Assembly: GCA_964637655.1 (NCBI GenBank)
Contig: CAZWUZ010000001.1
Coordinates: 599-64,598, forward strand
From: an uncultured bacterium
Lineage (GTDB): Bacteria; DAOPZR01
DNA length: 64,000 nucleotides
Reading direction: 5' to 3'
In this document: one piece after another, positions 1 to 64,000 of the stretch
How positions within the stretch are numbered: position 1 is the first letter of the stretch
How the letters are laid out: every line of letters starts with the position of its first letter
Notes under the pieces: model-generated
Told to the model about the DNA's origin: nothing
The model's database searches: none
What the model saw: the letters and a program-made list of their open reading frames with translations, nothing else
Position numbers and translations under genes: made by a program

Positions 1-1125
1 CAGTGATGCCAGGTGTCCGTGCGCCTCAGCGCAATTCTGATCAAGCGCCAGCACCCGCCTGAACATCGCTTCCGCCGCGGCAGTCTTGCCCCGCACCTCG
101 GAATCCATGGCTGCCCTGAGCAGCGCCGTAGCAGCCGGCGTTGCCGCTGTTGCCAGGCGCTGCCTGCACCCCTTGTCATACAGGTCCACCACCAGCTCGG
201 GCGCTGCCCCTGCCTTGACGGCTGCATCAAGCGCCTGCTCCGCAGGGGGAAACGTGCCGCGAACAAGGTAAATCTGCGCCAGCCCCAGATTCGTGAAACA
301 CGCAATGGTGTCGTCAGCAGCAGTCGCCTGCACCCGTTTCAGTTCAGCGACCAGTGTATCTGTCGGGTTGAGCCGGGCCTGGCTGTACAGCGCATGGGCA
401 AGCCCCCGGTTCGCTTCGACAGGGTCGGGCGCAACAGGTGCAGCCGCCGCGAACCGTGCCAACGCCTCCCTTGCCTCGCTGTTGTCGGGGTCATACCGCA
501 GGGCATTCCGATACGCCGCCGCCGCCGAATCCTTGTCCATGCAGTGTTCATGGACCTTGCCGAGCAGCAGGTGGAGCGACGTTTCATCCGGGTGACGGCG
601 CAGCGCCTTCTCACAGATGGCTATAGCACGAACCGGGAAATTTTCTTCGAATGCAACGGACGCCTTTTCCAGCGCAACAGCCACCTCGTCGGCCGCCGCC
701 GGCGGCGGAACGGCAGGCAGTGTATCCGCCGTGGCCACGGCAACAGAAGTGCGTTCCGCCCGGGTGTCTGACCGCCACCACCAGATACCGGCACCCGCCA
801 GCACCGCCAGCACGGCCGCAACCATGTACTGCCGTCCTCTCGCCCGTCCGCCCGGTGTCACAGACGGCAGCGCCTGCTCAGATTGCACCGGCAGTACGTT
901 CACCGGTGCCGGGGCAGGCGCAGGCGCGCTCTTCACCGGCGGTACGACCTCCGGCACGTCGTGCAGCTCCGCGCAATCGCCAAATGCGCTCCACTGTTCT
1001 TCACCTTCACGGCATACCTGCGTGGCAGGGGTGACACGCGCATCGCTGCGGAGCTGGTCCGCGCTGCACGGCCCCTGCACCGCGCTGCCGTCATACCAGT
1101 ACCATCGTATCCCGTTGTGCATCAT
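1..1125 (-). CDS. DUF4339 (GYF-like) / TPR-repeat protein, 5' portion; continues beyond window start
   Basis: Minus frame is open from the ATG at 1125 to position 1 (translated by hand). N-terminus MMHNGIRWYWYDGSAVQGPCSADQL resembles that of the next gene; a TM segment and TPR-like helices follow. The ATG overlaps the upstream stop (ATGA). Confidence 0.55.
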   Translation of the reverse strand, partial: MMHNGIRWYWYDGSAVQGPCSADQLRSDARVTPATQVCREGEEQWSAFGDCAELHDVPEVVPPVKSAPAPAPAPVNVLPVQSEQALPSVTPGGRARGRQYMVAAVLAVLAGAGIWWWRSDTRAERTSVAVATADTLPAVPPPAAADEVAVALEKASVAFEENFPVRAIAICEKALRRHPDETSLHLLLGKVHEHCMDKDSAAAAYRNALRYDPDNSEAREALARFAAAAPVAPDPVEANRGLAHALYSQARLNPTDTLVAELKRVQATAADDTIACFTNLGLAQIYLVRGTFPPAEQALDAAVKAGAAPELVVDLYDKGCRQRLATAATPAATALLRAAMDSEVRGKTAAAEAMFRRVLALDQNCAEAHGHLASL

Positions 1126-2585
1126 CGTCCTCCGAATATCTGCTGGTTACGCAGCAGCTGTTCTGCCCGGTTGTTCCACCGTTCGCGTGTTGGCTGATCG
1201 TTCGCAGCCCTGGCGGCGGCCCGACAGACAGTCACTGCCTGGGGTATCCTGGTCTGCTCCTCCAGGCAGTTGATATACAGTTCGATCACCTGCTGGTCAT
1301 CCGGGGTCGCGCGGTATTGCAGCTGCAGCCAGCGCTGCGCCTTCTCCTGGGCGCGGCGCCGTTCCTTGCGCTTCAACTGGTCGGACATTTCCCGGGCGCG
1401 TGACGACTCATCATACCGGCGCGCTTTGCTCGCCAGCTGGGACAGCAGTTCCCACGCCTCGGCACACTGACCGTTGCGCGAGATCACGCTGCGGCATTTA
1501 CTTTCCGCCTGCACCAGATTGTCACTCGTCATGAGCTCGCGCGCCTCCTGCAGCGTCTGGGCAAGGGCCGGAGTCAGGCCACTGCTGCGCGCACCGTAGC
1601 TGAGGTAATGCCCGAATATCTGCACTGCTGGAATACCCGCCTTGTGTGCTACGACAAATGCCTCAGCCGCCTCAGCCTCCCGGCCAAGCGCCAGGTACAG
1701 GTTGCCCAGTGCCTCGTTGCCTGAAGTTCTGATGTGTTCATCGTCGGTTGCAGCAAGCAGCGCCTTCAGCGCCGCCGCCGTGCTGTCGCCCGGCTGTTCC
1801 CGTGCCTGTGCGATAATCGCGTGCGCACGCGCCATCATGGCACTGTAGTCATCGACGGGTGCTTCCTGGTTTTCCGTGCTCGGTGCAAGTCGTTCGATCG
1901 CCTCCAGCACCTGTTCGTTATCAGGTTCGATGAGCAGCGCATTCCGGTAGTTCCTGAGAGCCGCCTCGCTGTTACCCAGCCGCTCGAGGCCACGCGCCAG
2001 CAGCACATGCGCCTCCGTCATGTGCGGATACTGTTTGATGAGCTGCCGGCATATCGCTGTCGTTTTCGTCGGATAGCGTTCGAGCGCATTCTCCGCCTGC
2101 AGCAGTTGCCGTTGTGCCGCCGCCCGGGTGTCGCCTGCGGCCGCCCCCCTGTCTGCCGCCTGTTCCGCCGGCGCCTCTGCCACGGCCGTTGCCGTCGCCT
2201 GCCGCGTGCTGTTCCAGTACCACCAGCCGCCACCGGCCGCAAACACCGCCAGCAGCGCCGCTCCGGCAGTTTTCCTGCCGATCTGCGCTGCCGCGGGCCG
2301 GGCTGCAGGAACAACCTCATTGCGAACCGTCACAACCCGCACCGGTTCGGGTTTCGTTACCGGCTGCGGCTCCGGTTCGGGCGCCGGTTGTGGCGGCGCT
2401 GGTGCGGGCTCCGGTGGCGCCTGCAGTTCGGCACACGCGCCAAATGCCGTCCACACCTCTTCCCCGGCCGCGCAAACCTGCGTCTCCACCGTCAGCAGCG
2501 GTTCCTGCCGCAGCTGTTCTGCCGTGCACGGCCCCTGCACCGCGCTGCCGTCATACCAGTACCAGAGTTTATCCGCTTCCGTCAT
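1122..2585 (-). CDS. DUF4339 (GYF-like) N-terminal domain, Pro-rich linker, TM segment, TPR repeats
   Basis: 487-aa ORF. WYWYDGSAVQGPCTAEQL motif, PEPAPAPPQPAPEPEP linker, hydrophobic segment, then repeated TPR-like helices. RBS GGAGGTGAGG sits upstream. Confidence 0.65.
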   Translation of the reverse strand: MTEADKLWYWYDGSAVQGPCTAEQLRQEPLLTVETQVCAAGEEVWTAFGACAELQAPPEPAPAPPQPAPEPEPQPVTKPEPVRVVTVRNEVVPAARPAAAQIGRKTAGAALLAVFAAGGGWWYWNSTRQATATAVAEAPAEQAADRGAAAGDTRAAAQRQLLQAENALERYPTKTTAICRQLIKQYPHMTEAHVLLARGLERLGNSEAALRNYRNALLIEPDNEQVLEAIERLAPSTENQEAPVDDYSAMMARAHAIIAQAREQPGDSTAAALKALLAATDDEHIRTSGNEALGNLYLALGREAEAAEAFVVAHKAGIPAVQIFGHYLSYGARSSGLTPALAQTLQEARELMTSDNLVQAESKCRSVISRNGQCAEAWELLSQLASKARRYDESSRAREMSDQLKRKERRRAQEKAQRWLQLQYRATPDDQQVIELYINCLEEQTRIPQAVTVCRAAARAANDQPTRERWNNRAEQLLRNQQIFGGR

Positions 2586-2625
2586 GATTCCTCACCTCCG
2601 CGTAGCGTTCGCGCATCGCTGTTTG

Positions 2626-2880
2626 CTACCTGAACAGAACATACATGCAGTCACCTGCTTCCTGCCACAAGGCAGGATGTGCTGTCATAATCAGCATGAG
2701 TATCAGCAGCAGAGCAATAACTGACAGCATGCTCCGCATGACAAATACATAGTCGCGCCTTTCCGCAGCGGACATCCTGAGATACCTGAACAGTGTATTG
2801 TTATCGATGTGCCGTATGCCGTATCCCATGAGCGGAACTATCACGAACACCGCCGCCCACGCCATGATTGTATCGCTCAT
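2626..2880 (-). CDS. small membrane protein (84 aa)
   Basis: Two hydrophobic helices; 4-nt overlap with the upstream gene. Confidence 0.4.
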   Translation of the reverse strand: MSDTIMAWAAVFVIVPLMGYGIRHIDNNTLFRYLRMSAAERRDYVFVMRSMLSVIALLLILMLIMTAHPALWQEAGDCMYVLFR

Positions 2881-3386
2881 GGTATTTCTACAATCCCCGC
2901 GCGATGCAGTACTGCCGCCGACAGCAGGGCCAGCATGACGGTCAGTACAAGCGTGGTCATCAGCACCCGCGTCCAGAAACGGAGTTCACCCGGCTCCCAG
3001 CCGCACAGATGGTACCAGTAATTCGCGCTGCGCGGCGGCCAATACTCCGCGCCGTACACCGTAAACAGCAGTACCACGGCACTGAAGCAAAACAGCAGGC
3101 ATGCCGGCCGATACTGCGGATAGAATCGTGCGATGCCCATAAATGCAAGCGCCAGCAGACAGCCCCCGAAGAACACCCGCCATGGCACCCCCCGTGTCTT
3201 CATACAATTGGCGAGCATGACCATATGCCAGGCCAGCGCATAGGCAAGCGGCAGCAGCACGGCGATGCCCAGCGCCTGCCACCATGCGGCGCGAATGATG
3301 AGCACCGTAATGCCGGCATACGCCAGCAGCATGCTGACAGCGATTCGTCGCGGCGGCAGTTCGGGGAGCAGTTCACGCCATCGCAT
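2877..3386 (-). CDS. polytopic membrane protein (ORF extends to 3476; likely start near 3386)
   Basis: Hydrophobic helices throughout. An internal Met at 3386 gives an ATGA overlap with the upstream stop at 3389. Confidence 0.45.
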   Translation of the reverse strand: MRWRELLPELPPRRIAVSMLLAYAGITVLIIRAAWWQALGIAVLLPLAYALAWHMVMLANCMKTRGVPWRVFFGGCLLALAFMGIARFYPQYRPACLLFCFSAVVLLFTVYGAEYWPPRSANYWYHLCGWEPGELRFWTRVLMTTLVLTVMLALLSAAVLHRAGIVEIP

Positions 3387-3388
3387 CG

Positions 3389-4138
3389 TCAGGTTTCCGT
3401 CCTGTCTGCCAGCATCCTCTTCTGCTGCCATCCCTGCCGGAACACAAACACGCCCACGATGAGTACAACTGTGCACACTGCCAGTGTCATCCAGGGGGAA
3501 TCCTTCTCATGCGGCGTGATGTCGCGGATCACCGATTCGTTACCGCGCACTGCCACCTCCACCGGTCGGCCAGGACGCAGCGTGGCTGTCCACTCGCTGG
3601 CACGCGTGGTCATCACTGCCACCTGCTGCCCTGCGGCATCAGGATACGAATACCATATCCGTGCGACAGAGTCCCGCGTGCGTTGCTCCGGCTGCTGGAT
3701 ATGCTCGATGCGACCGCTTACTGATGTTCCCTCACTGAGCAGCCGCTCATAATCGACCGGATGATAATTACGCAGCTGCGCGACGGCTATCGCCATGCCG
3801 AACAGCGCGAAAATAATGAAATAGACGCCTCCTGCCATCTGCAGACCCGGCCGCGGCCGTTGTGCATTTGCATGCAGCGTGCGAAACGGCTCGCGTTTCA
3901 GCAGGAAATCCTGAATGCGACGATGGAAGAGCAATGACAGCACGATAGCCGAGATCATTACTGCCGGAACCCCGTAATAGAGCCCGCAGAAAACCGCTTC
4001 CGGCCAGACAACAAAGGCAACAAACAGCAGCATCATGCCTGCCTGCAGCACGACAAAGCCGATTGCCATCCATTTGAGCAGGACCAGCCTCTGCCGCTTT
4101 ACTTCCGCCTTGTCCGGGCGTTCCGGTATGCTGTTCAT
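3389..4138 (-). CDS. membrane protein (ORF to 4228; probable start 4138)
   Basis: Three TM segments followed by a soluble C-terminal domain; Met start just after the upstream stop. Confidence 0.45.
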   Translation of the reverse strand: MNSIPERPDKAEVKRQRLVLLKWMAIGFVVLQAGMMLLFVAFVVWPEAVFCGLYYGVPAVMISAIVLSLLFHRRIQDFLLKREPFRTLHANAQRPRPGLQMAGGVYFIIFALFGMAIAVAQLRNYHPVDYERLLSEGTSVSGRIEHIQQPEQRTRDSVARIWYSYPDAAGQQVAVMTTRASEWTATLRPGRPVEVAVRGNESVIRDITPHEKDSPWMTLAVCTVVLIVGVFVFRQGWQQKRMLADRTET

Positions 4139-4160
4139 CTTTCCCCTTGCCTGCCGACCG

Positions 4161-5408
4161 TCATGACAGCCATATGCCGCTCTTCTCGAGATGCCACGTG
4201 CCGTTGCTGTACCAAACCTGAATAACATCTCCGTTGCCGTTGAGCGGCCCTCTGATTTCTCCAGTCATTACGTGAAACGATTGTTCGTATTCCAACCAAT
4301 TGTCCACTACCGAGAAGGTGAATATGCCTTCATTGTCATCTGGCAGGAAGTATCTCGTATGGCCGACTGAATGCGCTGCCTCTCTGGCAGGTTCCCTTTC
4401 AAGCGAAAGGATGCGATGATCGATATCCTGGCGACGCCAGAGCATCCCGCATATCATCGCCACGGTATCCTCATTGATACCGTCATATACCCGGATATGC
4501 ACTTCGTCATTGACCAGCATGGTAGTGCACAGGCGCTGCCGCTCAATAATCTTGCCATCCGTATCCTGCGTACCGATAGTTTCCATTTCAGTGCCGATAG
4601 TAACAACACTATCGACTTGCCTGCCAAGATAGATTGCCTGCGGGTGGTACGGTATCTCGACTCGCGGTCCGCTACTCTGCGACATTGGCGCCTGCCGCAT
4701 CAGCCAGTATGCGCCCAGCAGCGGAACCGCGACGGCTATGATGATGATCACTCGCGGCATGCGTGTTACTGCAGGCGCCTCTGTTGTCTCCGTCAGGTCA
4801 GCGCCGCACTGCTGACAGGCAATGGCCTCTGCTGCTACTGTCGCGCCGCAGGCATCACATTCATATTCGTTCGTCGTAATCGCGGATTCCGCTACCTGTA
4901 TCGCCACCGGTGCGTCGATCATTTCGGGTGGGGTGCGCCGCCACGGCAGTACGAGCAGGGCAAGTCCTGCCAAAGCCATGAAGATGCCTTGCCATCCCTG
5001 CCCGTACGCCATCCACCAGATACGCTGGATTCCCGGCGAGAAATACTGTGCCTGCATTGCCAGCGGTGCATACTGGTCAGCCATCAGGATGTAGGTCCAT
5101 GGTGTGCTGATAAGCGAAGGAAGAAAGACGATCAGCAGCGCCACGCCCAGCAGGCGCTGCATATTCTCGCGCAACGCCGCGGCGGGCGGCATCGTTGCCG
5201 GCGGGGCAAACCGCCCGAGGAAGCGCGTCAGCACCAGCAGCACCAGCGCATAGACAACAAGAATTCCCACCATGCCGAACATGGTAGCGTATACATCCCA
5301 CGTGGCGCCGCAGCCCAGCGGGACTGCGAGCGGCGGCAGTGAGAGTATCAGCATCGTGAGGACAAGAAACCGCCCCCCGAGCACCACCACCGGCACCCGC
5401 ACGCTCAT
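4161..5408 (-). CDS. polytopic membrane protein with internal zinc ribbon (CDACG...CQQCG)
   Basis: ORF 4161..5618. Internal start MSVRV at 5408 abuts the stop of the upstream gene. Four-cysteine ribbon ECDACGATVAAEAIACQQCGADL. Confidence 0.5.
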   Translation of the reverse strand: MSVRVPVVVLGGRFLVLTMLILSLPPLAVPLGCGATWDVYATMFGMVGILVVYALVLLVLTRFLGRFAPPATMPPAAALRENMQRLLGVALLIVFLPSLISTPWTYILMADQYAPLAMQAQYFSPGIQRIWWMAYGQGWQGIFMALAGLALLVLPWRRTPPEMIDAPVAIQVAESAITTNEYECDACGATVAAEAIACQQCGADLTETTEAPAVTRMPRVIIIIAVAVPLLGAYWLMRQAPMSQSSGPRVEIPYHPQAIYLGRQVDSVVTIGTEMETIGTQDTDGKIIERQRLCTTMLVNDEVHIRVYDGINEDTVAMICGMLWRRQDIDHRILSLEREPAREAAHSVGHTRYFLPDDNEGIFTFSVVDNWLEYEQSFHVMTGEIRGPLNGNGDVIQVWYSNGTWHLEKSGIWLS

Positions 5409-5935
5409 ACGGCTGCCGTGCGGCGGATGACGTTCTCCGCCAGGTAGCGCGCGCCTGCCAGCAGCAGCAGGCCCAGCACCGCATAGACAAGGATTTCCGG
5501 TTGTGACACCACAACCGCATTCACAATCGTTGTCCCGCTGCCGTTGAGGCGCCCTTCTTCCGCCATCTTCTGCCAGTGCTCGTATGCCGCAGGCGCCAGC
5601 AGCAGCATGCGCGCCCACATGACAATGCCGAGCAGTTTCAGCGCCGCCTCGCTCCAGGCAGTAAGCGTGTCGGCATTCCCCTGCAGCGGTTCATGCACCC
5701 CGCACCAGCGGACGATGGTCTTCACCTGCCAGAGTAGCAGTCCGCCAACCAGCAATTCTGCCAGCGCCTGCGCCAGCATGATGCTCACCGTGCTGCTCTG
5801 GGCGCCCACCGAATCGCAGGCGGGATGCAGCCATACGATGCCACTGGCAAGCAGTCGCGCCCCCCCGGAGAGCAGTGAATAGAGCGCCAGCAATCGCACC
5901 CCGATATGAAACAGCAGTTCACGTGTCATGGACAA
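5405..5935 (-). CDS. membrane protein (176 aa)
   Basis: Four or five hydrophobic helices; tightly packed in the operon. Confidence 0.45.
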   Translation of the reverse strand: MSMTRELLFHIGVRLLALYSLLSGGARLLASGIVWLHPACDSVGAQSSTVSIMLAQALAELLVGGLLLWQVKTIVRWCGVHEPLQGNADTLTAWSEAALKLLGIVMWARMLLLAPAAYEHWQKMAEEGRLNGSGTTIVNAVVVSQPEILVYAVLGLLLLAGARYLAENVIRRTAAV

Positions 5936-5939
5936 CTCC

Positions 5940-6833
5940 TTAGTGCCGCGTACGCTGGCGTCTCAGCCCGCGGATTATGATAACAACAGCAAGCATTCCG
6001 AAAACCAGCCCCGCGATGAAAGCGGGGTTCATCGTCTCGCTTTGCGCATTCCCGGCAGGCACATGGCTCGCCATGCCCATCCGTGCCCCGGAAGTATCCG
6101 TGCTCAGCCGCAGCGGCGTATCTGTCGGCGTGCTCATTGCTGCCGCCAGCCCTGCTTCGTCCATTCTGCCGTCAGCGGCTTCATTGCTCAGTTTCGCGTA
6201 GGTCATGAGGCGGTTGAAAAGCACATCGTCTGTCGGACGTTCGACCGGGGTGTCCTTCCCCGGTTCATGGTTGGACCAGTTGTAGTTCCCGTATCGCTGG
6301 CTGTTGAGTGCCTCTATCTGCGCGCTCGTGTAGTGCGCCTGCTCCATCAGCACGCCGCGAACAAACCGCATAAGCACAATGTCCGTATCAGTAACAAACA
6401 CCGACAATACGCCGCTGAACCAATCGGCGAATATCCGGCCATTCTGCATCTTATCCCGCAGCACTTCCGGGCAGTCGATTTCTTTCTGGTCCTGCCATGG
6501 GTTGTCGCTGTCGTAATCAGGCACCGCCAGTTTCACCAGATACAGTTCACCATTATCCACTACCCAGGTGGCAACATGCCCGCGATAGCACGCAGTGCTC
6601 CAGGTAATATTCCCATCATACTGCGGCCGCGGCACAGCAGGGTTGAGGCGGAAATAGAGTTGCAGCACCGCCTGCGAGTACCAGTCGGTCCCGATGGCAC
6701 ACTCCTTGCCCTGATAGATGAGTCGGTCCGGAATCTGGTCTGTTGCCTGTGCCGGAACTGCCAGCAGCAGGAGCATCGCCAGCAGCGCCGGGATGTAGCG
6801 TATGCTACGCCGTATCGTCATGTGCATGGCCAT
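5940..6833 (-). CDS. secreted protein with C-terminal TM anchor (ORF to 7013; signal-peptide start near 6833)
   Basis: Internal MAMHMTIRRSIRYIPALLAMLLLLAVPAQA looks like a signal peptide. C-terminal hydrophobic stretch followed by RGLRRQRTRH. Confidence 0.5.
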   Translation of the reverse strand: MAMHMTIRRSIRYIPALLAMLLLLAVPAQATDQIPDRLIYQGKECAIGTDWYSQAVLQLYFRLNPAVPRPQYDGNITWSTACYRGHVATWVVDNGELYLVKLAVPDYDSDNPWQDQKEIDCPEVLRDKMQNGRIFADWFSGVLSVFVTDTDIVLMRFVRGVLMEQAHYTSAQIEALNSQRYGNYNWSNHEPGKDTPVERPTDDVLFNRLMTYAKLSNEAADGRMDEAGLAAAMSTPTDTPLRLSTDTSGARMGMASHVPAGNAQSETMNPAFIAGLVFGMLAVVIIIRGLRRQRTRH

Positions 6834-6838
6834 GGCTT

Positions 6839-8113
6839 TCAGAATATCACCGCATCGGGTTCCACGAACGTCAGTACCGTCAGGCAGACCGCGCGCAACA
6901 GCAGATGCAGCGGGTAGAGCAGTTTCATGCTCAGCCGGGTCGCTGCCAGGTAACTTTCCGAGCGTGCCCGCACGATGTTCGAGCGCAGCAGCATCGTGTG
7001 CTTCGACGCGCACCCCTCGCCATGCTGCTCCGAGTCGCGATACAGCAGGAGCACGCGTCCATCCCGCAGCGGGAACATCCGGTCCGGTCGGTCACTCTGC
7101 AACTGGTAGCCAGCCACTTTACCAGTGCGGGCATCAACCAGGCCCAGCGCCGGGAAACCGCTGACATACGCATCGCCGAGTATGCCCATGCTCGCAATGA
7201 ACCGGTTTCCGCACGGCTCCGCCATATGCACCCGGTCGGCAATCGTGTCGAACGTTGCGTCAGCCCGGTGAAACACAAGATCCGCCCGCTCGCTCATATC
7301 CGCACCCGCATTGCGCATGACCAGATGTGTGTGTGTCGCGGTGATAATGCGCCAGTCAGGAATACGCCAGTCGCCGCTGTCCGGCACCTGCGTCAGCAGT
7401 ACATCCATACCGGCAGCACCGCGGTACTCGCCAATCGTCACCCGGTGCGACACTGTTTCCTGCGTCACCTGATACACAAACCGTTCCGTACCCGCTACTG
7501 GGCAGAGTTCATCAATCCTGCCGCTTTCCTGCACCAGCAGTTGCGGCATTGCCTGCCGCCACGGTCGTGTCAGCTGAAGTTGATAGATTGCAGTGCCATA
7601 GGCATAGCAGAGCGTATCCCCCGACCATACCGCCAGTGACGCATACCCAAGCCCTTTGCACGCCAACGGCAGGGAGAGCACGAGTGAATCGTTAGCCAGG
7701 TCGTACACCGCAAGAAAGCCCGTCTCGGAATGAACGCTGTTCACCCATCCGTACTCGCGGCCAATAGCCACAAGATAATCGTTATGCAGCATGGATTGCG
7801 TTTCTATCCGGTTCCCCGGTGCGCACTCTCGCAGGCGGCGGGCTTTGGTATAGGTCACATTCTCCTCGCCGCGCGCAAATACCTGTATCGTGCCATCAGT
7901 CATGGTGATGACAAAGCGATCTATCGCCTCGTCGTAGTTCGCCTCATCCATGTTTGCTTCGGGCTCATTGCTGAAACGCGTGCGGTATTCGCTCCCCACG
8001 GCGATGGTATTCCACGGAAGCGCCAACCCCACCGCCAGCATGCCCGCTGCCAGCAGACAGAGCAGCAGCAGTTGCGGCCAGTAGCGCCGGATGAACTGGC
8101 CGGCCCTGTTCAT
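6839..8113 (-). CDS. N-terminally anchored protein, possibly beta-propeller-like
   Basis: 442-aa ORF. TM segment after MNRAGQFIRRYWPQLLLLCLLAAG; ATGA overlap with the upstream gene. Confidence 0.45.
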   Translation of the reverse strand: MNRAGQFIRRYWPQLLLLCLLAAGMLAVGLALPWNTIAVGSEYRTRFSNEPEANMDEANYDEAIDRFVITMTDGTIQVFARGEENVTYTKARRLRECAPGNRIETQSMLHNDYLVAIGREYGWVNSVHSETGFLAVYDLANDSLVLSLPLACKGLGYASLAVWSGDTLCYAYGTAIYQLQLTRPWRQAMPQLLVQESGRIDELCPVAGTERFVYQVTQETVSHRVTIGEYRGAAGMDVLLTQVPDSGDWRIPDWRIITATHTHLVMRNAGADMSERADLVFHRADATFDTIADRVHMAEPCGNRFIASMGILGDAYVSGFPALGLVDARTGKVAGYQLQSDRPDRMFPLRDGRVLLLYRDSEQHGEGCASKHTMLLRSNIVRARSESYLAATRLSMKLLYPLHLLLRAVCLTVLTFVEPDAVIF

Positions 8114-8781
8114 ACCATTTTCCCAGTCCGCGCAAAGAGCAGCGACTTGAGCAGCCCGACGAGCCATTGCGCCTCGGCCTCTGACACGTACTCCGCCATC
8201 GTTGCCGTTTTCGCTCCATAACAGATAGTCACCACGCCGTCACCGGCATAGCCGGCATTTCCCGTCTGTCGGGCAACCTGCTGCAGTTTGATGGCGCTGA
8301 TCTCCGCTACGGGAATCTCCAGATGCCGGCGCCGCACTATACTCCGCCGGGTGAGGCGCAAACAGTCGCGTTCGATGCGAAGTTCCTGCCGCTCCGTTGC
8401 CTTCGTCAGTATGCCGTACCACATGCCAATGCCGACAAACCAGAAGATGGTTGAGAATGAGGCAAACAGGATACTCGCATGTGCTGCCATGAAGGTCCAG
8501 AAGGCGATAAAGACCGTCCACGTCGTGGCGAACAGAATCAGAAAGGTGTCACCCCAGCCCATGCCCTGCCGCGGCACGGTGATGACGCCGCCGCTCACGC
8601 CTTCCGGCGCAAAGCGCAAGGTGCTCCCCGCCGGCGGCGTGGTCCCGACCGGCTCGGCTGCCGCGACCAGCGCGCTCGCGCGGTGCAGTTCATTGCAGCG
8701 CGTGCATTTCGCCAGGTCGGTCGCCACGTTCACGTTGTCCGCCGTGATCGGTTCCCGGCATGCCGGGCAGAGCAGTTTCAT
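8110..8781 (-). CDS. zinc-ribbon (CPAC...CTRC), TM segments, C-terminal domain
   Basis: MKLLCPACREPITADNVNVATDLAKCTRCNELH, then 3 TM helices and a charged C-terminal domain. Confidence 0.5.
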   Translation of the reverse strand: MKLLCPACREPITADNVNVATDLAKCTRCNELHRASALVAAAEPVGTTPPAGSTLRFAPEGVSGGVITVPRQGMGWGDTFLILFATTWTVFIAFWTFMAAHASILFASFSTIFWFVGIGMWYGILTKATERQELRIERDCLRLTRRSIVRRRHLEIPVAEISAIKLQQVARQTGNAGYAGDGVVTICYGAKTATMAEYVSEAEAQWLVGLLKSLLFARTGKMV

Positions 8782-8797
8782 TGATATGCCTCCTGCT

Positions 8798-9730
8798 TCA
8801 CGGGACTACCTGCCCGGCCAGTTGTCCGGCCCGAAAACGGCGAACCTTGCGGGTCAGCCAGAAATCAAGTACGCCAAGCGCCACAACATTCAGTACCACC
8901 AGGCCAACACAGCCGAGCAATCCGGTCATCAGCAGTGAGATAAATCCTGTCAATCCTGCGCCCATAATGAAGAATCCGACTACAAAAGCAACAATTGCGA
9001 TGCCGCCAATGAAAATGATATTCGCCACAATCCAGCCACCAGCAAGATACAGGATGAATGCTCCCGAAAAACATCCGGAGCAGAGCGACCGGATAATCCT
9101 GATGAGCAGCACCAGTCCTGCCAGTGCGATGAGGCCGGCAACAGCGAACAGGGAATACCGTTTCCATGCCGGCCACGGCCGCGTGATTTCTGATTCTGCT
9201 GCCGGAATCGTCTCCGTCAGGGTCGGCGGGTCAATCACTGACGGTTTGCGCCGCTGCCGCTCCCATTCCTTCCGGAGTTGCTGATAGAACTGACGCGCAG
9301 CACCCTCCGTGCCGCCGATATAGACCACTTTCGTAACACTCAATGCGCACCTGACACGTATCTGATGCGCCTCACTCATCTCGGCGGCCGGGACGAAATC
9401 AAGCGCGTAGATCGCCGGATAGGAGGCGTACCATTTTTCCGGGTCACGCTCGCCGCGCCAGTAGGTGGCAAGTCGCTGGTCGGTGAAAAAGGTGCCGCCG
9501 ACTTCGAAACTCGCATTATTGGCTATCAGGATGACCTGCTCGTTATCGCCCAGCAACCCCTGCCCCTGCAGGAACGCGCGTTCATCCGTCGACAGTTCAC
9601 TCCCTGCCTGCGGTGTCCCGCAACCGGCCAGCAGCATGATGACAAGGCATCCGGCAACCAGCACATGCCATGCGGTTTTGGCCGTCCTCACACCAGCACC
9701 CGTTCTGCAAACCACCGTATGTGTCCTCAT
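8798..9730 (-). CDS. lipoprotein with C-terminal polytopic region
   Basis: Lipobox-like LLAGCG after the signal sequence; 4 C-terminal TM helices. Confidence 0.5.
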   Translation of the reverse strand: MRTHTVVCRTGAGVRTAKTAWHVLVAGCLVIMLLAGCGTPQAGSELSTDERAFLQGQGLLGDNEQVILIANNASFEVGGTFFTDQRLATYWRGERDPEKWYASYPAIYALDFVPAAEMSEAHQIRVRCALSVTKVVYIGGTEGAARQFYQQLRKEWERQRRKPSVIDPPTLTETIPAAESEITRPWPAWKRYSLFAVAGLIALAGLVLLIRIIRSLCSGCFSGAFILYLAGGWIVANIIFIGGIAIVAFVVGFFIMGAGLTGFISLLMTGLLGCVGLVVLNVVALGVLDFWLTRKVRRFRAGQLAGQVVP

Positions 9731-10266
9731 GGTGCATCATTGCTACGCCGACTGAAGAGTTTCCTGATGCCCAGTACAGCATAGATGCAAACTATCCACT
9801 GCCACAGCGAGAGAATGAGGTAGGTCAGCCCGGCAAGAATAATCGTTTTCATCCCGGCGCCGGAGTAGCCCTTGACCGTTCGCGGCATGATATCTGAGGG
9901 TGACGCCGATTCCGCAGCCGCTGCCAGTTGCACGTCTTCCGGCGCTACCTTGAGCAATGCGACTGCGCTCTCAGCGCGATCCTCGCGCACGCGCAGGATT
10001 TTGTTGCGCCCGCCCCAGGCATAATTGAGCGCATTATCCGGCGTGTCGGTCAGTATGCTCTCGATGCCCGCCTCCGCCAACAGTCCGCGCGCCAGTTCCG
10101 CTTCCGGCTGTATATTGTACTCCGCGATGGCTACCGTCTCGAGATACGTCTCGGGCGTTGGCGGCGGACTCCAGGCAAATACCGCCCCGCATTGCGGACA
10201 GGTCATGTCGTCCGGCGCAATGGGGGTCTCGCATACCGCGCAGGGCAGCGTCGTTGTTCGCCGCAT
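9727..10266 (-). CDS. zinc ribbon, DUF2007-like domain, C-terminal TM protein
   Basis: CAVCETPIAPDDMTCPQCG ribbon. The ETVAIAEYNIQPEAELARGLLAEAGIESILTD segment resembles DUF2007. ORF extends to 10341; likely start at 10266. Confidence 0.5.
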   Translation of the reverse strand: MRRTTTLPCAVCETPIAPDDMTCPQCGAVFAWSPPPTPETYLETVAIAEYNIQPEAELARGLLAEAGIESILTDTPDNALNYAWGGRNKILRVREDRAESAVALLKVAPEDVQLAAAAESASPSDIMPRTVKGYSGAGMKTIILAGLTYLILSLWQWIVCIYAVLGIRKLFSRRSNDAP

Positions 10267-10268
10267 GG

Positions 10269-12296
10269 TCAACTCCCCACCCGTGACAGCATCTGTCCGG
10301 CAGTATGTTGCGCGATTTCGCTGGTGGCGCTCACCGCCCATGCCTCCGCACGACTGCGGTAGTACCCGCTGCGGCGCATGTCGCCATACAGCGCCGCGGC
10401 CTGTGCGGCGCCGGCGAAACTCTGCACGAACGCCGAACGCAATTCCTCACTGCGGCGAATGTCTGCGTCGTTCACACCGGGACTGCGTTCACCGGCTCGC
10501 TGCGCGCGGCGGGACAACGACTGCATCCAGTCCTCCAGCGCCAACGCCGCATAACGCCGGTACTGTTCGGCGGACCTCCGGTCACCGCGCTCCAGCAGCA
10601 ACGCTCCGCACAGTTGCCGGTTGTGCGGATTATCCTCCAAACGCGCCGCCAGCAGGAATTGTTCAGTTGCCGCCAGGGTGTCGCCGCGCAGGTAGGCGGT
10701 CAGGCCCGCGTTGTAATGTACCTGCGCATAATGCGGAGCAACCCGCATCAACTGCCGGTAGTTGTCTGCCGCTTCTTCCACCCTGCCCAATTGCAGATTG
10801 ATATAGGCACGTTTGTACCATGCGCCCGGATCGTTGCGGTTGTCTGTCAGTGCTGCGGTAAGCATGGTATGTGCTTCCAGCCATACCGGCCGGTTGTCCT
10901 CGGTTACCGCCCCCCCGGCATTCTGCAGTAGCGCCTCACCGCGTTTGGCCAGCATGTGCGCAGAAAACATTCGCCACTCCAGCAAGCCGACCACAACAAA
11001 GATTCCTGCCAGACTGGCCATGGCAAGGTACTGCCGCGCCTTGACCGGAGTTGCCGTGGTTGTTTCTTCCTCTTCCCTCGCACCGCCCGCAAGGATAAGA
11101 ACAAGGCCAATGACCGTGCCTGCGACAATTTCCATCGGGGGACGTCGGCCGTGCGGCAGGTCAAAAGCCATGGTTGCCAGCAGCGCGGCGCTGCTGAGCA
11201 GGCCGATAAGCAGGTGCCGGCGGAACCCGTTGCGTTCATTGTGCAGTGCGCGCAGGCCGAGATGAAGCACCGCGCCAATACACCATACGGCGAGCACCAG
11301 TCCGACCATGCCCTGCTCCGCGGCAATGGTTGCATATTCGCTGCCGGGCGACTGCATGGTATGACTTACCCCGAGTCGGTGATACTGCGGCGTACGGAAG
11401 CGCGGGAAGTGCGTCGCGAACATACCAATCCCCTGCCCGAAGACCGGGCTATCCGCCCACATCCGCGCCGTCCCGCTCCAAATCACCTGCCGTACCGTGG
11501 TGGCGAATTCACTGGTATGTCTGCTGATCAGCCCGCTCGTACTGGCGATCAGCAGCACCGCGCCGGCTGCTGCGGCAACCAATGCATTTTTGTATCCCGT
11601 ACGAGCCGCGCCGGTCAGTGCCTGCAGGGCGACAAACACGAACAACGCCAGCAGCAGCGCTGTATTCACGTCGGGATTACTGATCTCATAGATGCACCAC
11701 GCAGCGCCAATACTGCACAGGCAGAGCAGCACCCTGAGAAGCCAGTGCCGGCAGGCGAGCAGCATTGCCAGCATCAGCGGTAGCACGCTGGCAATGAACA
11801 GCACCAGTTGGCATGGGCAGCACAAGCCCGCCAGCATCACCGGCATGCCCCATTCGATCACATCGTAGCCCGTATGCTGCAGCAGCGCGTAAACAATGTT
11901 GTAGACGGCCGCCGCCAGCAGCGCGCCGATCAGCAGCAGCAATTCCCGCCGCGTCCTGACATGTTCGTAGACCAGCCAGATGAACAGGATTCCGGTCGCA
12001 TAGTAGGCGGTAGCGGCCAGCGACGGTGCGGTCGGTGAAAATACCAGCGAAGCAACGCAACCGAGCAGCAGGCAGAGCAGCGGCAGCGCAGCCGGCATAA
12101 AACGGAAGCGGATGTTGCCCGCAAGCAGCAGTCGCGCGAACCAAAGACAGGTCATCCCTGCAACCATTACCTGTCCAATCACCGTCTTGATTATGCCGGT
12201 GTCCTCCGTGGACAGGGAGAACACGGTCGCTGTCAGCACAACACACAGCGCCAGACCATACACGACAGTCTGCCGCATGTATTCAGCCGCGTTCAT
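10269..12296 (-). CDS. O-antigen ligase / Wzy-like polytopic membrane protein with C-terminal TPR repeats
   Basis: 675 aa: about 10 TM helices with a large periplasmic loop, then a TPR-like C-terminal ~250 aa. Architecture matches O-antigen ligase family proteins fused to TPR. Confidence 0.45.
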   Translation of the reverse strand: MNAAEYMRQTVVYGLALCVVLTATVFSLSTEDTGIIKTVIGQVMVAGMTCLWFARLLLAGNIRFRFMPAALPLLCLLLGCVASLVFSPTAPSLAATAYYATGILFIWLVYEHVRTRRELLLLIGALLAAAVYNIVYALLQHTGYDVIEWGMPVMLAGLCCPCQLVLFIASVLPLMLAMLLACRHWLLRVLLCLCSIGAAWCIYEISNPDVNTALLLALFVFVALQALTGAARTGYKNALVAAAAGAVLLIASTSGLISRHTSEFATTVRQVIWSGTARMWADSPVFGQGIGMFATHFPRFRTPQYHRLGVSHTMQSPGSEYATIAAEQGMVGLVLAVWCIGAVLHLGLRALHNERNGFRRHLLIGLLSSAALLATMAFDLPHGRRPPMEIVAGTVIGLVLILAGGAREEEETTTATPVKARQYLAMASLAGIFVVVGLLEWRMFSAHMLAKRGEALLQNAGGAVTEDNRPVWLEAHTMLTAALTDNRNDPGAWYKRAYINLQLGRVEEAADNYRQLMRVAPHYAQVHYNAGLTAYLRGDTLAATEQFLLAARLEDNPHNRQLCGALLLERGDRRSAEQYRRYAALALEDWMQSLSRRAQRAGERSPGVNDADIRRSEELRSAFVQSFAGAAQAAALYGDMRRSGYYRSRAEAWAVSATSEIAQHTAGQMLSRVGS

Positions 12297-12326
12297 GCGC
12301 GCCCTTTCCGTTCAGACACACGCAGA

Positions 12327-12599
12327 TCAAGTGCCATACACCACGTTCACAATCAGCGCGTATTCGCCGCCCACCACCAGCGCGCAGGCGAGCACAAAGG
12401 CGAAGAGTTTCATCTCCGCCCACTTGTCATCCCAGAACCTGCCGCGCAACGCCGAGATGAAGTCAGGGGTCAGCATGTACATCAGCGACTCCTTGATCCC
12501 CTCGCTGTCCCCAAACATGCCGCGCAGCAGATACAGATAGCACGGCACATTCAGTATCACCAGCATCGTCAGCAGGAAGGGATGCTCAACCATGTCCAT
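12327..12599 (-). CDS. small membrane protein (90 aa)
   Basis: Two hydrophobic helices. Confidence 0.35.
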   Translation of the reverse strand: MDMVEHPFLLTMLVILNVPCYLYLLRGMFGDSEGIKESLMYMLTPDFISALRGRFWDDKWAEMKLFAFVLACALVVGGEYALIVNVVYGT

Positions 12600-12641
12600 G
12601 CGCTTCTCCTTTGCGCCAATGCCCTTCGCGGTTCACAGCAT

Positions 12642-13247
12642 CTACCCGGTAGTCCGCAGATAATAGCCCGTCCGTGCTGCCGGCTGATACAGCAGCAGCG
12701 CACAGCCGCCGGTCGCTTCGCCGGTCATGATCAGGTAGCCATCAGCACCACGCAGCGCCTCATGCGTCCACCAGTCGGGTTGTGACTCGTATTCCGTCAG
12801 GGCAAAGACAGCATGCGGGCGCGGCAGGGTATCGTTCCCCTCCTGCGTCGTCGCCTGCAGCACCAGATCACCCGGAGTAGCATCGATGTATTCTCCACCC
12901 GCGTACACTGCAATTTTTCCATGCTTCGTCACCCCGAGCGCAGGCACGAGCATAGCAATGTCCGCCTGCTCAGCCGCAAACCGGTACCAGTGGATACCAT
13001 TCGGGCCGACCGAGGTCCGCGTCGCCGCAACATCACGTATGCCGCCCGGCAGCGTGAATTGTTCAATTGCACTCTTCGCACCGCCAAAACGGCACCAGGC
13101 AGTCACCCCCATGTCATACCGCAATGACTCCAGCGCATCTTCACCCGACTGCGTGCAGGTCCATGGCATGAACGGGAGCAGCAGCAGGCAGAGAAACAGA
13201 ACAGCCCCGCCCAGCAGCATAAGCGAGATCCGGTTATCGCGGTTCAT
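12642..13247 (-). CDS. secreted protein, member of a 3-copy paralog family in this window
   Basis: Signal-anchor at the N-terminus. C-terminal PDWWTHEALRGADGYLIM resembles 55518..56078 and 56051..56581. Confidence 0.5.
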   Translation of the reverse strand: MNRDNRISLMLLGGAVLFLCLLLLPFMPWTCTQSGEDALESLRYDMGVTAWCRFGGAKSAIEQFTLPGGIRDVAATRTSVGPNGIHWYRFAAEQADIAMLVPALGVTKHGKIAVYAGGEYIDATPGDLVLQATTQEGNDTLPRPHAVFALTEYESQPDWWTHEALRGADGYLIMTGEATGGCALLLYQPAARTGYYLRTTG

Positions 13248-13268
13248 CGGTTTTCTCCGTTATCGTCA

Positions 13269-16200
13269 TCAGAATATCACCGTGTGGAACATGCCGGACA
13301 TGCTACCGACCGCGTTCCGCTGCCGTACGTACTCCAGCCATGACTTGAGCGCCTGCATGGTCGGAAGGCTGATGACCGCCATACGCGGCTGTACTGCCAG
13401 CCCTGAACTGACCGTACGCATGGTCATCCGCGCGCGCAGCATACGTACCGACTCATTCTCCGTCTCGTCCGGTTCCGGCTTCGGGGCTTGGCGCACCTGG
13501 AAACTGAAGGTATCACCGGCAAACTTGCCGGCCGCTTCCGCCATCTCCCAGATGCGGCGCGGATCGCCCGTCATCCGGTTCCTGGTCGCGCGGATGTGGC
13601 TGCCGGTCGGATTCAAGCGCATAAGTTGCAACAGTGCTTCCTGCCGTTCGCGTGCCGGCAACCATGCCGCCTCGCCCAGTTCATGTATCCGTTCCCAGGC
13701 ATGCAGGTAGTCAGGATCCAGCGCCACGGCAGCACGGAACAGTTCAGCCGCCTCGACGGGCCGTTGCTGCTCGATCCGCAGGTTGCCCAGCAGGTACGCG
13801 ACTCGCGGATTCTGCGGTTGCTCGCGCCGCAGACGTGTGAATACCGTATCCGCATAACCAAGTGCCGTTTCGCCGCCAAACGAATAGCCGCAGCCGAAGC
13901 ACAAATCTTCCATGCGCCCCACCTGTCCGGGGAGCAGTTCGAAGGCCTTGGTGAAATGCACTGCCGCCTCGTCATGCCTCCCCGCGCGCGCAAGTTGGAT
14001 GGCCAGTCGCGCCTGGATGCAGTACGCATCGGCAAACTGGTCGAGTCCCTTCTGGTACAACGGCAGCGCCCGCTTGAGCAGCATGGCACCCGCGTAGCGG
14101 TCTGCCAGTTCAGCCGTGCGCACGCCATCGACCAGCGACGCATAGACCGTGGCCGTGGAATCACCACGCAGTCGCAGTATATCGCGCAGCACTTCGTACG
14201 CCCGCACGCGGTTCCCCGGCTGCTGATCGCCATCCGTCGGATCAATGGCGATCGCTTCGCGCACTGCCGCCTCGGCCGCTGCCAATTCGCCCCGCTGCAT
14301 CAGTGCCACTGCCTTCCAGATCAGCGGGCGTTCCTCGAAGCGGTCGCGTGTCATCAGTTCATCGTAATACGCCAGCAGGTCGGGCGGATTGAGTTGCTGC
14401 AGCAGCACGTGCGCCGAGTCCGACCCCTGATTCTGCTGCAGCAGATAGCGCGTAAGTTGCAGTGCCTCGTCACGACGTCCCGCCTGACGGAGCGAGTCGG
14501 CGAGGTAGTAGAGCGTTGCTTCCCTTTCGTATTCATTGGTCAGCACCGCCGCAAGGTCGGTGTCCGGCCAGATGGCTGCCTGTTCGAACAGTGCGAGCAC
14601 CTGCTGCCACTGCCCGGCACGGTGATAGATTTGGACGAGTTGGCGCGCCTCATCTTCGTAGGTCAGTGCCGTTGACGGGTCACGCTCCGCTTTCGCTTTT
14701 TCCCGCATCGCAGTCATGATGACACGCTGCGCCTCAGCAAGATGTCCGTTATTCAACAGCGGTTCGATAATCTGGCGATACCAGTAATAATGCAGTTGAT
14801 GTTGGACATTTCCCGGCTGCATGAGCCGCAGCCCGTCATCCGCCATCGTCTTCCCCAGTTCCGCCTCCTGCGCTGTTCCGCCCTGCAGCAACTCTCCTGC
14901 TTTCAGCGCCATTTGGCCGAATCCGCTCATGGCATTATCACCGGAATACGGGTCGGGTCTGGCCACTCCGCTGTCGGCCGGCATTGGCCAGGCCGCCACC
15001 TGCCGTACCAGTGCTGCAGCCTCGACAATGCGATCCTCTGCCAGCAGCGCCTGCAGCAGATGTCGGGCGATCATGACGCGATTGGGCAATGCCGGTGAAT
15101 CTGCCAGTGTTTGCTGCGCCAGCAGGCGCAGTTCGTCCGGTTTCCCCTCTTCAAGCATGCGGCTGGCATAGACAGCCCACAGGCCCGACTGCGGCTTGCG
15201 GAGCAGCACCGTACGCAGGAACTGACGCATCGCCGGGCCATGGCCGCGCCGTGCCATCTGTGTGATCACGCCATGCAGGGAATACATCCGGTCCTCGCGT
15301 TCCAGCATCGCCATCGCTTCGTCGATCCGTCCGCGCACTACCAGCCCGAGACAATAATACGCCTGGGCCTCGCGGAACTGCCAGTCGTTCTCCGGCTTGC
15401 GGAACTGCTGCAGGCAGCGCTCGTACAGCGCGAAGCCGTCGGGCGATTCGGTCAGTTGCCACTGTGCGGCCCCGAGGGCGGGCGTGTCGACAGCCAACGC
15501 TAGTTCCCGCGCCAGGCGGCGCGTGGCGTTTTCCTTCTCCATGCTGAATTGCACCGGCAGGCGCAGTGCGCGCTTGAGCAGCACTGCCGCCCGCGCCGGT
15601 CCGATGGCCGTCACCAGGTCAGGGACGTTCAGTCCGCTCCTGCCGTACCGTCTGATTTCCTCGTGCGTGCGCAGGTACTCTTCCAGCACCTGCAGCTGCA
15701 GTTCGAATGCCGCCGCCAGCGAGTCGGGATTGTCACAGGTGGCGATATACGCGTCGAGCATGCCGCCGACCGCGCGCATCGCGCCCTCCGCATTGTAGCC
15801 GCGCTCTTCGTCCGGTAGTGTCGTGGCCGCGGTCTGCAATTCGCGCCAGAAGGTTTCCCGGTCATTGGTCAGCACCGCGCCTGTCAGGCGCAGCGACGCA
15901 TCCGTATCCGCAGCCAGCAGCGGCCACGCATCGGGACCCGGCAACACGTTCCACAGCAGATCGAGATCTGGCGGCATGATCGCCCGCCCCGGCCGCATGC
16001 GATACGCGTACTTCTGCTGCATAAATTCACGGAACAATACGCCCCAGCGCCTGCCTGACTCTGCTGCCGGCAGTTGCGGCTGCTCCTGTTCATACTGCTC
16101 GACGCGCTGCATGAAGAGTTCCTGCGGATCGCTGTCGGTCGCCTCTGCGGTATCCGCTGCCGTCGTGTCGGCAAGTTCCGCCAGTATCGCGCTCACCGGC

Positions 16201-16277
16201 AGCAGTTCGTCCGCCGCCGCCAACGCTGGCGCACCCGCAAGCATGGCGCATACCACTACGATAATCCTCAGGCACAT
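13269..16277 (-). CDS. large secreted TPR-repeat protein (1002 aa)
   Basis: Signal peptide MCLRIIVVVCAMLAGAPALAAA, then helical TPR-like repeats over about 950 aa. Confidence 0.65.
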   Translation of the reverse strand: MCLRIIVVVCAMLAGAPALAAADELLPVSAILAELADTTAADTAEATDSDPQELFMQRVEQYEQEQPQLPAAESGRRWGVLFREFMQQKYAYRMRPGRAIMPPDLDLLWNVLPGPDAWPLLAADTDASLRLTGAVLTNDRETFWRELQTAATTLPDEERGYNAEGAMRAVGGMLDAYIATCDNPDSLAAAFELQLQVLEEYLRTHEEIRRYGRSGLNVPDLVTAIGPARAAVLLKRALRLPVQFSMEKENATRRLARELALAVDTPALGAAQWQLTESPDGFALYERCLQQFRKPENDWQFREAQAYYCLGLVVRGRIDEAMAMLEREDRMYSLHGVITQMARRGHGPAMRQFLRTVLLRKPQSGLWAVYASRMLEEGKPDELRLLAQQTLADSPALPNRVMIARHLLQALLAEDRIVEAAALVRQVAAWPMPADSGVARPDPYSGDNAMSGFGQMALKAGELLQGGTAQEAELGKTMADDGLRLMQPGNVQHQLHYYWYRQIIEPLLNNGHLAEAQRVIMTAMREKAKAERDPSTALTYEDEARQLVQIYHRAGQWQQVLALFEQAAIWPDTDLAAVLTNEYEREATLYYLADSLRQAGRRDEALQLTRYLLQQNQGSDSAHVLLQQLNPPDLLAYYDELMTRDRFEERPLIWKAVALMQRGELAAAEAAVREAIAIDPTDGDQQPGNRVRAYEVLRDILRLRGDSTATVYASLVDGVRTAELADRYAGAMLLKRALPLYQKGLDQFADAYCIQARLAIQLARAGRHDEAAVHFTKAFELLPGQVGRMEDLCFGCGYSFGGETALGYADTVFTRLRREQPQNPRVAYLLGNLRIEQQRPVEAAELFRAAVALDPDYLHAWERIHELGEAAWLPARERQEALLQLMRLNPTGSHIRATRNRMTGDPRRIWEMAEAAGKFAGDTFSFQVRQAPKPEPDETENESVRMLRARMTMRTVSSGLAVQPRMAVISLPTMQALKSWLEYVRQRNAVGSMSGMFHTVIF

Positions 16278-16357
16278 GGTCGTTGCTCCTCCGTGGTCTC
16301 GTCGCTGCCAGTTCTCTGTGTTCCTTGTTCTATCGTAACTATTCAGCCAATCAGTCC

Positions 16358-16380
16358 CCTCTCCTTTGGGAGAGGGCGAC
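16358..16380. other. perfect 8-bp stem hairpin (CCCTCTCC-TTTGG-GGAGAGGG) in a 217-bp intergenic region
   Basis: Read directly from the sequence. No flanking U/A tract, so not a canonical intrinsic terminator. Confidence 0.25.
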
Positions 16381-16494
16381 GCGCAGCGTCGGGTGAGGGG
16401 ATATGTCCGCCGTGTCCGCCCTCACCTGCCGCTCCGCGGCTTCCTCTCCCGTCAGGAAAGGAAAACATGGAACCGGCTGAACTGATACGTTCCA

Positions 16495-17106
16495 TCACTC
16501 ATGTGCGGCCTCTGACAGTACTACGCCATCGGCGAAATACTGCGAAAGGTACAGTACCTCGCTGGTCCCGACACCCCAGTACAGTACAATTCGCATGCCG
16601 CCATTTTCGTAAAACGTTCTCACGCCGTCAGACTCACGACCCGTTCCCGTGAATCCTGATTTCGCCACCAGTACGCCCGGCAGTATCGGGACGCACCACC
16701 GCACAAAAGGATGCGGTCCGTCACTGCGCGGTTGTGGCACCTCCGGGGCGATGTCCGTCTCTGCGCGCTTCTCATTGCACCTCTGCACCCATTGCAGATA
16801 GTGCGCATAACCCTCTTCTGATTGTGCCTGCATATACCGCACATAGGTCTGCCATCCGCCAATCCCGGTAAGCACATAGAGCGCCACTACGCACAGCGAC
16901 AATTTCGGGTAACGTCTGACCAGGCACAGCGGCAAGTGTGCAGCAGCGTGTAGCATGTACATGCTGCTAACCGTGGCCCGCTTTACCATGATTGCCGCAT
17001 CCTTTCCGGCGACACTACCGCGCCACATAGCGCTGCAACTGCCGGTCATACCGCAGCGTTGCCCGATGCGCGGTGTACCACTCCCGCAGTTGTGCATCGT
17101 CACCAC
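16495..17106 (-). CDS. hypothetical membrane protein (true start probably near 16989)
   Basis: The ORF overlaps its upstream neighbour by 91 nt at the annotated start. An internal Met precedes a TM helix. Confidence 0.4.
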   Translation of the reverse strand: MVTMHNCGSGTPRIGQRCGMTGSCSAMWRGSVAGKDAAIMVKRATVSSMYMLHAAAHLPLCLVRRYPKLSLCVVALYVLTGIGGWQTYVRYMQAQSEEGYAHYLQWVQRCNEKRAETDIAPEVPQPRSDGPHPFVRWCVPILPGVLVAKSGFTGTGRESDGVRTFYENGGMRIVLYWGVGTSEVLYLSQYFADGVVLSEAAHE

Positions 17107-18337
17107 GGTAATCGAGAAACAGCTTCAGGATATCGCGCCCCTTCAAACGAACACCCACGTGGTTGATTATTTCAGTGTTTTCGTCCATGCTGCTAAGATA
17201 GTATTCGATTGCATCGACATTTCCTTCCTGAATCGCCAGCAGGGCAATATCCTGATAGAGAATGGCGTCTTCTGGCTGCGCCTGCCATTTTGCGCGAGCC
17301 AGGCGCCAGGCCGCTGACACAGCATTCTCAGTCGGGCATCCGGCACGACGCATGGCGCGATACGCAGTCGTCAAACGGTTACTGTATCCTACCGAACGAC
17401 CTTCGTCTGCTATCTCATACTCCGCAATCAGATACCGCTGCAGCAGGGGGAAGGTTGACGTATCCTGCAGCGTGGCGACAGCCAGCGCCCATTCCGGCGA
17501 CACATCATTCATGCGGCTGCGAAACACCCGGAGCACTACTGGCGCCGCTGCCCGTTCCCAATGCCGGGCACGAATCAGGTCGATGAGCTGGAAACAGCGG
17601 GGCAAGGCGGCAATGATCTGCTGCTGGTCGCTGTCCGTCGCCAGCGAATCAATGGCCAGGAGCAGATGCGTGTTTTCCTGAGCATAAGTGGTGACCAGCG
17701 CTTCCAGCAGCAGTCCGAGGCGCTCATGTCCCACCGCTACGAGCCAGCCGATTTCCGGGTCATCGCTGGAATAGTGACTGCGTTTGCGGCCGCGTTCGGT
17801 AATGTGCCTGATATAGCGACGATACTCTGCTGTGGTCGGAGCAGGCGGCAGCGAGATACCCGCCGAGCTATCCTCGGCAACTGTCGCAGCATATACATGC
17901 CTCTGCGAGAATATCGACCGTATTCTTTCGCTCCCGGTCAGTTCGTCGATGGCCGCATCAACTTCCATCGCGAATTCCGGATAGCGCTTTCTGGCATCTT
18001 CGAGTAGTGATACGTTCTCCCGGCCAACCCGAGCCAGTACGAAACTGATTGAACTCCTGTCATACGCGAGGAATCCCTGTACAGGCAGATAACACGCAAG
18101 CACGGCATCGATATACTCGCGATATGCTGCGGGTGATGGATTGGCCGGCAATCGCAGTTCTGCCGCCGCTGGATAGCCCGGACACGGAGCCGGACCCGAC
18201 AACTGCCGGTTGAATTCTTCTCTCGCCTGATAATCCGCATACTGATACACTGCCAGAATCAGCACCGCAACCACCGGCAGCAGCAGGATCTCTCTTTTCC
18301 AATCCCGCCGCACTGTATGCGCCCTACGCGTATTCAC
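17015..18337 (-). CDS. N-terminally anchored helical-repeat protein, paralog of 19580..21121
   Basis: Shares the motifs YRRYI, HWER and ALQDTSTFPLLQRY with the 520-aa ORF upstream. Confidence 0.55.
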   Translation of the reverse strand: MNTRRAHTVRRDWKREILLLPVVAVLILAVYQYADYQAREEFNRQLSGPAPCPGYPAAAELRLPANPSPAAYREYIDAVLACYLPVQGFLAYDRSSISFVLARVGRENVSLLEDARKRYPEFAMEVDAAIDELTGSERIRSIFSQRHVYAATVAEDSSAGISLPPAPTTAEYRRYIRHITERGRKRSHYSSDDPEIGWLVAVGHERLGLLLEALVTTYAQENTHLLLAIDSLATDSDQQQIIAALPRCFQLIDLIRARHWERAAAPVVLRVFRSRMNDVSPEWALAVATLQDTSTFPLLQRYLIAEYEIADEGRSVGYSNRLTTAYRAMRRAGCPTENAVSAAWRLARAKWQAQPEDAILYQDIALLAIQEGNVDAIEYYLSSMDENTEIINHVGVRLKGRDILKLFLDYRGDDAQLREWYTAHRATLRYDRQLQRYVAR

Positions 18338-19578
18338 GGTTGGCTCACTCGCAGGGATGAGGCGTATTCATCCGGTGTGATCTTGATAATGACATAACTG
18401 GGGCGCAATCCATTGGTGCGTAGTGCAGCACGTACAGCATCATCCCGGGCGAGCCCGCGGTCCTCGTACAAGTAAGTGACACCACGATAGGTACCACGGC
18501 GGTACCACTGCATGCCGGCATAGGGCGAAGCCAGATAGCGGTCAATTTCCTGCACCATGCCGGCAAGGTCAGCGCGTGACACGCTGGATGTGTCAATCAC
18601 TCCTGACGGACTGGCAAAAGCACTGCTGGCAAGCCTGATTTCCCAGCGCGGGCGTTCCCCCGCCGCCGCAGTAAGCGTGAATTGTCCCAGTTGCGCCACC
18701 GGAATATCCGTCTCGGTGTTGCGCTCAAGCCAGTTGCGCAAGGCACTGCGCATCTGCGCCAGATGCGGATAGGTCGTCCGGTCGAAGACAAGGTAGACGT
18801 TCCCGCTGCTCAACGTCATGCTGAAATCGGCTTCTGAGTTTACCGCCATGCCACCATCATCCAACCGGGACCAGGTTCCCTGAACGGTCACCCGGGGAGG
18901 GGGGATGTCCGCGTGTTCGATGCGCACGTAGCGGCCGTCGGCGGCAAATACGTGATAGGTACATATGAATCCGTCATTATCCATAAAGTAGAGCGAGGAC
19001 GAATCCGCTGCCGGGAGTGCTGCCGTCATTGCGGCTGGAATGTCGCGACGCGAGTTGTTCGTATCTGCTGCTGCTCCGGAGGTGGCCGCGCTCTGTATGC
19101 GGGTGAACCCGTTCCAGTAATCCGGGTCACCAAGCAGGCCGCCATACAGGTAGCGCTGTCCGGAGGCAGGGAGGTCAGCCATGAACCAGTCGACGTTGCG
19201 TGTACGCCAGTTATTCCCGATGTCGCACATCAGCACCGTATCAAGTTGGACCGTGGACCCGGACAAATTCCAGTTTCCGGTCTGTGTCTGGGGTACATTC
19301 GTTCCGGGCAGTGTGACAATCTGCCGGAAGCGGCCGTCAGCCGTAAACTCGATTGTCACCGTGTACTCCGCACGCTGCTGTTGCCATGTGCCCAACAGAT
19401 CAGCCGGTTGCACCGGCGTGCGCGACGGTTCCGGTGTCGTCAATCCCGATGACGCCCCGCAGGCCAGCAGCAGCGCTGCCACCACCACGGCAGCTGCTAT
19501 GCTCAATGCACTGTCCCTGTTGCGTGCGGTGTGTCGCGTGGAACAACACATGCTCGGGATACTGCCCTGGATTTTCAT
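18334..19578 (-). CDS. lipoprotein (ORF to 19704; lipobox LLLACG)
   Basis: Internal Met then AAAVVVAALLLACGASS. Soluble beta-rich body. Confidence 0.5.
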   Translation of the reverse strand: MKIQGSIPSMCCSTRHTARNRDSALSIAAAVVVAALLLACGASSGLTTPEPSRTPVQPADLLGTWQQQRAEYTVTIEFTADGRFRQIVTLPGTNVPQTQTGNWNLSGSTVQLDTVLMCDIGNNWRTRNVDWFMADLPASGQRYLYGGLLGDPDYWNGFTRIQSAATSGAAADTNNSRRDIPAAMTAALPAADSSSLYFMDNDGFICTYHVFAADGRYVRIEHADIPPPRVTVQGTWSRLDDGGMAVNSEADFSMTLSSGNVYLVFDRTTYPHLAQMRSALRNWLERNTETDIPVAQLGQFTLTAAAGERPRWEIRLASSAFASPSGVIDTSSVSRADLAGMVQEIDRYLASPYAGMQWYRRGTYRGVTYLYEDRGLARDDAVRAALRTNGLRPSYVIIKITPDEYASSLRVSQP

Positions 19579-19579
19579 C

Positions 19580-21121
19580 CTAATTGTCGCTCCCCTGCGA
19601 CACAACGAAGCGCCCAATAACCGGGTTGAAGACGAGCCGTTCGCGATTATTCTGATACCATGCCGCCATGGCGACACTGTCGCCCTCGATATCAACAAAT
19701 GCACGTACCAGCAGTGGCACCGCTGTGCCGTGCCCGTTTATCGATACGCTCGCTGCATCCCCCTCTTTACACCACGAGGCAATACATTCTCCCAGCGCCG
19801 CAATCATCCCGTTGCGCAATGTCAGCAGTTGCAGTTCTTCTGCGTTGCACCTGTCCTCGTGCGTCTGCTGCATGACTGCAGCAAGCATGTCATTGCGTAC
19901 ATCATGCGGCAGCAATTGCAGGGCTGCGTGCAGCATATTGTCATCTTTCCGGCTGGGGTCATACTCGAATATGGTGATTTCGTATATGCCTGTCCGATGA
20001 TTACATGGTAGTGAGCGATACCGCTGTTGCAGGCAGATCTTGAGCAGCGGATATACCGTGCTGTCCTGCAGTGCCGCTCCGGCATATAACCACTTCGGGT
20101 CGAGTTCCGGATCGTTGCGGCGCAGCATGGCGATGATTTGCGGTGTGGCATCACGTTCCCAATGGTGACCGAGTATCACATCAAGCAATTCTGGTGCACG
20201 CGGCAGGGCTGCTGCTATCCGCTCGCAATTCTGCTCGCACGCCAGCGCCGCAACCGCCTGAGTAAGTACATACCGTTTCCATGAGTTCCTTTCATTGTCT
20301 GGCCTCACAGGCAGTTTTGTCAGTTGCGCCAACAACAGGTCAACATGGACTGGCCCGACAGCATACAGCAGTTCAATAGCATGCTGCTGGCTCACACCGA
20401 ATTCATTTTCGCCATCTCCCTTGTGACTGGCTGCGATGCGGGCAACATACCGGCGATAGTCATCACGCGACGGTGTTTCCGGCAGGCCATAGGCTCTCGG
20501 CAGCGGGCGGGAAGCATCAGGGTAGAGCGTTGTATCGCTGTTGTACCATTTGAGAAACACTTCCCCGGTCATTTCATCCGCCGCTTCTCCCGCTTCGCTC
20601 GAGAGCACATACCGCCGCCCGTTTTTCACTCCCCCCAGTAATCCCACACGTTCACGCCCGATACGTTCCAGAAGCAATATGATCAGTTCATCGCCTCGAC
20701 CAAAGCGCATGCAACCACTCTGCGGCATGACGCAGTAGTTCATCGCCGTGATGTACTTCCGGTAATCGTCTGTATCCGGATGGTCGGGCAGGCGGACGCG
20801 CACAGCATCGGCATGGCGCTGTTCCTCGCTGCGCGTGTCGTACCACCAATCCGGCGCGCGAAAGGCCCAGGGATTATCAGGCTGCGTACGGTACAAATCA
20901 TCGGCATAGCCGCTCCGCACGGGCGGGATTGCCGGCTTGATTTGTGCTGAAAAGAGCGGCGCAAGTGAAACCAGAGCGATGGCGCCCAGCATAATCCCGC
21001 CAATCACCACGGCCGCTGCCAATCCGTTGCGCAGTCCGCCCGTCACCATGTCAGCCGGCGCGCTTTCCACAAGACACCGCCCGCTGCCGTCATCCGGCGG
21101 GATACTCACTTGCTCACTCAT
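19580..21121 (-). CDS. N-terminally anchored helical-repeat protein, paralog of 17015..18337
   Basis: TM helix near the N-terminus; motifs shared with the downstream paralog. Confidence 0.55.
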   Translation of the reverse strand: MSEQVSIPPDDGSGRCLVESAPADMVTGGLRNGLAAAVVIGGIMLGAIALVSLAPLFSAQIKPAIPPVRSGYADDLYRTQPDNPWAFRAPDWWYDTRSEEQRHADAVRVRLPDHPDTDDYRKYITAMNYCVMPQSGCMRFGRGDELIILLLERIGRERVGLLGGVKNGRRYVLSSEAGEAADEMTGEVFLKWYNSDTTLYPDASRPLPRAYGLPETPSRDDYRRYVARIAASHKGDGENEFGVSQQHAIELLYAVGPVHVDLLLAQLTKLPVRPDNERNSWKRYVLTQAVAALACEQNCERIAAALPRAPELLDVILGHHWERDATPQIIAMLRRNDPELDPKWLYAGAALQDSTVYPLLKICLQQRYRSLPCNHRTGIYEITIFEYDPSRKDDNMLHAALQLLPHDVRNDMLAAVMQQTHEDRCNAEELQLLTLRNGMIAALGECIASWCKEGDAASVSINGHGTAVPLLVRAFVDIEGDSVAMAAWYQNNRERLVFNPVIGRFVVSQGSDN

Positions 21122-21743
21122 TATCTGCCGTTCCTGTTGCACGACGCACGCGGTTGTTGACCTTCACCGTGCCGTTGTCGACCAGAATCTTGTCCGTCGC
21201 GCCGACCATGCCGTAGGCAGTACCGTTGACGGTCAGCGCGCCATTCTCAATGCTCACTTCGGTCGTTCCTATCGTCAGGGTATGGCAACCCATGATATGC
21301 GTGGTCATCTTCATGGCCGAGCCGGGGCGTACCGTCACGTTCCGCCTTTCGAGCGTCGCTGTCGTCTCGTAGTCCGGCTGCCGCCGCTGCTCGCTGCGCG
21401 ACAGGGCGCGCCCGCGGCGTACCTGCCCGTCAACCGAGACCACGCCGCTGTCGATGCTGATGGCCGCATTCGGCGCGAGCGTGCCGTACGACTTGTTGTT
21501 CACCGTCAGTTTGTCGTCGGCAATGCGCACGCTGATCGTGCCGCAGGTATACTCGAACGTCTTCCTGCCGTTGCTGGTTGTCTGCGCACTGCTCGTCATC
21601 GCGTTGCCGGGCGTCACCGACACAGCATGCGTCCCCATGGTGGTTGTCGAGGCCACGGGCGCGGTGTTGACGGAGCAGGTGCAGGCGGTCAGCGCCAGCA
21701 GCGACGCGAGCGCCAGCAGTATCACCGGCTTGTGCATGGTCAT
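21114..21743 (-). CDS. lipoprotein with two internal sequence repeats
   Basis: Signal peptide LLALASLLALTAC. The repeat LTVNNKSYG...VRRGRA resembles LTVNGTAYG...VRRATG. Confidence 0.5.
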   Translation of the reverse strand: MTMHKPVILLALASLLALTACTCSVNTAPVASTTTMGTHAVSVTPGNAMTSSAQTTSNGRKTFEYTCGTISVRIADDKLTVNNKSYGTLAPNAAISIDSGVVSVDGQVRRGRALSRSEQRRQPDYETTATLERRNVTVRPGSAMKMTTHIMGCHTLTIGTTEVSIENGALTVNGTAYGMVGATDKILVDNGTVKVNNRVRRATGTADNE

Positions 21744-21744
21744 G

Positions 21745-22167
21745 TCAGTTTCCTCCCGCTCGTATGAATGCCTGCAGCATGTGGTTGTACAGCCCCGCCG
21801 TCAGCCACACCAGCAGCAGGTGACCGGTAAAGTACCAGCGGTCATTGCCGCTACCGGCCCGCCACACCCTGACAACGAAATAGAGTACCGGTAGCAGCGA
21901 GTAGCAGAGCATCAGCACTACAGCCGCCAGCGCGAGTTGCGGCGAGAGCGCCGGCAGGTCCTGCGGATACGCGGCAGCAGCAACCAGCGCAAGATACGGG
22001 CCGCGCAACCCGATGTGCAAAGCCGTCAGGATATCCCCCGGCACAACCGGGTTTTCCTGCACTGCCAGCAACAGGGCACAGGCCGCAACAAACGCCGCCA
22101 GGTTGCCGATCTCGATGACAAATGCCGCACCGCCGCCAAGCCAGGCCGCCAGCCGTCGCATGGTCAC
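21745..22167 (-). CDS. membrane protein (140 aa)
   Basis: Four TM helices; 4-nt overlap at both ends. Confidence 0.45.
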   Translation of the reverse strand: MTMRRLAAWLGGGAAFVIEIGNLAAFVAACALLLAVQENPVVPGDILTALHIGLRGPYLALVAAAAYPQDLPALSPQLALAAVVLMLCYSLLPVLYFVVRVWRAGSGNDRWYFTGHLLLVWLTAGLYNHMLQAFIRAGGN

Positions 22168-24872
22168 AGCCCCTCCGTCAGTGCCGGGCTGAGTCGCGCC
22201 GCGGGATGGCGCCAGGTGCCCGGAAAGAGTTTGCTGCCGCGCACGTAGGCGGCGCGGGCATTCGTGCTGTCACCCATATGCTCGTAGGTCAGCCCGATAT
22301 TCATCCACGTGTAGACGATGCTCGGGTCGTAGCGCCAGGCCAGGTCGAACATCGCCAGTGCCTCCGCATGCCGCCCGAGCGTGTCGAGCGCGCTCCCGTA
22401 ATAGTTGTAGTCACGCCCGTTGCGGTCCATCAGCAGCATGCGGTCGAGCACCGGCAGCGCCTCGGCCGGTCGCCCGACGTTGTAGATGAGCAGGCGGGTG
22501 TAGTCGCGCAGGGCGACGATATCGTCAGGGTCATAGAGCAGCGCGCGGCTGCTGGTCGCCAGCGCCGCCTCGTCATCGCCCGACAATTCCTCCGCTTCGC
22601 GGCGCAGTCCGTGCATCCAGAGCATGAAGCCGGGATACGCTCCGCGCACCTGGCGGAACTGCAGGGCCGCGCGCACCGCCTCGCGCGTTTCGCGGCGTTC
22701 TTTGAGTCTGGCATGCGCCAGCGCCCGGTAGGCATGCACCAGCGCGACGTCGGGATTGACCACCAGCGCGTGCCGGTAATGCGTGAGCGACGCCCGATGG
22801 CGGCCGCGCTCCTTGGCGGCCAGTCCGAGCCCGAAATGCGCCAGCCAGCAGCCGCTATCGACTGCCAGCGCCTTGGCATACTCGTTCTCCGCCCGTTCGT
22901 AGTTGTGCTTGACGGTGCTGTAATAGTCGCCGAGCATGACGTAGGGATAGGGCGAGGCGGTCGTTTCCGCCAGGCATTCCTCGGCCAGTTGCTTCCGCTC
23001 GCCCGTGCGATGTTCCGCGTAGAGCCGGCAGAGGCGCAGTTTCGCCGCCAGCGAGCCGTGCGCACCGATGGCGGCGTCCAGGTACTCGCGGGCGGTGAAG
23101 TCATCGTCGCGGGCAATGCAGGCATCGGCGCGCGCGAGCAGTTCGGACTCGGGCAGCGCCGCCAACGCCGCCGCGCGCTCTGCCTCCACCCGCGCCACCG
23201 TTTCGCGCCCGACCAGCGACGCGATCATTTCGACAAACACGCCAGCCGTGTCCTGCATCGGCGTATGGTAGACGCTCATCGTTGACATCACCCTGCCGTC
23301 GCGACCGATGGCCAAATAGCATGGCGTCGTGGCGCTCGGCGAATAGAGGCGGTACTTCCGGTAGAACTCCGGTTCCCAACCGGTATAATCGGTGAGGAAC
23401 GGGTAGGGAAGCGGATTCTGCCCGAGGTACTCTTCCGTGATGCGCCGGTCGACTTCCGGTGCCATGACCACCACCCGCAGTCCCGCGTCGGCATAGCGGC
23501 GCTGCAGTTCCGCCAGCGCGCCGAGATACATGCGGTCCCACGCGATCCAGGTCGAGGCCATGACGAGCAGCGTCGGCGCCCCGTGGAATTCATCCGTGCT
23601 GTATGTGCGCCCGCTGCGCGGGTCACGCATACGGAATTCCGGCATCGGGCCGCCCACGAGATGATGCCCCTTCCACCCCCACGCCAGCCGCACGTCATAG
23701 CCGACCAGCCCGTTGTACGTTTCCGCGTCCGGCGCGAGCGGCATGGCCGTCGCCTCTTCGGTCAGCGGCAGGTCGGTGCGCTGGTTCTCCAGATGCTCCG
23801 TGTAGTACCGGCTCCGGTCAGGCGCGTAGGTGTCGAGCCGCCGCACGGTAAATCGCCGCAACTGCGTCAGGGCGCGGTCAGTGGTCACCGTATACTCGCC
23901 ATCACCATACCCGAAATAGGCGCCGGTGAAACGGAAGACGATCGTGCTGTCACCCACCGTAATGCGCTGCAGGTCGGCACGACGCACCCGGCACTGGTCA
24001 TCGCTGATTTTGCCGGTAAGCAGCCCGAGCACTAAACTCGGCCCGTAGGTCCCCCCCTCGACCGAGCGCGGCGGCAGCGATTCATACCAGCGCAGCGGCG
24101 CCGACCAGACGAGCGTCTGCGTGTCGCTGAAGCGCACGCTGAGCCCGTCGGAGAAATAGGGCACCAGGTGCGTCACGCCGTTATAATGGAAAACACGATG
24201 ACGGTTCTGGCAGTCACTCTCAAAGATGCGCGACTCGTACAGGAGTTTGCCAAAGAATTGCGGCGGCGTGCGGTAAGCCGCGCAGACCGCAGCCAGCCGG
24301 TCGAGGCAGTGCTGCTGCTGCTCCGCATCGGTGATGGTGTTGCGGTCGGACGGCACGCGCCGCTCCAGCGCGTAGCGCCCGGCCAGCGCCACGACAAGCA
24401 GGCCGATCCCCATGATCAGCGCCAGCAGGCGCGCGAGGCGCGGCTGCAGCCGCCCGCGCCGCGGCGGCGGCCCGACATAGCGCCGCGCCAGTTCCTCCGG
24501 CGTGCCGAGCGCCGTCAGCACCGCCGCGATCAGTTCCGGCGGGTACTCGCGCTCCGCCGGGAGCGGCAGCGCGCTCTCCGCCGCCCGTGCCGCCGCCTTC
24601 GCCGCGCGCACTGCGGCCAAATCGGTCACCTTCGCCGCTGCATCGGCTCGTGCCGCCGACTGCGCCGCCCGCGCCGCTGACGTTGCGGCATGCGCCGCCG
24701 CAGATGCCGCAAGGAGTTCCCCGCTCGGCGCCATCCCCTCGGCCAGCCGCGCGAGGATGTGGTCCTCGAGTTCGAGGACGAGGTCGTCCCGTTCCGTCTC
24801 GCTCAGCCCGTGCAGTTGCGCCCGGAATGCCGCGAGGTACTCGCGAACGAGTGGATTATGCCTGCTTGGCAT
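22164..24872 (-). CDS. PadR-associated membrane sensor: DUF1700/HAAS-like N-terminus, Ala-rich linker, TM, periplasmic domain, degenerate redoxin-like domain, C-terminal TPR
   Basis: N-terminus REYLAAFRAQLHGLSETERDDLVLELEDHI has the DUF1700 pattern. Segment LLVMASTWIAWDRMYL...PCYLAIGRDGRV resembles a TlpA/redoxin fold without the CxxC pair. About 350 aa of TPR follow. 17-nt overlap with the PadR stop. Confidence 0.65.
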   Translation of the reverse strand: MPSRHNPLVREYLAAFRAQLHGLSETERDDLVLELEDHILARLAEGMAPSGELLAASAAAHAATSAARAAQSAARADAAAKVTDLAAVRAAKAAARAAESALPLPAEREYPPELIAAVLTALGTPEELARRYVGPPPRRGRLQPRLARLLALIMGIGLLVVALAGRYALERRVPSDRNTITDAEQQQHCLDRLAAVCAAYRTPPQFFGKLLYESRIFESDCQNRHRVFHYNGVTHLVPYFSDGLSVRFSDTQTLVWSAPLRWYESLPPRSVEGGTYGPSLVLGLLTGKISDDQCRVRRADLQRITVGDSTIVFRFTGAYFGYGDGEYTVTTDRALTQLRRFTVRRLDTYAPDRSRYYTEHLENQRTDLPLTEEATAMPLAPDAETYNGLVGYDVRLAWGWKGHHLVGGPMPEFRMRDPRSGRTYSTDEFHGAPTLLVMASTWIAWDRMYLGALAELQRRYADAGLRVVVMAPEVDRRITEEYLGQNPLPYPFLTDYTGWEPEFYRKYRLYSPSATTPCYLAIGRDGRVMSTMSVYHTPMQDTAGVFVEMIASLVGRETVARVEAERAAALAALPESELLARADACIARDDDFTAREYLDAAIGAHGSLAAKLRLCRLYAEHRTGERKQLAEECLAETTASPYPYVMLGDYYSTVKHNYERAENEYAKALAVDSGCWLAHFGLGLAAKERGRHRASLTHYRHALVVNPDVALVHAYRALAHARLKERRETREAVRAALQFRQVRGAYPGFMLWMHGLRREAEELSGDDEAALATSSRALLYDPDDIVALRDYTRLLIYNVGRPAEALPVLDRMLLMDRNGRDYNYYGSALDTLGRHAEALAMFDLAWRYDPSIVYTWMNIGLTYEHMGDSTNARAAYVRGSKLFPGTWRHPAARLSPALTEGL

Positions 24873-25227
24873 TCGCCCGGGAGCCCTTCGCCCCGCGCTC
24901 GCTGATCACCGTGTCGATGGTCGACGCATAGTCGCGCCAGTGCTTGTGCATCCCCGCCACCAGTTCCCGCCCCTGCTTCGTCAGCGAGTAGTACTTGCGC
25001 GGATGCCCCGTGCCGGCGTTATGATCCCACTTGGCAATCACCGCGCCGTCCGTGCGCAGCCGGTTGAGCAGCGGGTAGAGCGTCCCTTCCGCCAGTTCGA
25101 TGCCGTACGCTTCCTTGAGCAGGTTGATCAGCTCGAGGCCGTACTTCTCCCCGTCCCGCAGCACGGAGAGCACCAGCATGTCCAGCGTCCCCTTCCGTAT
25201 CTGCGCCATCCAGTCATTCAGTTCCAT
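24856..25227 (-). CDS. padR: PadR family transcriptional regulator
   Basis: MELNDWMAQIRKGTLDMLVLSVL...YGLELIN...GTLYPLLNRL is a winged-helix PadR signature. RBS GAAGGAGG precedes the ATG. Confidence 0.9.
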   Translation of the reverse strand: MELNDWMAQIRKGTLDMLVLSVLRDGEKYGLELINLLKEAYGIELAEGTLYPLLNRLRTDGAVIAKWDHNAGTGHPRKYYSLTKQGRELVAGMHKHWRDYASTIDTVISERGAKGSRANAKQA

Positions 25228-25333
25228 CGTCGCCTCCTTCGCGTGTTTTTCATCATGTGCACGGTGCAGTCTGTCGTTTCTGCCTAAATCCTGCGACTAT
25301 TACGCTTCATTGCCTATGGCAACAGAAGATTGT

Positions 25334-25894
25334 TTACGGTACTCGCTCTCCGTCAGCATCCACCGAGAGTTCACTGGCATAGCGCCAGGCGGCGATGCCG
25401 ATATGCGCTGCTGCCAGCCCCGAGAGTCCCGCAGCCAGCAACAGCGGGAGTTCATTCAGGGCAAGCAGGGGGCGTTGAATATCGGGACCGACCGGATTGA
25501 AACGCATTATTGTGTCCGGCAGCGGCTTGGCGAATATCGTACCGAGCAACGCCATGAAGGCAACCAGCAGCAGTGCTGCGAGCATCCCACCAGCCGCATA
25601 GAAGCGCCATTTCGGCCAGTCGCAAGCAAGCCCGCGCCTGATTGCCGCGGTCAGCCAGGCCGAAACAATAAACGACGGAATGAACGAGATACATGCCGTG
25701 AGTATCGCGAATAGGAAGGGGTGCAGATTATCGCCCGGATAAAATACCAGCGTATGCCACGACAAATAGGCCGCCGTCAGTACGGCCATGCACCCCACAG
25801 CGGCAAAGTTGGTCAGCGACCATACATAGAGAAAGCCGCGCTTCCGTATGGTGCCGCAGCAGCCGCTCATTGCCCCGCTCCCGCGGCCCTGCAT
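25334..25894 (-). CDS. polytopic membrane protein (186 aa)
   Basis: Five hydrophobic helices. First gene downstream of the conserved promoter at about 26000-26028. Confidence 0.5.
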   Translation of the reverse strand: MQGRGSGAMSGCCGTIRKRGFLYVWSLTNFAAVGCMAVLTAAYLSWHTLVFYPGDNLHPFLFAILTACISFIPSFIVSAWLTAAIRRGLACDWPKWRFYAAGGMLAALLLVAFMALLGTIFAKPLPDTIMRFNPVGPDIQRPLLALNELPLLLAAGLSGLAAAHIGIAAWRYASELSVDADGERVP

Positions 25895-25999
25895 CCGGCA
25901 TCACGCATCGCGTCCATGCCCAGTGCGCTGCTCATGCCCCTCCCCTTTGTCCCGGCGCCGTCATGCCCGCCCTGCCGTCCCGCTGTGTATCGTTATGTC

Positions 26000-26028
26000 A
26001 TAGTACATTGTGACACTATGTATGTCAA
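26000..26028 (-). promoter_or_regulatory. sigma70-like promoter TTGACA-N17-TACTAT with conserved core TTGACATACATAG
   Basis: Read on the minus strand. The 13-bp core is identical to the sites at 31908, 41453 and 49656. This copy also carries TGACA-N7-TGTCA dyad symmetry. Confidence 0.45.
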
Positions 26029-26149
26029 TACGACGTGTTCCGCCGCTGAGGGCGTTATTGGGCTCGTTGATTGATTGTCATTTGGTATTGCTATACGCGA
26101 TTACAGTATCTTTTGGTAATCCCGGTAGGGTCCGCATTTGACTCTGTGA

Positions 26150-26632
26150 TTATTGTCGCTTCTTTCGACAGCGTAGCACTCGCGCCCGGCGGCGCCGGGG
26201 CATACGCGCCGGCTGTCCATGCTGCCCGGTTGCCTGCGTGAATATGGCGGGCGTGACGATGCGTATGCCCCGCCACGCCACCAGTTCCAGCAGATGCGCA
26301 TCACCGGATACTATGCAATCGGCATCGGCCGCGCCAGCACATTCAAGTATCTTATTGTCATCCGGATCGGCGTCGATTGCTTTGACGCACTGTGTCGCGT
26401 TGACCACGGTGAACACATCATGCAATTCCCGGACAAACATCTGCGCCTGCCGCGCGGACAACTTGAACTTCGGCCGCTGCAGCACGTCGCGGATTTCGTC
26501 AAGTATTTGCAACGAGATAAATCCCTGAACGGATCCGTCAATCACCCGTTCGAGCACACGCCGCGGCTCGCCGCCAAACAGCAATGCGGAAATAATGACA
26601 TTCGCATCGAGCACGACACGCCGCGCGCGCAT
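26150..26632 (-). CDS. PIN-domain toxin (VapC-like)
   Basis: VVLDANVIISAL and DADCIVSGDAHLL acidic motifs. The start overlaps the stop of the RHH gene. Confidence 0.7.
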   Translation of the reverse strand: MRARRVVLDANVIISALLFGGEPRRVLERVIDGSVQGFISLQILDEIRDVLQRPKFKLSARQAQMFVRELHDVFTVVNATQCVKAIDADPDDNKILECAGAADADCIVSGDAHLLELVAWRGIRIVTPAIFTQATGQHGQPARMPRRRRARVLRCRKKRQ

Positions 26633-26880
26633 CAGCGCGCGGCCTTGCGCCTGCGGTGCGCCGTGATTTCCCGGTCTACATCGATCGGCTGCAATTTCCC
26701 GCGCTGGGCGATATCCTGCCCCAGGGCGAACAGGTCGGACCAGCGTTCACGTCGCTGCAGGTAAGCCCGCGCCGCTTCGCGCAGGAACTCCGAGCGGCTG
26801 CGCGCCTCGCTCCGTGCCACCCGGTCGATGTCTTTGAGCAATCCGTCCTGAAACGCGATATTCACGGTAACCGTGCGCAT
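26632..26880 (-). CDS. ribbon-helix-helix (CopG-like) antitoxin
   Basis: 82 aa; N-terminal beta-strand plus helices (VTVNIAFQDGLLKDIDRVARSEARSRSEFLREAARAYL). Confidence 0.65.
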   Translation of the reverse strand: MRTVTVNIAFQDGLLKDIDRVARSEARSRSEFLREAARAYLQRRERWSDLFALGQDIAQRGKLQPIDVDREITAHRRRKAAR

Positions 26881-26897
26881 GTTCCACCTCGCCTGCG

Positions 26898-26929
26898 AAC
26901 AATATACAATTATTGTATATTGTTGTCAA
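26898..26929 (-). promoter_or_regulatory. perfect 13-bp inverted repeat AACAATATACAAT-t-ATTGTATATTGTT overlapping TTGACA-N17-TATATT promoter of the RHH/PIN operon
   Basis: Palindrome read directly from the sequence. -35 and -10 are on the minus strand 20-50 nt upstream of the RHH start. Confidence 0.5.
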
Positions 26930-27023
26930 CGCCCCCCCCTGTCGGCACTGTTCTACGCGCCGCGGCGGCGCGACGTTGGCCACCGTATCTCGTGGTATTG
27001 ATCCAAATGTGCAGTCCAGCTAT

Positions 27024-27548
27024 TTAGTCGACTGCGTGCCCAAAGTCATTCCAATATGACGGTTTTACCGTCACCAGTACTATTCTGAAATACTTATTCT
27101 GTTCGTCATACGGCCAGACTGCCAGCATCACACTCGACCGGTCATCGAGGTCATTCAGGTTTCGATATTCATAGCAGTTCCCGGTGAGAAAATAACTTTC
27201 TGGCAGAAATTCCGTACAGGTACTCGCGCGACGGGAAGTGTACCCCGCAGCGTTTATGGCTTTTTCGATATGACTGACAATCTCATCACAATCACGCCAT
27301 CCATCGACTGCCGTGTCTGCAGTTGCACATTTTCGCAATACATAATAGCAGCCAGACTCATCTTCCGCTGTAAGTGTCGTATGGCTGATATCCCACCAGG
27401 CTAATTCATGCGACAGCGGAACATGGACATCAATGTACGATGGTGATAGCGCCACCGACAATCCGCCATAAGCTACCATCAGCAATATTGTGGTAGCGAA
27501 TACTGCAACGCAACCATAAACATATACACGTTTCGTCGAGTTTGTCAT
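27024..27548 (-). CDS. secreted Cys-containing protein (174 aa) in the AT-richer island
   Basis: Signal-anchor VYVYGCVAVFATTILLMVAYG. Local GC is visibly lower than the flanks. Confidence 0.45.
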   Translation of the reverse strand: MTNSTKRVYVYGCVAVFATTILLMVAYGGLSVALSPSYIDVHVPLSHELAWWDISHTTLTAEDESGCYYVLRKCATADTAVDGWRDCDEIVSHIEKAINAAGYTSRRASTCTEFLPESYFLTGNCYEYRNLNDLDDRSSVMLAVWPYDEQNKYFRIVLVTVKPSYWNDFGHAVD

Positions 27549-27728
27549 GATTCATCCCGCCCATAATGGCGTATGAATGTCAGAGATGCAATTCCGGTTT
27601 GGTCACGCGTATTCATGCCATCACCTTTATGCCACCGATGAGCGTTCTTCGTTGAGCCGCACTGGCAGCGATGCGCAGTAGCGCGGCTGGTTTTCATCGG
27701 ATTTTCATCCTGACACCACTGCTAATTT

Positions 27729-28184
27729 TCACCCGCTTTGACACCAAGCGAGCAAATAATTAAGTAATATTACTGCAACAATCAGGCAACAGCAAATTGC
27801 CTGATAGACTTCTGTTTTTCGAGTGACCAGATACGGGGGTGATCCTTCCGAATATATCAACTCGTCGTTATGCTGTACCGTTAGAGACCGTATTGTAAGC
27901 CATGGCCACACCCTGACCTGAATCACGAATTTGTCATTATTGTGGACTAATTCGAACCGAGGGACGAACCACAGTCTAGAGCGTGTGACAATCTTGTCAT
28001 TTTCAACAGCAACTGTTTCTGTGCCACGACCGCGACCATTGTAAGTTACCAGCACCGGTCCGTTCGCGGTAGGAACCTCGATAACTCGTTTGAGCCAACT
28101 ACGGCTTTTCAGCATTGAATTCATTGTCGCTCCTTTGTCATCACCATCTAATTGCACCGAATGATTATCGCCCTGCGGGCGCAA
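27729..28184 (-). CDS. hypothetical protein with C-terminal TM (151 aa)
   Basis: ORF in the AT-richer island with a C-terminal hydrophobic helix. Confidence 0.4.
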   Translation of the reverse strand: MRPQGDNHSVQLDGDDKGATMNSMLKSRSWLKRVIEVPTANGPVLVTYNGRGRGTETVAVENDKIVTRSRLWFVPRFELVHNNDKFVIQVRVWPWLTIRSLTVQHNDELIYSEGSPPYLVTRKTEVYQAICCCLIVAVILLNYLLAWCQSG

Positions 28185-28230
28185 CTATTCGCGCCCGCAG
28201 CGGTGCGATGCTGGCCATTGTGTGCTCCAT

Positions 28231-28716
28231 TTACCTGACCTTGTGTAGATACTTCAGCAACGCAATAAGCAATAGTATTCCACCGGGCACTAACAGGCAG
28301 CCAAACGCTGCATACATCACCTCTCTGGCATTGCGCGGTCGATGCGGCTTTGTGGAAGGAATTCTCTTCAATACAACCTTCGGTTCTTCCCCTGAGTGTT
28401 CGGTCGGAAAGTCATCTGCACTCAATACCTGGCTCACACCAAATGCCCATACCTTCAATTGCAGCAGCATATGTCGCTGATTCTGGTCGAGACAGTCAAT
28501 CACGACGAGCGAGTATTCCGTCTTGATCCCATCTTCATCGAACAGCGGTCCAACCCGGCACCGTGAAACCACATACCCATGTTTCCGGCAATATCTCATG
28601 GCATACGCCACGTAACATCGTTCGAGCCAACCATGGGTAAAGACAAGGAGAGGTAATGCCAGAATCCCGACAACTATGGCAGTGATGATTTCGATGATGC
28701 TCTTGTCCGTCATCAT
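28231..28716 (-). CDS. membrane protein (161 aa)
   Basis: N- and C-terminal TM helices. 4-nt overlap with the stop of the sensor gene upstream. Confidence 0.45.
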   Translation of the reverse strand: MMTDKSIIEIITAIVVGILALPLLVFTHGWLERCYVAYAMRYCRKHGYVVSRCRVGPLFDEDGIKTEYSLVVIDCLDQNQRHMLLQLKVWAFGVSQVLSADDFPTEHSGEEPKVVLKRIPSTKPHRPRNAREVMYAAFGCLLVPGGILLLIALLKYLHKVR

Positions 28717-31463
28717 TGCATTCCAGACGTACTGGTCAACGCCCCGGACAACGCGCCAATTTCTTCGTCCGTCGCGCCGCCCCAGAACTCCGGGAAGCGC
28801 GCGCGCGCTGTCTGCCAGGCATTGCGGGCAGCGACGTGGTCGCCGCGGCGGGCGTGCAGCAGCCCGATGGCAACCTGCGCCGTGTGGTTGCCCGGATCGA
28901 GACGCAGCACCTCGTCGAATTTCGCCATCGCCTCATCCGTGCGCCCGAGCGCTGCCAATGCCCATGCATAGTGATACAGGTCGATATCGTTGTAATCATA
29001 GCGCAGCAACTGCTCGAGCACCGGCAGCGCCTCGGCCGGACGCCGCACCTGGTAGAGCAGCGTGCGGGCAAGCCCGCGCAATTTGCCGCGATTGCCCGGA
29101 TCGTAGCGGAGCGACAGGCGGTTCCGCTCCAGCGCGCGCTCATAATCACCGAGACGGTCGTACCGGTCGACTTCCTCGCCGTAGCCCTCCACCTGTAGCA
29201 GCGCGTCCGACGCCCCGCGCAGCCCCCGGAACAACGTCACCTGCCGCAGCGCCTCCTGCAGTTCCGCCTCGCGCCTGAGATCGCGCAGCGACACGGACAG
29301 CTGCTGCCAGACGAAACTGTTCTCCGGCACTATCTGCAGCGCCTGGCGGTATGCTTCCACCGCTTCGGTATACCGGCTGCGGGCGGCATAACTCTGCCCC
29401 TGCTTGAGGTACGCCTGCCAGCAGCGCGGATCGAGTTCGAGTGCCCGCGCGTACTCGCGCATGGCGCGCCCGTGGTTGCGCTTGTCCGTACGGTAGAAAT
29501 CGCCCAGCATCAGGTGGGGGTAGGGCGAGGTCGTCGTCTCCGCGAGGCACTCCTCCGCCAGCGCCTTCCCCTCCTCGTTGCGGTACTCGGTATAGAGCCG
29601 GCAGAGCCGCAGTTTCGCCGCCAGCGACCGGTGGCTGTCGATGGCCGCCTGCAGGTATTCCTTGCCGGTGAAGTCGTCCTCGCGCGCGAAGCAGGCCTCC
29701 GCCCGCGCCAGCAGTTCCGCCTCCGGCAGCGACGCCAGCGATTGTGCCCGCTCCCGCTCGATGCGCTGCACGGTCGCCTCGCCGAGCACGGGTACCAGCA
29801 GTGCCGCCAGGTCATTGACGCTGTCACTGATGGGCGAATAGTAGCGGCTCCCCGCCGCGGCCACCCGTCCGTCAGCCGCTACCGCGAGAAATACCGGGTC
29901 CATGTCGCATGGCGCGTAGAACCGCCCGGCGGCAAAGTGCGGCGCCTGCCAGCCCGTGAAATCGGAAAGCAGCGGGTAGGGGAGCGGATGCTTCGCGAGG
30001 AACGCGTCGGTAATGCGCCGTTCCACCTCCGGGGCGAGCACCACGATGCGCAGGCCGGTCGCCGCGTAGCGCTCCTGCAGCGCCGCAAAGGCGGCAAGAT
30101 AGAGTCGGTCCCACGGTATCCAGGTGGCCAGCACGGCCACCAGCGCCGGGCGGCCGCGCAGGTCGGCAGACGTATGAAGTATGCCGGTGCGCACCTCGGG
30201 CGCACTGAACGGCACCATCGGCCTGCCAACCAGGGCCTGCCCCTTCCAGCCCGACGGCTGGTGCAGGTTGTACCCGTCCTGCCCGCGGTGCAGGCGCGCG
30301 TCAGGCGGAAGCGGCAGCGCCAGTGCCTCCGCGGTCAGCGGCAGGTCGGTGCGTTCCCCGCTGATATGTTCGCAGGCGAGATGGCTGCGGGTATAGCCCG
30401 GCTCGTCAAGCCGGCGGACGGTGAACGAACGGAGGCGCGGCTGCTCCGCGTCGAGCACCACCTCGTACTCGCCGTCGCCGCAGCCGAAGTAGGCGCCGGT
30501 GAACGTGTAGGTGACGCTGTCATGACGGCGCACGATCTTCCGCACATCGCGGTCAAAGACCCGGCACTGGTCCTCGCTGATCTTCCCGGTGAGCAGGCCG
30601 AGGAGCAAACTCGGGCCGTAGGTGCTCCCCTCGATATCGCGCGGTGGCAGAACCGCGTACTCGCGCAGCACCGGCTGCCAGACCACGGTCTGCGTGTCGG
30701 TGTACCTGACGCTGACCGCATCGGCATAGAGCAGCGGCACAAGACGCGTGATGCCGTCGGCATGCAGCACCCGGTAGTACTGCCGGCATTCACGCCCGAA
30801 GATCCGCGACTGCCCGTGGAGTATTCCGTAGTACGGGCTGCGCTGCCGGTAGGCACCACAAACCGCAGCAAGCCGGTCGAGCAGTTTCTGCCGTTCTGCG
30901 TCTTCCGTCACGCTGATACCCTGCTGCAGCGCGCGCCATTCCTGCGTCGATCGCGCCGCCAGCGCCACGGCCAGCAACCCGGCACACATGAGCACGGTGA
31001 GCACGCGCGCCATACGCGGCGGCAGTTGCCAGTGCTGCTCTTCTTCAGGCGGTGCGCTCTCTTCCGGTGCCTCGTCATAGCGGCGCGCCAGCTCCTCCGG
31101 CGTGCCCAACGCGGCCAGCACCGCCTGCACCGCGGCAGCCGTGCGGGCGGCTGGTGCCGCCACCGCGCTTTCCGCCGCCAGCGCCGCGCGCTGCGCGCGC
31201 ACCGCCGCCAGGTCAGTCACCTTGGCCGCCGCATCGGCCTGCGCCGCCGACTGCGCCGCCCGCGCCGCCGAGGTTGCGGCATGCGCCGCCGCCGAGGCCG
31301 CCAGCACCTCGCCCGTCGGCACCCCGTCTTCCGCGAGCCGCGTCAGGATATGGTCCTCGAGTTCGAGAACGAGGTCGTTCTTCTCGTTCTCCGACATCCC
31401 GCGCAGTTGCGCGCGGAACGCCGCGAGGTACCCGGTGATTATTTCGCTATGCCTGTCTGGCAT
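28713..31463 (-). CDS. second PadR-associated membrane sensor (DUF1700/HAAS-like, TM, degenerate redoxin-like, TPR); paralog of 22164..24872
   Basis: 916 aa. Same architecture and about 80 % N-terminal identity to the first copy. The redoxin-like segment LVAVLATWIPWDRLYL also lacks cysteines. Confidence 0.65.
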   Translation of the reverse strand: MPDRHSEIITGYLAAFRAQLRGMSENEKNDLVLELEDHILTRLAEDGVPTGEVLAASAAAHAATSAARAAQSAAQADAAAKVTDLAAVRAQRAALAAESAVAAPAARTAAAVQAVLAALGTPEELARRYDEAPEESAPPEEEQHWQLPPRMARVLTVLMCAGLLAVALAARSTQEWRALQQGISVTEDAERQKLLDRLAAVCGAYRQRSPYYGILHGQSRIFGRECRQYYRVLHADGITRLVPLLYADAVSVRYTDTQTVVWQPVLREYAVLPPRDIEGSTYGPSLLLGLLTGKISEDQCRVFDRDVRKIVRRHDSVTYTFTGAYFGCGDGEYEVVLDAEQPRLRSFTVRRLDEPGYTRSHLACEHISGERTDLPLTAEALALPLPPDARLHRGQDGYNLHQPSGWKGQALVGRPMVPFSAPEVRTGILHTSADLRGRPALVAVLATWIPWDRLYLAAFAALQERYAATGLRIVVLAPEVERRITDAFLAKHPLPYPLLSDFTGWQAPHFAAGRFYAPCDMDPVFLAVAADGRVAAAGSRYYSPISDSVNDLAALLVPVLGEATVQRIERERAQSLASLPEAELLARAEACFAREDDFTGKEYLQAAIDSHRSLAAKLRLCRLYTEYRNEEGKALAEECLAETTTSPYPHLMLGDFYRTDKRNHGRAMREYARALELDPRCWQAYLKQGQSYAARSRYTEAVEAYRQALQIVPENSFVWQQLSVSLRDLRREAELQEALRQVTLFRGLRGASDALLQVEGYGEEVDRYDRLGDYERALERNRLSLRYDPGNRGKLRGLARTLLYQVRRPAEALPVLEQLLRYDYNDIDLYHYAWALAALGRTDEAMAKFDEVLRLDPGNHTAQVAIGLLHARRGDHVAARNAWQTARARFPEFWGGATDEEIGALSGALTSTSGMQ

Positions 31464-31818
31464 TCGCCCGGGCGCCCTTCGCCCCGCGTTCGCTGATCAC
31501 CGCATCGATCGTCGACACATAATCACGCCAGTGTTTGTGCATCCCCGCCACCAGTTCCCGCCCCTGCTTCGTCAGCGAGTAGTACTTGCGCGGATGCCCC
31601 GTGCCGGCGTTATGATCCCACTTGGCAATCACCGCGCCGTCCGTGCGCAGCCGGTTGAGCAGCGGGTAGAGCGTCCCTTCCGCCAGTTCGATGCCGTACG
31701 CTTCCTTGAGCAGGTTGATCAGCTCGAGGCCGTACTTCTCCCCGTCCCGCAGCACGGAGAGCACCAGCATGTCCAGCGTCCCCTTCCGTATCTGCGCCAT
31801 CCAGTCATTCAGTTCCAT
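31447..31818 (-). CDS. padR: PadR family transcriptional regulator (second copy; start at MELNDW)
   Basis: Protein almost identical to 24856..25227. RBS GAAGGAGG precedes the ATG at 31818. The listed ORF extends 5' to 31920 but the promoter lies inside that extension. Confidence 0.9.
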   Translation of the reverse strand: MELNDWMAQIRKGTLDMLVLSVLRDGEKYGLELINLLKEAYGIELAEGTLYPLLNRLRTDGAVIAKWDHNAGTGHPRKYYSLTKQGRELVAGMHKHWRDYVSTIDAVISERGAKGARANARQA

Positions 31819-31891
31819 TGTTGCCTCCTTCTCGTTTGGTTGTTTTACGGGCAGCGCAACCGCCGTTACGTTCGACAGAGAGTATGCAGCG

Positions 31892-31920
31892 ATATTACCT
31901 TGTGTCGCTATGTATGTCAA
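31892..31920 (-). promoter_or_regulatory. sigma70-like promoter TTGACA-N17-TAATAT with conserved core TTGACATACATAG
   Basis: About 75 nt upstream of the PadR2 ATG; flanked by the 8-bp inverted repeat GCGATATT/AATATCGC. Confidence 0.5.
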
Positions 31921-32039
31921 TATCGCATTGCACGACGGCCTTCAACTACTGGCATGAACAACATGTCCTTACCGTTCATCATCTTCGCCTCATCCAGCCG
32001 CCCCGAAGTTGCCATATTGCAATTGCATCGTCATGGGCA

Positions 32040-32648
32040 TCAGACTGCAACCAGCATCACTGGGACAAGGACAAACACCAGAAGCATCAGGAGCAGCAGC
32101 ACGACAGCCGCCGTCGCAGCCCAGAAGTAATGGCGCATACCTTCCGCATTCCTGAGTTTCCATGCGGTCAGGGCACCCAGGAGCAGCAGCACCACGGCAA
32201 CGGCGATGGCCACGATATTGTACCGCTCATACCTGCGTACCGGCGGGATATATTCCATTGCGCCGAGCGATGCTATGTAGCGGATGGTTTCCGCCTGATC
32301 GTTCTGCGCATCATGGACTGAGCAAATGGTATAATCGCTCCCGTTGCTGGTATAAGCATAGTCATTGCCCCAAGGATCGCGGGTGATCGTCGCGACGTAC
32401 GGCCCGCTCCACCCGGGCGCCGTATCAGTCAGCAGCTGGCCGAGCGTGCCGGGAAAAAGCGCGTCGGACACGTCAACCCGGTACAACGCCAGTGCGGAAT
32501 TGAATGCGCCAATATCGCCACTGGCAGCGCCGTTCTTTGATCTTTCAACGGAACAGGGGATCTTCGGCAGGGCAATTGCAGCAAATATCCCGATGAGAAT
32601 GACCGCAACACCCCAGCGCTCCCATCGATTCCTCCTGCACTTTGTCAT
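32040..32648 (-). CDS. GspG-like pilin-domain protein, single N-terminal helix and two C-terminal TM helices
   Basis: ALALYRVDVSDALFPGTLGQLLTDTAPGWSGPYVATITRDPWGNDYAYTSNGSDYTI matches the T2SS major pseudopilin globular-domain pattern. No G-F-T-L-I-E leader. ORF extends to 32723. Confidence 0.55.
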   Translation of the reverse strand: MTKCRRNRWERWGVAVILIGIFAAIALPKIPCSVERSKNGAASGDIGAFNSALALYRVDVSDALFPGTLGQLLTDTAPGWSGPYVATITRDPWGNDYAYTSNGSDYTICSVHDAQNDQAETIRYIASLGAMEYIPPVRRYERYNIVAIAVAVVLLLLGALTAWKLRNAEGMRHYFWAATAAVVLLLLMLLVFVLVPVMLVAV

Positions 32649-32664
32649 GCCGGAGTTACCCGCG

Positions 32665-33306
32665 TCAGCGCTCACCGGGATCACCGTTCGCAGCATCATG
32701 GTGGCTTCTTTGACGGCGCACATCCAATTCCGACAGCATCATCTGGCACGCGCTGCCGATATCGCGAGGGATTTCCAGAAACGACGAACCGGGATTGTGC
32801 GCCGGCACCGGCGGCGATCCCGCTCCCGCCTGTTCAAGGAACGGACGCACAATTTCTCCCATGGCAAGTATGCAACTGTATGCCCGGCCCTGGGTCTCCT
32901 GAACAACCAACCGGCTCAGCAACAGGGGCACGACCCGGGTATCCGGCTCGCACATGCTAAAGGTAAATACCTGTCCGCCATTGGCCAGGCGTGTCTTATA
33001 ATCCCTGTCGATTTCCACTCGCCAACCGTCAGGCAATTGCCCTGTATTGAGTTCGAGATCCGTAGTGGCGTCGAGGATAAAACGCGCCGACTTGGCAGTA
33101 TAGTCAGTGTCCGATAGTGAACAGCTGTACAGATACAGTTGCCCGATATCTGTGTCCGGCGGGATACAGTCGCGGACGACCGTAATCTGTGGCGGTGGCT
33201 CCGGCGTTGGGCCGCATGGGGACTCAAGGTACGAGAGAGTTGCGGCAAACACCACTGTCAGCAGCAGCAGCATGGACAGCACGGCAAGCCGTATTCGCGT
33301 ATCCAT
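32665..33306 (-). CDS. secreted protein (213 aa)
   Basis: Signal peptide LAVLSMLLLLTVVFAA; several Cys. Confidence 0.45.
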   Translation of the reverse strand: MDTRIRLAVLSMLLLLTVVFAATLSYLESPCGPTPEPPPQITVVRDCIPPDTDIGQLYLYSCSLSDTDYTAKSARFILDATTDLELNTGQLPDGWRVEIDRDYKTRLANGGQVFTFSMCEPDTRVVPLLLSRLVVQETQGRAYSCILAMGEIVRPFLEQAGAGSPPVPAHNPGSSFLEIPRDIGSACQMMLSELDVRRQRSHHDAANGDPGER

Positions 33307-33456
33307 TCAGGCTATTACCTCATCCACTGCTGTCATTGCATTTACATATACATAGCATAGCATCTCTTCTATCAATACGCAAGTGCCGAACCGGCGTGGT
33401 ATGCATCAGACACGCCCTTCATCCCGGCAGGAGGAGCAAGGCACGCCCCGCCCGGG

Positions 33457-34314
33457 TTACGCCTTGCGCGTCTGCTTGATACGGCCGGAATCCGACTTGA
33501 ACGGTCCCTCACCGGGACGGTACAGGCAGATCTCCGGGATCAGCGCCTGCAAATGTTCGTGCCACGCTTCACGGAAGTCGGCGTTGATCTCAACCAGATG
33601 TTTGAGAATGGCATCGGCGAAATGCTGGCGTATCGCTTCGTCTGGCTTCTCACTGATCGCAAAGTGGAAACACGGCCGCACCGTCCCGTCCGGTGATTCC
33701 GCCAGGGACTGGCAGAATGAGACGGTCAGCCGCGCCGTCTCCGGGTCGGCGTAGACGCAGTGTTCCAGATCCTCAGGATAGATATTGGCGCCCATGACAC
33801 TGATCGTAAAATCCCTCCGCCCGTAGATCCATAGGAACGGCAGGCGCAGCACCGGGTGGCCCGCCGCCAATGCGGATAGGGCATGCCCGGCCGCAGCCAG
33901 CCGGGCCTCGATTTCATCGTAGCGGGCAATCCCCCCTTCATCGTGCACGTTGTAACGGATCCGGGGGGACAACAACGAGGCACGCGTAATCGTAAACACG
34001 ACTTCCCGATTGTCGTTGGCCTCGATATGATGCATCCGGGGGTTGTACTGAAAGAGCATTGGGAGGCGCGAATCGTCGCCGAACAGGCTGGTGCGCACAA
34101 CTTCGTTATCGCGAGCCAGACGCCGGAGTGCGACCGCAAGCGGCGTCTCGCCCGCAATGCCGATTTCCAGGTCGGATGCCCCGTCCCCGCGGTAGACACT
34201 GCGGTAGCCGCCGAGAAGGTAGTCGCGCAGCCCTTCCGACATTCCCTCCCCGCCAGCCAACGCATCCAGCCGGTATTCGTGCCAAGGGAACCCCTGCTCT
34301 CGCGCCGCGTCCAT
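33457..34314 (-). CDS. adenylate-forming enzyme C-terminal region (GH3/PaaK-like); N-terminal core apparently missing
   Basis: RYNVHDEGGIARYDEI...LPFLWIYGRRDFTISVMGANIYPEDLEHCVY resembles GH3/phenylacetate-CoA-ligase C-terminal motifs. No P-loop region found. An 88-aa ORF lies in another frame upstream (34347..34613). Confidence 0.35.
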   Translation of the reverse strand: MDAAREQGFPWHEYRLDALAGGEGMSEGLRDYLLGGYRSVYRGDGASDLEIGIAGETPLAVALRRLARDNEVVRTSLFGDDSRLPMLFQYNPRMHHIEANDNREVVFTITRASLLSPRIRYNVHDEGGIARYDEIEARLAAAGHALSALAAGHPVLRLPFLWIYGRRDFTISVMGANIYPEDLEHCVYADPETARLTVSFCQSLAESPDGTVRPCFHFAISEKPDEAIRQHFADAILKHLVEINADFREAWHEHLQALIPEICLYRPGEGPFKSDSGRIKQTRKA

Positions 34315-34710
34315 TATGTGCTTGAGGAAAGGGGGATACCTGACTATCAGATAGCGATACCGTGGGCCGAAAAAGACAAGCGTGTTGAGAATTTTGGGGA
34401 GGTCCGGGCCGGTATTCTTGACAATGCTGTTCTTCTGCAGGGGCGGCGGGCGCGGGTCCTGCTTGCCCAGTCAAGATAGCGCGGCGGCAGCCGCTGGAAC
34501 CCCCAGAGAAACGTGCGATAGGTTTTGCAGACCAGATAGAGCAGCAGGTCACGGGGACCAAGCAGGATGAATTGCAGACGGTCTTTCATACCGGGTATGA
34601 TCCCCATATTCACTTACTCCGTTCAACAATAAGCGCCCCGGGATTCTGTTGTTTGCGCCCGTAGCGGCGCGAGGATGCGATTGAATTCCCTGTGCACTCC
34701 GGCATGCCCC

Positions 34711-35793
34711 TCATGCCTTGCGCCCCCCGACAAACTCGCTGTCATGCGCATGCAGCATGGCAGTATCGTAGGTGATTTCGCCCTTTTCGTATAATTCCTT
34801 CAGCGCATGATCGAGCGTCCACATGCCATGCCGACGCCCGGAAATAATGTCATTGACGATATTGTGGGTGGCCCCTTCGCGGATCTGCTTGCGGATAGCA
34901 GGGGTGTTGACCAGCACCTCAGTGGCCAGCACCAACCCGCTGCCATCCGCACGCGGCAGCAGCGTCTGGCAGATGATCAGGCTGAGCACCGACGCCAGCT
35001 GCGCCTGCACGGCGGGCTGCTGATGCGCGGGGTAGCTCGCGACGATACGTTCGAGCGCTGCCACGGTGTCATTGGTATGCAGCGTGCCAATGACGAGATG
35101 TCCGGTTTCCGCGGCGATGAGCGCGGTGCTGATGGTCTCCAGGTCGCGCATCTCACCGATCCCGATGATATCGGGGTCCTGGCGGAGGATATGCCGCAGG
35201 GCCGCGGAAAACGACGGGGTGTCCGACCCCACTTCCTGATGGATCACCAGCGAACGGATATGCGCATGCACATACTCGATGGGGTCCTCGACGAGAATGA
35301 TTTTACAGCGCTGCTCCTGGTTGATGCGATGCACGCAGGCGTTCAGCGTTGTAGTCTTTCCCGCACCCGTCTGCCCGGCGATGAGAATGAGCCCGTCGGG
35401 TTTCATGATGGCTTCTTCCAGCACCGCGGGCAGGCCCAGTTCGGCAAAACTGCGCATCAGCGGCGGGATGATACGGATGGCGGCACCGCGGATGCCACGT
35501 TCAAGGTAGGCGGTGACGCGGAAGCGGCCAAGTTCGGGCAGGTCGACGGTGATGCCCAGCGCGCCCTCACTGGCCAGGCGCTGCGCGCGCTGCTCACCCA
35601 CCAGCTCACCCACCAGGGCATTGCAGTCCTCCTCCGGTAATGCGTCGCAGTCAGTGAGAATCAGTTCGCCATTGATGCGCAGGACGGGTGCCAGTCCGCA
35701 GACCAGATGGATGTCAGACGCCTTCGCCGCCACCGCGCGCGCAAGAATATCGTGTACCGAGCTCATACAACCCTCCGGCGCGACCATGGCCAA
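34711..35793 (-). CDS. pilT: type IV pilus retraction ATPase PilT (start may be the Met at 35763)
   Basis: Walker A GQTGAGKTTT, Asp box DPDIIGIGEMRD, His box LVIGTLHTNDT, PilT-type AIRKQIREG. Confidence 0.85.
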   Translation of the reverse strand: MAMVAPEGCMSSVHDILARAVAAKASDIHLVCGLAPVLRINGELILTDCDALPEEDCNALVGELVGEQRAQRLASEGALGITVDLPELGRFRVTAYLERGIRGAAIRIIPPLMRSFAELGLPAVLEEAIMKPDGLILIAGQTGAGKTTTLNACVHRINQEQRCKIILVEDPIEYVHAHIRSLVIHQEVGSDTPSFSAALRHILRQDPDIIGIGEMRDLETISTALIAAETGHLVIGTLHTNDTVAALERIVASYPAHQQPAVQAQLASVLSLIICQTLLPRADGSGLVLATEVLVNTPAIRKQIREGATHNIVNDIISGRRHGMWTLDHALKELYEKGEITYDTAMLHAHDSEFVGGRKA

Positions 35794-36692
35794 ACGATAC
35801 GCGCAACCCGGCCGTCAACCGCGGTGATGGGTACGCTCAGTATCGTGCGCGTGGTGCGCAAGTTATTTTCCTGCCCGCCGCTGCCTACCCAGGCCAACAC
35901 CAGCATGCGGTCGCCGGGCACCGGCAGCCGCCCGGTAATTTCCCGCACCTGCGCGTCCGTAACCAGGAGCGGCGCCGCCGCCGGCAGCCGGTAGGGCGCC
36001 AGAGCCGCAACCACAGCAGCAGCATCGGCCGACCCGGGAGACGCCACTACCCTCCCGAAAGTCTGCCCGTAAAACACCAGATGTCCGCGCTCCAGTTCCA
36101 ATGATCTGCCCGGACTGAACATAACCAGCGCCCCGATCGGGCAATCGCCACCCGCGAGCATAACCCGGTCGTCAATTTTGATCAGCGGGGCGGGCAGCAG
36201 GTTGCGCATGGCATAGCGCACCTCATACACCGGCGCGCTGATATAGTTCCACCCGACCGCATACAGTGTCAGCAACATGGCGGCAACCACTGCATGTGTC
36301 AGGCGCGCGCTGCCGGGTGGAAACAGCACCCGGCGTGCTGCAACAAGATGCACCAGTATCGCGCCCGTCATGAACACAAATTCCAGAGGCGTCCCGCACA
36401 GCCACCAGCCGCATAATGCCAACAGCAACCAGACGGCAAAGAGGCGCACGGCGCGACCACGCTGTCCCGCCCGCCATGGCACGCTCCCCGGCAGCACAAT
36501 GGCCATAAGCAGGTCCCAATCGGGCGACCAATACGGCACCGCGGGCACCTGACTGCGGCAACGCTGCCACCAGCGGCGCAACCACGGAACTCCACCCTTC
36601 CGGCGCGGCGGCAGAAATTCGTCCGGACGCGGTGCGTTGCTCATGCCGAGAGCAGGACTATGCCTATTGCCGGCGCGTGGTGACGCCGGCAT
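35763..36692 (-). CDS. membrane protein (309 aa)
   Basis: Three or four TM helices then a soluble domain. Immediately upstream of pilT. Confidence 0.4.
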   Translation of the reverse strand: MPASPRAGNRHSPALGMSNAPRPDEFLPPRRKGGVPWLRRWWQRCRSQVPAVPYWSPDWDLLMAIVLPGSVPWRAGQRGRAVRLFAVWLLLALCGWWLCGTPLEFVFMTGAILVHLVAARRVLFPPGSARLTHAVVAAMLLTLYAVGWNYISAPVYEVRYAMRNLLPAPLIKIDDRVMLAGGDCPIGALVMFSPGRSLELERGHLVFYGQTFGRVVASPGSADAAAVVAALAPYRLPAAAPLLVTDAQVREITGRLPVPGDRMLVLAWVGSGGQENNLRTTRTILSVPITAVDGRVARIVWPWSRRRVV

Positions 36693-36867
36693 CGGTGGAT
36701 ACCGGCTGATAGTATTCCGGCTTTTTGTCCTCGCTGGTCACGACACCCAGCACCGCCTGCAGCGGTTCAACCAGCTTGCGGCAGGCGCTGCCCTTTGCCC
36801 CGACAACGTCGACCACAACCGAACCGTCGGGCTTGATAGTCACCATCAGCTCCTCGCGTTGCGCCAT
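36664..36867 (-). CDS. DUF2997-like small protein (67 aa)
   Basis: EELMVTIKPDGSVVVDVVGAKGSACRKLVEPLQAVLGVVTSED fits the DUF2997 pattern. Confidence 0.55.
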   Translation of the reverse strand: MAQREELMVTIKPDGSVVVDVVGAKGSACRKLVEPLQAVLGVVTSEDKKPEYYQPVSTDAGVTTRRQ

Positions 36868-37634
36868 CCCAGCACCTCCCTAAGCCAGTCGAATAGCGAC
36901 CGTGCAGGCGCGTCCAGGCTCTGCAGGGCGTCGTGCGCCCGGTCGTTCTGCGGATCGAGACGGAGCGCACGCCGGAACGCCGCCGCCGCGCCGCGCCGGT
37001 CGCCGGTCGCTGCACGCGCCTCGCCCTCGCATACCAGAAGGTACGGGCTGTCGGCGGCCAGCGTCGCGGCGCGCGCAAAATGCAGCAGCGCCTTCTCCGG
37101 GTTGCCCGCTGTCCGGTAGAGCAGGCCAAGATCGCACAACGCCTCATGCGGCGGGAGGCCGGCCTCGAGATACTTGACCAGCGCATAGTCGGCGTTGGAC
37201 GATTTGCCGAGCAGCAGCGCGTAGCCGCGTGCCAGCCAGGCGAGCGGCGGCGGCTCCGTACCTGCCAGCGCGCCGTCGGCAAACTCGCGCGCCTCGGGTA
37301 CGCGCCCGGCACGAGCCAGCGCCAGCGAACGGGCAGCCAGCAGGACCGGGTTCTCTGGCACCGCCAACAGGGCCTTGTCCGACCACAGCAGCGCCTCTTC
37401 CGCCTCGTTTTCCAGGAAGAGGATCCACAATTGCCCGGCCCAAGCCTCGACCCTGGACCGGTCCTGGGCCAGCGCCCGCGCATACAATTTCAGCGCTCCG
37501 GTGAAATCGCCCCGATACAATTGCCCGCGCGCCTGGCGCAGGTAATGATCAGCGTCAAACAGCACAGTTTCGACAGGCGAAGAGACAGTCGGTTCCTTGC
37601 CTGCATCAAGTTCCAGCCAGTTGAAGCGGCCCAC
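36846..37634 (-). CDS. TPR-repeat protein (262 aa)
   Basis: Repeated TPR-like helix pairs. Abuts the DUF1257 gene. Confidence 0.55.
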   Translation of the reverse strand: MGRFNWLELDAGKEPTVSSPVETVLFDADHYLRQARGQLYRGDFTGALKLYARALAQDRSRVEAWAGQLWILFLENEAEEALLWSDKALLAVPENPVLLAARSLALARAGRVPEAREFADGALAGTEPPPLAWLARGYALLLGKSSNADYALVKYLEAGLPPHEALCDLGLLYRTAGNPEKALLHFARAATLAADSPYLLVCEGEARAATGDRRGAAAAFRRALRLDPQNDRAHDALQSLDAPARSLFDWLREVLGWRNARS

Positions 37635-38084
37635 TTACGACCAGCGCCGCAAGGTCAGGCGGATAGTGCCGTCCGCCGCCTTTTCCTCATTGACCGTGCC
37701 GTAGCCCTTGTTGCCCATTTCCGCGGTAATGCGCTGGTAGGCATACTGCTGCACGATGCGGCCAACCATCTCGCGGCCCAGCGCCTCGAGTTCGCGCGCC
37801 GACTTGCCCTTACCATCGATGCGCAATGACAGGTTGCCGCGCCCGTCGCGCCGCAGCGCCACAGTCATATCGCCATTGACGAAGGTTTTACTCTCGCCGC
37901 GGCCGACCGCAGCCGCCAGCTCGGCATTCTTCTCAAGCGCCACTTCAACGCATGTCGTTTCAGCCAGTGGCGCACTTTCCGTCTCGCGATAGCCGTATTC
38001 ACTGAGTGCAGCCGCCGCCGCCGCGGCAACCAGCGGCCAGGCCGCACTGATGAGAATCGGGGTGATGGCAATGATGACGCTCAT
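37635..38084 (-). CDS. DUF1257 (Ycf35-like) protein (ORF to 38162)
   Basis: [38 protein letters not shown] overlap with the AAA+ gene stop. Confidence 0.5.
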   Translation of the reverse strand: MSVIIAITPILISAAWPLVAAAAAAALSEYGYRETESAPLAETTCVEVALEKNAELAAAVGRGESKTFVNGDMTVALRRDGRGNLSLRIDGKGKSARELEALGREMVGRIVQQYAYQRITAEMGNKGYGTVNEEKAADGTIRLTLRRWS

Positions 38085-39637
38085 AATTCCAGCCTCCGTC
38101 CACCCGCGCCGGCGGTCTGGGTCTCTCCGGTCGAGGCCGGACGCGCCCGGCCGGACGCCCATTGCCGGATGCCGTTGATGTCCTCGGCCATGGTCTTCGA
38201 CAGCGGCACCGTCTTGTGCAGCGCAGCAAGCAGCGCTTCGGTGTGCAGGTCGGTATTCTGGTCGTATACGTCATACAGCGCCGCGACAATGGCCTGTTCT
38301 ATTTCCGAACCGGAATAGCCTTCTGCCGCCGCGGCAAGGCGGGCGAGGTCGAATCTTCCCGGGTCCCGCCGACGTTTCGCGAGATGAATGGCGAAAATAT
38401 CCTGCCGCTCCGCACTGCCCGGCAGGTCGATGAAGAAAATTTCATCGAGCCGGCCCTTGCGCAACAGCTCGGGCGGCAGGGTGGTGACACTGTTCGCGGT
38501 CGCCACCACAAAGACCGGCGCGCTTTTTTCCTGCAACCAGGTGAGGAACGCACCCAGGACGCGCGCCGTGGTGCCGGCATCAGAAAACGACGACGATTGC
38601 GATCCGGCGAATGCCTTTTCAATTTCGTCCACCCACAACACCGCCGGCGCCACCGATTCTGCCACCGCGATAGCACGGCGAATATTAAGTTCCGTAGAAC
38701 CAACCAGCGACGAGAACATCTTGCCCATATCCCAGCGCAGCAGCGGCATCTGCCAATAGCCGGCAATGGCCTTGGCGCACAGCGACTTGCCGCAGCCCTG
38801 CACGCCCAGCAGCAGGATGCCGCGCGGGGCGGGCAGCCCGAATTCTCGCGCCTGCGCTGAATGTGCGGCCGTGCGCTTGCCCAGCCAGTGTTTCAACTCG
38901 TCGAGGCCACCCACCCCGTCGATACCGGCATCAGGGCACACGTATTCGAGCAGGCCCGATTTACGGATTACCTGTTCCTTTTCTGCGATGATCAGCCCGA
39001 CGCTGTCCGCGCCCAGGCGATGGTCGCGCACCAGCGTCTTGGCGAAGACATTCTCCGCCTCCTTGAGTGACAGGCCGAGCGCGGCATTAACCAGTTTTTC
39101 ACGGGCGGCGGCATCGAGTGACACCGTCACCTCGCCGCTCCCGCCCACTTCCGCGATGATGCGGTCGAGCAGTGCGGCCAGTTCTTCCGCGCGCGGCAGC
39201 CCGAATTCGACAATGGTGATGTCCTTGTCAAGCTCGCAGGGGATTTCCAGAACCGGTGAGACCAGCACCAGTGATTTGTACGAGGCTTTGAGGTGCGCCG
39301 CCGTCTCGCGCAATTTGCGCACGATACCCGGGTCGCGCAGGTAAGGATGGAAATCGAGGAACGCGAAGATGGCCGGTTCCTTGTGGTCAAGCACCGCGTC
39401 GAGTGCTGCCAGCGGATCGCGGGTATTCCCGCTGCCGCCGCGCGCTTGCACCGGGGCGTCCGCGGCAACGATGCCGCGGGTCACCGACCACAGAAGACAT
39501 TTCTTGCCGCGCGCCGACGCAATGCGCTGCAGCAAGGCAATAACCCGCTCCTCCTCCCACGACACCGCGTAGATAATGGGGTAGCGCGCCCGTAGCAGGA
39601 TGTCGAGTTCGCGCTCGATGTCGCCGATCGTGTTCAT
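38081..39637 (-). CDS. AAA+ ATPase, Ycf46-like
   Basis: N-terminus [15 protein letters not shown]; Walker [13 protein letters not shown]; Walker [12 protein letters not shown]. 518 aa. Confidence 0.75.
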
Positions 39638-40632
39638 CGCCTCGCCTCCGCCATGGGCTTGAGTATAGCAAATTCCGCCGCCGCCGACATCATCTCACCG
39701 CTAATGATCGGACAGACAATGCTGCCGTCGGCCCCGATCTGCAGCATGAGTTCGCCGCTCCTCCATGGCGGCGGGTTGGCCGCTGGCGGCTGCAATAGCG
39801 GCGGTTCCTCGCGCATGGCGACGCCCGGCAGCCCCGCGAACAGGGCACGCGCCGGACTGCCGCAGCAGTCTTCATGACCCGGCATGATAAGCAGACAGGC
39901 GATAACCGGCGCCTGCCCGGCCATCCAGCGCACATTCGTCATGAGCGTGGTCAGATAGTCGGGTGCGCCCGCGTGACGCAAGGCGCAATTGTCATTCCCG
40001 AACTTCACTGAGACCACGTAAGCATCCACCAGTCCCGTCAGCAGCGTCCGTGCGGCAGCATGCTCTTGCCCTTCGGTGTTCCAGACCAGCGGCAGCGTCG
40101 TCGGGACGGCGGCGAGGTAGGCAAGCGCGGCGGCCAGATTTACGGTCGGCGAGCCGCCAAGCAGGCCGATGCTGCGGGCGCCCGCAGCCGCAGCGGCAGC
40201 CGTGCGTCTGTTCAAGTCAACGGCGTCGCATAGGTCGCCACGCTCAGGGACGAGCACATGGTCGCGAGCCCAGCAGATTGCACAACGCAAACCACAACCG
40301 GTAAAAAACAGAGAGAATTGCGGAGCATAGGGCTCCTCGACCGCGTAGTTGAGCCCGGCATAAAACTGGCGTGCCACCGCGCCGGTGGCGCATCTGCCGC
40401 TTTCGCCTGTCAGCCGGTTGCAACCGCAGGCATGGCGGCACAACGTGCAGGCGGCGAGTTGCTGTTCCGCCGCGTCGGCGCGGCGGGCTAGTTCTCCGGG
40501 GGCGTCAGGCAGCGCGCTGCGCCGGGTCGGCACAGCAATGGCGGGCGGCATCCGGTCAGGCTCGCTGCAGGAGATACTGCCAGGCTTCGAGGTATTGTTC
40601 AATCGACGCATATCCTTTGCCGCAAGCCGCAC
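39634..40632 (-). CDS. radical SAM enzyme, PflX/activating-enzyme-like
   Basis: CTLCRHACGCNRLTGESGRCATG followed by GCGLRCAIC (CxxxCxxC). ATGA overlap with the AAA+ start. Confidence 0.6.
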   Translation of the reverse strand: MRLAAKDMRRLNNTSKPGSISCSEPDRMPPAIAVPTRRSALPDAPGELARRADAAEQQLAACTLCRHACGCNRLTGESGRCATGAVARQFYAGLNYAVEEPYAPQFSLFFTGCGLRCAICWARDHVLVPERGDLCDAVDLNRRTAAAAAAGARSIGLLGGSPTVNLAAALAYLAAVPTTLPLVWNTEGQEHAAARTLLTGLVDAYVVSVKFGNDNCALRHAGAPDYLTTLMTNVRWMAGQAPVIACLLIMPGHEDCCGSPARALFAGLPGVAMREEPPLLQPPAANPPPWRSGELMLQIGADGSIVCPIISGEMMSAAAEFAILKPMAEARR

Positions 40633-40794
40633 AGCCGGCGTATATCGGGATTGTCTTCTCGGTCTGCGATTTTCACCAGACCTTCTTTCCGCACTTTAGG
40701 AACGCGATATCACGCCAAGGATCCGACACGCAGCACCGCCAACACCGCGCACAGCGCATAGCGCTGATACGTTCTGCACCAGGACGAGCGCATC

Positions 40795-40863
40795 TTATTC
40801 CCTGTTCTCCTTCACGCGCACGATGTTCCGCTGTATCTGCGCCATCCAGTCATTCAGTTCCAT
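40795..40863 (-). pseudogene. PadR gene remnant (22-aa N-terminal fragment MELNDWMAQIQRNIVRVKENRE)
   Basis: About 30 nt including the RBS GGAGGCAATAATGGAACTGAATGACTGGATGGCGCAGAT match the two intact padR starts. The reading frame ends after 22 codons. Confidence 0.55.
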
Positions 40864-41398
40864 TATTGCCTCCACCCTGCCGGGGCTGTGCCCCTGTTGT
40901 CGTTCCGTGCTCCCCATTCCCGGCCGCCGGCATTGGCGACGTCGCGGGAGTATCATTTTCGCTGTAATAGAGCGTGAAAGCGAGCGCCGGGTCCACACCG
41001 AGCCGCCGGCGCTCACGGGTAAACTGCGCCTGGGTGAACGGCCCGTGCACCCTTTCGTCTGCCACGTTCACGAGGTTGTATTCCGTCACCGCATAGTTGA
41101 TATTGCTGCCGCCGTCCGACGGATGACGTTTGGCGATGACCCAGGTACTATCGCATCCGGCAGCATATATCGTGCTGCTGACGAGTATCCCCACCATGTT
41201 TTCACTCTCACGGCGGCCAATCGAGAGTTGGCGAACATCATCGGCGGCGCTCAGTTCGAGCCTGCCCGCCAGCGGGTAATCACTCGCCGGAAAGCCGCCG
41301 CAGGCGGTCAGCAACGCCAGTGCACACAGCGCCAGCAGCATAACTGCGACCGCTTCCGCCATCCGTTCACGCGCCATCTGTGCCATCTTCACCGCCAT
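40850..41398 (-). CDS. lipoprotein (likely start MAVKMAQ...LLTACGG)
   Basis: Lipobox ALLTACGG; beta-rich body; Gly/Asn/Thr-rich C-terminus. Confidence 0.5.
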   Translation of the reverse strand: MAVKMAQMARERMAEAVAVMLLALCALALLTACGGFPASDYPLAGRLELSAADDVRQLSIGRRESENMVGILVSSTIYAAGCDSTWVIAKRHPSDGGSNINYAVTEYNLVNVADERVHGPFTQAQFTRERRRLGVDPALAFTLYYSENDTPATSPMPAAGNGEHGTTTGAQPRQGGGNNGTE

Positions 41399-41436
41399 AT
41401 CCGCGCTGGATGCATGCCTCACGCCTCTACCGCACA

Positions 41437-41465
41437 TGTATACTATGTGTCGCTATGTATGTCAA
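41437..41465 (-). promoter_or_regulatory. sigma70-like promoter TTGACA-N17-TATACA with conserved core TTGACATACATAG
   Basis: Third copy of the 13-bp core, immediately upstream of the lipoprotein gene. Confidence 0.45.
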
Positions 41466-41526
41466 TCGGCGATGTTTGCCGCGGAACAGTCAGCCCCCGC
41501 AGGCACATACTATCGGCCGCTGCCGT

Positions 41527-43068
41527 TCAGCGGGTCAGGTAGGAGCGGGCGAGGTCGTTGGCCGGGTCGAGTTCGCGTGCGGTCCGGAATGCCGCCATGG
41601 CCTTCTGCCGCTGTCCCATGTGATAGAGACAGACCCCGTACCAGGCAAAGGCCTCAGCATCATGCGGCGTCACGCGCGTGAGCCGGGCGAACATCGCGGC
41701 TGCCCGATCAAGTTCGTCGGTCTGGTAATAGCAGGCGGCGAGATTGAACAGCGCCACCGCATGCTCCGGTTCGCGCTGCAAGGCCTCTTCGTAGGCGCGT
41801 GCAGCCAGACGCGACTGCCCGGCCTGGAAAAACGCATAGGCGGAACGCAGCAGTTCCACGGTCGGCGTCGCTGGCGGGGGTGCGGTTGCCGGTACCGGCG
41901 ATTCCGCCATTTTCGTATCCGCTGCCGGCGGCGGCAGGGTCAGCATGGTCGTGGTCGGGGCAACCACCGGGGTGAGCGCTTCCCAGGGCGCCGGTGCTGC
42001 TGTCGCTGTCAGCGCCGCATCCGGTGTCGAAGCGTCCGACTTGCCGGCCGCCGGCACAGGTGCAGGCACAGATGCTGCAACCGGAGTCGGCAGCGGCGCT
42101 GTCGCCGGTACCATCACGGCCGGTGTCGCAACCGCGGTTGACGCCGCCGGCCGTGCCTGCCCGAAACAATAGCGCAGCGAGAGGCGATGCGCATCACCCA
42201 GGTCGCCATACGGCACGAAGGCATAATCCACATGGAATTCATCGTCGAGATTGACCCCGAAACCGCAGGTCAGTCCGCTCCCCGCATCGTTCTCGCCCGT
42301 ATAGCCGACCCGCAGCGCCAGCATGCGCACGATCTGCCATTCCATGCCGGCATTGAGGAAGACACGGTCGTCGCGCGGCACCACCAGATCGGTTGTCAGC
42401 AGCAGCGGCAGTTCCGGCAGGCGATAGGCGCCGCCGGCCAGCAGGGTCAGCGGCAGATTTTCACGGCGCGTCCCCGCCTGCAGCCGCGTCCCGAGATTGA
42501 GCAATGACACGCCGAGCGCCAGTCCGGGCACGGCGACGTCTGTCGCCTGCCAGCCGAGATCGACGGCAAACGCGTCGGCCTCGTACGCCGCCAGTTCCTC
42601 GCGGATGTACTTGAGGTTGACGCCCCAGGCGCCGAACTCCTCCTCCCGCCCGTAGCCGACCGTCACTGCGAGATCGCCCGCCTCCGTCCGTCCCAATCCG
42701 GTCACCGGCGCCTGCCCGTTGATCCGCGTGATATCCATGTCGCCGTAATCGAGCATGGTGACTGCCGCGCCGGCACGACCGCCATACACCTGCCCGTCAT
42801 GCACATAGGCCAGGTGGTTGTAGGTAATGTCATCAAACCACGGGGCGTGCACAAAGAGCGCCTCACCCTGCCGCAGCCGGCCCAGGCCCGCAGGATTCCA
42901 GTGCAGCGCGCCGGCATCGCGCGCCAAAGCAGTGTACGCTCCACCCAGTGCCGCGCCACGCGCCCCCGGAGCAATGAGCAGGAACGGTGCGGCGCTGCTT
43001 CCCGCCTCGTCCGCGCGCGCGGGGAGCGCCGCCAGCAGCAGCAGGCCGCAAAGCAGGAGGCGGCGCAT
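41527..43068 (-). CDS. FadL/PorV-family outer-membrane beta-barrel with C-terminal Pro-rich/TPR extension
   Basis: Signal peptide LLLCGLLLLAALPARA. Hatch motif GARGAALGGAYTALARDAGALHWNPAGLG contains NPA. Alternating beta-strand pattern. Starts 1 nt from the stop of the giant CTD protein. Confidence 0.55.
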   Translation of the reverse strand: MRRLLLCGLLLLAALPARADEAGSSAAPFLLIAPGARGAALGGAYTALARDAGALHWNPAGLGRLRQGEALFVHAPWFDDITYNHLAYVHDGQVYGGRAGAAVTMLDYGDMDITRINGQAPVTGLGRTEAGDLAVTVGYGREEEFGAWGVNLKYIREELAAYEADAFAVDLGWQATDVAVPGLALGVSLLNLGTRLQAGTRRENLPLTLLAGGAYRLPELPLLLTTDLVVPRDDRVFLNAGMEWQIVRMLALRVGYTGENDAGSGLTCGFGVNLDDEFHVDYAFVPYGDLGDAHRLSLRYCFGQARPAASTAVATPAVMVPATAPLPTPVAASVPAPVPAAGKSDASTPDAALTATAAPAPWEALTPVVAPTTTMLTLPPPAADTKMAESPVPATAPPPATPTVELLRSAYAFFQAGQSRLAARAYEEALQREPEHAVALFNLAACYYQTDELDRAAAMFARLTRVTPHDAEAFAWYGVCLYHMGQRQKAMAAFRTARELDPANDLARSYLTR

Positions 43069-46000
43069 CAGCGCACCACGATCACTTTCCGCGTCGCGGT
43101 TTCCGACCCGCTGCGCAGGAGGATGATGTAGACGCCGCTCGCGACGTCCTCGCCTGCCGTGTTGCGCACATCCCACTGCACCGCACCGGTCCCCTCAGGC
43201 ACGCTGATCCTGTCGATCAGGCGGCCGCGCACATCGTAGATGTCAACCTGCGTGCCGGGCACCAGGCCGTTGAGATAAATCCCCGACCCGTCCCCGGGAC
43301 TGCCGTACGGTATGCCATTGCCGGGATCGCCGTCGTGAGGCACGTACGGGTTCGGATAGACCACGGCATTGCGCAGGTCGGCTGCCGGCGCAGCGAAGCC
43401 CGCGCCCGGGAAAAGCCCGTAGATCGACAGGTGCGGCAATTGCACGATCAGCGTGCGTGCGTCCCAGTCGAACGTTGTCGTTCCCGCTTCCTGCCACGAG
43501 ACGCTCGTCTCGTCATAGGTATAAAAGCGCAGTTGTTCCGCCTGCGCGCGCGTCAGGCGGCCCGGGGCAAAGGTGTAGGTCAGCGTGAGCGTGCGGAAAC
43601 TCGCGGGCCTGCTCCCCAAATCGCGTCCCGCGCTGTCGCTCACTTCCAGGCCAAACACCGTGCTGAGGTACGCGGCATACTCACGCAGGCCGCGCCGTGT
43701 GAACGAGTCCGGATCGACGCGCCGGATACCGATACGCTGCCCCGTGTCAGCGCCGGCGAGTTCGATCTGCAGGCGCAACGTGTCGCCGTAATCGCCCGCC
43801 AACTGGCTGTAGACCGGGATATCAACCGCCATGCTCCCCCCCGAATCGGTGACCAGCAGAAACGTTGCCGTATCGTCGCGGGTTGTGCGCGCCAGCACGA
43901 CAAGCGTATCGGCAACTACCTGCGGCGCGTCGATGGGCGCGGTTTCGTCCACCGTGCCGTCCCCGGCCAGGTCGGTGGCGACCTGCAGGTCGACAGTCGG
44001 CAGTGCCTGCCAGCCGATCCCCGACAACGTCACCGCCGCTTGCGCCGGGAGCAGCAGCGGGTCGAGCCGCCGCACCACGCTCCCGGCCGGCGTGCTGCGT
44101 TCCAGTTCGAGCGTCAGCGTGTGCGTCTCGCCGGTACTGGCCAGCGCCAGCGCGGACGAATCGCCGAAGCCGACCGCCAGTTCCGACCCCGCCGGCGCGG
44201 CCGGATCGGTCAGACGGAACACCTGTTCCTCGTCGCCAAGCACCTGCCCGATCTGCCAGCGCACAACGCTGACACGTTCCGGGCGGAAGCGACACTCGGT
44301 TTCCGCGAAGACCAGCGTGTCGGCGCCCCCGCTGCTGGTCGCCGACAGCACGATAAACCGGTCCTGCCTGAACACCCGCCAGGTCGCCGGCTGCGTCGCC
44401 TCGAGCCGCGTCGTTCCACTGATACTGAACGGCTGCCGCCCGAAGACCAGCATCCCCGCCAGCACGGTATCGCCAGGTGCTGACGGCACATACAGCGGAA
44501 ACACGCTGTCGGATGCCGTCTGCAGCCGCGAATCGGCGTAGGTGGCCGCCACCTGCCCGTCGAGCAGCAGCGTGAAGGACGCCACATTCGTGAACTGCAC
44601 ATAATCGACGTCGGGCCAGGCATCGAGGTAGGCGGTCGGGATGCGCGGTCGCGTGTCGGCCAGCCGGATGGGCGGCAGGAGCAGCGAACTGCTGCCGCCT
44701 GACAGCGTCCCCCACGGACTGTTGAGGTAACTCCACGTGCCGCCGGTCAGATTGAAATTGAAAACCCGCGCCTCGTCGCCCGGCAGGTTGTTCTCGTAGA
44801 CATAAACGAGGTAGTTTTCCGCCGCGGTATCCGCCGCGCGACAGACCTTGTACGGCACCACGGAATGGTTGACCCCGCTGAAGAACTCGAGTTCCGGATA
44901 GGCACTGCTGTCCGTGCCGCTCAGCGCCGCGCACAAACGCGTGAAGGTCGTGCGCAGCGGCGGCGGCGACGCCCAGTGCGCATAGCGGTAGGCGACGAAT
45001 TCGCTCGTCCCGTACTGGAAGAGATGGAATGCGTTGATGAGGTTGAGCGACGCGGTGGTGCGGCCCGCCGCCCCGGTGAATGCTGCGCCTCCCGGCACGG
45101 GCGTATCGCCGTTGAACAGGCGCAGCGCGCTCAGCGAGAAGCCGAAACACGAGCCGGCAAAACTGTGCGGCAGCGCGCCATAGAACGCATCGGCGGACGG
45201 CCGGTGCCGCCCGTCCGGATATTCCACCTGGTCGGCACCGAACGCCATGCGGTAAACCGTCCAGTCGACCACGCCGCCGCTGTAGTTGGCGAATGCCCAG
45301 CCGTCAACGGGAGGCGTGAATCCGTGCGCATACGCAGTTGTTACCATCTCCGCGGAAACACCCACATTGTTGCCCGGGACCGAGTCCGCCGCCGTCAACA
45401 CCGCCAGTATGCGATAGGGAACGCCAAAAGCCCAGGTGTGCGGCACGCTGACCGTTGCGCTCAGGGCAACCTCGCCTTCCGCCGCCACTGCCAGCACCGG
45501 CTGCATGACGGTCGTAATCACCGTATCACCGGCATCCGGCTGCGTGTCAGCAGAGAGCGAGAAGGTGACTGTCACCGGTCCAGTGAACGGCTGGCTGCCG
45601 ACATTGCGGAGCGTCGCGGTAAACGTCGCGTCCATGCCGAAGGCCAGCAGTGCGGGTGTTGCCGTCACTGCTGCCACGATCAGGTCTGTGCGCGCGTAGC
45701 CATCGTAGCGGTTGTAACCGTTGACACAGAGCGTTTCGCTCAGCCACGACTCGTTTTCCCAGACGCGCCCGTCAGCACTGTGCGTGTCGAACGCTGTCAC
45801 CCGGTAATAGTACGTCGTCAGCCGGTTGATCCCGGTATCCACATAGGTCGTGCCATCGGTCGTCAGCACCTGATGCTGGTGCCAGCCGGTATCGTCGCTG
45901 ATGCCCGTGCGGTACACCCGGTAGGTGGCACGACTGAACGTCCCGCCCGCCTCTTCGTCCGTGGTGACTGCCGCCCAGGAAATAGTGCAACTCGAGTCAG

Positions 46001-49000
46001 AGACGACAACCGCCAGGCCGGCAGGTGCCGCGGGCGCGATGCTGTCGGCCGCAGCCGCGGTATCGACCGTTGCGCCGCGGAACGGCACCAGCCGGTAACT
46101 TTCGCTGCCCGGGCCATGGATCAGCGCGGCGATAGCACCGGCATGATCGGTACCCCAGTAATTCCGGCTGATATCGAGTTGCGGCTGCAGTGCCACCCAG
46201 GCACCGGAATCGGGATGCAGCGTGCCCGGGCGGAGATTATTACGGCGCACTGTCGCCGGCGACAGCAGCCGCAGGGCGTAGCCGGCGCATGCATCGACGT
46301 CGTTGCCGGTGATGACCGCGTTGTTCGACCCGGAAACCGAAATGCCGTCACCGCTGCTGCCGCGGACCAGGTTGCGCGTGATGCGGGCATCGTGCGCATT
46401 GGTCCTGATTTCGATGCCGGTGCTGTCGTTGCCATTGATGCGGTTGTCGGCAAGGTTGCAGCCAGTCGCATATTCGCACCGTATTCCTGCCTGCCCGTTG
46501 TCCACCAGCCGGTTGTCACTGATCTCGCTCCGGTGGGCATACGCCCCAACCCAGATGCCGCACTCCTGATTGTCCGCGGCATAATTGCCGCGCAGCACAT
46601 TATCCTCTGCACTGCTCAGCACATACCCCGAACGGTTGGTGGCATAACTGGCGTTGCCGGTGAGCAGGTTGCGATGCGATCCTTCGTACAGCGCAAAACT
46701 CCCGGCATTGAGCGTATGCGAGCAACTGATGTTGTCGCGCAGGATATTGTCACAGGCCCCGCTCAGGTAGAAGCCGCCTTCGCCGTTCTGCCAGCAGTAA
46801 TTGCGTTCCGCCGTGTTGCCGTGCGAATTGTGGAAGCAGATCGCCAGCATCGTGTTCTGCCGCACCTCGTTGCCGCGCAGCAGGTTGCTGTCCGACCCCG
46901 CTTCGAGATACAGTGCCGACTGGTTGTTGCTGAACAGCGTGCTGTCGATGCTGTTGCCGCAGGCGGCAGTCAGGCGCGCGCCCCAGAGCGTGTTTCCTGT
47001 GAGCCGGGCGCTCTCGATACGGCTGTTGCGTACGCGCGTAAAACGCACCCCTGTCACGCAGCCGTCAACCTGCACCTCGCGCAGACAGATGCCGTCAAGA
47101 TCGGTCGCGGTGATGCCCTCGCTGTTCCCGGCCCCGCGCACCGCGATGCCGTGCACGGTCACCCCGCCGGCAAGGCCGAGCACCGTGCCGGAACCTGACG
47201 CCAGCGCCGCCCACGTGTCCGGCCCGCCACCGGTGTCGGCACCGGCCTGCGCCCGGTACGAACGCAGCGTCATGCCGGTAGCAAGCGTGATCCCGCCGGC
47301 ATACGCGCCACCGTCACTCCGGCTGTAGACGATCACCGTGTCGTAGCCGTTGCCCGGGTTCAGCGCTGCAATGGCCGCGGCGGGCGACCCGAACGCCGTC
47401 AGCGGATCACCACCGCCCGGCACGCTGCTGTCGCCGCGGTCGCTGACATAGACCGTCATCGCGCCGGTATCCGCAAATACCGCCACCGAGAATCTGCGCG
47501 CCGCCGCGGTCAGCGTATCGCCCTGCAGGTTTTCCGCGATGACCCGCCAGTAGTATGTGCCGGGGAGCAGCGTCGATGCCGCCGTCGCCTGCTGCGCCGT
47601 CACCGTGCGGCTGTCGAGCAGGAGCGCGAAGGACGCTGCCTCGCTCACCTGCAGGGTGTACGTGTCACCCTGCCCGTTCCAGCGATAGACCGGCTGCGAC
47701 GGGGCAATGGTCATTTCCGCCGCCGGATACACGAGCGTCAGCGTCAGCGTCGTATCGAGCGTCAGCGTCTGCACCGGTGTCGTCTCGACTGCATTGCCCC
47801 GGGTGCTGATGACGCGCCAGTAGCAGGTGCCGGACGCGTAGTTCGCGACCGGCGTGTATGTCATGGCGGCGGTCTGCACGCTGTCCGTCAGCAGCGCGAA
47901 CGATGGCGTCGTGCTGACTTCCAGCCGGCTGCTGTCGCCGTTGGTTGTCCAGCGGAACGCCGGGGTCAGATCGCTCGAACGCATGCCGTCAGCCGGACTG
48001 ACTGCGGTCACGGTCAGTGCCGCCCCGGCCACGACCGAATACCACGACTCGTTCGGCCATGGCGCATGCGCATCGACTGCCGTCACCCGGTAGTACCAGT
48101 TGCCGCCGGGCCGAACGTCGAGATACGATGTTTCGCCCGACCCGGGCGTCGCTATCGGCTCACCCCAGTAATCCGTATCAGCCGTCGACGCGCAATAGAG
48201 CCGGTAGCCGGCAAGCCCGGTGAGCGCGCCACCGCCTTCCTCGTCGGTGGCAGTTGCAAGCCAGTTGATGACATACGTATCATCCTGCTGCCGCACCGTG
48301 ATGCCGTCCGGAACCGCAGGCGCTATCGTATCCGCGCCGGCGGACGTGTCGACGGGACCGAGGCGGAACGGCAGGACAGGCACGCGACTGTCAGCGCCCG
48401 CGCCCATGGCGGCGATGCTGCCTGAGTCCGTCGTCCCCCACCAGTTGCGCTGCAACGACAGCAGGGCGGTATCGGTCAGTCCGGTCACCGCGACTGCGGT
48501 CGCCGCCCCGCTGACCGCGATATTGTTTTTGGCGAAGGTGCAGGAGGCAACCGAGTCGGCACTGAATGCCGTTCCCTGGCTCATCTGCACTTCGTTCGCC
48601 GTCAGCAGATTGCCTGCGGTCAGCAGTTTGAATCCGAAAACCGTGTTGCCGGCAAGCCGGTTGCGCTGCAGGCGGTTCTCGCCGCCATCCTGCTCGACCC
48701 GTATGCCGGTATACTGGCCGGAACAGTCATTCCCCTCAATCCGGTTGCGCCGTGCATCCCACAAGTAGATGCCGTCGCCTGTACCGAGACCGTCCAGGTT
48801 GCTGTTGCACTGACAGTTGCTGACAACGTTGTCCGCCGAGGAACTGAGATTGATCCCGTAATACAGGTTCCCGTTCGCGCACGTCCGTTCGACCAGGCAA
48901 TGCGTCGCTGACAGGAGATACAGGCCGAACACGTTGCCGCTGAAATCACAGGCCCGGACCGTCACGCTGTCCGCCGTGCTGAGCATCATCCCCCAGTAAC

Positions 49001-49628
49001 TCTGCTGCACGCGCACATTGTCGAACAGGCAGTTGCTCACCATCTCCATGAACAGGCCACGCCAGATGTTCCGCACCGTGAGGTTGCGCACGGTGAGCCC
49101 GCTCCGGTTGCTCGCGGCAATACCCGGGGTCCACACCGGTAATCCGGTGAAATTGAACTTGCTCACGAAATCGATGATTGTGGTGGCGGAGTCGGCGCCG
49201 ATCAGCCAGACATTGTTGTCGGTAATCGTGATAGTGCTGGTTTCGGTATACGTGCCGGCATCGACGTACAGCGTGTCGCCCGGATTGAGCAGCGGGACAA
49301 CGCTCAGCAGCGTGCGTTTCGGGGTGGCGGGGGTAATGCCATTGTTGGCGCTGCTGCCGATTGCCGTGCACCAGACGTCACCCGCCGTCGCGGCGTCGTT
49401 GACGTACCAGACCTGCGCCTGCAGGAGCGTGGGTATCAGCACCAGCGACAGGACAAGGCCCAGCCGCACGACGCTCCTGACCTGCGGCAACATGCCCGGC
49501 CATGCCCTCGTTCGCACCGGCGTCTCCCCCGCCTGTTCCTTCAGTTCAGTTCCGCTGACCCGTTGGCCGCGGATGCCGCGCCTGCCGACCCGCGGACTGC
49601 AATCACCCGCGTTCCCGCCCGCTGCCAT
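43068..49628 (-). CDS. giant secreted parallel beta-helix repeat protein with T9SS-type (FlgD-Ig-like) C-terminal sorting domain; likely start at the signal-peptide Met near 49496
   Basis: 2186-aa ORF with many PbH1-like repeats (NxxxxNxxxGIxL). C-terminus VYPNPYVP...SGVYIILLRSGSETATRKVIVVR is CTD-like. Confidence 0.7.
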   Translation of the reverse strand: MAAGGNAGDCSPRVGRRGIRGQRVSGTELKEQAGETPVRTRAWPGMLPQVRSVVRLGLVLSLVLIPTLLQAQVWYVNDAATAGDVWCTAIGSSANNGITPATPKRTLLSVVPLLNPGDTLYVDAGTYTETSTITITDNNVWLIGADSATTIIDFVSKFNFTGLPVWTPGIAASNRSGLTVRNLTVRNIWRGLFMEMVSNCLFDNVRVQQSYWGMMLSTADSVTVRACDFSGNVFGLYLLSATHCLVERTCANGNLYYGINLSSSADNVVSNCQCNSNLDGLGTGDGIYLWDARRNRIEGNDCSGQYTGIRVEQDGGENRLQRNRLAGNTVFGFKLLTAGNLLTANEVQMSQGTAFSADSVASCTFAKNNIAVSGAATAVAVTGLTDTALLSLQRNWWGTTDSGSIAAMGAGADSRVPVLPFRLGPVDTSAGADTIAPAVPDGITVRQQDDTYVINWLATATDEEGGGALTGLAGYRLYCASTADTDYWGEPIATPGSGETSYLDVRPGGNWYYRVTAVDAHAPWPNESWYSVVAGAALTVTAVSPADGMRSSDLTPAFRWTTNGDSSRLEVSTTPSFALLTDSVQTAAMTYTPVANYASGTCYWRVISTRGNAVETTPVQTLTLDTTLTLTLVYPAAEMTIAPSQPVYRWNGQGDTYTLQVSEAASFALLLDSRTVTAQQATAASTLLPGTYYWRVIAENLQGDTLTAAARRFSVAVFADTGAMTVYVSDRGDSSVPGGGDPLTAFGSPAAAIAALNPGNGYDTVIVYSRSDGGAYAGGITLATGMTLRSYRAQAGADTGGGPDTWAALASGSGTVLGLAGGVTVHGIAVRGAGNSEGITATDLDGICLREVQVDGCVTGVRFTRVRNSRIESARLTGNTLWGARLTAACGNSIDSTLFSNNQSALYLEAGSDSNLLRGNEVRQNTMLAICFHNSHGNTAERNYCWQNGEGGFYLSGACDNILRDNISCSHTLNAGSFALYEGSHRNLLTGNASYATNRSGYVLSSAEDNVLRGNYAADNQECGIWVGAYAHRSEISDNRLVDNGQAGIRCEYATGCNLADNRINGNDSTGIEIRTNAHDARITRNLVRGSSGDGISVSGSNNAVITGNDVDACAGYALRLLSPATVRRNNLRPGTLHPDSGAWVALQPQLDISRNYWGTDHAGAIAALIHGPGSESYRLVPFRGATVDTAAAADSIAPAAPAGLAVVVSDSSCTISWAAVTTDEEAGGTFSRATYRVYRTGISDDTGWHQHQVLTTDGTTYVDTGINRLTTYYYRVTAFDTHSADGRVWENESWLSETLCVNGYNRYDGYARTDLIVAAVTATPALLAFGMDATFTATLRNVGSQPFTGPVTVTFSLSADTQPDAGDTVITTVMQPVLAVAAEGEVALSATVSVPHTWAFGVPYRILAVLTAADSVPGNNVGVSAEMVTTAYAHGFTPPVDGWAFANYSGGVVDWTVYRMAFGADQVEYPDGRHRPSADAFYGALPHSFAGSCFGFSLSALRLFNGDTPVPGGAAFTGAAGRTTASLNLINAFHLFQYGTSEFVAYRYAHWASPPPLRTTFTRLCAALSGTDSSAYPELEFFSGVNHSVVPYKVCRAADTAAENYLVYVYENNLPGDEARVFNFNLTGGTWSYLNSPWGTLSGGSSSLLLPPIRLADTRPRIPTAYLDAWPDVDYVQFTNVASFTLLLDGQVAATYADSRLQTASDSVFPLYVPSAPGDTVLAGMLVFGRQPFSISGTTRLEATQPATWRVFRQDRFIVLSATSSGGADTLVFAETECRFRPERVSVVRWQIGQVLGDEEQVFRLTDPAAPAGSELAVGFGDSSALALASTGETHTLTLELERSTPAGSVVRRLDPLLLPAQAAVTLSGIGWQALPTVDLQVATDLAGDGTVDETAPIDAPQVVADTLVVLARTTRDDTATFLLVTDSGGSMAVDIPVYSQLAGDYGDTLRLQIELAGADTGQRIGIRRVDPDSFTRRGLREYAAYLSTVFGLEVSDSAGRDLGSRPASFRTLTLTYTFAPGRLTRAQAEQLRFYTYDETSVSWQEAGTTTFDWDARTLIVQLPHLSIYGLFPGAGFAAPAADLRNAVVYPNPYVPHDGDPGNGIPYGSPGDGSGIYLNGLVPGTQVDIYDVRGRLIDRISVPEGTGAVQWDVRNTAGEDVASGVYIILLRSGSETATRKVIVVR

Positions 49629-49639
49629 CCACTACGTTG

Positions 49640-49668
49640 AATATACCACGTTTTCCTATGTATGTCAA
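49640..49668 (-). promoter_or_regulatory. sigma70-like promoter TTGACA-N17-TATATT with conserved core TTGACATACATAG
   Basis: Fourth copy of the 13-bp core, directly upstream of the giant gene. Confidence 0.45.
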
Positions 49669-49676
49669 GGTATTAT

Positions 49677-51326
49677 TCACCAGGTGACGCGCCACGGCTC
49701 GGCATAGCAGCGCGGTGGGAACAGTTTGGGCATATCGGGATAGGCGAGTTGCACTTCGCGACGCGCCATATCGACCGTAAGCGGCGTGCCGGTCAGCGGA
49801 TTGCGGTATTCCGGTTGCCCGGCCAGCGTCGCGGGCGCGCCATCGCGCAGGGCGAGGGCCAACAGCAGCGCCCGCGCCTTCCCCCGCAGCAGTTCACGCG
49901 CACGCACCGGGAGAAAGGAATACCTTATCCTGTGTGTGCGCATCAGGTTGAACAGCATGTTTGTCGGCATATCCCAGAACCCGGCCGTGAACACCCTGTC
50001 TCCGCGCTCCTCCTCCTGGCGTTCCAGCCGCTGGTACTCGGCAACCGCTTCCGGGAAGGGGAGCGCCAGCAACCTGCGGATGGCATGCAACTGCCGCTCA
50101 TGCTCGATTTCCACACGTACCGGGTCAAAGAGCAGCAACTGCGTGGCCTTCGCGCTTATGTCCAGCGCCCCTTCTTCTGCCCATTCCGCCGAACTGTCGG
50201 TAAGGTATGCGTATTGGAAATAGTCATCACGGTCATGCAAGAGTGCCGCATGATCGGCAACGCTGTCGCTTTTCGCCATCAACCGTTCCAGCACCTCACG
50301 CAGGCGCGTCTGATCGCCATGCCGTGCCGCCGCCAGCCAGCGGCGCGCTGCTTCCATCCCCAACTCATCGATTGAATGAGCGTAAAGCATCTGATTGTAT
50401 TTGTCAGCCCCGACACGCATGGCATCTGCCAGCGCGAAACACTGCATCGCCTGTTCGTACGCCGCAACGTTGCGGCCGTCCGCGATCAGCACACGCGCTT
50501 TCGTCGTCAGCAGGTGGCGCACATAATTGAAACCGTACCATTCCGACCGGCGGGCGCCCCACTCGGGCAGTACGTATCCCGGCACCGTCATCCGTTGCAT
50601 GATGTCAGCGTACGTATCCTGCCAGTCGGCATGACGGGCGCGCAGTACCGCCAGCGGAATGCTCTCTGCTTCGCATTCCTTGAACACGGTATCGTTGCGC
50701 ACCTGATACCCGATATCCGCAAGACGCGCGTGCAGTTCACTGGTGCGTGCCTGCGCCTCGACTGTCGGCGGAGCGATCGTGCGGAACAACCCCTCGGGCT
50801 GCGGCTGCGGGCCAAGCGCCTGATATGCCCACCAGCCGAAGCCAACGATGCCAACCGGAATCATGCTGACCGTGCATCCGTAGAACAGCGCGTTGAACAC
50901 ACGAGCGCGCGGCCCGCTTTTCGCAAACCATGCTGCCCGATGGCGCAGGTAGAGCGGAACCGTGATGATGCCCGCGGCAACCGTCACACCGGCAGTCCAG
51001 TACGAGCCCGCCATCAGGTCAAGCATGGTAATCAGCATACCCGGCATATAGAATATAAACAGTCCCCCGGGCGGTATGATCTGCCTGCGGCTGTTCCATA
51101 GTCGCGGCAGCACCCGATCGATCACGCTCATAGTGAGTATCCCGGTGAACACAATCCAGAGCAGCACCTGCCGGTCTTCAACCAGCGCGAACGCCAGCAG
51201 AAAGACACCTATGACCGCCAGCATCGACGCTGCATCCGCATACTCGCGCCAATGCTTCACCATATGCTGTTTTGCCCCGGTTAGCATGCCCATCTTCCTG
51301 CGCAGGTCATTCCCGCCGCCTCCCAT
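49677..51326 (-). CDS. membrane protein with large helical cytoplasmic or periplasmic domain (ORF to 51419)
   Basis: N-terminal 5-6 TM helices followed by an alpha-helical region. Confidence 0.45.
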   Translation of the reverse strand: MGGGGNDLRRKMGMLTGAKQHMVKHWREYADAASMLAVIGVFLLAFALVEDRQVLLWIVFTGILTMSVIDRVLPRLWNSRRQIIPPGGLFIFYMPGMLITMLDLMAGSYWTAGVTVAAGIITVPLYLRHRAAWFAKSGPRARVFNALFYGCTVSMIPVGIVGFGWWAYQALGPQPQPEGLFRTIAPPTVEAQARTSELHARLADIGYQVRNDTVFKECEAESIPLAVLRARHADWQDTYADIMQRMTVPGYVLPEWGARRSEWYGFNYVRHLLTTKARVLIADGRNVAAYEQAMQCFALADAMRVGADKYNQMLYAHSIDELGMEAARRWLAAARHGDQTRLREVLERLMAKSDSVADHAALLHDRDDYFQYAYLTDSSAEWAEEGALDISAKATQLLLFDPVRVEIEHERQLHAIRRLLALPFPEAVAEYQRLERQEEERGDRVFTAGFWDMPTNMLFNLMRTHRIRYSFLPVRARELLRGKARALLLALALRDGAPATLAGQPEYRNPLTGTPLTVDMARREVQLAYPDMPKLFPPRCYAEPWRVTW

Positions 51327-51328
51327 CA

Positions 51329-52045
51329 TCAGACGATATAGTGATACAGGTAGATGCGGCCTGTCCGCTTGTTGACGTATACGCGAACTCCTCGCGATTC
51401 GCGAACAGTGCAGCACCACACGTTATAATCCTCCGCTGGCCCGGGCAAAAACCATGGCAGCGATGTGTTATTTTCAAACCGCCAGTTCGATGTTGTGGTT
51501 TCAGCGCGGTTGTCCGACAGAAATTGTGCGGTCCATTCCGGCGGCGCCTGAATTTCAAAATGATATATATGCTCTTCCGTCCAGTGCGCTGACCCCCAGT
51601 AGCGCGAATGGCATACCGTTATCTCCGGCGGCTGTTCCTCCTGGAATGCACGATACCAGTTGCGCGGGTCATCATCCCAGGTGCCCGCACCAATATAGAA
51701 ACTCTCAGTGAATAGAACGATAGTAAGCAGCAGTATTCCCAGCGCAATTCCGGGCAGCGCTACGAGGTTCAGCACGAGCGCAACGCGCGCACTGCACCTG
51801 CGGTCCTTGGCCACAATCAGGAACATGGTGAGTGCCGCCATAATCACCCAGAACAGCCAGGGCGAGGCATACGCCACTCGTCCAAAATACGTGAGTTCGC
51901 CACCTGCCTTTTCGTGGAGCGCCTGCATCGGCAGCACAATGTAAAGCGTCCATGCCAGTCCGCCCCCCATGGCGAGTATGTTGATAGTGCTCAGTATCCT
52001 GTTCACCATGTGCAACCTGCCGCGCACACCGCCGGCCTCGCTCAC
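51329..52045 (-). CDS. polytopic membrane protein (238 aa)
   Basis: Six TM helices; 4-nt overlap with the upstream gene. Confidence 0.45.
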   Translation of the reverse strand: MSEAGGVRGRLHMVNRILSTINILAMGGGLAWTLYIVLPMQALHEKAGGELTYFGRVAYASPWLFWVIMAALTMFLIVAKDRRCSARVALVLNLVALPGIALGILLLTIVLFTESFYIGAGTWDDDPRNWYRAFQEEQPPEITVCHSRYWGSAHWTEEHIYHFEIQAPPEWTAQFLSDNRAETTTSNWRFENNTSLPWFLPGPAEDYNVWCCTVRESRGVRVYVNKRTGRIYLYHYIV

Positions 52046-54165
52046 GGAATGCGCTCCGGCGTGTCGCTGCTCGAACCGAAACGGATGGGCGCGGACGAGT
52101 AGCTGAACTGTAATGCAAAAGGATTGCTGCTGTCACTCTCTGCGGCAAACGAGATGCCCGCACCGCGCAGAGCCAGGACACGTTGCCGGGCGCCACCCGC
52201 GACGCTGACTTGATACTCGCCTTCTTTCGGAAAGTGTATCCGCACAAATTCGTCATCACCCCGCAACACATAACGCCCCCGTTCCTGCCGGCCGCTGCTG
52301 CCGGTTATCGCCAATCCGGTCCCGACATACCTTTCGGTCGCGGTCACGACCATTCCCGCGGGAAAGTCCCCCTGTCCCGAGTAAACTTTCCCCGCGTAAA
52401 CGGCATCCGCCACCGGCGTCAGCGTGCCATCCCCGCCGGCGATAGTTTTGCTTACGATGACCGCACCGGGAACCATGAATTCATTGCTGTCCGACTCAGC
52501 GGGACTGTTCCCGAACGCGAATCCGCCAAGCACAACAATCACCGCCAGCGTGAGCGCAAATCTCCGCCACTGTTGCCGGGCGGAATCAACAGCCGCAGCG
52601 GCAGGGGCACTCTCCGCTGCCGGGGGCGCGCTCTCCGGTACTGCCGGCGCGCGCATGGCCATCACCGTATCCACCAGCACCGGGGAGATGCTCCACAATT
52701 GCACAAGGCACAGAAGCCAAAGCGCGATGAGTATCACTACCGCCAGCGACATAAACAACAGTGACTGCGGATAGCCGAAGCCAAAAAGCAATACCGTACC
52801 GGCAATGCCAAGCCACAGCGGAGCACGGTGCCAGTCGGGCACCGGCAATGCCCGCCGCCCGTGCCGATACTGCGCGGTCAGCAGCAACACAAAGGCGGCG
52901 GCGAGAAATACCGCCGCATCAACAGTAACGTTTCGCAGGCCCGTTCCCTGCTCAGCCGCCCTGCCCACAGTTTCGTAGTGCCTGTGCAACAGCGCGACAA
53001 GGATTGCGCCGTGCACCACCAGAGAACCAGCCGCCCACAACGTCAGCCGGCGCAGCAGGGCAATGCGCTCGTTGCGCCGCGCGGCCGACTCACGTCCGTC
53101 CGTCGGCTCTTCCTTTTCGCGCTGCCGTATGCGTTCTGCCGCGGCACGCCAATGACCGATGGCGGATATCTGGCTGATGACCGCACAATAGACCGCCGCC
53201 TGCAACATGAGCGATGCTGCGTCCGTCGCCAGCAACACCCCGGCAAGAAACAGCATGCCGCTTATCGCAATGAACGCCGCGCACCACGCGTCCAGCAGGC
53301 GCCCTTTGCTGTGCCGCTGCGCTGCGTGCGGCTGCAGCCGGCGCTGCATGTTCCGATATGCCCAGGTGCCGCCCAGGGTCAGCAGCCATGCCCCGATGAG
53401 CCACAGTTCTTCGCCAGCATACGCAAGGAAGGAAGTCGTCGGCTGCATGGCCCTGAGGCAGTTGAGCATCATGGCGCCAGCCGCTACGCTGCAGAGCATC
53501 AGGTGCAACGTGGTATGCTCGCAGGGAAGTTGCTGTTCAGGCGGCACCGCCCGCTGCAACCTGCCGGCCGGCTTGCTGCCAGCGGAATCGGTACGCGTCG
53601 CAGCAAATGCTTCAACCACACCGCTGATGACCAGCACAAACCCCGCAATGCCACACGCCAGAGCAAGCAGGCCGCCGATAACGGTTCCACAAAAGTACAG
53701 GAAGCCACGTCCGAATACTGAGTGCTCCGGCGCTGTGTCGAGCGAGAAGATCCGTGCTTCCATATCACCCTGCACACGCAGCGTGTACGTGCCCGGCTGA
53801 ATCACCTCAAAGTAGCCGACACTAGTCTTGTCCCGACCGTTGATGGAGAATGTCGTGCCGGTTTTCCCGACCAGCGGAACGCTGCTGTTCGTGTCCTGCC
53901 CGGTCAGCGTGAATTCCAGTCCGTGCGGCAGTTCGCTGCCAAGCGCGTAGACGCGCCCGTCATGCACCGTGCGATAGTTGTACCAGAGGAAATACCGGCC
54001 TGCCTCGCTCGCAACGAGCGAGGCTTCGCCCGGCGCGCGCATGACAATTTCGTTTTCCCCCGTCAGTTCCGGCATAAGTACTGGAGTAATTACCGCGATG
54101 GGCAGCACTACTGTTGCCGCCATCAGCAGCAGCCCTATGCCGATTTTTTTCATTCCCTTCTTCAT
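52042..54165 (-). CDS. large envelope protein: signal peptide, beta domain, about 10 TM helices, C-terminal beta domain; paralog of 60073..61701
   Basis: MKKGMKKIGIGLLLMAATVVL signal. C-terminal TLTPVADAVYAGKVYSGQGDFPAGMVVTATERYVGTGLAITGSSGRQERGRYVL is conserved in the paralog. Ends SDTPERIP. Confidence 0.55.
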   Translation of the reverse strand: MKKGMKKIGIGLLLMAATVVLPIAVITPVLMPELTGENEIVMRAPGEASLVASEAGRYFLWYNYRTVHDGRVYALGSELPHGLEFTLTGQDTNSSVPLVGKTGTTFSINGRDKTSVGYFEVIQPGTYTLRVQGDMEARIFSLDTAPEHSVFGRGFLYFCGTVIGGLLALACGIAGFVLVISGVVEAFAATRTDSAGSKPAGRLQRAVPPEQQLPCEHTTLHLMLCSVAAGAMMLNCLRAMQPTTSFLAYAGEELWLIGAWLLTLGGTWAYRNMQRRLQPHAAQRHSKGRLLDAWCAAFIAISGMLFLAGVLLATDAASLMLQAAVYCAVISQISAIGHWRAAAERIRQREKEEPTDGRESAARRNERIALLRRLTLWAAGSLVVHGAILVALLHRHYETVGRAAEQGTGLRNVTVDAAVFLAAAFVLLLTAQYRHGRRALPVPDWHRAPLWLGIAGTVLLFGFGYPQSLLFMSLAVVILIALWLLCLVQLWSISPVLVDTVMAMRAPAVPESAPPAAESAPAAAAVDSARQQWRRFALTLAVIVVLGGFAFGNSPAESDSNEFMVPGAVIVSKTIAGGDGTLTPVADAVYAGKVYSGQGDFPAGMVVTATERYVGTGLAITGSSGRQERGRYVLRGDDEFVRIHFPKEGEYQVSVAGGARQRVLALRGAGISFAAESDSSNPFALQFSYSSAPIRFGSSSDTPERIP

Positions 54166-54217
54166 TGCCTGGCCTCACGGTGGTCATTTTCGACAGTAGC
54201 ATAGTGTTGTCTGCGAC

Positions 54218-54829
54218 TCACGGGATGCGCTCCGGCGTGTCGCTGCCTGACACCAGGCGAATGGTCCCCGGCGTGTAGTCGCGGTAGAGTTTACCACGGC
54301 CATGCACCGTTTGCAGTGTGTAGGCAGCACCATCAGTCGTGTACGTGTACTGATTGTCCCACGGATCGGGAGTAATGGTGGCCAGATAGGGGCCGGACCA
54401 GCCGGGGGCATTGTCGGAATAGAGTTGCAGCAGCGTGGCTGGATACGTGCCTGTCGAAACATCGGTGCGGTACTGTTGCAGTTCTTTTGCGTAGTTGGTC
54501 AGGTCAGCCTCCGCGCCAATACATTTCATACTGTCGATGGTGATGAACAACTGTTGGAAAAAGAATGCCAGCCCGTACCATGCCACCACAACTGCCAGCG
54601 CGGCAAACAGCACACCCCTTCTTTTCTGCCGTTCGCGCCATGCCGAATATCCCGTGGTCAGCAACAGCACGAACATGAGGGGTGGCAGTCCCATGGCGCC
54701 CAGAAACCAGATGTGGCGCAATTGCACCGGAATGGCTTGCTGGATTCCGTACGAAGTTGTGCAGACCGCCAGCGTCACAGCCACTGCCGCGAGCCATAGC
54801 CATATGCCGTATGCTTTGCCGTCGCGCAC
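54218..54829 (-). CDS. GspG-like pilin-domain membrane protein (polytopic N-terminus)
   Basis: LQQYRTDVSTGTYPATLLQLYSDNAPGWSGPYLATITPDPWDNQYTYTTDGAAYTL. Three N-terminal TM helices; ends SDTPERIP. Confidence 0.6.
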   Translation of the reverse strand: MRDGKAYGIWLWLAAVAVTLAVCTTSYGIQQAIPVQLRHIWFLGAMGLPPLMFVLLLTTGYSAWRERQKRRGVLFAALAVVVAWYGLAFFFQQLFITIDSMKCIGAEADLTNYAKELQQYRTDVSTGTYPATLLQLYSDNAPGWSGPYLATITPDPWDNQYTYTTDGAAYTLQTVHGRGKLYRDYTPGTIRLVSGSDTPERIP

Positions 54830-54898
54830 TATCTTCTCCTTACCAGCGGACGATCAGGCAGTTGCCAAGCCGCAAGTCGATAAGGCCGATGGCCACTT

Positions 54899-55501
54899 TC
54901 AATCATCGTATTCCTGCCAGGTCGTAGTGTCACTGCTGTGGCGGGTGATAACCTCAGTCGTCTGTGTCCGCCAATATTGCCTGGGCGTGCGATGGACCGT
55001 ACTGATAGTGAACGAACTGCCGTCTGATTGATAACTGTACTGATTGTCCCACGGGTCGGTGGTAATGACGGCTGTGTAGGGGCCGGACCAGCCGGGCACA
55101 TTGTCGGCAACAAGCTGCTGCAGCGTAGCGGGATACCTGCTGTCCGTAACATCGGTTCGGTACAGATTCAATGCCTCAGCATGCGCAGCCAGGGTGCCGC
55201 GGGCGGCATCGCATCGCCGCGCTTCTTGCGTCTTGACTAGTTGATCCACAAAGACCATGCCGATGCCGTACAGTACCAGCAAAGCGATGCCCAGACGAAA
55301 CATAAAACGCTTGAGCCACGGCCAATCTTTGCACCGTATACGAACAACCACGCCAGCGATCTCCCGATACGCAATGGCTGCCAGCAATAATGGAAATGCT
55401 ATCATGCACAGCCATACGCCAACATTTTGTATTATGTCCACTCCTTCTCCTCCTGCCATCCGCTTGCACAGCCGCAACGTATCCCCGGGTGCAATCGGCA
55501 C
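54899..55501 (-). CDS. GspG-like pilin-domain membrane protein
   Basis: ALNLYRTDVTDSRYPATLQQLVADNVPGWSGPYTAVITTDPWDNQYSYQSDGSSFTI. Confidence 0.6.
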   Translation of the reverse strand: MPIAPGDTLRLCKRMAGGEGVDIIQNVGVWLCMIAFPLLLAAIAYREIAGVVVRIRCKDWPWLKRFMFRLGIALLVLYGIGMVFVDQLVKTQEARRCDAARGTLAAHAEALNLYRTDVTDSRYPATLQQLVADNVPGWSGPYTAVITTDPWDNQYSYQSDGSSFTISTVHRTPRQYWRTQTTEVITRHSSDTTTWQEYDD

Positions 55502-55517
55502 ATTGCTGTATGGCTCC

Positions 55518-56078
55518 TTACCAGCAGACGATCAGATAGCCGCGTCTGGTCGCGGCTTGATACATGATATAGGTCTTCATGTTGTTATCCGTTTTGGCAA
55601 TATAGGCATCGGCGCCAGCCAGCGTCGCCGGTTGCCACCAGCCCGGCACGCGTCCGCTGCTCCCCGGCAACGGTACGACATATTGCCAGTCGTCTGCCCG
55701 GTACACCGCTATCACCATGCGTCCGCCATGCGCCATGACACGATACGGTCCGGCCGCACGTCTGGCCGCCACCAGGCCGGCAATATCCTCGCTGTCTGCC
55801 GTGAATGAGAACCATTCCGAGGTCCTTCTGCCTGATACCGTCACGCTCTGCACATCGCGAATCGACGTATAGTCCCGGAATTCTCCGAATTCGCGCAACC
55901 TGCCGTACGCAGCAGGCCCTTCCTTCGCACTGAGGTATTCCGCATGCCTTTGCGCCCGGCCTGTTGCGTATTTCTGCAGCAGATACTGGCTGCCGGCGCC
56001 CAGAACCGCCATTGCCAGCAGATAGAGACAGATTCGCCGTGCATTATTCTTCATGTGTTCACCGACTCCAGCCAGCAC
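55518..56078 (-). CDS. secreted protein, WW-LxGAD paralog family
   Basis: Signal peptide. C-terminal RVPGWWQPATLAGADAYIAK is similar to 12642..13247 and 56051..56581. Confidence 0.5.
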   Translation of the reverse strand: MLAGVGEHMKNNARRICLYLLAMAVLGAGSQYLLQKYATGRAQRHAEYLSAKEGPAAYGRLREFGEFRDYTSIRDVQSVTVSGRRTSEWFSFTADSEDIAGLVAARRAAGPYRVMAHGGRMVIAVYRADDWQYVVPLPGSSGRVPGWWQPATLAGADAYIAKTDNNMKTYIMYQAATRRGYLIVCW

Positions 56079-56581
56079 TGGTTTTTAGCCGGCAGCCAAA
56101 GCAGGTTGCAGGATGACGTCCGGTACAATATCGCCCCCTCGAGTTCTTCCGGGCGCCACCAGGGCGGTACATGTCCGCCGAATTCCATCGACAGTGTATC
56201 GGTAATTCCCCAGTTCTGCGGCACCCCGTTGAACACTGTCTGATAGCCGTAGGTGACCGGCTGACCGTTTACCAATGATACGTTCGCCGTATCAGAAAGT
56301 TGCAGCACGGTGACAATCGCCGCGAAATCGTTGCGCGCACAGTTGAACCTGTACCACTCCACCCCGTCCTGAAACTGGAATACCCTGTACGACTCGACCC
56401 CCTCCAGAGTGCGGAAGTTGTCGATCAGCACGATGTGTTTCAGGTCGTCGGCTGCTTCCGCCCCGCTCGCCTGGGACACGTGTGCCATGAACAGCCCCGT
56501 CACCATCGTGTACATCGAGAATCCGATAAGACCGGCGAAAAACGCCAGGCCACCGAGTACAAATCTGGCAGTCCGGCTCAT
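56051..56581 (-). CDS. N-terminally anchored protein, WW-LxGA paralog family (ORF to 56614)
   Basis: TM helix FVLGGLAFFAGLIGF. C-terminal HVPPWWRPEELEGAILY. Confidence 0.5.
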   Translation of the reverse strand: MSRTARFVLGGLAFFAGLIGFSMYTMVTGLFMAHVSQASGAEAADDLKHIVLIDNFRTLEGVESYRVFQFQDGVEWYRFNCARNDFAAIVTVLQLSDTANVSLVNGQPVTYGYQTVFNGVPQNWGITDTLSMEFGGHVPPWWRPEELEGAILYRTSSCNLLWLPAKNQCWLESVNT

Positions 56582-57189
56582 TCGCGCACCGCCCGCGCGA
56601 ATTCGTCGTAGCATTCCCGCAGCGCCTGCCGCGTAAAGACCCGCGATTCGTCACGTGCCTGCTCGAAGATTTCCAGCGTGACGTCGCTCCCCCCCTGCAC
56701 GATCAGGTACGACTGCAGGCCCGGCTGGTCCATGTACTTCTCCAGCACCAGTTGCGTCTCGCCCGGACCGGCCGCAGCGCGCGTGATCTGCCCGCGCTCA
56801 TGTCCGAACCCGTATTCGCTCCCCAGCCCGACCAGCACGCGCGTTTGCGTGATATTGGGCGCGCTGAAATCGCTGAAAAAGCCGTTGGACGGAATGCGGA
56901 ACTGCCCCGCCGGCGGCTCGCCCGGCTCCCCGTTGCTGACCTCCAGCCGTATGGCGAAGGTCTTTCCGCCTTCCGACTGGATAACCCAGCGCGGCGTCTG
57001 CGCGAGATACTGTTCGAGCCGGGCGCGCTGTGCGGTTGTGAGCCCGGCGAACAACGGGTTGCCGACCGCGAAACGCGCCGCGGGCGGAGTTGTTTTCGGA
57101 TAGTCCGGCCCGAGCACCCCGCAGGCCGTCAGCAGCATCAATGCGGCAGTTCCGCCCAGCAGCGTCAGGCCCGCCCGCCAACCCGTCAT
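56578..57189 (-). CDS. lipoprotein (203 aa)
   Basis: MTGWRAGLTLLGGTAALMLLTACG lipobox. Confidence 0.5.
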   Translation of the reverse strand: MTGWRAGLTLLGGTAALMLLTACGVLGPDYPKTTPPAARFAVGNPLFAGLTTAQRARLEQYLAQTPRWVIQSEGGKTFAIRLEVSNGEPGEPPAGQFRIPSNGFFSDFSAPNITQTRVLVGLGSEYGFGHERGQITRAAAGPGETQLVLEKYMDQPGLQSYLIVQGGSDVTLEIFEQARDESRVFTRQALRECYDEFARAVRE

Positions 57190-57220
57190 GGTTGCCTCCC
57201 GTTCATCCGGATTATGTACC

Positions 57221-58237
57221 TCATTGCCTGCGTGCCGCCGCTTGCGTGCCCGTATTCTCCACGACCGGCGTTATCTCCATCACTGCCACCGGGCTATAGC
57301 CATGTGCGAGCAGCGTCAGCCGGTTCGACGGTATGTCATACAAACATACCTGCAGTTCTCCCAGTTGGAACAGCACCTTGTCTTCCGGAAGATGTGTCAC
57401 ATTACGCACCCGCCAGAAACCCAGCGGCGTTTCCATCGTTATCTCGAATGTCTGCCGGTTTCCGTCCTGCCGGCCAGTCAGTCCCGCACCCCAAAAACCG
57501 GACGAAACCTCCCATCTACTTTGCTCCGCCGTTCCCAGTTTCGCTGCCGGACCGAAGCGGCCCCACCAGCGAAGCGTAGCAAGATCGTCCCCGTACACGC
57601 GTTGCGTGCCGCCGTTGTTGCGTACCGGCACCGCCCGCGTCGCGAATGTATCCCGCACCGTATCGGTTTGCAAAATCTGATTGTCTTCGAGGCGCGTTGC
57701 CAGCAGCGAGCATCCGGTGCTGTCAGAAGCGGACAACGCCAGACTGCTGCTTTGTCTGGCATTGTTCAAATCGTAGATACGTCGGGCGGTCATATGCCGG
57801 TCAAGCGTATAGACATAGCCGTTTTCCGCAATATAGTAGACTGTCACTCCGTCAGGAAGCGGCAGGGCAGCGGCGGGAACAATTGCCGGTCCGGTCAGCA
57901 GCGATGTGCCGCTGACCAGCCAGAACCAGCCGGCCAGCAGCAGATATGAAGCACTCTGCACCATCAGTGACGCGCGCCAGGACCGACGCAGCCACTGTGC
58001 CTCCCCGCGAAACAGGAACGCCACAAACGGGAATTCAACGAGCTGCGTTATGGCATAGGCCAACACCACCAGAAGCAGAAACAGCGGCCGCACCGTCATG
58101 ACATCTGCGTCAACCACTTCGAGACCTGTAACGAACAACACTCCAAGCCAGGCCGATACCAGATTGGCAAGTACCATCACTCCGATGGCCAGGTTTTTCC
58201 GCCGGCCGCAATAGCGGGCAAGGAGCCCCCCCCTCAA
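57221..58237 (-). CDS. membrane-anchored protein with extracytoplasmic domain (338 aa)
   Basis: Four N-terminal TM helices; beta-rich C-terminal domain. Confidence 0.45.
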   Translation of the reverse strand: MRGGLLARYCGRRKNLAIGVMVLANLVSAWLGVLFVTGLEVVDADVMTVRPLFLLLVVLAYAITQLVEFPFVAFLFRGEAQWLRRSWRASLMVQSASYLLLAGWFWLVSGTSLLTGPAIVPAAALPLPDGVTVYYIAENGYVYTLDRHMTARRIYDLNNARQSSSLALSASDSTGCSLLATRLEDNQILQTDTVRDTFATRAVPVRNNGGTQRVYGDDLATLRWWGRFGPAAKLGTAEQSRWEVSSGFWGAGLTGRQDGNRQTFEITMETPLGFWRVRNVTHLPEDKVLFQLGELQVCLYDIPSNRLTLLAHGYSPVAVMEITPVVENTGTQAAARRQ

Positions 58238-58385
58238 ACCAGGCGACGAGCAGGTTGCCGAAAAACAGGTGGAACGCTCCCGCCCAAATCAGCGGCGTTC
58301 CGGCATTCGCTGCAGCAGCCGTCGGCAGCAGCAACAGCGCGGCTGTCCCGCCCAGCAGCGTCAGGCCCGCCCGCCAACCCGTCAT
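58110..58385 (-). pseudogene. duplicated 5' fragment of lipoprotein gene 56578..57189
   Basis: The first about 39 nt (MTGWRAGLTLLGGTAAL) are identical to the start of the 203-aa lipoprotein gene. The remainder overlaps the start of 57221..58237 and has no lipobox. Confidence 0.3.
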
Positions 58386-58436
58386 CGCAGCCCCCCGGTC
58401 TTCTGTGTCATTGGTATTTTGCCCGACCGTTTCATA

Positions 58437-58976
58437 TCAGTGCATGCCAATTATGCATCCGATATTGTAGGCCAGCCCTGTTGCCAGGTGGTACGTCACT
58501 ACTGCTACAATCAAGACACATGGAACGGCAATAACGGACAATACTACTGTGCAGAATGCGTACATCCATAGTCCGTTCTGCACTTGCCTTGCAGCAGCAA
58601 TCACTGAACCGATGAACATAATTCCCAGCGAAGCATAGAATACATAGACATGAGGCGGGTCGCCAAATCTCGTGTCGCTTCCCCAGAGCACCAGATATGC
58701 CACGACCTTGTACACATCAAATGGTATCAGTGCGAGGAACATGCAGGCAGCCGGGATGACGGGATTCGCACAGTATGTCCCACAATACCTGCGTGATTCG
58801 TTCCCGGATTGTCGCGTGACACTTTGTCCTATGGTCGGCGGGGGGACGTAGGATTGCTTCATCGATTTCGACGGAAAGTCATAACCGCAATCACAGCGCC
58901 GTGCCGTATCCGGATTCAGCATTCCGCAATTCGGACACTTCATCGCCGCCTCAGCACCGGCACGGTCCTGATTCAC
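58437..58976 (-). CDS. zinc-ribbon (CPNCG...CDCG) N-terminus with polytopic membrane domain
   Basis: MKCPNCGMLNPDTARRCDCGYDF then 4 TM helices. Confidence 0.5.
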   Translation of the reverse strand: MNQDRAGAEAAMKCPNCGMLNPDTARRCDCGYDFPSKSMKQSYVPPPTIGQSVTRQSGNESRRYCGTYCANPVIPAACMFLALIPFDVYKVVAYLVLWGSDTRFGDPPHVYVFYASLGIMFIGSVIAAARQVQNGLWMYAFCTVVLSVIAVPCVLIVAVVTYHLATGLAYNIGCIIGMH

Positions 58977-59596
58977 GGAATCTGCTCCGTCTTGCCGTTG
59001 CTGAACACATACCTGATGGTTTCGGCAACACCGTACCAGGTCGCATGCACGCTCTGAATCGTGTAGTTGCTGCCATCGCAGGTGTAGGCGTATCGGTTAT
59101 CCCATGGATCAGTGGTGATGGTTGCCAGGTACGGGCCGCTCCAGCCGGCCACGCCGTCGCTGTAAAGTTGATGCAGCGAGGTCAGCGGAAAGCGTTGGTC
59201 GCGCACATCCTCGCGGTACAGAGCCAGCGCCGGGTTGAATGCTTTCTCGATGTCGCCGGTTGCGCCTTGACGTTTCGACACATCGATCGCGTCTTCCAGG
59301 TGGAACCCGGCAACTCTGCACCAGACCAGCGCCAGCAGGACGGTGTAGGCCGTAAGGCGGACAGCACGCCCTTTGTCCCCGCCATGCCAGGCAAAACGCG
59401 CTGCGATGACCAGCGCAATGAGTGCCAGCGGCGCACACAGGTAGAGCAGAACGCTGAAATGCGTCCCGCACAGCAACCACGCCCAATGGCGTACCGGTTT
59501 CACCGTGCCGAACAACAGCAGGAACAGCAGTATCGCGCATGCCGCACTCCAGCCGAGCAGCTGCAGCCTTCGCCACAGTATCTGTCGGTCTTTCAC
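58973..59596 (-). CDS. GspG-like pilin-domain membrane protein
   Basis: ALALYREDVRDQRFPLTSLHQLYSDGVAGWSGPYLATITTDPWDNRYAYTCDGSNYTIQSVH...ETIRYV. Confidence 0.6.
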   Translation of the reverse strand: MKDRQILWRRLQLLGWSAACAILLFLLLFGTVKPVRHWAWLLCGTHFSVLLYLCAPLALIALVIAARFAWHGGDKGRAVRLTAYTVLLALVWCRVAGFHLEDAIDVSKRQGATGDIEKAFNPALALYREDVRDQRFPLTSLHQLYSDGVAGWSGPYLATITTDPWDNRYAYTCDGSNYTIQSVHATWYGVAETIRYVFSNGKTEQIP

Positions 59597-59659
59597 TGTT
59601 CTATCACCCGCATCAATCCACGTTGCATAGTGAGTTTATCTCCGCCGCCGTTGCGCATC

Positions 59660-60076
59660 TTACTGGTATTTTGCCCGGTATAGTTCCTGCGCGCGCATGC
59701 GCACCGCAGTGTCGGCTGCAACTTCGGTGATGGCGGTCGGCGACGGCACGAAGGCCATGTCGCCGACATCGGAGCTTTGCAGCACGATGGTGTCGCCGCT
59801 CTGCATCCAGCCCAGCGCCCACTTGTTCGCGTCGCCCGCGCGCGTCAGCAGGGTGGCGCACTCCTGCCCGGTGGTATCGGTCAGATGCAGCACAACATGC
59901 GCGTAGTCGGCGCGACTGGTATCGGTGGCATTGACCGACGCGAACACGCCATACGTGCCTGATGGCGACGGGTACGGCCCATCAGTATAATCCGACCTGC
60001 CGCAGGCGACGAGCAGGGCGAAGCAGGCTAGTCCGACGGCCAAGGTCAGGCATGGCATACGTCGCATGATCGTCAT
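59660..60076 (-). CDS. lipoprotein (138 aa)
   Basis: LAVGLACFALLVACG lipobox. Confidence 0.5.
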   Translation of the reverse strand: MTIMRRMPCLTLAVGLACFALLVACGRSDYTDGPYPSPSGTYGVFASVNATDTSRADYAHVVLHLTDTTGQECATLLTRAGDANKWALGWMQSGDTIVLQSSDVGDMAFVPSPTAITEVAADTAVRMRAQELYRAKYQ

Positions 60077-61701
60077 TCGACTGCACCGCAGTCTACGGGC
60101 GTGAGCGATATGCCCATGCCATACAGTTTGAATACCCGCTCCCGGTCGCCACCGGTGACGCTGACACGGTAATCACCCTGTGCAGGAAATTGTATGTCCA
60201 CGGAACTGTCCTCCCCCTGCAGCAGATAACGCCCCCGTTCCTGCCGCCCGCTGCTGCCGGTTATCAGCAGCCCGGTGCCGGAAACCGAATCGGTTGCGGT
60301 CACGATCATCCCTGTCGGATTATCTCCCTGCCCCGGGTAGAACCTGCCGGCATAGACAGCATCTGGCACCGGCGTGAGTGTGCCTTCATGCCCTGCCATT
60401 CCTACCTCCACCAGCACCGTTCCCGGCGCCATGAAACGGTGATTATCGGCGTCAGCATCGCTGCGCCGCGGCGCAAAGCATGTTGCCCCGACAAGAGCGA
60501 GAAACACCAGCAGGAGAACCATATGCACCCAGATACGCCAAGTGGGCACTGCCTTTGCCGGGGGCGCCGCCGGAGCACTCTCCACTTCTGGCAGCACGCT
60601 CTCGCCGGCAGCCGGGGCGCTTTCCGGTGCGGCCGGCTTGCTCATGGCCACGGTCGCATCGACCAGCAGCGGCGCAAGCCACCACAACTGCATCAGGAGC
60701 AGGAGCCAGACCGCGATGAGCATTACCGCCGCGAGTGACATGATGAACGATGAGTGCGTAAATCCGTAGCCAAACAGCAACACAGCAACAGCCAGCGCAA
60801 TCCAGAGCGACACCGTTTGCCAGCGGGGAACGGGCAGCATGCGCCTGTAATAGACATACTGTGACGTAAAAAACAGGATGTACAGGGTGGCGAGGTACGC
60901 CGGCGCCTCCACAACGAACACCCGTACTCCTTCGCCTGCCGCCATTGCCCGGGCAAGTACGCCCGCATGCCGGCTGATCAGCAGGACAAGGGCAATTCCA
61001 TTCAGCACCGCGTTGGCCAGCATCCACAGCGTCAGCCGGCGCAACAGGGTGATGCGTTCCCCGCGGCGTCTGACGGCTTCCGCCTCATCCGCCGATGGGG
61101 CTTGAGTTGCACGCTTGCGTATCGTTTCGGCTGCCTGACGCCAGTTGGCGGCAAGATTGAGTGCCATGACGGCACCAAGACAGGTTGCCGCCGCGGCCAT
61201 CAACTGCCCCCATTCGCCGGGCAGCAGGAGCGAGGCACTGTAAAGGGCGCCGCACACTGACAGCAGCAACATGAACCACACCATTACTGCGCGGTTGTTG
61301 CGGCGTCGCGTCGCGTCATCGAATGCCTCCGGCCATGGCCGGCGCCGGCGGGTAACCTGATAGATGCCGGTCCATGCCAGCACGCAGGCCGCGATAATCC
61401 ACAGTTCAGCAGAGAAGTACGCGGCAAACGTTTCCGGCGGCCGCCGGACGTTGAGGCAGTTGAGCAGCATCAGCCCGGCGGCGACGCTGCAGAGCATCAG
61501 TTGCAGCGTGGCATTCTCGTACGGCAGTAGCGGGCCGGCAGAACGTGTTGGTTGCAGGGCGGCGAGCCGTTTCTCCCGGCGGTGCAGCAGAAACACGATG
61601 AACCATACCGGCAGCACGAAGCCCAGGGCAAGCAGCAGGACCGGCACCACCAGCATCATGAATATCAGTACGGCATCCAGCATCCCCGCGCCCCCCTCCA
61701 C
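60073..61701 (-). CDS. polytopic envelope protein with C-terminal beta domain; paralog of 52042..54165 (annotated start is GTG; ATG at 61683 is possible)
   Basis: Shared TM core (LMLCSVAAG.MLLNCL) and C-terminal GTLTPVPDAVYAGRFYPGQGDNPTGMIVTATDSVSGTGLLITGSSGRQERGRYLL. Confidence 0.55.
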   Translation of the reverse strand: MEGGAGMLDAVLIFMMLVVPVLLLALGFVLPVWFIVFLLHRREKRLAALQPTRSAGPLLPYENATLQLMLCSVAAGLMLLNCLNVRRPPETFAAYFSAELWIIAACVLAWTGIYQVTRRRRPWPEAFDDATRRRNNRAVMVWFMLLLSVCGALYSASLLLPGEWGQLMAAAATCLGAVMALNLAANWRQAAETIRKRATQAPSADEAEAVRRRGERITLLRRLTLWMLANAVLNGIALVLLISRHAGVLARAMAAGEGVRVFVVEAPAYLATLYILFFTSQYVYYRRMLPVPRWQTVSLWIALAVAVLLFGYGFTHSSFIMSLAAVMLIAVWLLLLMQLWWLAPLLVDATVAMSKPAAPESAPAAGESVLPEVESAPAAPPAKAVPTWRIWVHMVLLLVFLALVGATCFAPRRSDADADNHRFMAPGTVLVEVGMAGHEGTLTPVPDAVYAGRFYPGQGDNPTGMIVTATDSVSGTGLLITGSSGRQERGRYLLQGEDSSVDIQFPAQGDYRVSVTGGDRERVFKLYGMGISLTPVDCGAVE

Positions 61702-61717
61702 TGCAACCTATGCAGGA

Positions 61718-61746
61718 TTATTACATAGTGTTGCTATGCTCGTCAA
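61718..61746 (-). promoter_or_regulatory. diverged copy of the conserved promoter (TTGACG-AGCATAGCAACACTATG-TAATAA)
   Basis: Same -35/spacer architecture and CATAGC..ACAC core as the four identical sites. About 10 nt upstream of the 542-aa gene. Confidence 0.3.
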
Positions 61747-61854
61747 CAGTGAGGTGGCACACCGGGTGCCGCAGCGGGGGGGGATTACCTGAAGAATGTC
61801 CTCATGTTCAGTGGTGACGATGTTCGGAGAGGATGCCGGTCAGCCGGAGTCCGG

Positions 61855-62079
61855 TCAGGCCGCGTAGCGCAGGATTTCGACTTCCGCTCCCTTACTGGCC
61901 GCAACTTCCGCCTGCGCCAGCACTGCATGGGTAATGGCTTCCGAAAGGAAATACTCCCCGCAATTGTCACACACTTCCGCCGGCACATCCTTGATAACCA
62001 CGGTTGTTTCGCCGCGTTGCAGCGTAACCGTGACCTTCCCGACAGCGGTTTCCCCGGTGCGGCAAATTGAGCATTTCAT
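61855..62079 (-). CDS. YgiT-type zinc-finger protein (MqsA-like antitoxin candidate); start at MKCSICRTGE
   Basis: CSIC...VPAEVCDNCGE is the YgiT zf pattern. ATGA overlap with the DUF4258 stop. Confidence 0.55.
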   Translation of the reverse strand: MKCSICRTGETAVGKVTVTLQRGETTVVIKDVPAEVCDNCGEYFLSEAITHAVLAQAEVAASKGAEVEILRYAA

Positions 62080-62387
62080 TTCGGCCTCCTCGTACGATAA
62101 TCGCTCATCCAAATCAGTGGATCCGGTACATACGCTGTGATCACATGGCACTGCATCACCGTCCAGTCAAGTGCATACACAACGTGAATTGCCGTTGTCC
62201 CGACGGTTCCCAACACCAGATAACTTGGAAACGGTGTATCGTCAGGATATTTCGCAATAGTATCGCCCTTGCAAATCACCTGAATTACTTCTGTCTCCGA
62301 GATCCCACGAGAAAACATACGTTGCACTGCATGGCCGCTAAATTGAAACGACATGGCAGTATCAGGTTTGTCCTTGCCGTTTACCAT
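62076..62387 (-). CDS. DUF4258-like protein (toxin candidate)
   Basis: FSGHAVQRMFSRGISETEVIQVI...LVLGTVGTTAIHVV fits the DUF4258 pattern. Confidence 0.5.
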   Translation of the reverse strand: MVNGKDKPDTAMSFQFSGHAVQRMFSRGISETEVIQVICKGDTIAKYPDDTPFPSYLVLGTVGTTAIHVVYALDWTVMQCHVITAYVPDPLIWMSDYRTRRPK

Positions 62388-62491
62388 GCTGTGATTATAC
62401 CATATCCTAATGCGGAAGTAATTACCCTTGCGCTATTGCCGCGTTGCATCGCCCGCGGGTCCTTGCCGCACTGTCGGCACGACGGTGCTGG

Positions 62492-63238
62492 TCATGGCAG
62501 CCACACCGCCTCGCTGTCGGTCGAAACGTAGCGGATGGTCTCGCGCACGTCGGCCCCGAAATGGTCGTGAACCGACATCAGCGTGTAGGTAGTACCATCC
62601 GTCTGATACTGGTATTCGTTGTTCCACGGATCGCTGGTGATGGTCGCCATATACGGCCCGCTCCAGCCGGCCGCGTTATCACGCAGCAGTTGCGTCAGCG
62701 TCGACGGATAGCGGTGGGGCGACACATCAGCGTAATACAGTTGCAGCGCGTCCCGACAGGCCATGATATCGCTGTGCGCCGCTCCGGCCTTGGAGGCACT
62801 GAGCGCATCATATATCCGGAGGCTGCCCGCAACGCTCGCGACGATGGCCACTGCCACCAGCGGCCATGCCAGCCACGGTGACATGGGCAGGAACCCGACC
62901 CGGTTTTCATCATTTCTGCACCGTGACAGGAATGCCAGAAACAGGACGGCAGTCACCAACGAGGCCAGCATAAAAAGCTTTGGCAGGTGTCCTGCCACTC
63001 CGTTGCTATTCAGCATGAACAGTTTTTCACCTATCGTATAGGCATGAAGCGTCATGCTCGACCGCCACCCCCAACTCCGGTCAAGTTCCAGGCCGGCAGC
63101 CGCGACGATGTACATGATACCCACGGCAATCGTCCAAAGCATAAACCCCGGCACAGCATCGTAGATGACGAACATGAAAATGCTGTAGCACCCCAGCAGT
63201 CCCTGTATTACAGCCACCTCCGGCAACCATCTACGCAT
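62492..63238 (-). CDS. GspG-like pilin-domain membrane protein
   Basis: ALQLYYADVSPHRYPSTLTQLLRDNAAGWSGPYMATITSDPWNNEYQYQTDGTTYTLMSVH...ETIRYV. Four N-terminal TM helices. Confidence 0.6.
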   Translation of the reverse strand: MRRWLPEVAVIQGLLGCYSIFMFVIYDAVPGFMLWTIAVGIMYIVAAAGLELDRSWGWRSSMTLHAYTIGEKLFMLNSNGVAGHLPKLFMLASLVTAVLFLAFLSRCRNDENRVGFLPMSPWLAWPLVAVAIVASVAGSLRIYDALSASKAGAAHSDIMACRDALQLYYADVSPHRYPSTLTQLLRDNAAGWSGPYMATITSDPWNNEYQYQTDGTTYTLMSVHDHFGADVRETIRYVSTDSEAVWLP

Positions 63239-63313
63239 AGTTGTCCTCCTTGCTTACACAAGCCAGACAGCGGCATCTGCAGCCATGCCGTATGAGATTG
63301 ACCGGGGTTCGCA

Positions 63314-63631
63314 TCATCGCGCCCCGGCCATCGCGGGCTTGCGCAATTGCCTGACCACGTAGATACCGATAATCAGCAGCAGTCCGCTCCAGCCGAACCC
63401 GATGCCGAAGCAGATGCCGTAGTGGTACGCGGTTTCGGCCTCCAGCAGGTACGCGACGAGCATAAGCAGCAGGCCTGCCAGCGTCGCCAGCGGCAGTACC
63501 AACAGCCCCTCCCAGCGGGTTGACGGTTCGCACAGGCGCCAGATTTCCCAGCAGATCACCGCGCCCGCCACAAACAGTGACACCACAATCAGCAGCCAGA
63601 AAAGTATCATGCCGGCAAAAGCAAAGAGCAT
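63314..63631 (-). CDS. small membrane protein (105 aa)
   Basis: Three hydrophobic helices. Confidence 0.4.
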   Translation of the reverse strand: MLFAFAGMILFWLLIVVSLFVAGAVICWEIWRLCEPSTRWEGLLVLPLATLAGLLLMLVAYLLEAETAYHYGICFGIGFGWSGLLLIIGIYVVRQLRKPAMAGAR

Positions 63632-63669
63632 GTTCTCCTCCCTTCACCCGTGGCCTTGCCGATGCGCAC

Positions 63670-64000
63670 TCATGCCACGAGTGCCGGCTTGCGGGTCTTC
63701 CAGAAGACGATGCCGAAGACCACCGCGTTGATTATGCCGAAAAGGGCGGGCATGAACGCCAGCCCCCAAACACTGATGAACGAGTCGATCTTTGCATTCT
63801 CCGGATCGCGCGGGTCGTAAAGCACCGGAACGCGGTCGCCGACCGCGTAAGCCGGCGGGCTGCTCGAATGGGACGAAATCACCTCGTGTTCTTCTCCCTG
63901 CGGATCGATATACGTGAACACCGGCGTGTAGAGCCGCTGCGCCTTATTCCCCTGATGCTCATCCATGCGGGTGATTGTGCCCGTGGCGGTGACTGCCTTG
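63670..64000 (-). CDS. DUF3592-like protein, 3' portion (frame is open upstream to the window end)
   Basis: YTPVFTYIDPQGEEHEV...VGDRVPVLYDPRDPENA fits DUF3592, followed by a C-terminal TM helix. The minus frame has no stop between 63966 and 64000. Confidence 0.45.
   Translation of the reverse strand, partial: KAVTATGTITRMDEHQGNKAQRLYTPVFTYIDPQGEEHEVISSHSSSPPAYAVGDRVPVLYDPRDPENAKIDSFISVWGLAFMPALFGIINAVVFGIVFWKTRKPALVA

Follow-up and report, generated by a model that had tools for sequence, protein, structure and literature searches.

Positions 1–16277 of the 64-kb stretch of DNA analysed here (the window), which probably comes from an uncultured bacterium of the PVC group, make up the rapidly changing end of a longer array of genes rather than a discrete or conserved 16-kb unit. 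The region is read as the distal part of a same-strand array of at least 26 kb, with about 26 genes in the window (Table 1), that extends past the left window edge. In the best overall reading, held here with middling confidence, the array is probably co-transcribed and fast-evolving, and encodes membrane-anchored adaptor/receptor-like proteins rather than a pathway.

Table 1. Features of the array and related features of the window
Positions	Strand	Feature	Details
1..1125	-	GYF_2 + TPR protein	375 aa visible; C-terminal part lost at window edge
1122..2585	-	GYF_2 + proline-rich stretch + TPR protein	487 aa
2626-2880	-	small multi-TM protein	84 aa; TM scan
2877-3386	-	small multi-TM protein	169 aa; TM scan
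3389-4138	-	small multi-TM protein	249 aa; TM scan
4161..5408	-	ribbon/TM protein	415 aa; motif + TM scan
5405..5935	-	multi-TM protein	176 aa; TTG start; TM scan
5940..6833	-	297-aa protein	signal peptide, conserved ~130-aa domain, C-terminal TM anchor, basic tail
6839..8113	-	424-aa protein	N-terminal TM helix, ~360-aa beta-rich ectodomain, C-terminal TM helix
8110..8781	-	223-aa protein	N-terminal MJ0042-type zinc ribbon + PH domain split by TM hairpin
8798..9730	-	310-aa protein	lipobox-like LLAGC, ~150-aa domain, 4 TM helices
9727..10266	-	179-aa protein	N-terminal zinc ribbon, DUF2007-like region, C-terminal TM anchor
10269..12296	-	675-aa protein	~12-TM O-antigen-ligase-like (Wzy_C) region + C-terminal TPR
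12327..12599	-	2-TM protein	90 aa; 84% aa identity in sister species; dN/dS 0.43
12642..13247	-	201-aa protein	N-terminal TM anchor + ~165-aa domain
13269..16277	-	1002-aa protein	signal-peptide-like N-terminus, alpha-solenoid/TPR body
16327..16491	.	imperfect palindrome	~165 nt; nested hairpins; most of the 217-nt gap 16278-16494
16495..25296	-	upstream same-strand array continuation	gaps <=37 nt
22164-24872	-	HAAS-TM-TPR protein	HAAS PF22564, E = 5e-9
24856-25296	-	PadR-like regulator	PadR homologue in sister-species contig L085 carries PF03551
26000..26028	-	strong sigma-70-like promoter-like site	TTGACA-17-TACTAT; 10/12 matches
58437..58976	-	fourth ribbon+TM protein	179 aa; CxxC-N11-CxC, then 3-4 TM helices

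The region is tiled by 16 minus-strand ORFs, 15 of them complete and one truncated by the window edge (1–1125). The gaps between them are -4, 40, -4, 2, 22, -4, 4, 5-8, -4, 16, -4, 2, 30, 42 and 21 nt, and all five 4-nt overlaps read ATGA. This agrees with an earlier note on this DNA, which had described 15 genes with gaps of about 40 nt or less (the largest is 42 nt) and frequent ATGA overlaps. With such tight spacing and overlaps, these genes are likely to be co-transcribed, and judging by the spacing they are very probably transcribed together in blocks. Co-directionality is not specific to the region, since nearly all the long ORFs that tile the window share one strand.

That shared strand, the uniformly negative GC skew across the window and the modular gene content would also suit several independent small units, adjacent only because of a one-strand replichore and a compact genome. 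Terminator-like hairpins are commoner than in shuffled sequences (24 vs 10.2), but most of them are weak and lie within genes. Sigma-70-type promoter-like sites within 1–18500 are not enriched (7 vs 6.4 in shuffles), and there is no room for promoters at the five ATGA overlaps or in nine further gaps that measure at most 30 nt. Elsewhere in the window, units are set apart by 150–400-nt gaps with a recognisable promoter motif. Such independent transcription is considered unlikely.

The boundary at 16277, where the earlier note had ended a 16-kb operon, is not borne out, as same-strand genes continue upstream to the PadR/HAAS pair and the site at ~26.0 kb. The palindrome in the gap at this boundary has an RNA MFE of -88.3 kcal/mol (z = -4.06), with no second copy in the window and no Rfam match. 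It is missing from two contigs of a sister species (L001 and L085). There the TPR gene lies 55 nt after its upstream neighbour, and the PadR-HAAS genes run straight into the TPR gene and the array. On this comparison, the palindrome is inserted sequence that the sister species lacks. Because the 217-nt gap is mostly insertion and the array runs on upstream, a self-contained 16-kb operon is not supported. The palindrome may serve as an internal RNA hairpin. Alternatively, it could act as a terminator, and the ~95 nt ahead of the TPR gene could hold a promoter that has gone unrecognised. The promoter-like site at ~26.0 kb, ahead of the PadR/HAAS signalling pair, may drive the array; a 31-nt repeat, of which this site is one copy, precedes four gene groups.

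The earlier description of the products as uncharacterised envelope proteins holds, as almost all are membrane-anchored and have no assigned function. A predicted TM segment is present in 50 of the 60 window genes, compared with 34% of 1020 background genes (genes flanking in 80 other genomes, with crude ORF calls and from other phyla). The two terminal proteins, noted earlier as DUF4339/TPR proteins, both match GYF_2 (= DUF4339) and TPR models. The first has a Pfam GYF_2 score of 31.7 bits (cut-off 25.8), TPR_14/TPR_19 matches and a borderline hydrophobic segment (residues 99–117), and is a paralogue of the second (37% identity, BLASTP E = 1e-43). The second scores 23.8 bits for GYF_2, just under the cut-off, and matches TPR_2/TPR_8, with its proline-rich segment starting at residue 44. 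A word-index search for its homologues returned only itself, and its first 56 residues are 86% identical in a sister-species contig. At the other end of the region, TPR matches and a signal-peptide-like N-terminus were found as reported for the 1002-aa protein, the only hydrophobic segment of which is residues 1–26. Of all members it is conserved best, with 81% identity to its sister-species counterpart and a dN/dS of 0.23.

Family assignments are sparse among the other products. The three small multi-TM proteins (2626–4138) have no family match above cut-off, and none was found for the 8798 protein. The 5940 protein belongs to a small family in HMMER searches (P0073, P0117, P0139, P0141, P0152 and P0156; 31–37% identity); the genomic context of P0073 is unrelated, and a paralogue sits in a different slot in the sister species. 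Distant homologues of the 5940 and 1002-aa proteins (35–38% identity) likewise lie in different contexts. The 12642 protein has weak paralogues at 55518 and 56051 (BLASTP E = 5e-7 and 2e-4) and homologues P0093 and P0099 (~35% identity). For the 6839 protein, called beta-propeller-like in the earlier note, there is no Pfam or NCBIfam match and no homologue among the best 150 of a HMMER search; its single-sequence AF2 model has a pLDDT of 38.9.

Proteins that combine a CxxC...CxxC motif with hydrophobic helices are encoded at 4161, 8110 and 9727, with a fourth at 58437, as the earlier note had listed. The ribbons are N-terminal, as stated there, at 8110 and 9727. At 4161 the order is three to four TM helices, the ribbon (residues 184–205 of 415), one TM helix and a 175-aa C-terminal domain, and this ribbon scores 23.8 bits (E = 3e-5) against Pfam Zn_ribbon_3, under the cut-off of 27. 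Zn_Ribbon_1 scores are 20.2 bits for the 9727 protein and 17.5 bits for the 58437 protein. The DUF2007 domain previously assigned to the 9727 protein does not hold up, with a score well under cut-off (15.2 vs 25.7 bits; E = 0.024; profile positions 10–62 of 66); the NCBIfam DUF2007_rel match has E = 0.078. The four proteins fall into two ribbon types and have no BLASTP match to each other. Against the same crude 1020-gene background from other phyla, ribbon+TM proteins are over-represented both in the region (3/16 vs 3/1020, Fisher p = 6e-5) and in the window (4/60 vs 3/1020, p = 3e-4), and p is 0.006 when the comparison is conditioned on a TM segment. The recurrence of this architecture pointed out in the earlier note is thus upheld. 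Both the ribbon+TM and the GYF+TM architecture do have precedents, in the studied proteins GltJ and ZitP and in surveyed GYF proteins (PMC11135422; see below).

The 8110 protein is the only member of the region that belongs to a widespread, undescribed family. Its fold is assigned with high confidence as a ribbon followed by a split PH domain, in which part of the PH sheet (strands 56–69) precedes the TM hairpin. Family members match Zn_ribbon_4 / MJ0042_CXXC, and neither Pfam nor NCBIfam has a model for the family itself. Hanks-type Ser/Thr kinases of other phyla carry the same PH/TM module as a fusion, and this puts the module in cytoplasmic membrane-proximal signalling. The earlier note took homologues in unrelated contexts as evidence against its operon, and this is the situation observed: in 80 genomes, the family occurs in unrelated contexts, with no other window protein within 10 kb. 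GYF-like N-terminal motifs are absent near these genes elsewhere, and a ZnR-GYF partnership across proteins is therefore unsupported.

The 10269 protein had been described as an O-antigen-ligase-like/TPR fusion. It has TPR matches, and its Wzy_C score of 29.2 bits falls short of the Pfam cut-off of 31.7. This protein could center a locus for surface-glycan assembly or protein O-glycosylation, acting as an O-antigen ligase, polymerase or oligosaccharyltransferase with the other products as accessories. The Wzy_C E value (9e-7), the ~12 predicted TM helices, the C-terminal TPR and a precomputed database assignment to PF04932 are in keeping with such a locus, and pseudopilin-like genes elsewhere in the window would be potential glycosylation targets. 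However, a PDB sequence search retrieved TPR proteins only, with no WaaL- or PglL-type chain, and no glycosyltransferase, flippase, chain-length or sugar-nucleotide gene is present among the proteins scanned across the 64 kb. The gene and two of its neighbors are also missing in the sister species, with conserved flanks. We consider a glycan locus very unlikely.

Gene content was compared with one sister species, about 80% identical in nucleotide sequence and represented by short contigs. Those contigs lack two three-gene blocks, have a substitute for one gene and retain two others only in decayed form. A 3.5-kb block (the 8798, 9727 and 10269 genes) is absent in L085–L088, between conserved flanks. 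In L084 the block 2626–4138 is absent and the homologue of the 4161 gene joins the GYF-TPR homologue directly. A 5940-family protein stands in place of the 12642 gene in L085, and the homologues of the 8110 and 6839 genes are disrupted, with only the first 63 residues of the 6839 protein conserved. Among the genes that are shared, dN/dS is 0.23–0.45; the 4161 protein is 66% identical to its orthologue P0017 (dN/dS 0.41), and the C-terminus of the 5405–5935 protein is 93% identical in L084.

These differences bear on two further explanations. The first, implied by the earlier note, is one dedicated multi-protein envelope machine or pathway, in which the ~15 products act together and the zinc-ribbon/TM proteins are signature subunits. 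The tight packing with translational-coupling-type overlaps, the membrane association of all the products and the enrichment of ribbon+TM proteins over the crude background would agree with a machine. Against it, six of the genes are absent in the sister contigs (8798, 9727 and 10269; 2626, 2877 and 3389), one is replaced and two are disrupted, the 8110 family stands alone in 80 genomes, and the ribbon proteins share no homology. A dedicated machine, already weakened, is quite unlikely. The second is a conflict-type cassette array, polymorphic-toxin immunity genes or a defence island, with turnover driven by an arms race. The orphan status and small size of the proteins, the gain and loss of cassettes among close relatives and the elevated dN/dS would be expected of such an array, and a PIN_3 gene and a low-GC patch are found at 26–28 kb. 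However, PADLOC models match none of the 10 proteins tested, the region has no toxin, nuclease or NTPase domain and does not resemble phage or plasmid records, the variable blocks match their neighbors in composition, and large TPR, GYF and Wzy_C-like proteins are atypical as immunity proteins. A conflict array is decidedly improbable.

The preferred reading is the array of membrane-anchored adaptor/receptor-like proteins. Its products would be anchored in the inner membrane, with small protein-protein interaction modules (the two kinds of zinc ribbon, GYF, the split PH domain and the DUF2007-like domain) on the cytoplasmic side and TPR or beta-rich domains on the outer side, a topology based on prediction. 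By analogy with GltJ, which uses ZnR and GYF handles, and ZitP, which uses its ZnR, the products most likely recruit or tether partners at the membrane and serve to organise the envelope or report on it. Since the set is lineage-restricted and fast-evolving, with cassettes gained and lost between close relatives, the products are not read as the steps of a single pathway, nor as obligate subunits of a single machine. Homologues and confident structures are lacking for most members, which may therefore have enzymatic or structural roles instead. Overall, the packing, ribbons and TPR proteins of the earlier note are confirmed, the N-terminal position holds for two of the three ribbons, and its DUF2007 domain and boundary are not borne out; likely co-transcription and membrane-anchored products remain of its interpretation, and the self-contained operon does not.

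The closest known systems show both similarities to and differences from the array. As in other proteins with an O-antigen ligase/Wzy_C region and C-terminal TPR, the 10269 protein has a multi-TM region, a Wzy_C-like loop and TPR repeats. Unlike them, it scores under the family cut-off, has no glycan-synthesis genes nearby and is dispensable in the sister species. The 8110 protein resembles EROS / CYBC1, the eukaryotic chaperone of NOX2 (PDB 8kei chain D), at 8% sequence identity. It has an additional zinc ribbon, and EROS is not recovered by sequence with the profile of the 8110 family; the two may have converged or be only very remotely related. The STM3941 family/DUF2244-type bacterial PH-domain proteins share with it a two-helix hairpin, a PH-like beta sandwich and a C-terminal helix. 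The profile matches are weak and all far under cut-offs (STM3941, E = 0.005; DUF2244, E = 0.21), and the 8110 type differs in having part of the PH sheet before the hairpin and an attached N-terminal ribbon or kinase.

The ribbon of ZitP from Caulobacter crescentus is a protein-binding handle (PMC11135422). Like the 8110 protein, ZitP has at its N-terminus a short four-cysteine ribbon of the MJ0042 type, with a membrane anchor after it; DUF3426 is absent from the 8110 protein, where the split PH domain with its TM hairpin follows. GltJ (AgmX), of the Agl-Glt gliding machinery of Myxococcus xanthus, and the surveyed proteins likewise carry an N-terminal cytoplasmic zinc ribbon/GYF on membrane-spanning proteins, and the ZnR and GYF of GltJ bind cytoplasmic partners (PMC11135422). 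In contrast to GltJ, ZnR and GYF are here on separate proteins rather than linker-joined in one chain, and neither a TonB-C domain nor an MglA/MglB/AglZ or Glt gene turned up among the proteins scanned. Bacterial GYF proteins typically occur with membrane receptor modules, are often paired with ribbons and are enriched in PVC bacteria, and genes of the ZnR/GYF class are reported to lie often next to those of receptor-like TM proteins (PMC11135422). Unlike those neighborhoods, 8110-family genes elsewhere have no adjoining GYF-like proteins. The GYF proteins of the array do fit the surveyed class, in that their N-terminal GYF precedes a part that is membrane-associated or receptor-like.

The array is headed by a PadR-like gene directly adjoining one that encodes an N-terminal HAAS domain, TM segments and a sensor-like part, as in the HAAS-PadR dyad, a proposed sensor of membrane-linked signals (PMC11237479). 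The part fused here is a long TPR region, unlike the PspC, Toastrack or LiaF-type parts of described dyads. The arrangement occurs twice in the window, and we infer that the PadR/HAAS pair regulates the genes downstream of it.

The region at positions 1-16277 is tiled by 16 minus-strand ORFs (see the table), and the 3′ end of the run lies outside the window. Genes are named here by their start coordinates. The earlier note had taken the region for a 16-kb operon of envelope proteins, and the tight packing that it described is borne out: the genes are on the same strand, no gap exceeds 42 nt, and at five junctions neighboring genes overlap by 4 nt (ATGA). GGAG-type motifs that resemble ribosome-binding sites lie ahead of many starts. 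The strand calls are based on ORF length and tiling, domain matches, homologues, ribosome-binding-site-like motifs and the gene calls of related contigs. Codon-position GC is uninformative on strand in this window, as its pattern is mirrored by the antisense frames. The minus strand carries nearly all the long tiling ORFs of the window, and GC skew stays below zero across the 64 kb; co-directionality is therefore a property of the whole region. Sigma-70-type promoter-like sites within 1-18500 are no commoner than in shuffled sequences; that the run is made up of independent transcription units is unlikely.

Coordinates of the genes and other features of the window
Feature	Coordinates	Strand	Length	Remark
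ORF 13269	13269-16277	-	1002 aa	first in transcription order
ORF 12642	12642-13247	-	201 aa	second
ORF 12327	12327-12599	-	90 aa	third
ORF 10269	10269-12296	-	675 aa	fourth
ORF 9727	9727-10266	-	179 aa	fifth
ORF 8798	8798-9730	-	310 aa	sixth
ORF 8110	8110-8781	-	223 aa	seventh
ORF 6839	6839-8113	-	424 aa	eighth
ORF 5940	5940-6833	-	297 aa	ninth
ORF 5405	5405-5935	-	176 aa	tenth
ORF 4161	4161-5408	-	415 aa	eleventh
ORF 3389	3389-4138	-	249 aa	twelfth
ORF 2877	2877-3386	-	169 aa	thirteenth
ORF 2626	2626-2880	-	84 aa	fourteenth
ORF 1122	1122-2585	-	487 aa	fifteenth
ORF 1	1-1125	-	375 aa visible	last; cut by window edge
Imperfect palindrome	16327-16491		~165 nt	nested hairpins
HAAS-TM-TPR protein	22164-24872	-		HAAS PF22564, E = 5e-9
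PadR-like gene	24856-25296	-		PF03551 in the sister-species homologue
PadR + HAAS-TM-TPR modules	22164-25296; 28713-31920			two copies
Third PadR-like start sequence	40833-40873
Promoter-like site	26028-26000	-		TTGACA-17-TACTAT, strong
31-nt repeat	26000-26030; 31892-31922; 41437-41467; 61718-61748	-	31 nt	TTGACA-N17-TAnnAT
Low-GC patch	26001-28000			GC 0.527 vs ~0.61
PIN_3 gene	26150-26632			in low-GC patch
T2SS-G-like (pseudopilin-type) paralogues	32040-32723; 54218-54829; 54899-55501; 58973-59596; 62492-63238			five proteins
T2SS-E/PilT-like ATPase	34711-35793
DUF1257-like, AAA ATPase, radical-SAM-like genes	37635-40632			in a row; overlaps at least 4 nt
β-helix/NosD protein	43068-49628		2186 aa	C-terminal FlgD-Ig-like domain
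Orphan membrane-protein pair	17015-18337; 19580-21142			28% identity
Orphan membrane-protein pair	52042-54165; 60073-61701			46% identity
Small CxxC protein	61855-62166			MKCSICRTGE...CDNCGE

Other parts of the window hold five T2SS-G-like paralogues, 38-62% identical across their C-terminal ~100 residues, a T2SS-E/PilT-like ATPase, a 2186-aa protein with repeated right-handed β-helix/NosD regions, and a row of genes that includes a 518-aa AAA ATPase. Orphan membrane proteins occur there as two paralogue pairs, and the growth of the region is due in part to local duplication. The five T2SS-G-like paralogues, together with the nearest homologue of the 8110 protein (44% identity, from a PVC group bacterium), suggest that the host belongs to the PVC group.

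The upstream limit of the proposed operon, placed at 16277, does not hold. The 217-nt gap at this position consists mostly of a palindromic insertion, and same-strand genes continue upstream of it, with gaps of at most 37 nt, up to the genes for a HAAS-TM-TPR protein and a PadR-like protein. The palindrome is present in a single copy in the window and its predicted RNA structure is stable (MFE -88.3 kcal/mol, z = -4.06), with the hairpin arms GGTGAGGG...CCCTCACC and CCCTCTCC-CAAA-GGAGAGGG. It is MITE-like or REP-like, and an Rfam scan of the window, palindrome included, gave no match. No promoter-like site is found in the 217-nt gap. In a sister species, the sole close relative found, the palindrome is absent and 55 nt separate the TPR gene from the end of its upstream neighbor.

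The module of PadR-like gene and HAAS-TM-TPR gene is present twice in the window, with the PadR proteins 94% and the HAAS-TPR proteins 50% identical between the copies. The HAAS domain is also matched in the 28713 protein (E = 1e-9), and the genes adjoining the 22164 and 28713 genes share 86% and 77% identity, respectively, with a PF03551 (PadR) gene of the sister species. A HAAS protein thus stands beside a stand-alone PadR-like wHTH gene, the arrangement of the HAAS-PadR dyad, a pair suggested to serve as an alternative two-component system for membrane-linked signals (PMC11237479). The strong promoter-like site lies one small gene beyond the PadR-like gene. This site is one of four copies of a 31-nt repeat, each in front of a gene group; the repeat is probably a shared promoter and operator, and possibly the operator for the PadR proteins. 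We infer that the array, the same-strand genes from the left edge of the window up to this PadR/HAAS pair, is under PadR/HAAS control. The low-GC patch of the window contains a PIN_3 gene and two orphan genes, and the widest intergenic gaps in the 64 kb lie on either side of it.

Interaction modules are found on several of the array proteins. The 1002-aa protein has a signal-peptide-like N-terminus and TPR matches. The two terminal proteins are indeed of the DUF4339/TPR type, with an N-terminal GYF_2 domain (PF14237, formerly DUF4339) and TPR in both. At a gathering cut-off of 25.8 bits, the GYF_2 score is 31.7 for the protein encoded at 1-1125 and 23.8, just under the cut-off, for that at 1122-2585. 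These GYF-TPR proteins are paralogues (37% identity overall) with a near-identical WYWYDGSAVQGPC motif. A proline-rich stretch directly follows the GYF domain in the 1122 protein, and the 1-1125 protein contains a borderline hydrophobic segment. For nine of the 16 proteins, there is no Pfam or NCBIfam match of note. The 6839 protein, previously described as β-propeller-like, has no match to a repeat or propeller family and no homologue among the best 150 of the HMMER search; its single-sequence AF2 model contains many β hairpins but is unusable (pLDDT 38.9).

In the 675-aa protein, some 12 hydrophobic helices are followed by a C-terminal TPR region. Its Wzy_C match (PF04932, also precomputed by the database) covers profile positions 22-148 of 149 with E = 9e-7, at 29.2 bits against a gathering cut-off of 31.7. 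Among PDB sequences, it matches TPR proteins only, with no solved Wzy_C relative found by sequence. A glycan locus built on this Wzy_C-like protein is very unlikely; other glycan genes are lacking, and the sister species does not have this gene.

N-terminal zinc ribbons had been noted for several array proteins. The ribbon is N-terminal in the 9727 and 8110 proteins, but that of the 4161 protein is internal (residues 184-205 of 415). The DUF2007 domain of the 9727 protein is suggestive only, as the match is weak (PF09413, positions 10-62 of 66, 15.2 bits against a cut-off of 25.7, E = 0.024; NCBIfam DUF2007_rel, 13.3 bits against a cut-off of 55, E = 0.078). The fourth ribbon protein with TM helices is present at 58437, as reported. 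Against a crude background of 1020 genes called greedily around 80 unrelated loci (three with the combination), ribbon plus TM is enriched both in 1-16277 (3/16, p = 6e-5) and in the window (4/60, p = 3e-4), and remains so given a TM segment (p = 0.006). A TM segment is itself predicted, by a crude Kyte-Doolittle scan, in 50 of the 60 window genes, compared to 34% of the background genes (p = 5e-14). The four ribbon proteins have no mutual BLASTP match, and their ribbons are of different types, Zn_Ribbon_1/3-like in 9727, 4161 and 58437 and MJ0042-type in the 8110 family. What recurs is therefore a small module common to unrelated membrane proteins, rather than a paralogous family or a single signature architecture. 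Two further CxxC pairs are found in a small protein near the far end of the window, which presumably resembles the zinc-finger antitoxins of the MqsA/YgiT type.

Five contigs with 99.7-99.9% mutual identity represent the sister species: GCA_035353495.1, GCA_964517215.1, ENA ERZ795026 and two contigs of JGI metagenomes, one of them from 3300010352. The species also occurs in SRR22388008; a second metagenome scan found it again and nothing further. It shows ~80% nucleotide identity to the window, with dS of ~0.5 and dN/dS of 0.23-0.45, values that indicate real genes under relaxed constraint. Its gene order begins with PadR, HAAS (91 aa), homologues of 21114, 18334, 19580 and 16495, and a 1005-aa TPR protein (81% identity). 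A 256-aa paralogue of the 5940 family then replaces 12642, followed by homologues of 12327 (84%) and 8110, the first 63 codons only of 6839, and unrelated small genes. The 3.5-kb block at 8800-12331 (genes 8798, 9727 and 10269) is absent. On a Logan contig (L084), assigned to the same species solely by its similar level of identity, a GYF-TPR gene directly follows the 4161 homologue and 3389, 2877 and 2626 are missing, which brings the missing genes to six in total. The variable blocks have the same composition as the neighboring genes. Gene turnover in the array is rapid. The sister 8110 homologue (10001-10699 of contig L085, and also on L086, L087 and L088) has an in-frame TAA in every contig that covers this codon, where the FSIPFW motif has its conserved Trp. 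Since the codon is TAA, a recoded TGA is excluded.

The neighborhood is not conserved in other genomes. A tblastn comparison of all 60 window proteins with 80 loci (10 kb on each side) finds the anchor family itself and otherwise just a single weak TPR match and a single PIN match; none of the other 59 proteins has any further match near the 8110 homologues of these 80 genomes. When the neighboring ORFs at the 80 loci are clustered, the only families to emerge are an ABC ATPase and a histidine kinase family, both generic, at 13-14 loci and in variable positions. Distant homologues of the 1002-aa protein (35-38% identity; L002) and of the 5940 family (L083) also lie in unrelated contexts; the contigs of the 12642 family are ~1 kb long. 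Wherever the comparison can be made, namely for the 8110, 1002-aa and 5940 families, the homologues are in unrelated contexts, contrary to a conserved operon neighborhood. That the array products form one dedicated machine is quite improbable.

The window proteins are singletons among ~15 billion proteins, all from one NCBI contig of 66,893 bp. A word-index homology search with the Wzy_C-TPR and GYF-TPR proteins returned the queries themselves only, and scans of genome contigs (query 6839-8113) and metagenome contigs (query 8798-9730) gave no match, the source itself included. No plasmid or phage similarity and no tRNAs are found in the window, and ten proteins of the region compared with PADLOC have no match at E ≤ 1e-3; a mobile-element origin and the known defense systems are therefore rejected. 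An array of conflict or immunity cassettes more generally is distinctly unlikely, as no toxin is present either.

A full HMMER search, in which five soluble parts or proteins from the region were joined into one query and run against 1.84 billion representatives, finds more than 100 full-length homologues of the 8110 protein (26-45% identity). In the same search, 12642 and 5940 have small families each, and the C-terminus of 4161 has only its sister-species orthologue among the matches listed. The 8110 family is present at 80 genome loci in Planctomycetota, many Bacteroidota, Ignavibacteria, Balneolaceae, cyanobacteria, Spirochaetota and Myxococcota, and the nearest homologue is in a PVC-group MAG (44% identity). 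The four ribbon cysteines (in 41 of 41 aligned members) and P50 are invariant, and the hairpin motif FSIPFWxVG is conserved. Of the aligned members, 10 match Zn_ribbon_4 (PF13717; best E 3.5e-5) and 8 match MJ0042_CXXC (TIGR02098; best E 7e-5), listed at E ≤ 0.01 irrespective of the family cut-offs; the window protein matches neither profile at E ≤ 0.01. Beyond the ribbon, no Pfam or NCBIfam model covers the family.

The AF2 model of the 8110 protein, from the 41-sequence alignment, has good confidence measures (pLDDT 92.7, pTM 0.80). The ribbon occupies residues 1-34 and is followed by two strands (56-69), a helical hairpin (76-129), a further six strands (131-195) and, at the C-terminus, a helix (201-219). 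In this model a TM hairpin interrupts a PH domain. The presumed cytoplasmic head of this split-PH module differs among lineages, an MJ0042-type ribbon in PVC and Bacteroidota and a Hanks-type kinase in cyanobacteria, spirochaetes and myxobacteria. At no fewer than 12 of the 80 loci, a Hanks-type Ser/Thr kinase ends in the module, with the match near 10001 in most (L051, L054, L058, L059, L061, L062, L064, L067, L069, L072, L075, L078 and L081). The hosts of these fusions are cyanobacteria, Sericytochromatia, Spirochaetota, Myxococcota and Vecturithrix. The L072 protein combines ribbon, kinase and split-PH module, and another database protein (P0015) has three tandem copies of ribbon plus module. 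The cyanobacterial matches are Ser/Thr kinase fusions and not Ycf4, a PSI assembly factor composed of two TM helices and a domain.

Our best explanation, given about even odds, is that the products of the array would serve at the inner membrane as adaptors or receptor-like tethers. Their ribbon, GYF, PH and DUF2007-like parts would face the cytoplasm and the TPR and β-rich parts would face outwards; the genes of 1-16277 would form the co-transcribed tail of an array that is headed by PadR/HAAS and whose members are freely gained and lost. Here we infer the domain placement, the adaptor role and the co-transcription. The observations of the earlier note at the level of the sequence largely stand, and a discrete operon for a pathway with a signature zinc-ribbon architecture is supported only in part. 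Its boundary, gene set and "recurrent" ribbon architecture all dissolve when set against the sister species and the 80 genomes. The array is ordinary for a poorly sampled lineage rich in membrane proteins, in which a same-strand run of orphan membrane genes should not be taken as a pathway.

Bacterial GYF proteins are enriched in PVC, with an adjacent ribbon in 44% (PMC11135422). The ribbon and GYF domains of GltJ bind the cytoplasmic partners MglA-GTP and AglZ, and the ribbon of ZitP binds PopZ (PMC11135422). GltJ has the ribbon and the GYF domain in one chain, joined by a flexible linker and followed by a TM helix. In comparison, the GYF proteins of the array have no CxxC...CxxC motif and its ribbon proteins have no GYF match. 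A ribbon-GYF partnership across proteins, a "split GltJ", is not supported, as there is no GYF-like N-terminal motif in 1724 ORFs around 80 family members. ZitP has a ribbon, a TM helix and DUF3426, whereas the ribbon proteins of the array have no DUF3426 match.

The novelty is modest and is located in the 8110 family, with its ribbon or kinase head and EROS-like split PH domain with TM hairpin. The family appears to be unmodelled in Pfam and NCBIfam, and no description of it was found in a limited literature search. A search of all PDB sequences with the family profile (E ≤ 10) does not retrieve EROS, and the two proteins share 8% identity in the structural alignment. The likeness of the 8110 protein to EROS/CYBC1, a eukaryotic chaperone of membrane proteins, is in the PH fold interrupted by a two-helix membrane hairpin. 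If this likeness extends to function, the family might comprise widespread bacterial EROS-like adaptors with swappable cytoplasmic heads, which would dock with client membrane proteins at their transmembrane and cytoplasmic parts and link them to signaling, here serving neighboring receptors together with the GYF-TPR proteins; we consider this rather unlikely. The 8110 family is nevertheless a concrete candidate for bacterial membrane-proximal signaling or client docking, and a possible structural counterpart of EROS.

Follow-up and report, generated by a model that had tools for sequence, protein, structure and literature searches.

Two paralogous PadR-HAAS modules with a predicted LolA-like barrel, a thioredoxin-like domain without catalytic cysteines and TPR in an uncultured bacterium

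Bacterial two-gene signalling systems in which a HAAS protein (Pfam HAAS PF22564 / DUF1700) is paired with a PadR-like wHTH regulator were described computationally in mSystems in 2024 (PMC11237479). The three-helix HAAS core, with a conserved GxP motif in the third helix, was defined in that work, and HAAS domains, which only adjoin PadR, were interpreted as signal transducers. The HAAS fusions described were mostly with multi-TM modules (PspC, LiaF/LiaI, FtsX, FtsW/RodA, VanZ) or with intracellular Toastrack and pentapeptide modules (PMC11237479).

Two neighbouring gene pairs, each composed of padR, which encodes a small DNA-binding repressor, and a gene for a large membrane protein, were identified in the window (the whole 64,000-nt stretch of DNA that was analysed). 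They are a very rare version of this recently proposed signalling system and not a redox enzyme. The ectodomain of the dyad is previously undescribed, and its domain combination was found in six 50%-identity clusters only, among 1.84 billion representatives.

Gene layout and coupling of padR to the sensor

Sensor 1 (22164..24872, 902 aa) carries a split HAAS domain, a TM helix, a LolA-like barrel, a Cys-less Trx-like domain and TPR, and sensor 2 (28713..31463, 916 aa) repeats this architecture with 50% identity over the full length. Each sensor gene adjoins a standalone PadR-like wHTH gene, padR1 (24856..25227) and padR2 (31447..31818, directly upstream of sensor 2); all four genes, together with the domains, identical tracts and boxes described below, are on the minus strand. 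Both padR products are 123 aa long, which is the short, single-domain winged-helix form of about 110-125 aa, and matched PF03551 with 68.7 and 67.9 bits, respectively (cutoff 27). The original prediction of a 902-aa and a 916-aa protein, each downstream of a nearly identical padR, was borne out in all the features it described. Its upper coordinate, 31920, was not: padR2 starts with the ATG at 31818, which shares the ribosome-binding site GAAGGAGG with padR1, and the TTG at 31920 opens the -35 hexamer TTGACA.

The sensor gene is translationally coupled to padR. The end of padR1 and the start of sensor 1 share 17 nt, and overlaps of 11-25 nt were observed in both window modules and in L001, L005, L006-8, L053 and L054. 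Wherever the upstream DNA of a family member was readable (six members), padR preceded the sensor gene.

The padR1 and padR2 products were identical at 120 of 123 residues. This near-identity is a gene-conversion tract, which had been missed before: 284 nt, beginning at the padR ATG, are perfectly identical between 24944..25227 and 31535..31818, and the DNA-binding halves of both copies are identical. Since the sensors are 50% identical (pS 0.52, vs 0.077 for padR), the tract indicates gene conversion. The dN/dS of the sensors was about 0.4-0.5 in every domain, so purifying selection acts on both copies. With TIGR03433 (padR_acidobact), the window PadR scored 69.1 bits against an NCBIfam cutoff of 101.8; it is not a member and is a related clade only.

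Domains of the sensor

Pfam HAAS was matched by the two sensors with 36.9 and 39.0 bits (cutoff 27), in accordance with the PadR-partner domain proposed for the N-terminus. In sensor 1, helices 1-2 occupy residues 1-48 (24729..24872), where the Pfam match at residues 11-48 covers profile positions 1-38 of 55. Helix 3 (24474..24542) carries the GxP motif (L-G123-T-P125-EEL); G123, T124 and P125 are invariant within the clade, and the distant homologs P0004, P0005, P0007 and P0008 retain G-x-P. In the window clade the two parts are separated by an Ala-rich segment of about 60 aa (residues 49-110, 24543..24728 in sensor 1), which is an insert inside HAAS and not, as had been thought, a linker following it. 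This insert is absent from the four distant homologs, of which P0008 matched HAAS with 44 bits over profile positions 1-54 of 55; the window copies are 83% identical to each other and about 50% identical to P0002. A HAAS domain split by a clade-specific insert before the GxP helix is new.

The one TM helix that had been predicted was recovered as a single hydrophobic segment at residues 143-167 of sensor 1 (24372..24446), the sole Kyte-Doolittle window above 1.6, and a helix was modelled by AF2 at residues 144-170. From this single helix, and from where homologous domains are known to reside, HAAS would be cytoplasmic and the remainder of the sensor extracytoplasmic. In the original prediction, which had a periplasmic region of about 300 aa after the helix, a LolA/RseB-like domain next to the membrane had been overlooked.

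LolA, LolB and RseB are lipid- and lipoprotein-binding open beta-barrels, and RseB (MucB) is the periplasmic sensor partner of the anti-sigma factor RseA. An open (unclosed) antiparallel beta-barrel with an N-terminal helix, as in these proteins, is predicted at residues about 183-365 of sensor 1 (23778..24326) and at about 30351-30902 in sensor 2. Pfam LolA, LolA_like, MucB_RseB and DUF4367 gave no match at E <= 1 in the sensors, and the barrel region was matched by none of the best 60 of 82 PDB sequences (E <= 10). Acyl chains might be bound by the predicted barrel; such folds also serve as protein-binding partners (GerS paper), so the fold is no proof of lipid binding. The full-length AF2 model was poor (pLDDT 54.8), so domain packing and HAAS geometry cannot be read from it; the ectodomain-only model reached pLDDT 82.2 and pTM 0.69.

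The barrel is followed by a thioredoxin fold of the TlpA/DsbE/ResA subtype (residues 405-553 of sensor 1, 23214..23660; about 29787-30233 in sensor 2), which gave Trx matches at E 1.9e-9 in a PDB-sequence profile search and agrees with the redoxin-like region proposed earlier. In the window proteins Redoxin and AhpC-TSA were just under the Pfam cutoffs (24.9 vs 26.6 and 24.7 vs 26), and the homologs P0007, P0004 and P0005 passed them with 45.9, 41.5 and 37.2 bits. TWIAWD of sensor 1 (residues 441-446, 23535..23552) and TWIPWD of sensor 2 (residues 447-452, 30108-30125) were aligned by HMMER to the active-site W-C-x-x-C of DsbE/CcmG and a Geobacter thioredoxin (WASWCPYC, WATWCPTC), with Cys1 changed to Ile and Cys2 to Asp in sensor 1. 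W-C-x-x-C is absent from the family, in which the site reads W-I-A-W-D, W-I-P-W-D or W-V-P-H-D, and W-V-P-Q-H, W-V-P-W-H or W-G-P-W-S in distant members. CxxC was changed to [IVG]-x-x-[DHS] in all six homologs covering the site, both catalytic cysteines being replaced, which rules out a classical thiol-disulfide enzyme, as the original prediction had it; the cis-Pro loop (P517) is retained despite this loss. The description of the domain as cysteine-less is right for the catalytic positions and too strong for the whole domain: close to the cis-Pro loop each sensor has one non-conserved Cys, C518 in sensor 1 and C519 in sensor 2.

TPR makes up the C-terminal 350 aa or so, as had been noted, with several TPR Pfam families matching above their cutoffs from about residue 550 to the end (residues 554-902 of sensor 1, 22167..23213; 28719-29786 in sensor 2). 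For sensor 1, AF2 modelled this region as paired helices (pLDDT 70-92). Comparison of sequences or structures shows the sensor to be a single-pass membrane protein with HAAS, barrel, Cys-less Trx fold and TPR, and this architecture is conserved at 28-30% identity in other lineages.

A palindromic box at padR promoters

A 26-bp palindromic box, ATACAT-N9-ATGTAT, covers the -35 to -10 region of five promoters in the window, with four exact occurrences (about 0.002 expected) and one degenerate copy. Box 1 (TTGACATACATAGTGTCACAATGTACTAT, 26000..26028, PWM 43.6 bits) lies upstream of a 186-aa ORF (25334-25894) preceding padR1. Box 2 (TTGACATACATAGCGACACAAGGTAATAT, 31892..31920, 40.4 bits) forms the promoter and putative operator of padR2-sensor 2, and is conserved with the padR promoter of L001. 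Box 3 (41437..41465, 40.0 bits) precedes a block of genes for a 195-aa ORF, a radical SAM protein and an AAA ATPase, box 4 (49640..49668, 20.6 bits) precedes a 2186-aa beta-helix protein (43068-49628), and the degenerate box 5 (61718..61746, 19.1 bits) precedes a 542-aa ORF (60073-61701). The top PWM score in 20 shuffles was 6.5. The right half-site is weaker in four of the five boxes, and 4 of its 6 positions match in boxes 2-4.

A metagenome search with the left two-thirds of the box, the right half-site being unspecified, gave 43 matches. Directly upstream of a PadR gene were 23 of them, and one further match, in L051, lay about 1.4 kb upstream. These 23 sites (21 distinct sequences) are from unrelated contigs, where the box stands directly before PadR/HAAS-like gene pairs whose partners have perm_prefix_1/HAAS-like N-termini; the right half-site is conserved among them and the flanks are not. 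In a related MAG the box was present at padR only, its other sigma70-like promoters being without it. Flanking genes differ between the window and this MAG, so context does not define the regulon. The conserved promoter core of the original prediction is this box, common to many PadR operons and to three further window promoters.

The box may be taken as the PadR operator, through which a PadR dimer would repress its own promoters and at least two or three others in the window. The tetramers of canonical PadR sites are ordered ATGT...ACAT (PMC3506622), whereas in the window box this order is swapped to ACAT...ATGT.

Sensing by the dyad and comparison with known systems

The modules are best read, with a probability of about 0.6, as paralogues of each other, both forming a transmembrane PadR-HAAS signalling dyad through which an envelope ligand is sensed. 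The PadR-coupled sensing device suggested at the outset is supported, since it fits the HAAS-PadR model (PMC11237479) and the overlap of padR and sensor genes is invariable; the large protein would probably sense rather than act. A putative envelope ligand would be captured by the ectodomain, the barrel taking a lipid or the acyl moiety of a lipoprotein, and the dead Trx groove and TPR taking a peptide or protein. The TM helix would then relay the signal to the GxP groove of HAAS, and the groove would hold or release PadR and alter repression, in a direction that is conjectural. Contact between HAAS and PadR is a published prediction, and their physical and functional coupling in this locus is putative. 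Both sensors would serve essentially one PadR species, so two diverged inputs may converge on one regulon.

A less probable reading is that the large protein is an effector, acting in the periplasm as a membrane-anchored holdase or assembly factor. The barrel would handle lipoproteins or lipids, the dead Trx domain and TPR would hold unfolded clients like the Trx-TPR chaperedoxin CnoX/YbbN, and PadR would autoregulate production, with HAAS merely reporting occupancy to it. Client-binding proteins typically have such a set of domains, the sensor gene is co-transcribed as well as coupled with its own repressor, and in Listeria PadR operons the repressed cargo is co-encoded membrane proteins (PMC6624303). 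However, the restriction of HAAS to the neighbourhood of PadR, read as signal transduction (PMC11237479), argues against an effector, and two diverged ectodomains with one homogenised PadR better suit input diversification.

It is unlikely that the dyad is a redox sensor using cysteines outside the classical site, where C615/C633 in the first TPR helices or C197/C221/C294 in the barrel would form reversible disulfides reporting the periplasmic redox state. The ancestry of the Trx domain is that of a thiol-disulfide oxidoreductase, and every full-length member retains C615 and C633 (sensor 1 numbering), even P0004 and P0007 at 28-30% identity; the two cysteines are placed by AF2 on adjacent predicted helices (608-621 and 627-636). 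But the simplest role of a conserved Cys pair outside the cytoplasm is a structural disulfide, C197, C221 and C294 of the barrel are clade-specific, and no CxxC is present anywhere in the ectodomain.

More doubtful still is a sensor of cytochrome c maturation, whose dead CcmG/ResA-like domain and CcmI/CycH-like TPR would serve to bind, and not to reduce, apocytochrome c or haem-handling partners. By sequence, the nearest relatives of the Trx domain include CcmG/DsbE and ResA, and some of the box-linked PadR partners found in metagenomes are HAAS-like proteins with fused Cytochrom_C_asm domains, yet TlpA-like domains serve many substrates and the LolA-like barrel is left unexplained. The TPR_CcmH_CycH matches (13-20 bits) are weak and far under the cutoff of 42 in a group of families that cross-match, and no ccm or ccs genes were identified adjoining the modules. 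That one or both modules are functionless, decaying duplicates is hardly credible: the sensor can be lost, as in the close relative L051, where padR is followed by merely a 101-aa HAAS stub, and a padR 5' relic lies at 40795-40863, but each sensor ORF runs uninterrupted for more than 900 codons, with the dN/dS and the distant conservation given above.

CnoX/YbbN, a client-binding device, has a Trx domain without canonical CxxC together with TPR, and so shares with the window sensors a redox-impaired Trx fold joined to TPR; unlike them it is cytoplasmic and soluble, of the classical Trx subtype and without regulator coupling, and it was not among the structural matches. TlpA, DsbE (CcmG) and ResA differ in their catalytic Cys, replaced here by Ile or Val and by Asp (His or Ser in distant members), and the window domain has a further domain on either side of it in a regulator-coupled protein. 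The logic of the dyad resembles envelope-stress sensing by RseB/RseA-sigmaE, with a repressor in place of the sigma factor; no anti-sigma domain, cognate ECF sigma gene or other sigma or anti-sigma Pfam match was found in the modules or their neighbours. Unlike RseB, the window barrel is covalently fused to the transducer and the output is a PadR repressor; the barrel has 5-11% identity to LolA/LolB/RseB, which is no detectable sequence similarity, and no Pfam match.

The pairs of TIGR03433 PadR and perm_prefix_1 (NF038403) in Acidobacteria- and Verrucomicrobia-like soil bacteria share the promoter and putative operator box gcTTGACATACATAGCGnCACAATGTAT and the gene order, padR first and then a gene whose product has a HAAS-like N-terminus. 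Their PadR proteins are only 29-43% identical to the window PadR, and their partners bear Clp_N or Cytochrom_C_asm modules in place of the window ectodomain. With HAAS-PadR systems in general, the window modules share an N-terminal HAAS with a GxP helix, an adjoining standalone short PadR, a membrane anchor and a variable fused module; they differ in the 60-aa Ala-rich insert that splits HAAS, and in being single-pass sensors with a 730-aa ectodomain of LolA-like barrel, dead Trx domain and TPR.

Organization of the two modules

Two modules, each composed of a padR gene and a gene for a large membrane protein (the sensor), were identified on the minus strand. Sensor 1 (22164-24872, 902 aa) was preceded by padR1 (24856-25227, 123 aa), and sensor 2 (28713-31463, 916 aa) by padR2, which ended at 31447 and had its true start at an ATG at 31818, with a ribosome-binding site (GAAGGAGG) upstream as in padR1. 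The open reading frames (ORFs) of both modules were borne out as the original prediction had described them, but its upper coordinate was not, the TTG at 31920 forming the start of a -35 hexamer. In both modules the padR stop overlapped the sensor start by 17 nt, and the same overlap was found in the locus of a related MAG (L001), the sole close homolog outside the contig. The two sensors were 50% identical over their entire length, and the aligned modules showed about 72% DNA identity.

A small membrane-protein ORF was observed behind each sensor (21745-22167, 140 aa, and 28231-28716, 161 aa, both minus strand), with a start overlapping the sensor stop by 4 nt. These two ORFs were mutually unrelated, neither had a family match, and the 161-aa one lay inside a low-GC island between the modules (25895-28712; 0.53 vs 0.67-0.68 for the modules). 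The island also carried a toxin-antitoxin pair (PIN_3 and RHH, 26150-26880), whose own promoter (26901-26929) was palindromic, as well as three small ORFs without family matches, and it appears to have been inserted into what was once a tandem duplication. Just upstream of module 2 lay genes for a pseudopilin of the T2SS-G type (32040-32723) and for a PilT-like ATPase (34711-35793), both on the minus strand, and TPR proteins and ORFs without any family match were abundant in the window overall. The best non-self PilT matches were about 53% identical, and the few with an organism name were MAGs of Planctomycetota, Armatimonadota and Desulfobacterales; the source is an uncultured lineage.

Domain architecture of the sensors and their relatives

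The PadR-partnered domain HAAS (PF22564), for which the fold, the GxP groove and the obligatory pairing with PadR have been described (PMC11237479), was matched by Pfam at the N-terminus of both sensors (36.9 and 39.0 bits, cutoff 27). In sensor 1 the match was limited to profile positions 1-38, and the third HAAS helix with the diagnostic GxP (L-G-T-P-EEL, residues 122-128) came only after an Ala-rich stretch some 60 residues long. In distant homologs helices 2 and 3 were contiguous and lacked this stretch, and one distant family member matched the whole HAAS profile (44 bits). Thus the Ala-rich segment, which had been noticed before but was taken for a linker after HAAS, is a clade-specific insertion inside the domain.

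The sole hydrophobic segment of the sensors was located at residues 143-167, and many TPR families were matched in both from about residue 550 on (Pfam). A role of the large protein as an effector or chaperone is a less likely alternative to sensing. The AF2 model of the full-length protein, built from three sequences (pLDDT 54.8), was poor outside the TPR and served for helix positions only. A pair of cysteines (LRLC...E[ES]CL) was observed in the first TPR helices, at residues 615/633 of sensor 1 (codons at 22974-22976 and 23028-23030) and 621/639 of sensor 2, and it was kept in all full-length family members, even at only 28-30% identity. It may form a structural or regulatory disulfide. 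Redox sensing through the C615/C633 pair would be a second and unlikely alternative.

Between the TM helix and the thioredoxin-like domain, neither a Pfam match nor a PDB sequence match was obtained. When the ectodomain (residues 166-553) was modelled from a family alignment of eight sequences, pLDDT was 82.2 and pTM 0.69, and Foldseek matched the model with LolA (E 2.5e-9, TM-score to target 0.64-0.69) and with DsbE (E 1.4e-9, TM-score 0.82-0.85), while no solved PDB chain spanned both the LolA-like and the thioredoxin-like halves. The LolA-like membrane-proximal domain was not recognised in the original prediction.

Redoxin and AhpC-TSA were just under the Pfam cutoffs in the window sensors, and distant members were above the thresholds for one or the other (45.9, 41.5 and 37.2 bits). 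The family profile also matched PDB chains of the thioredoxin fold, namely 3hdc (E-value 1.9e-9), ResA (2.4e-8), DsbE/CcmG (6e-6) and TlpA (1.3e-5). In the residue-level alignment T-W-I-A-W-D-R lay opposite S/T-W-C-P-x-C-R, so Cys1 was replaced by Ile and Cys2 by Asp; both catalytic cysteines were missing in every member covering the site, and the cis-Pro loop was kept. The redoxin-like domain had been called Cys-less, which holds for the catalytic residues, but one non-conserved Cys was present near the cis-Pro loop in each sensor. Sensing of cytochrome maturation, a third and unlikely alternative, could be read from the likeness to CcmG.

Apart from the two window proteins themselves, a word-index search of 5.8 billion clusters recovered a single protein, from a MAG. 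When 1.84 billion 50%-identity representatives were searched exhaustively with an HMMER profile, barrel plus thioredoxin fold occurred in six clusters only (P0002, the ortholog in the related MAG, and P0004-P0008). A further approximately 520 proteins matched the thioredoxin part alone, and WCxxC was intact in the nearest ones inspected (P0010 and P0011). P0009 (3398 aa, 23 matched stretches) was rejected as a relative, being a giant repeat protein whose score was the sum of weak repeat matches. A scan of genome contigs gave the same MAG and no further match. In all six family members with readable upstream DNA, padR lay directly upstream and overlapped the sensor gene, whereas the flanking genes of the window and those of the related MAG had no conserved neighbour in common; the conserved unit is therefore the two-gene dyad, and the regulon could not be approached by guilt-by-association. 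Relatedness to P0002 (L001, 10001-12730) was mosaic, as sensor 1 was closer in the TPR C-terminus (70% vs 36% identity) and sensor 2 in the thioredoxin domain (57% vs 47%), a sequence pattern which suggests past recombination among paralogs.

A homogenised regulator and its candidate operator

A perfectly identical tract of 284 nt began exactly at the padR ATG (25227-24944 and 31818-31535), and synonymous divergence was 0.077 for padR vs 0.52 for the sensors. Identity between the copies fell off gradually across HAAS and the Ala-rich region, which were 83% identical between the copies vs about 50% to the MAG ortholog. Such a pattern is characteristic of gene conversion, which has left PadR residues 1-94, with the whole wHTH, identical in both copies. 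Purifying selection (dN/dS about 0.4-0.5) has accompanied the divergence of the ectodomains, and decay of the modules is the weakest alternative. We infer that one regulator species and one operator serve both sensors.

The 13-mer TTGACATACATAG occurred in four exact copies in the window, all on the minus strand (about 0.002 expected by chance). Box 1 (26028) was followed by a 186-aa ORF preceding padR1, box 2 (31920) by padR2, box 3 (41465) by a 195-aa ORF and then radical-SAM and AAA ATPase genes, and box 4 (49668) by a 2186-aa beta-helix protein; a degenerate copy, box 5 (61746, minus strand), was followed by a 542-aa ORF. The protein directly behind box 4 (43068-49628, minus strand) had recurrent Beta_helix/NosD modules and ended in a FlgD_ig-like domain; it is a candidate for the PadR regulon.

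No palindrome common to the upstream regions of the three padR genes emerged from a simple inverted-repeat search, and the candidate operator became visible only after metagenome comparison. A metagenome scan with the first 20 bases (TTGACATRCATAGNGNCACA) gave 43 loci, roughly the chance expectation for the pattern, and 23 of them had a PadR gene (29-43% identical to that of the window) directly downstream, that is, with a tblastn match beginning about 25-80 nt after the box start. One more of the 43, L051, had its padR farther downstream. On contigs continuing past such a padR, a membrane protein with a HAAS-like N-terminus came next. In the consensus of 21 distinct sequences (gcTTGACATACATAGCGnCACAATGtAT), the last six box positions were conserved though outside the search pattern, the flanks were not, and these six positions completed the inverted repeat ATACAT-N9-ATGTAT, spanning -35 to -10. 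With a weight matrix from the metagenome sites, boxes 1-5 scored 43.6, 40.4, 40.0, 20.6 and 19.1 bits (maximum in 20 shuffles, 6.5). In the related MAG the box was found at padR only. A general housekeeping promoter was rejected, as the other sigma70-like promoters of L001 and the toxin-antitoxin promoter of the window had no box. The box is probably the PadR operator, and repression would act by promoter occlusion.

In soil and freshwater metagenomes, box-linked PadR genes (contigs L020, L022, L047 and others) were followed by perm_prefix_1/HAAS-like proteins fused to Clp_N repeats or Cytochrom_C_asm (CcsB/CcmC-like) membrane domains, which look like further undescribed modules, for output or sensing, of dyads of this kind. 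In the distant clade (P0004, P0005) the conserved promoter was another one (TTGCAAAATAATCATATCCATGATACAAT), situated about 60 nt before padR in contigs L006-L008 and at 1725-1755 in L054. It carried an ATCAT-N4-ATGAT palindrome in the spacer, was identical across contigs with sensors in different 50%-identity clusters, and is a candidate operator of this clade's PadR.

On the metagenome contig L051 (1-3700, Ga0116170_10033089), from a close relative, padR (87% identical) lay about 1.4 kb downstream of the box, and behind it came no more than a 101-aa HAAS stub and then, immediately, a homolog of the window lipoprotein gene 21114-21743; box 3 and a homolog of the 195-aa ORF were present in its upstream part. 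This arrangement suggests sensor deletion and rearrangement between padR copies or relics. A padR 5' relic was observed in the window at the end of the 195-aa ORF, as a 22-codon mini-ORF (40795-40863, minus strand; MELNDWMAQIQRNIVRVKENRE and a stop) with a padR-type ribosome-binding site and 92.7% identity over 41 nt (40833-40873) to the padR1 start, and the same relic followed the homologous ORF in L051.

Proposed signalling model and comparison with known systems

With the architecture, the fold assignments, the loss of catalytic cysteines, the padR-sensor coupling, the homogenised regulator and the PadR-linked palindromic box established, a PadR-HAAS dyad with a ligand-sensing ectodomain is the favoured general model (probability about 0.6). 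The sensor would be inserted N-in, HAAS would contact PadR through the GxP groove, the ectodomain would capture a ligand and the signal would alter repression of a regulon taking in the units behind boxes 3-5. From its LolA/RseB-like barrel the sensor may have a lipid or lipoprotein as ligand, and from the dead thioredoxin groove and TPR a peptide or protein; taken together, the three point to envelope surveillance. A lipid or lipoprotein as the ligand is a tentative and less probable detail. Rather unlikely as a whole is a self-contained envelope-stress pathway with RseB/RseA-sigmaE logic but no sigma factor or proteolysis, in which a mislocalised lipoprotein or lipid would be caught by the barrel and a protein client gripped by TPR and the redox-dead CcmG-like groove, and occupancy would be relayed via the split HAAS to the repressor on the promoter-spanning palindrome. 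The regulon, including the 2186-aa beta-helix surface protein and the radical-SAM/AAA operon, would then be switched on, and ongoing gene conversion would keep two sensors with diverged ectodomains wired to one repressor.

To our knowledge, HAAS-PadR dyads have almost no experimental characterisation, and the interest of the locus lies in its testability and in the operator and regulon prediction. Three tractable handles are offered: a sharply delimited candidate operator (ATACAT-N9-ATGTAT, from -35 to -10) common to several phyla, a predicted soluble ectodomain for which modelling worked well and in which three binding modules can be recognised, and a natural arrangement of two sensors and one regulator, which predicts cross-talk. 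A bacterial case is added of a thioredoxin fold without its chemistry, re-used as a binding module, and a LolA-like barrel is directly fused to a transcription-control protein. If lipid or lipoprotein sensing were true, an uncultured deep lineage would couple surveillance of the Lol/RseB type to an output through a repressor.

On the basis of comparative genomics, HAAS-PadR dyads were recently put forward as an alternative to two-component systems (PMC11237479), and the locus has their testable defining features; it is a known kind of system and not categorically new. Its half-sites are the tetramers ATGT and ACAT of canonical PadR operators (ATGT-N8-10-ACAT, PMC3506622), but in swapped order. 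The fold of the TlpA/DsbE family is shared without the catalytic residues, and that of the LolA families without the sequence likeness. Since published HAAS fusions are mainly to multi-TM or intracellular modules (PMC11237479), the single-pass sensor with a three-part ectodomain is a new architecture.

What the first reader, a model, noticed from the sequence alone, without database searches (positions are those of the whole stretch)
24950..31820. About 280-bp perfect DNA repeat covering both padR genes, with a third truncated copy at 40795-40863
24950-25230 and 31540-31820 are identical by eye over ~280 bp, spanning the padR coding region, RBS and start. Sequence diverges immediately outside. 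A third copy survives only as RBS plus 22 codons (MELNDWMAQIQRNIVRVKENRE) before the frame ends. That copy lies downstream of another copy of the shared promoter and a lipoprotein gene. This indicates recent gene conversion or duplication. The direct repeats flank a toxin-antitoxin pair and an AT-richer island, a layout that is prone to recombination.
Basis: seen in the sequence. Interest (0 to 1): 0.55.

Follow-up and report, generated by a model that had tools for sequence, protein, structure and literature searches.

The report
Gene conversion between two padR-sensor modules
Two old, diverged copies of a regulator-plus-membrane-sensor gene pair lie 6.6 kb apart, and the first 284 bases of the two regulator genes have recently been made identical by gene conversion; this is a clean but ordinary case of concerted evolution.

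Summary
The repeat is real. Positions 24944-25227 and 31535-31818 are 100% identical over 284 nt (start codon plus 94 codons of padR). Column shuffles gave longest runs of at most 52 nt (whole alignment) or 220 nt (padR only).

It is not an isolated repeat. It is the homogenised 5' tip of two ancient paralogous modules on the minus strand. Each has a 123-aa PadR repressor followed by a 902/916-aa sensor (HAAS domain, one membrane helix, thioredoxin-like domain without cysteines, TPR repeats). The sensors are only 50% identical in protein (dS 0.86), as far apart as homologues from other organisms. dS is 0 in the tract.

Identity falls in steps: 100%, then 86%, about 76-82%, and a 55-70% baseline. 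This indicates repeated gene conversion anchored at the padR start.

Metagenome contigs from sister samples carry other tract haplotypes. Two contigs join copy-2 upstream sequence to copy-1 downstream sequence, as expected for loss of the 6,591-bp unit. Assembly chimeras are not excluded.

The "third copy" is only 41 nt (RBS plus 10 codons). It is old, because a related MAG has it at the same place.

All three copies sit behind the same promoter/operator-like motif. This is a known kind of event and of modest interest.

The parts
24944..25227 (-). Perfect conversion tract, copy 1 (padR1 start codon plus codons 1-94, which include the winged-helix DNA-binding domain)
   Evidence: 100% identical to 31535-31818; dS = 0; shuffle tests
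31535..31818 (-). Perfect conversion tract, copy 2 (padR2 start codon plus codons 1-94)
24856..25227 (-). padR1, 123 aa, short PadR-type winged-helix repressor
   Evidence: Pfam PF03551, 68.7 bits against cutoff 27, residues 19-89; best solved relatives are short PadR/LmrR-type proteins
31447..31818 (-). padR2, 123 aa; differs from padR1 only at A101V, T105A, S115A and K120R in the C-terminal helix region
   Evidence: translations
22164..24872 (-). Sensor 1, 902 aa: N-terminal HAAS domain, one membrane helix (about aa 145-165), thioredoxin-like domain lacking CxxC, C-terminal TPR repeats. Its start overlaps the padR1 stop.
   Evidence: Pfam HAAS 36.9 bits (cutoff 27), weak Redoxin, TPR; hydropathy and alignment
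28713..31463 (-). Sensor 2, 916 aa, same architecture, 50-51% identical to sensor 1
22839..25244 (-). Extended nucleotide homology of module 1 to module 2 (29412-31835), 72% overall, with identity rising towards the padR start
26000..26028 (-). Promoter-like site P1 (TTGACA, 17 nt, TACTAT) with the dyad ACATAGTG-T-CACAATGT in the spacer; drives membrane-protein ORF, padR1 and sensor 1
   Evidence: (D7)
31892..31920 (-). Promoter-like site P2 (TTGACA, 17 nt, TAATAT) with the same operator-like spacer, directly upstream of padR2
41437..41465 (-). Promoter-like site P3 with the same -35 and spacer motif, upstream of lipoprotein A and the padR 5' relic
40833..40873 (-). Third copy: a 41-nt relic of the RBS plus padR codons 1-10
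   Evidence: 40/41 to copy 2; conserved at the orthologous site in L002
40795..40863 (-). 22-codon ORF that begins with the relic (MELNDWMAQIQRNIVRVKENRE*); probably not a gene
   Evidence: All 6 nt differences from L002 are non-synonymous, and in L002 the stretch is read in frame as the tail of lipoprotein A
40850..41386 (-). Lipoprotein A gene (lipobox LLTAC); its stop overlaps the relic
   Evidence: translation; the 178-aa form is on record
25334..25870 (-). 178-aa multi-pass membrane protein ORF between P1 and padR1 (not a lipoprotein, no family hit)
   Evidence: 99.4% identical copies in L022 and L023
26150..26880 (-). RHH antitoxin (26632-26880) and PIN_3 toxin (26150-26632) pair inside the 6.6-kb unit
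   Evidence: Pfam, TIGR00305
27000..28712 (-). AT-richer segment with three small membrane-type ORFs of unknown family
   Evidence: GC 0.46-0.51; no Pfam, NCBIfam, PADLOC or PHROGs hits
25245..31835 (.). 6,591-bp unit (one repeat plus the intervening DNA) that is missing from the path of contigs L001 and L015

Best explanation
The window carries two ancient paralogous signalling modules in direct orientation, 6.6 kb apart. Each module is a short PadR repressor gene that overlaps the start of a gene for a single-pass membrane sensor. The sensor's cytoplasmic N-terminal HAAS domain is the predicted partner of PadR.

Homologous recombination between the modules (non-reciprocal gene conversion) has repeatedly copied the padR-proximal end of one module onto the other. 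The latest event made the start codon plus 94 codons identical (284 nt, at most 299 nt). Older events left 86% identity in the rest of padR and 76-82% in the first ~500 nt of the sensors. Beyond that lies a 55-70% baseline.

The donor sequence type is that of module 2. The tract is 92% identical to the module-2-like padR of the related MAG (L002) but only 80% identical to the padR of L003. L003's sensor is the closest match to the C-terminal end of sensor 1.

Inferred consequence: both repressors have the same DNA-binding domain and should bind the same operator-like dyad. That dyad sits in the spacer of the three shared promoters (P1, P2, P3). Two different sensors would then feed one regulon.

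The identical direct repeats are also a substrate for deletion of the 6,591-bp unit. That unit holds the padR2 3' part, sensor 2, the AT-rich ORFs, the PIN/RHH pair, P1 and the membrane ORF. Contigs with exactly that junction exist in sister samples.

Shown: the identity, its significance, the paralogy, the gradient, the strain haplotypes and the hybrid contigs. Inferred: RecA-type mechanism, direction of conversion, operator function, regulatory convergence, and that the hybrid contigs are real molecules.
For: - Tract and significance: 284-nt perfect run. Shuffle maxima were 52 and 220 nt.
- Synonymous divergence: dS is 0 over 70 synonymous sites, against 0.46 in padR codons 95-123 and 0.86 in the sensors.
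- Age of the paralogues: sensors are 49.8% identical in protein. Pairs across organisms are 53-58% identical. Only three full-length homologues were found in the large protein database.
- Stepwise identity gradient from the padR start.
- Tree conflict: the tract is 100% between the paralogues but 92.3% to L002 and 79.6% to L003. In the next 88 and 190 nt the paralogues are no closer to each other than to L002. Sensor 1 aa 796-902 is 64-72% identical to L003 but 34-48% to sensor 2.
- Strain haplotypes inside the tract: one SNP in L001, an 11-SNP patch with only one amino-acid change in L015, and a related patch in L022.
- Hybrid contigs L001 and L015 run copy-2 upstream, tract, copy-1 downstream.
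- L022, from another sample, independently shows the P1, membrane ORF, padR, copy-1-downstream order at 99.1%.
- Domains: PadR and HAAS are both above the Pfam cutoffs. The HAAS-PadR dyad is described in PMC11237479.
- Promoter/operator motif: three copies in the window against 0 expected. It recurs upstream of padR in L002, L003, L018 and L021.
Against: - The window is evidently a metagenome-assembled contig. Its exact proteins sit on one 66,893-bp NCBI contig, and the only close genome match is an uncultured MAG.
- A 284-nt repeat is a collapsed node in a short-read assembly graph. Perfect identity could therefore hide a few real differences, for example an L022-like patch.
- The sample that gave hybrid contig L001 also gave L023. 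L023 carries the PIN 3' end, P1 and the membrane ORF, and stops 30 nt before the repeat. The 6.6-kb unit is therefore present in that sample, and L001 could be a chimeric path.
- No contig other than the window shows the tract joined to the padR2 3' end.
- The direction of conversion rests on only two outgroup loci.
- Operator binding and regulatory convergence are untested.
Confidence: 0.8

Rival explanations
1. Assembly artefact. The two padR copies are similar but not identical, and the assembler collapsed them into one node and wrote it twice. Alternatively, the tandem order is a loop resolution, and the 6.6-kb unit is really a separate circle or lies elsewhere.
For: The source is evidently a metagenome-assembled contig: its exact proteins sit on one 66,893-bp NCBI contig, and the only close genome match is an uncultured MAG. 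The unit is bounded exactly by the repeat, so graph topology cannot separate tandem from chromosome plus circle. Sister-sample contigs break near the repeat (L023 ends 30 nt before it). Other strains carry SNP patches inside the tract.
Against: The sharp drop from 100% to 86% and then about 72% at both ends remains whatever the assembler did. L022, from an independent sample, links P1 and the membrane ORF to the copy-1 padR 3' end through haplotype-specific SNPs spaced less than 127 nt apart. That fits the tandem order and contradicts a circle carrying the sensor-2 side. L001 shows a patch-free tract joined to copy-1 downstream. No replication, integrase or transposase gene was found in the unit.
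Confidence: 0.12
2. Recent acquisition rather than conversion. The ancestral state is one module (P2, padR, sensor 1, as in L001 and L015). The 6.6-kb unit entered by a single crossover of a circular DNA carrying a closely related padR, which created the two identical repeats at once.
For: Hybrid contigs with exactly the single-module junction exist. The unit holds a toxin-antitoxin pair and AT-rich DNA typical of acquired material. The T2SSG-like gene upstream of padR is a conserved neighbour in a distant relative, L019.
Against: Single-crossover integration does not make the two copies identical unless donor and recipient already matched over 284 nt while differing by 14-28% just beyond. That itself requires earlier exchange. 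The graded identity over about 900 nt indicates long co-residence of the two modules. No mobility genes or att-like repeats were found.
Confidence: 0.07
3. Strong purifying selection on the DNA-binding domain alone keeps the two 5' parts identical.
For: The N-terminal 94 residues are the most conserved part of this PadR subfamily; all relatives start MEL(N/H/Q)(D/E)WMAQIRKGTLD.
Against: Selection on the protein does not remove synonymous differences. There are 0 differences at about 70 synonymous sites, against pS of 0.34-0.51 next door. Orthologues that keep the same protein motifs differ at 8-20% of tract nucleotides.
Confidence: 0.01

Closest known systems
Gene conversion between duplicated bacterial genes (for example tufA/tufB of Salmonella; from my own knowledge, not checked here)
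   Same: Intrachromosomal paralogues are kept identical by non-reciprocal homologous recombination. Synonymous differences are erased. The tract is sharply bounded and embedded in more diverged flanks.
   Different: Only the 5' three-quarters of a small regulator gene is homogenised here. The copies are direct repeats 6.6 kb apart, so deletion is also possible. The linked sensor genes stay about 50% diverged.
HAAS-PadR-like wHTH two-gene signalling dyads (PMC11237479)
   Same: A standalone PadR winged-helix gene lies next to, and overlaps, a gene whose product starts with a HAAS domain followed by a membrane segment and a sensory region. The GxP-containing motif (ALGTPEELARRY) is present in both sensors.
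   Different: The paper lists fusions to PspC, LiaF-type TM domains, Toastrack, FtsX-like, FtsW-like and other multi-TM domains. Here the sensory part is a single-pass extracytoplasmic region with a cysteine-less thioredoxin-like domain and TPR repeats. Only three full-length homologues were found. No function has been tested.
Short PadR regulators such as LmrR (PDB 3f8b) and the PadR-family protein 5h20
   Same: About 110-125 aa, with one winged-helix domain plus a C-terminal helix. Sequence E-values to solved structures are 1e-11 to 3e-16. A dyad overlaps the gene's own promoter, as expected for autorepression.
   Different: The putative operator reads ACAT-N9-ATGT rather than the ATGT-N8-ACAT that I recall for characterised PadR proteins. 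Binding is untested.
Deletion between direct repeats by homologous recombination
   Same: Identical 284-nt direct repeats flank a 6.3-kb insert. Contigs L001 and L015 have the exact recombinant junction.
   Different: It is unproven that these contigs are real molecules rather than assembly paths through the repeat.

Membership tests
PadR family (Pfam PF03551) | Winged helix-turn-helix domain scoring above the Pfam gathering threshold | tested here: met
   68.7 bits against cutoff 27, residues 19-89
Short (subfamily-2, LmrR-like) PadR | About 110-125 aa with a single C-terminal helix after the wHTH and no large C-terminal domain | tested here: met
   123 aa. The best solved matches are 102-131-aa PadR proteins aligned over residues 3-112. 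No structure was predicted.
HAAS-PadR dyad (PMC11237479) | HAAS-domain protein encoded next to a standalone PadR wHTH gene | tested here: met
   PF22564 HAAS scores 36.9 and 39.0 bits against cutoff 27, at residues 11-48 and 12-45 of the two sensors. Each sensor start overlaps the padR stop by 17 nt. The same adjacency occurs in L003, L018, L019 and L021.
HAAS-PadR dyad (PMC11237479) | Conserved GxP motif in the kinked third helix | tested here: inconclusive
   Both sensors carry ALGTPEELARRY (G-T-P) at about aa 117-131. It lies outside the stretch matched by the Pfam model, and no structure was predicted.
HAAS-PadR dyad (PMC11237479) | HAAS transmits a signal to PadR by direct contact | not testable with these tools
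   Needs binding or genetic experiments.
Gene conversion tract | Identity run far longer than flanking divergence predicts | tested here: met
   284 nt against shuffle maxima of 52 and 220 nt
Gene conversion tract | Loss of synonymous divergence inside the tract only | tested here: met
   dS is 0, against 0.46 and 0.86
Gene conversion tract | Tree conflict: the paralogues group together inside the tract but with homologues from other genomes outside it | tested here: met
   (only two outgroup loci from one MAG plus partial contigs)
Gene conversion tract | Dependence on the homologous recombination machinery | not testable with these tools
   Needs genetics in a cultured host.
Acidobacterial PadR paralogue family (NCBIfam TIGR03433) | Score above the curated cutoff | tested here: not met
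   69.1 bits against cutoff 101.8
Type II toxin-antitoxin pair (PIN/RHH) | Adjacent small RHH and PIN genes with an autoregulatory promoter | tested here: met
   PIN_3 84.4 bits, RHH_1 26.4 bits, TIGR00305. The stop and start overlap at 26632. The promoter-like site 26929-26901 overlaps a perfect 13-nt palindrome. Activity is untested.
Mobile genomic island (for the 6.6-kb unit) | Integrase, transposase or replication gene, or att-type terminal repeats other than the padR repeat | tested here: not met
   No such domains. No tRNA genes in the window. No terminal repeats.

The most novel reading that the evidence does not exclude
The conserved RBS plus padR 5' segment may act as a recurrent recombination joint in this lineage. 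It occurs three times in the window and twice in the related MAG, always starting at the same point, the Shine-Dalgarno sequence, behind the same promoter/operator. Sensor-bearing blocks would then be gained, lost and swapped behind one shared DNA-binding head. Concerted evolution would keep all heads on one operator, giving a modular 'one repressor head, several sensors' system that differs between strains.
Probability: 0.15. Interest if true: 0.5.

Novelty: new member of a known kind. Interest (0 to 1): 0.3.

Why it matters
This is a clean natural example of partial gene conversion. It homogenises only the DNA-binding part of two paralogous repressors and leaves their sensors 50% diverged. 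If the regulatory inference holds, concerted evolution can hold two different sensory inputs on one operator and one regulon.

It adds an undescribed sensor architecture to the recently defined HAAS-PadR dyads: HAAS, one membrane helix, a cysteine-less thioredoxin-like domain and TPR repeats.

In practice, the 284-nt repeat is a likely source of mis-joins and strain-level structural variation in assemblies of this uncultured lineage.

Tried and rejected
- **Third copy as a recent truncation or a functional small gene.** Rejected. The 41-nt relic and a 22-codon frame are present at the orthologous site of L002. All six nucleotide differences change the amino acid. In L002 the stretch is read in frame as the tail of lipoprotein A.
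- **Selection alone.** Rejected by dS = 0.
- **The 6.6-kb unit as a mobile element.** No integrase, transposase or Rep domains in Pfam, NCBIfam, PADLOC or PHROGs. No tRNA. No terminal repeats.
- **RNA element in the shared 5' region.** No Rfam hit in the whole window.
- **More relatives.** The genome collection gave one MAG with two loci. The metagenome scan gave only the same organism plus distant PadRs. The sensor search gave three proteins.
- **Exact-protein look-ups.** padR2 and the T2SSG-like gene were not on record, so no independent contig shows the tract joined to the padR2 3' end.
- **Single-module strains.** The idea that samples yielding hybrid contigs lack the 6.6-kb unit was weakened by L023, from the same sample as L001.

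Full report
**Observation**

A self-comparison of the window shows one long homology, 22839-25244 against 29412-31835, at 72% identity. Inside it, at an offset of 6591, is a perfect run of 284 nt: 24944-25227 = 31535-31818. The run is bounded by mismatches at 24943 and 25228.

Upstream, 14 of the next 17 positions still match. This is the Shine-Dalgarno region, up to 25244/31835. Homology then stops completely. Downstream, identity drops to 86% for the last 88 nt of padR and continues at lower levels through the whole next gene.

Shuffling the 1968 aligned columns gave a longest run of 52 nt in 10,000 trials. Shuffling only the 389 padR+RBS columns gave at most 220 nt in 100,000 trials. The claim that sequence diverges immediately outside holds only on the upstream side.

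**What the repeated unit is**

All genes here are on the minus strand. Each copy is a two-gene module.

- The first gene is padR (24856-25227 and 31447-31818, 123 aa). It scores 68.7 bits to Pfam PadR against a cutoff of 27. Its closest solved relatives are short PadR/LmrR-type proteins.
- The second gene overlaps the padR stop by 17 nt and encodes 902 aa (22164-24872) or 916 aa (28713-31463).
- Both large proteins begin with a HAAS domain above the Pfam cutoff.
- Both carry the motif ALGTPEELARRY and have a single hydrophobic helix near residue 150.
- After the helix comes an extracytoplasmic region. It holds a weak thioredoxin-fold match in which the CxxC position reads STWIAWD or ATWIPWD, so it has no redox cysteines. 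C-terminal TPR repeats follow.

HAAS proteins paired with a standalone PadR have been proposed as an alternative two-component system, in which HAAS relays a membrane or sensor signal to the repressor (PMC11237479). This sensor architecture is not among those listed there. It is also rare: the large protein database returned only the two window proteins and one MAG protein.

**Age of the paralogues and evidence for conversion**

The two sensors are 49.8% identical in protein (dS 0.86, dN 0.43). That is no closer than either is to homologues from other organisms, which are 53-58% identical (L003, L018, L021).

In contrast, padR codons 1-94 have no difference at about 70 synonymous sites. Codons 95-123 have dS 0.46. 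Selection on the protein cannot erase synonymous differences, so the identity is due to DNA exchange.

Identity between the modules falls in steps, measured from the padR start:

| Region | Identity between modules |
|---|---|
| nt 1-284 | 100% |
| rest of padR | 86% |
| next ~500 nt | about 76-82% |
| beyond ~880 nt | 55-70% (cross-organism baseline) |

This pattern fits repeated conversion events of different ages that all include the padR start.

Comparison with the one related genome found gives the expected tree conflict. That genome is a MAG of an uncultured bacterium, loci L002 and L003.

- In the tract the two window copies are identical, but 92.3% identical to L002 and 79.6% to L003.
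- In the next 88 and 190 nt they are no closer to each other than to L002.
- The C-terminal 100 residues of sensor 1 are 64-72% identical to the L003 sensor but only 34-48% to sensor 2.

Module 1 therefore resembles L003 at its far end, while its padR end now carries module-2/L002-type sequence. This points to module 2 as the donor type. That direction is an inference from only two outgroup loci.

**Population evidence**

Short contigs from sister metagenomes carry the same genes at 99-100% identity, with different haplotypes inside the tract.

- **L022** (JGI 3300076298) has P1, the membrane ORF, padR and the copy-1 downstream sequence, as in the window. It also has a T at padR nt 48 and seven changes at nt 168-210.
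- **L015** (3300076266) has 309 nt identical to the copy-2 upstream region, then an 11-SNP patch at nt 117-210 with one amino-acid change, then 344 nt identical to copy-1 downstream.
- **L001** (3300076261) has copy-2 upstream, including the two RBS-proximal diagnostic bases, followed by the tract with T48 and then copy-1 downstream and sensor 1.

Most patch states also occur in L002 or L003. They are therefore alleles from within the family rather than sequencing errors.

L001 and L015 are exactly what recombination between the two direct repeats would produce: loss of the 6,591-bp unit 25245-31835. They could instead be the single-module state before that unit was inserted. I cannot exclude assembly chimeras. 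L023, from the same sample as L001, carries the PIN 3' end, P1 and the membrane ORF, and stops 30 nt before the repeat. L022 argues that the tandem order in the window is real and not a loop artefact.

**The third copy**

Homology to padR covers only 40833-40873, which is the Shine-Dalgarno sequence plus ten codons.

The related MAG has the same element at the orthologous place, after the lipoprotein A orthologue. It is followed by a frame of the same length. After that, L002 carries:

- an intact 237-aa lipoprotein B gene;
- a padR whose start codon is ACG;
- a sensor cut down to about 100 residues;
- the orthologue of window gene 21114-21743.

In the window, lipoprotein B is a 28-codon frameshifted stub, and homology to L002 ends near 40730.

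The relic is therefore old, not a recent truncation. The six nucleotide differences in the 22-codon frame all change the amino acid, and in L002 the stretch is in frame with lipoprotein A. I therefore do not regard it as a gene.

All padR-type starts share the same upstream limit of homology, at the Shine-Dalgarno sequence, but sit behind unrelated DNA. This holds for three starts in the window and two in L002.

**Shared promoter**

The motif TTGACATACATAGYGWCACA occurs exactly three times in the window, against 0 expected. Each time it is the -35 box and spacer of a promoter-like site that heads an operon containing a padR start:

- P1 at 26000-26028
- P2 at 31892-31920
- P3 at 41437-41465

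The spacer holds an imperfect dyad, ACAT-N9-ATGT, best preserved in P1. The same layout is found upstream of padR in L002, L003, L018 (a perfect CATAG-N5-CTATG) and L021. This suggests autorepression by PadR.

Because conversion has made the two DNA-binding domains identical, both proteins should bind all three sites. The four differences between the proteins (A101V, T105A, S115A, K120R) lie in the C-terminal helix region, just past the tract. All of this paragraph's functional reading is inference.

**Content between the repeats**

The unit contains the following, listed from 25 kb to 32 kb in window coordinates (the genes are read from the other end):

- a 178-aa membrane protein ORF, which is not a lipoprotein;
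- P1;
- a PIN_3/RHH toxin-antitoxin pair with its own strong promoter-like site overlapping a perfect 13-nt palindrome;
- three small ORFs of unknown family in DNA of 46-51% GC;
- sensor 2.

No integrase, transposase, replication gene, tRNA or terminal repeats were found. None of this DNA is present in L002 or L003.

**Verdict**

The best explanation is recent gene conversion between two ancient, tandemly placed PadR-HAAS sensor modules, layered on older conversion events. The identical repeats now allow deletion or gain of the 6.6-kb unit. My confidence in this explanation is about 0.8.

The main caveat is that the window is evidently a metagenome-assembled contig. Exact identity and linkage through a 284-nt repeat need read-level confirmation.

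The phenomenon is well known and the module belongs to a described class, so novelty and interest are modest.

Noticed in passing
window 26898-26929: The strongest promoter-like site in the region (TTGACA, 17 nt, TATATT, 11 of 12 matches) lies upstream of the RHH antitoxin gene. It overlaps a perfect 13-nt palindrome (AACAATATACAAT / ATTGTATATTGTT), the layout expected for antitoxin autoregulation.
   Followed up: partly
window 32040-32723, 54221-54637, 54992-55297, 58967-59341, 62495-62818: There are five paralogous T2SSG-type pseudopilin-like genes in the window, with short DNA repeats among them (for example 54346-54473 / 55036-55163 at 81% and 59090-59153 / 62612-62675 at 81%). One of them is the conserved upstream neighbour of padR, also seen in the groundwater contig L019.
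   Followed up: partly
window 52178-52431 and 60134-60387; 53454-53533 and 61452-61531: Two further diverged direct repeats (73% and 80%) lie inside the 707-aa and 542-aa ORFs, which have no Pfam family. They suggest another paralogous gene pair.
   Followed up: no
window 962-1104 and 2422-2564: A 144-nt direct repeat at 75% identity falls within or next to the 487-aa ORF 1122-2585, which has no family.
   Followed up: no
window 43068-49628: A very long ORF (2186 aa, minus strand) with a coding-like GC3 of 0.81. It was not analysed.
   Followed up: no
window 25931-25939 (ends of L016 and L017): Two contigs from independent assemblies (JGI 3300076265 and Logan SRR12447103) are 100% identical to the window and both stop within 9 nt of each other. 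The stop is in the G+C-rich stretch between P1 and the membrane ORF. The reason is unknown; it could be a coverage gap or a strain breakpoint.
   Followed up: no
L002 1907-2537: In the related MAG the module-2-like padR has ACG in place of the ATG start and a W6G change. Its sensor is cut to about 100 residues (HAAS domain only). This looks like a decaying module.
   Followed up: partly
window 40700-40786: A 28-codon stub of a lipoprotein gene that is intact (237 aa) in L002. It has a 2-nt deletion, after which homology is lost near 40730, where a block of about 9 kb begins that has no counterpart in L002 or L003. The block holds radical SAM, AAA ATPase, DUF1257, TPR, T2SSE-type ATPase and pseudopilin-like genes.
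   Followed up: partly
window 22164-24872 and 28713-31463 (about aa 440-450): The thioredoxin-like domain of both sensors lacks the CxxC cysteines (STWIAWD / ATWIPWD). It is unlikely to be redox-active and may be a binding domain.
   Followed up: no
window 24636-24790 / 31227-31381: A patch of 84-88% identity falls inside the sensor 5' region, which encodes the alanine-rich linker LAASAAAHAATSAARAAQSAA. It is higher than its surroundings and is probably the remnant of an older conversion event.
   Followed up: partly
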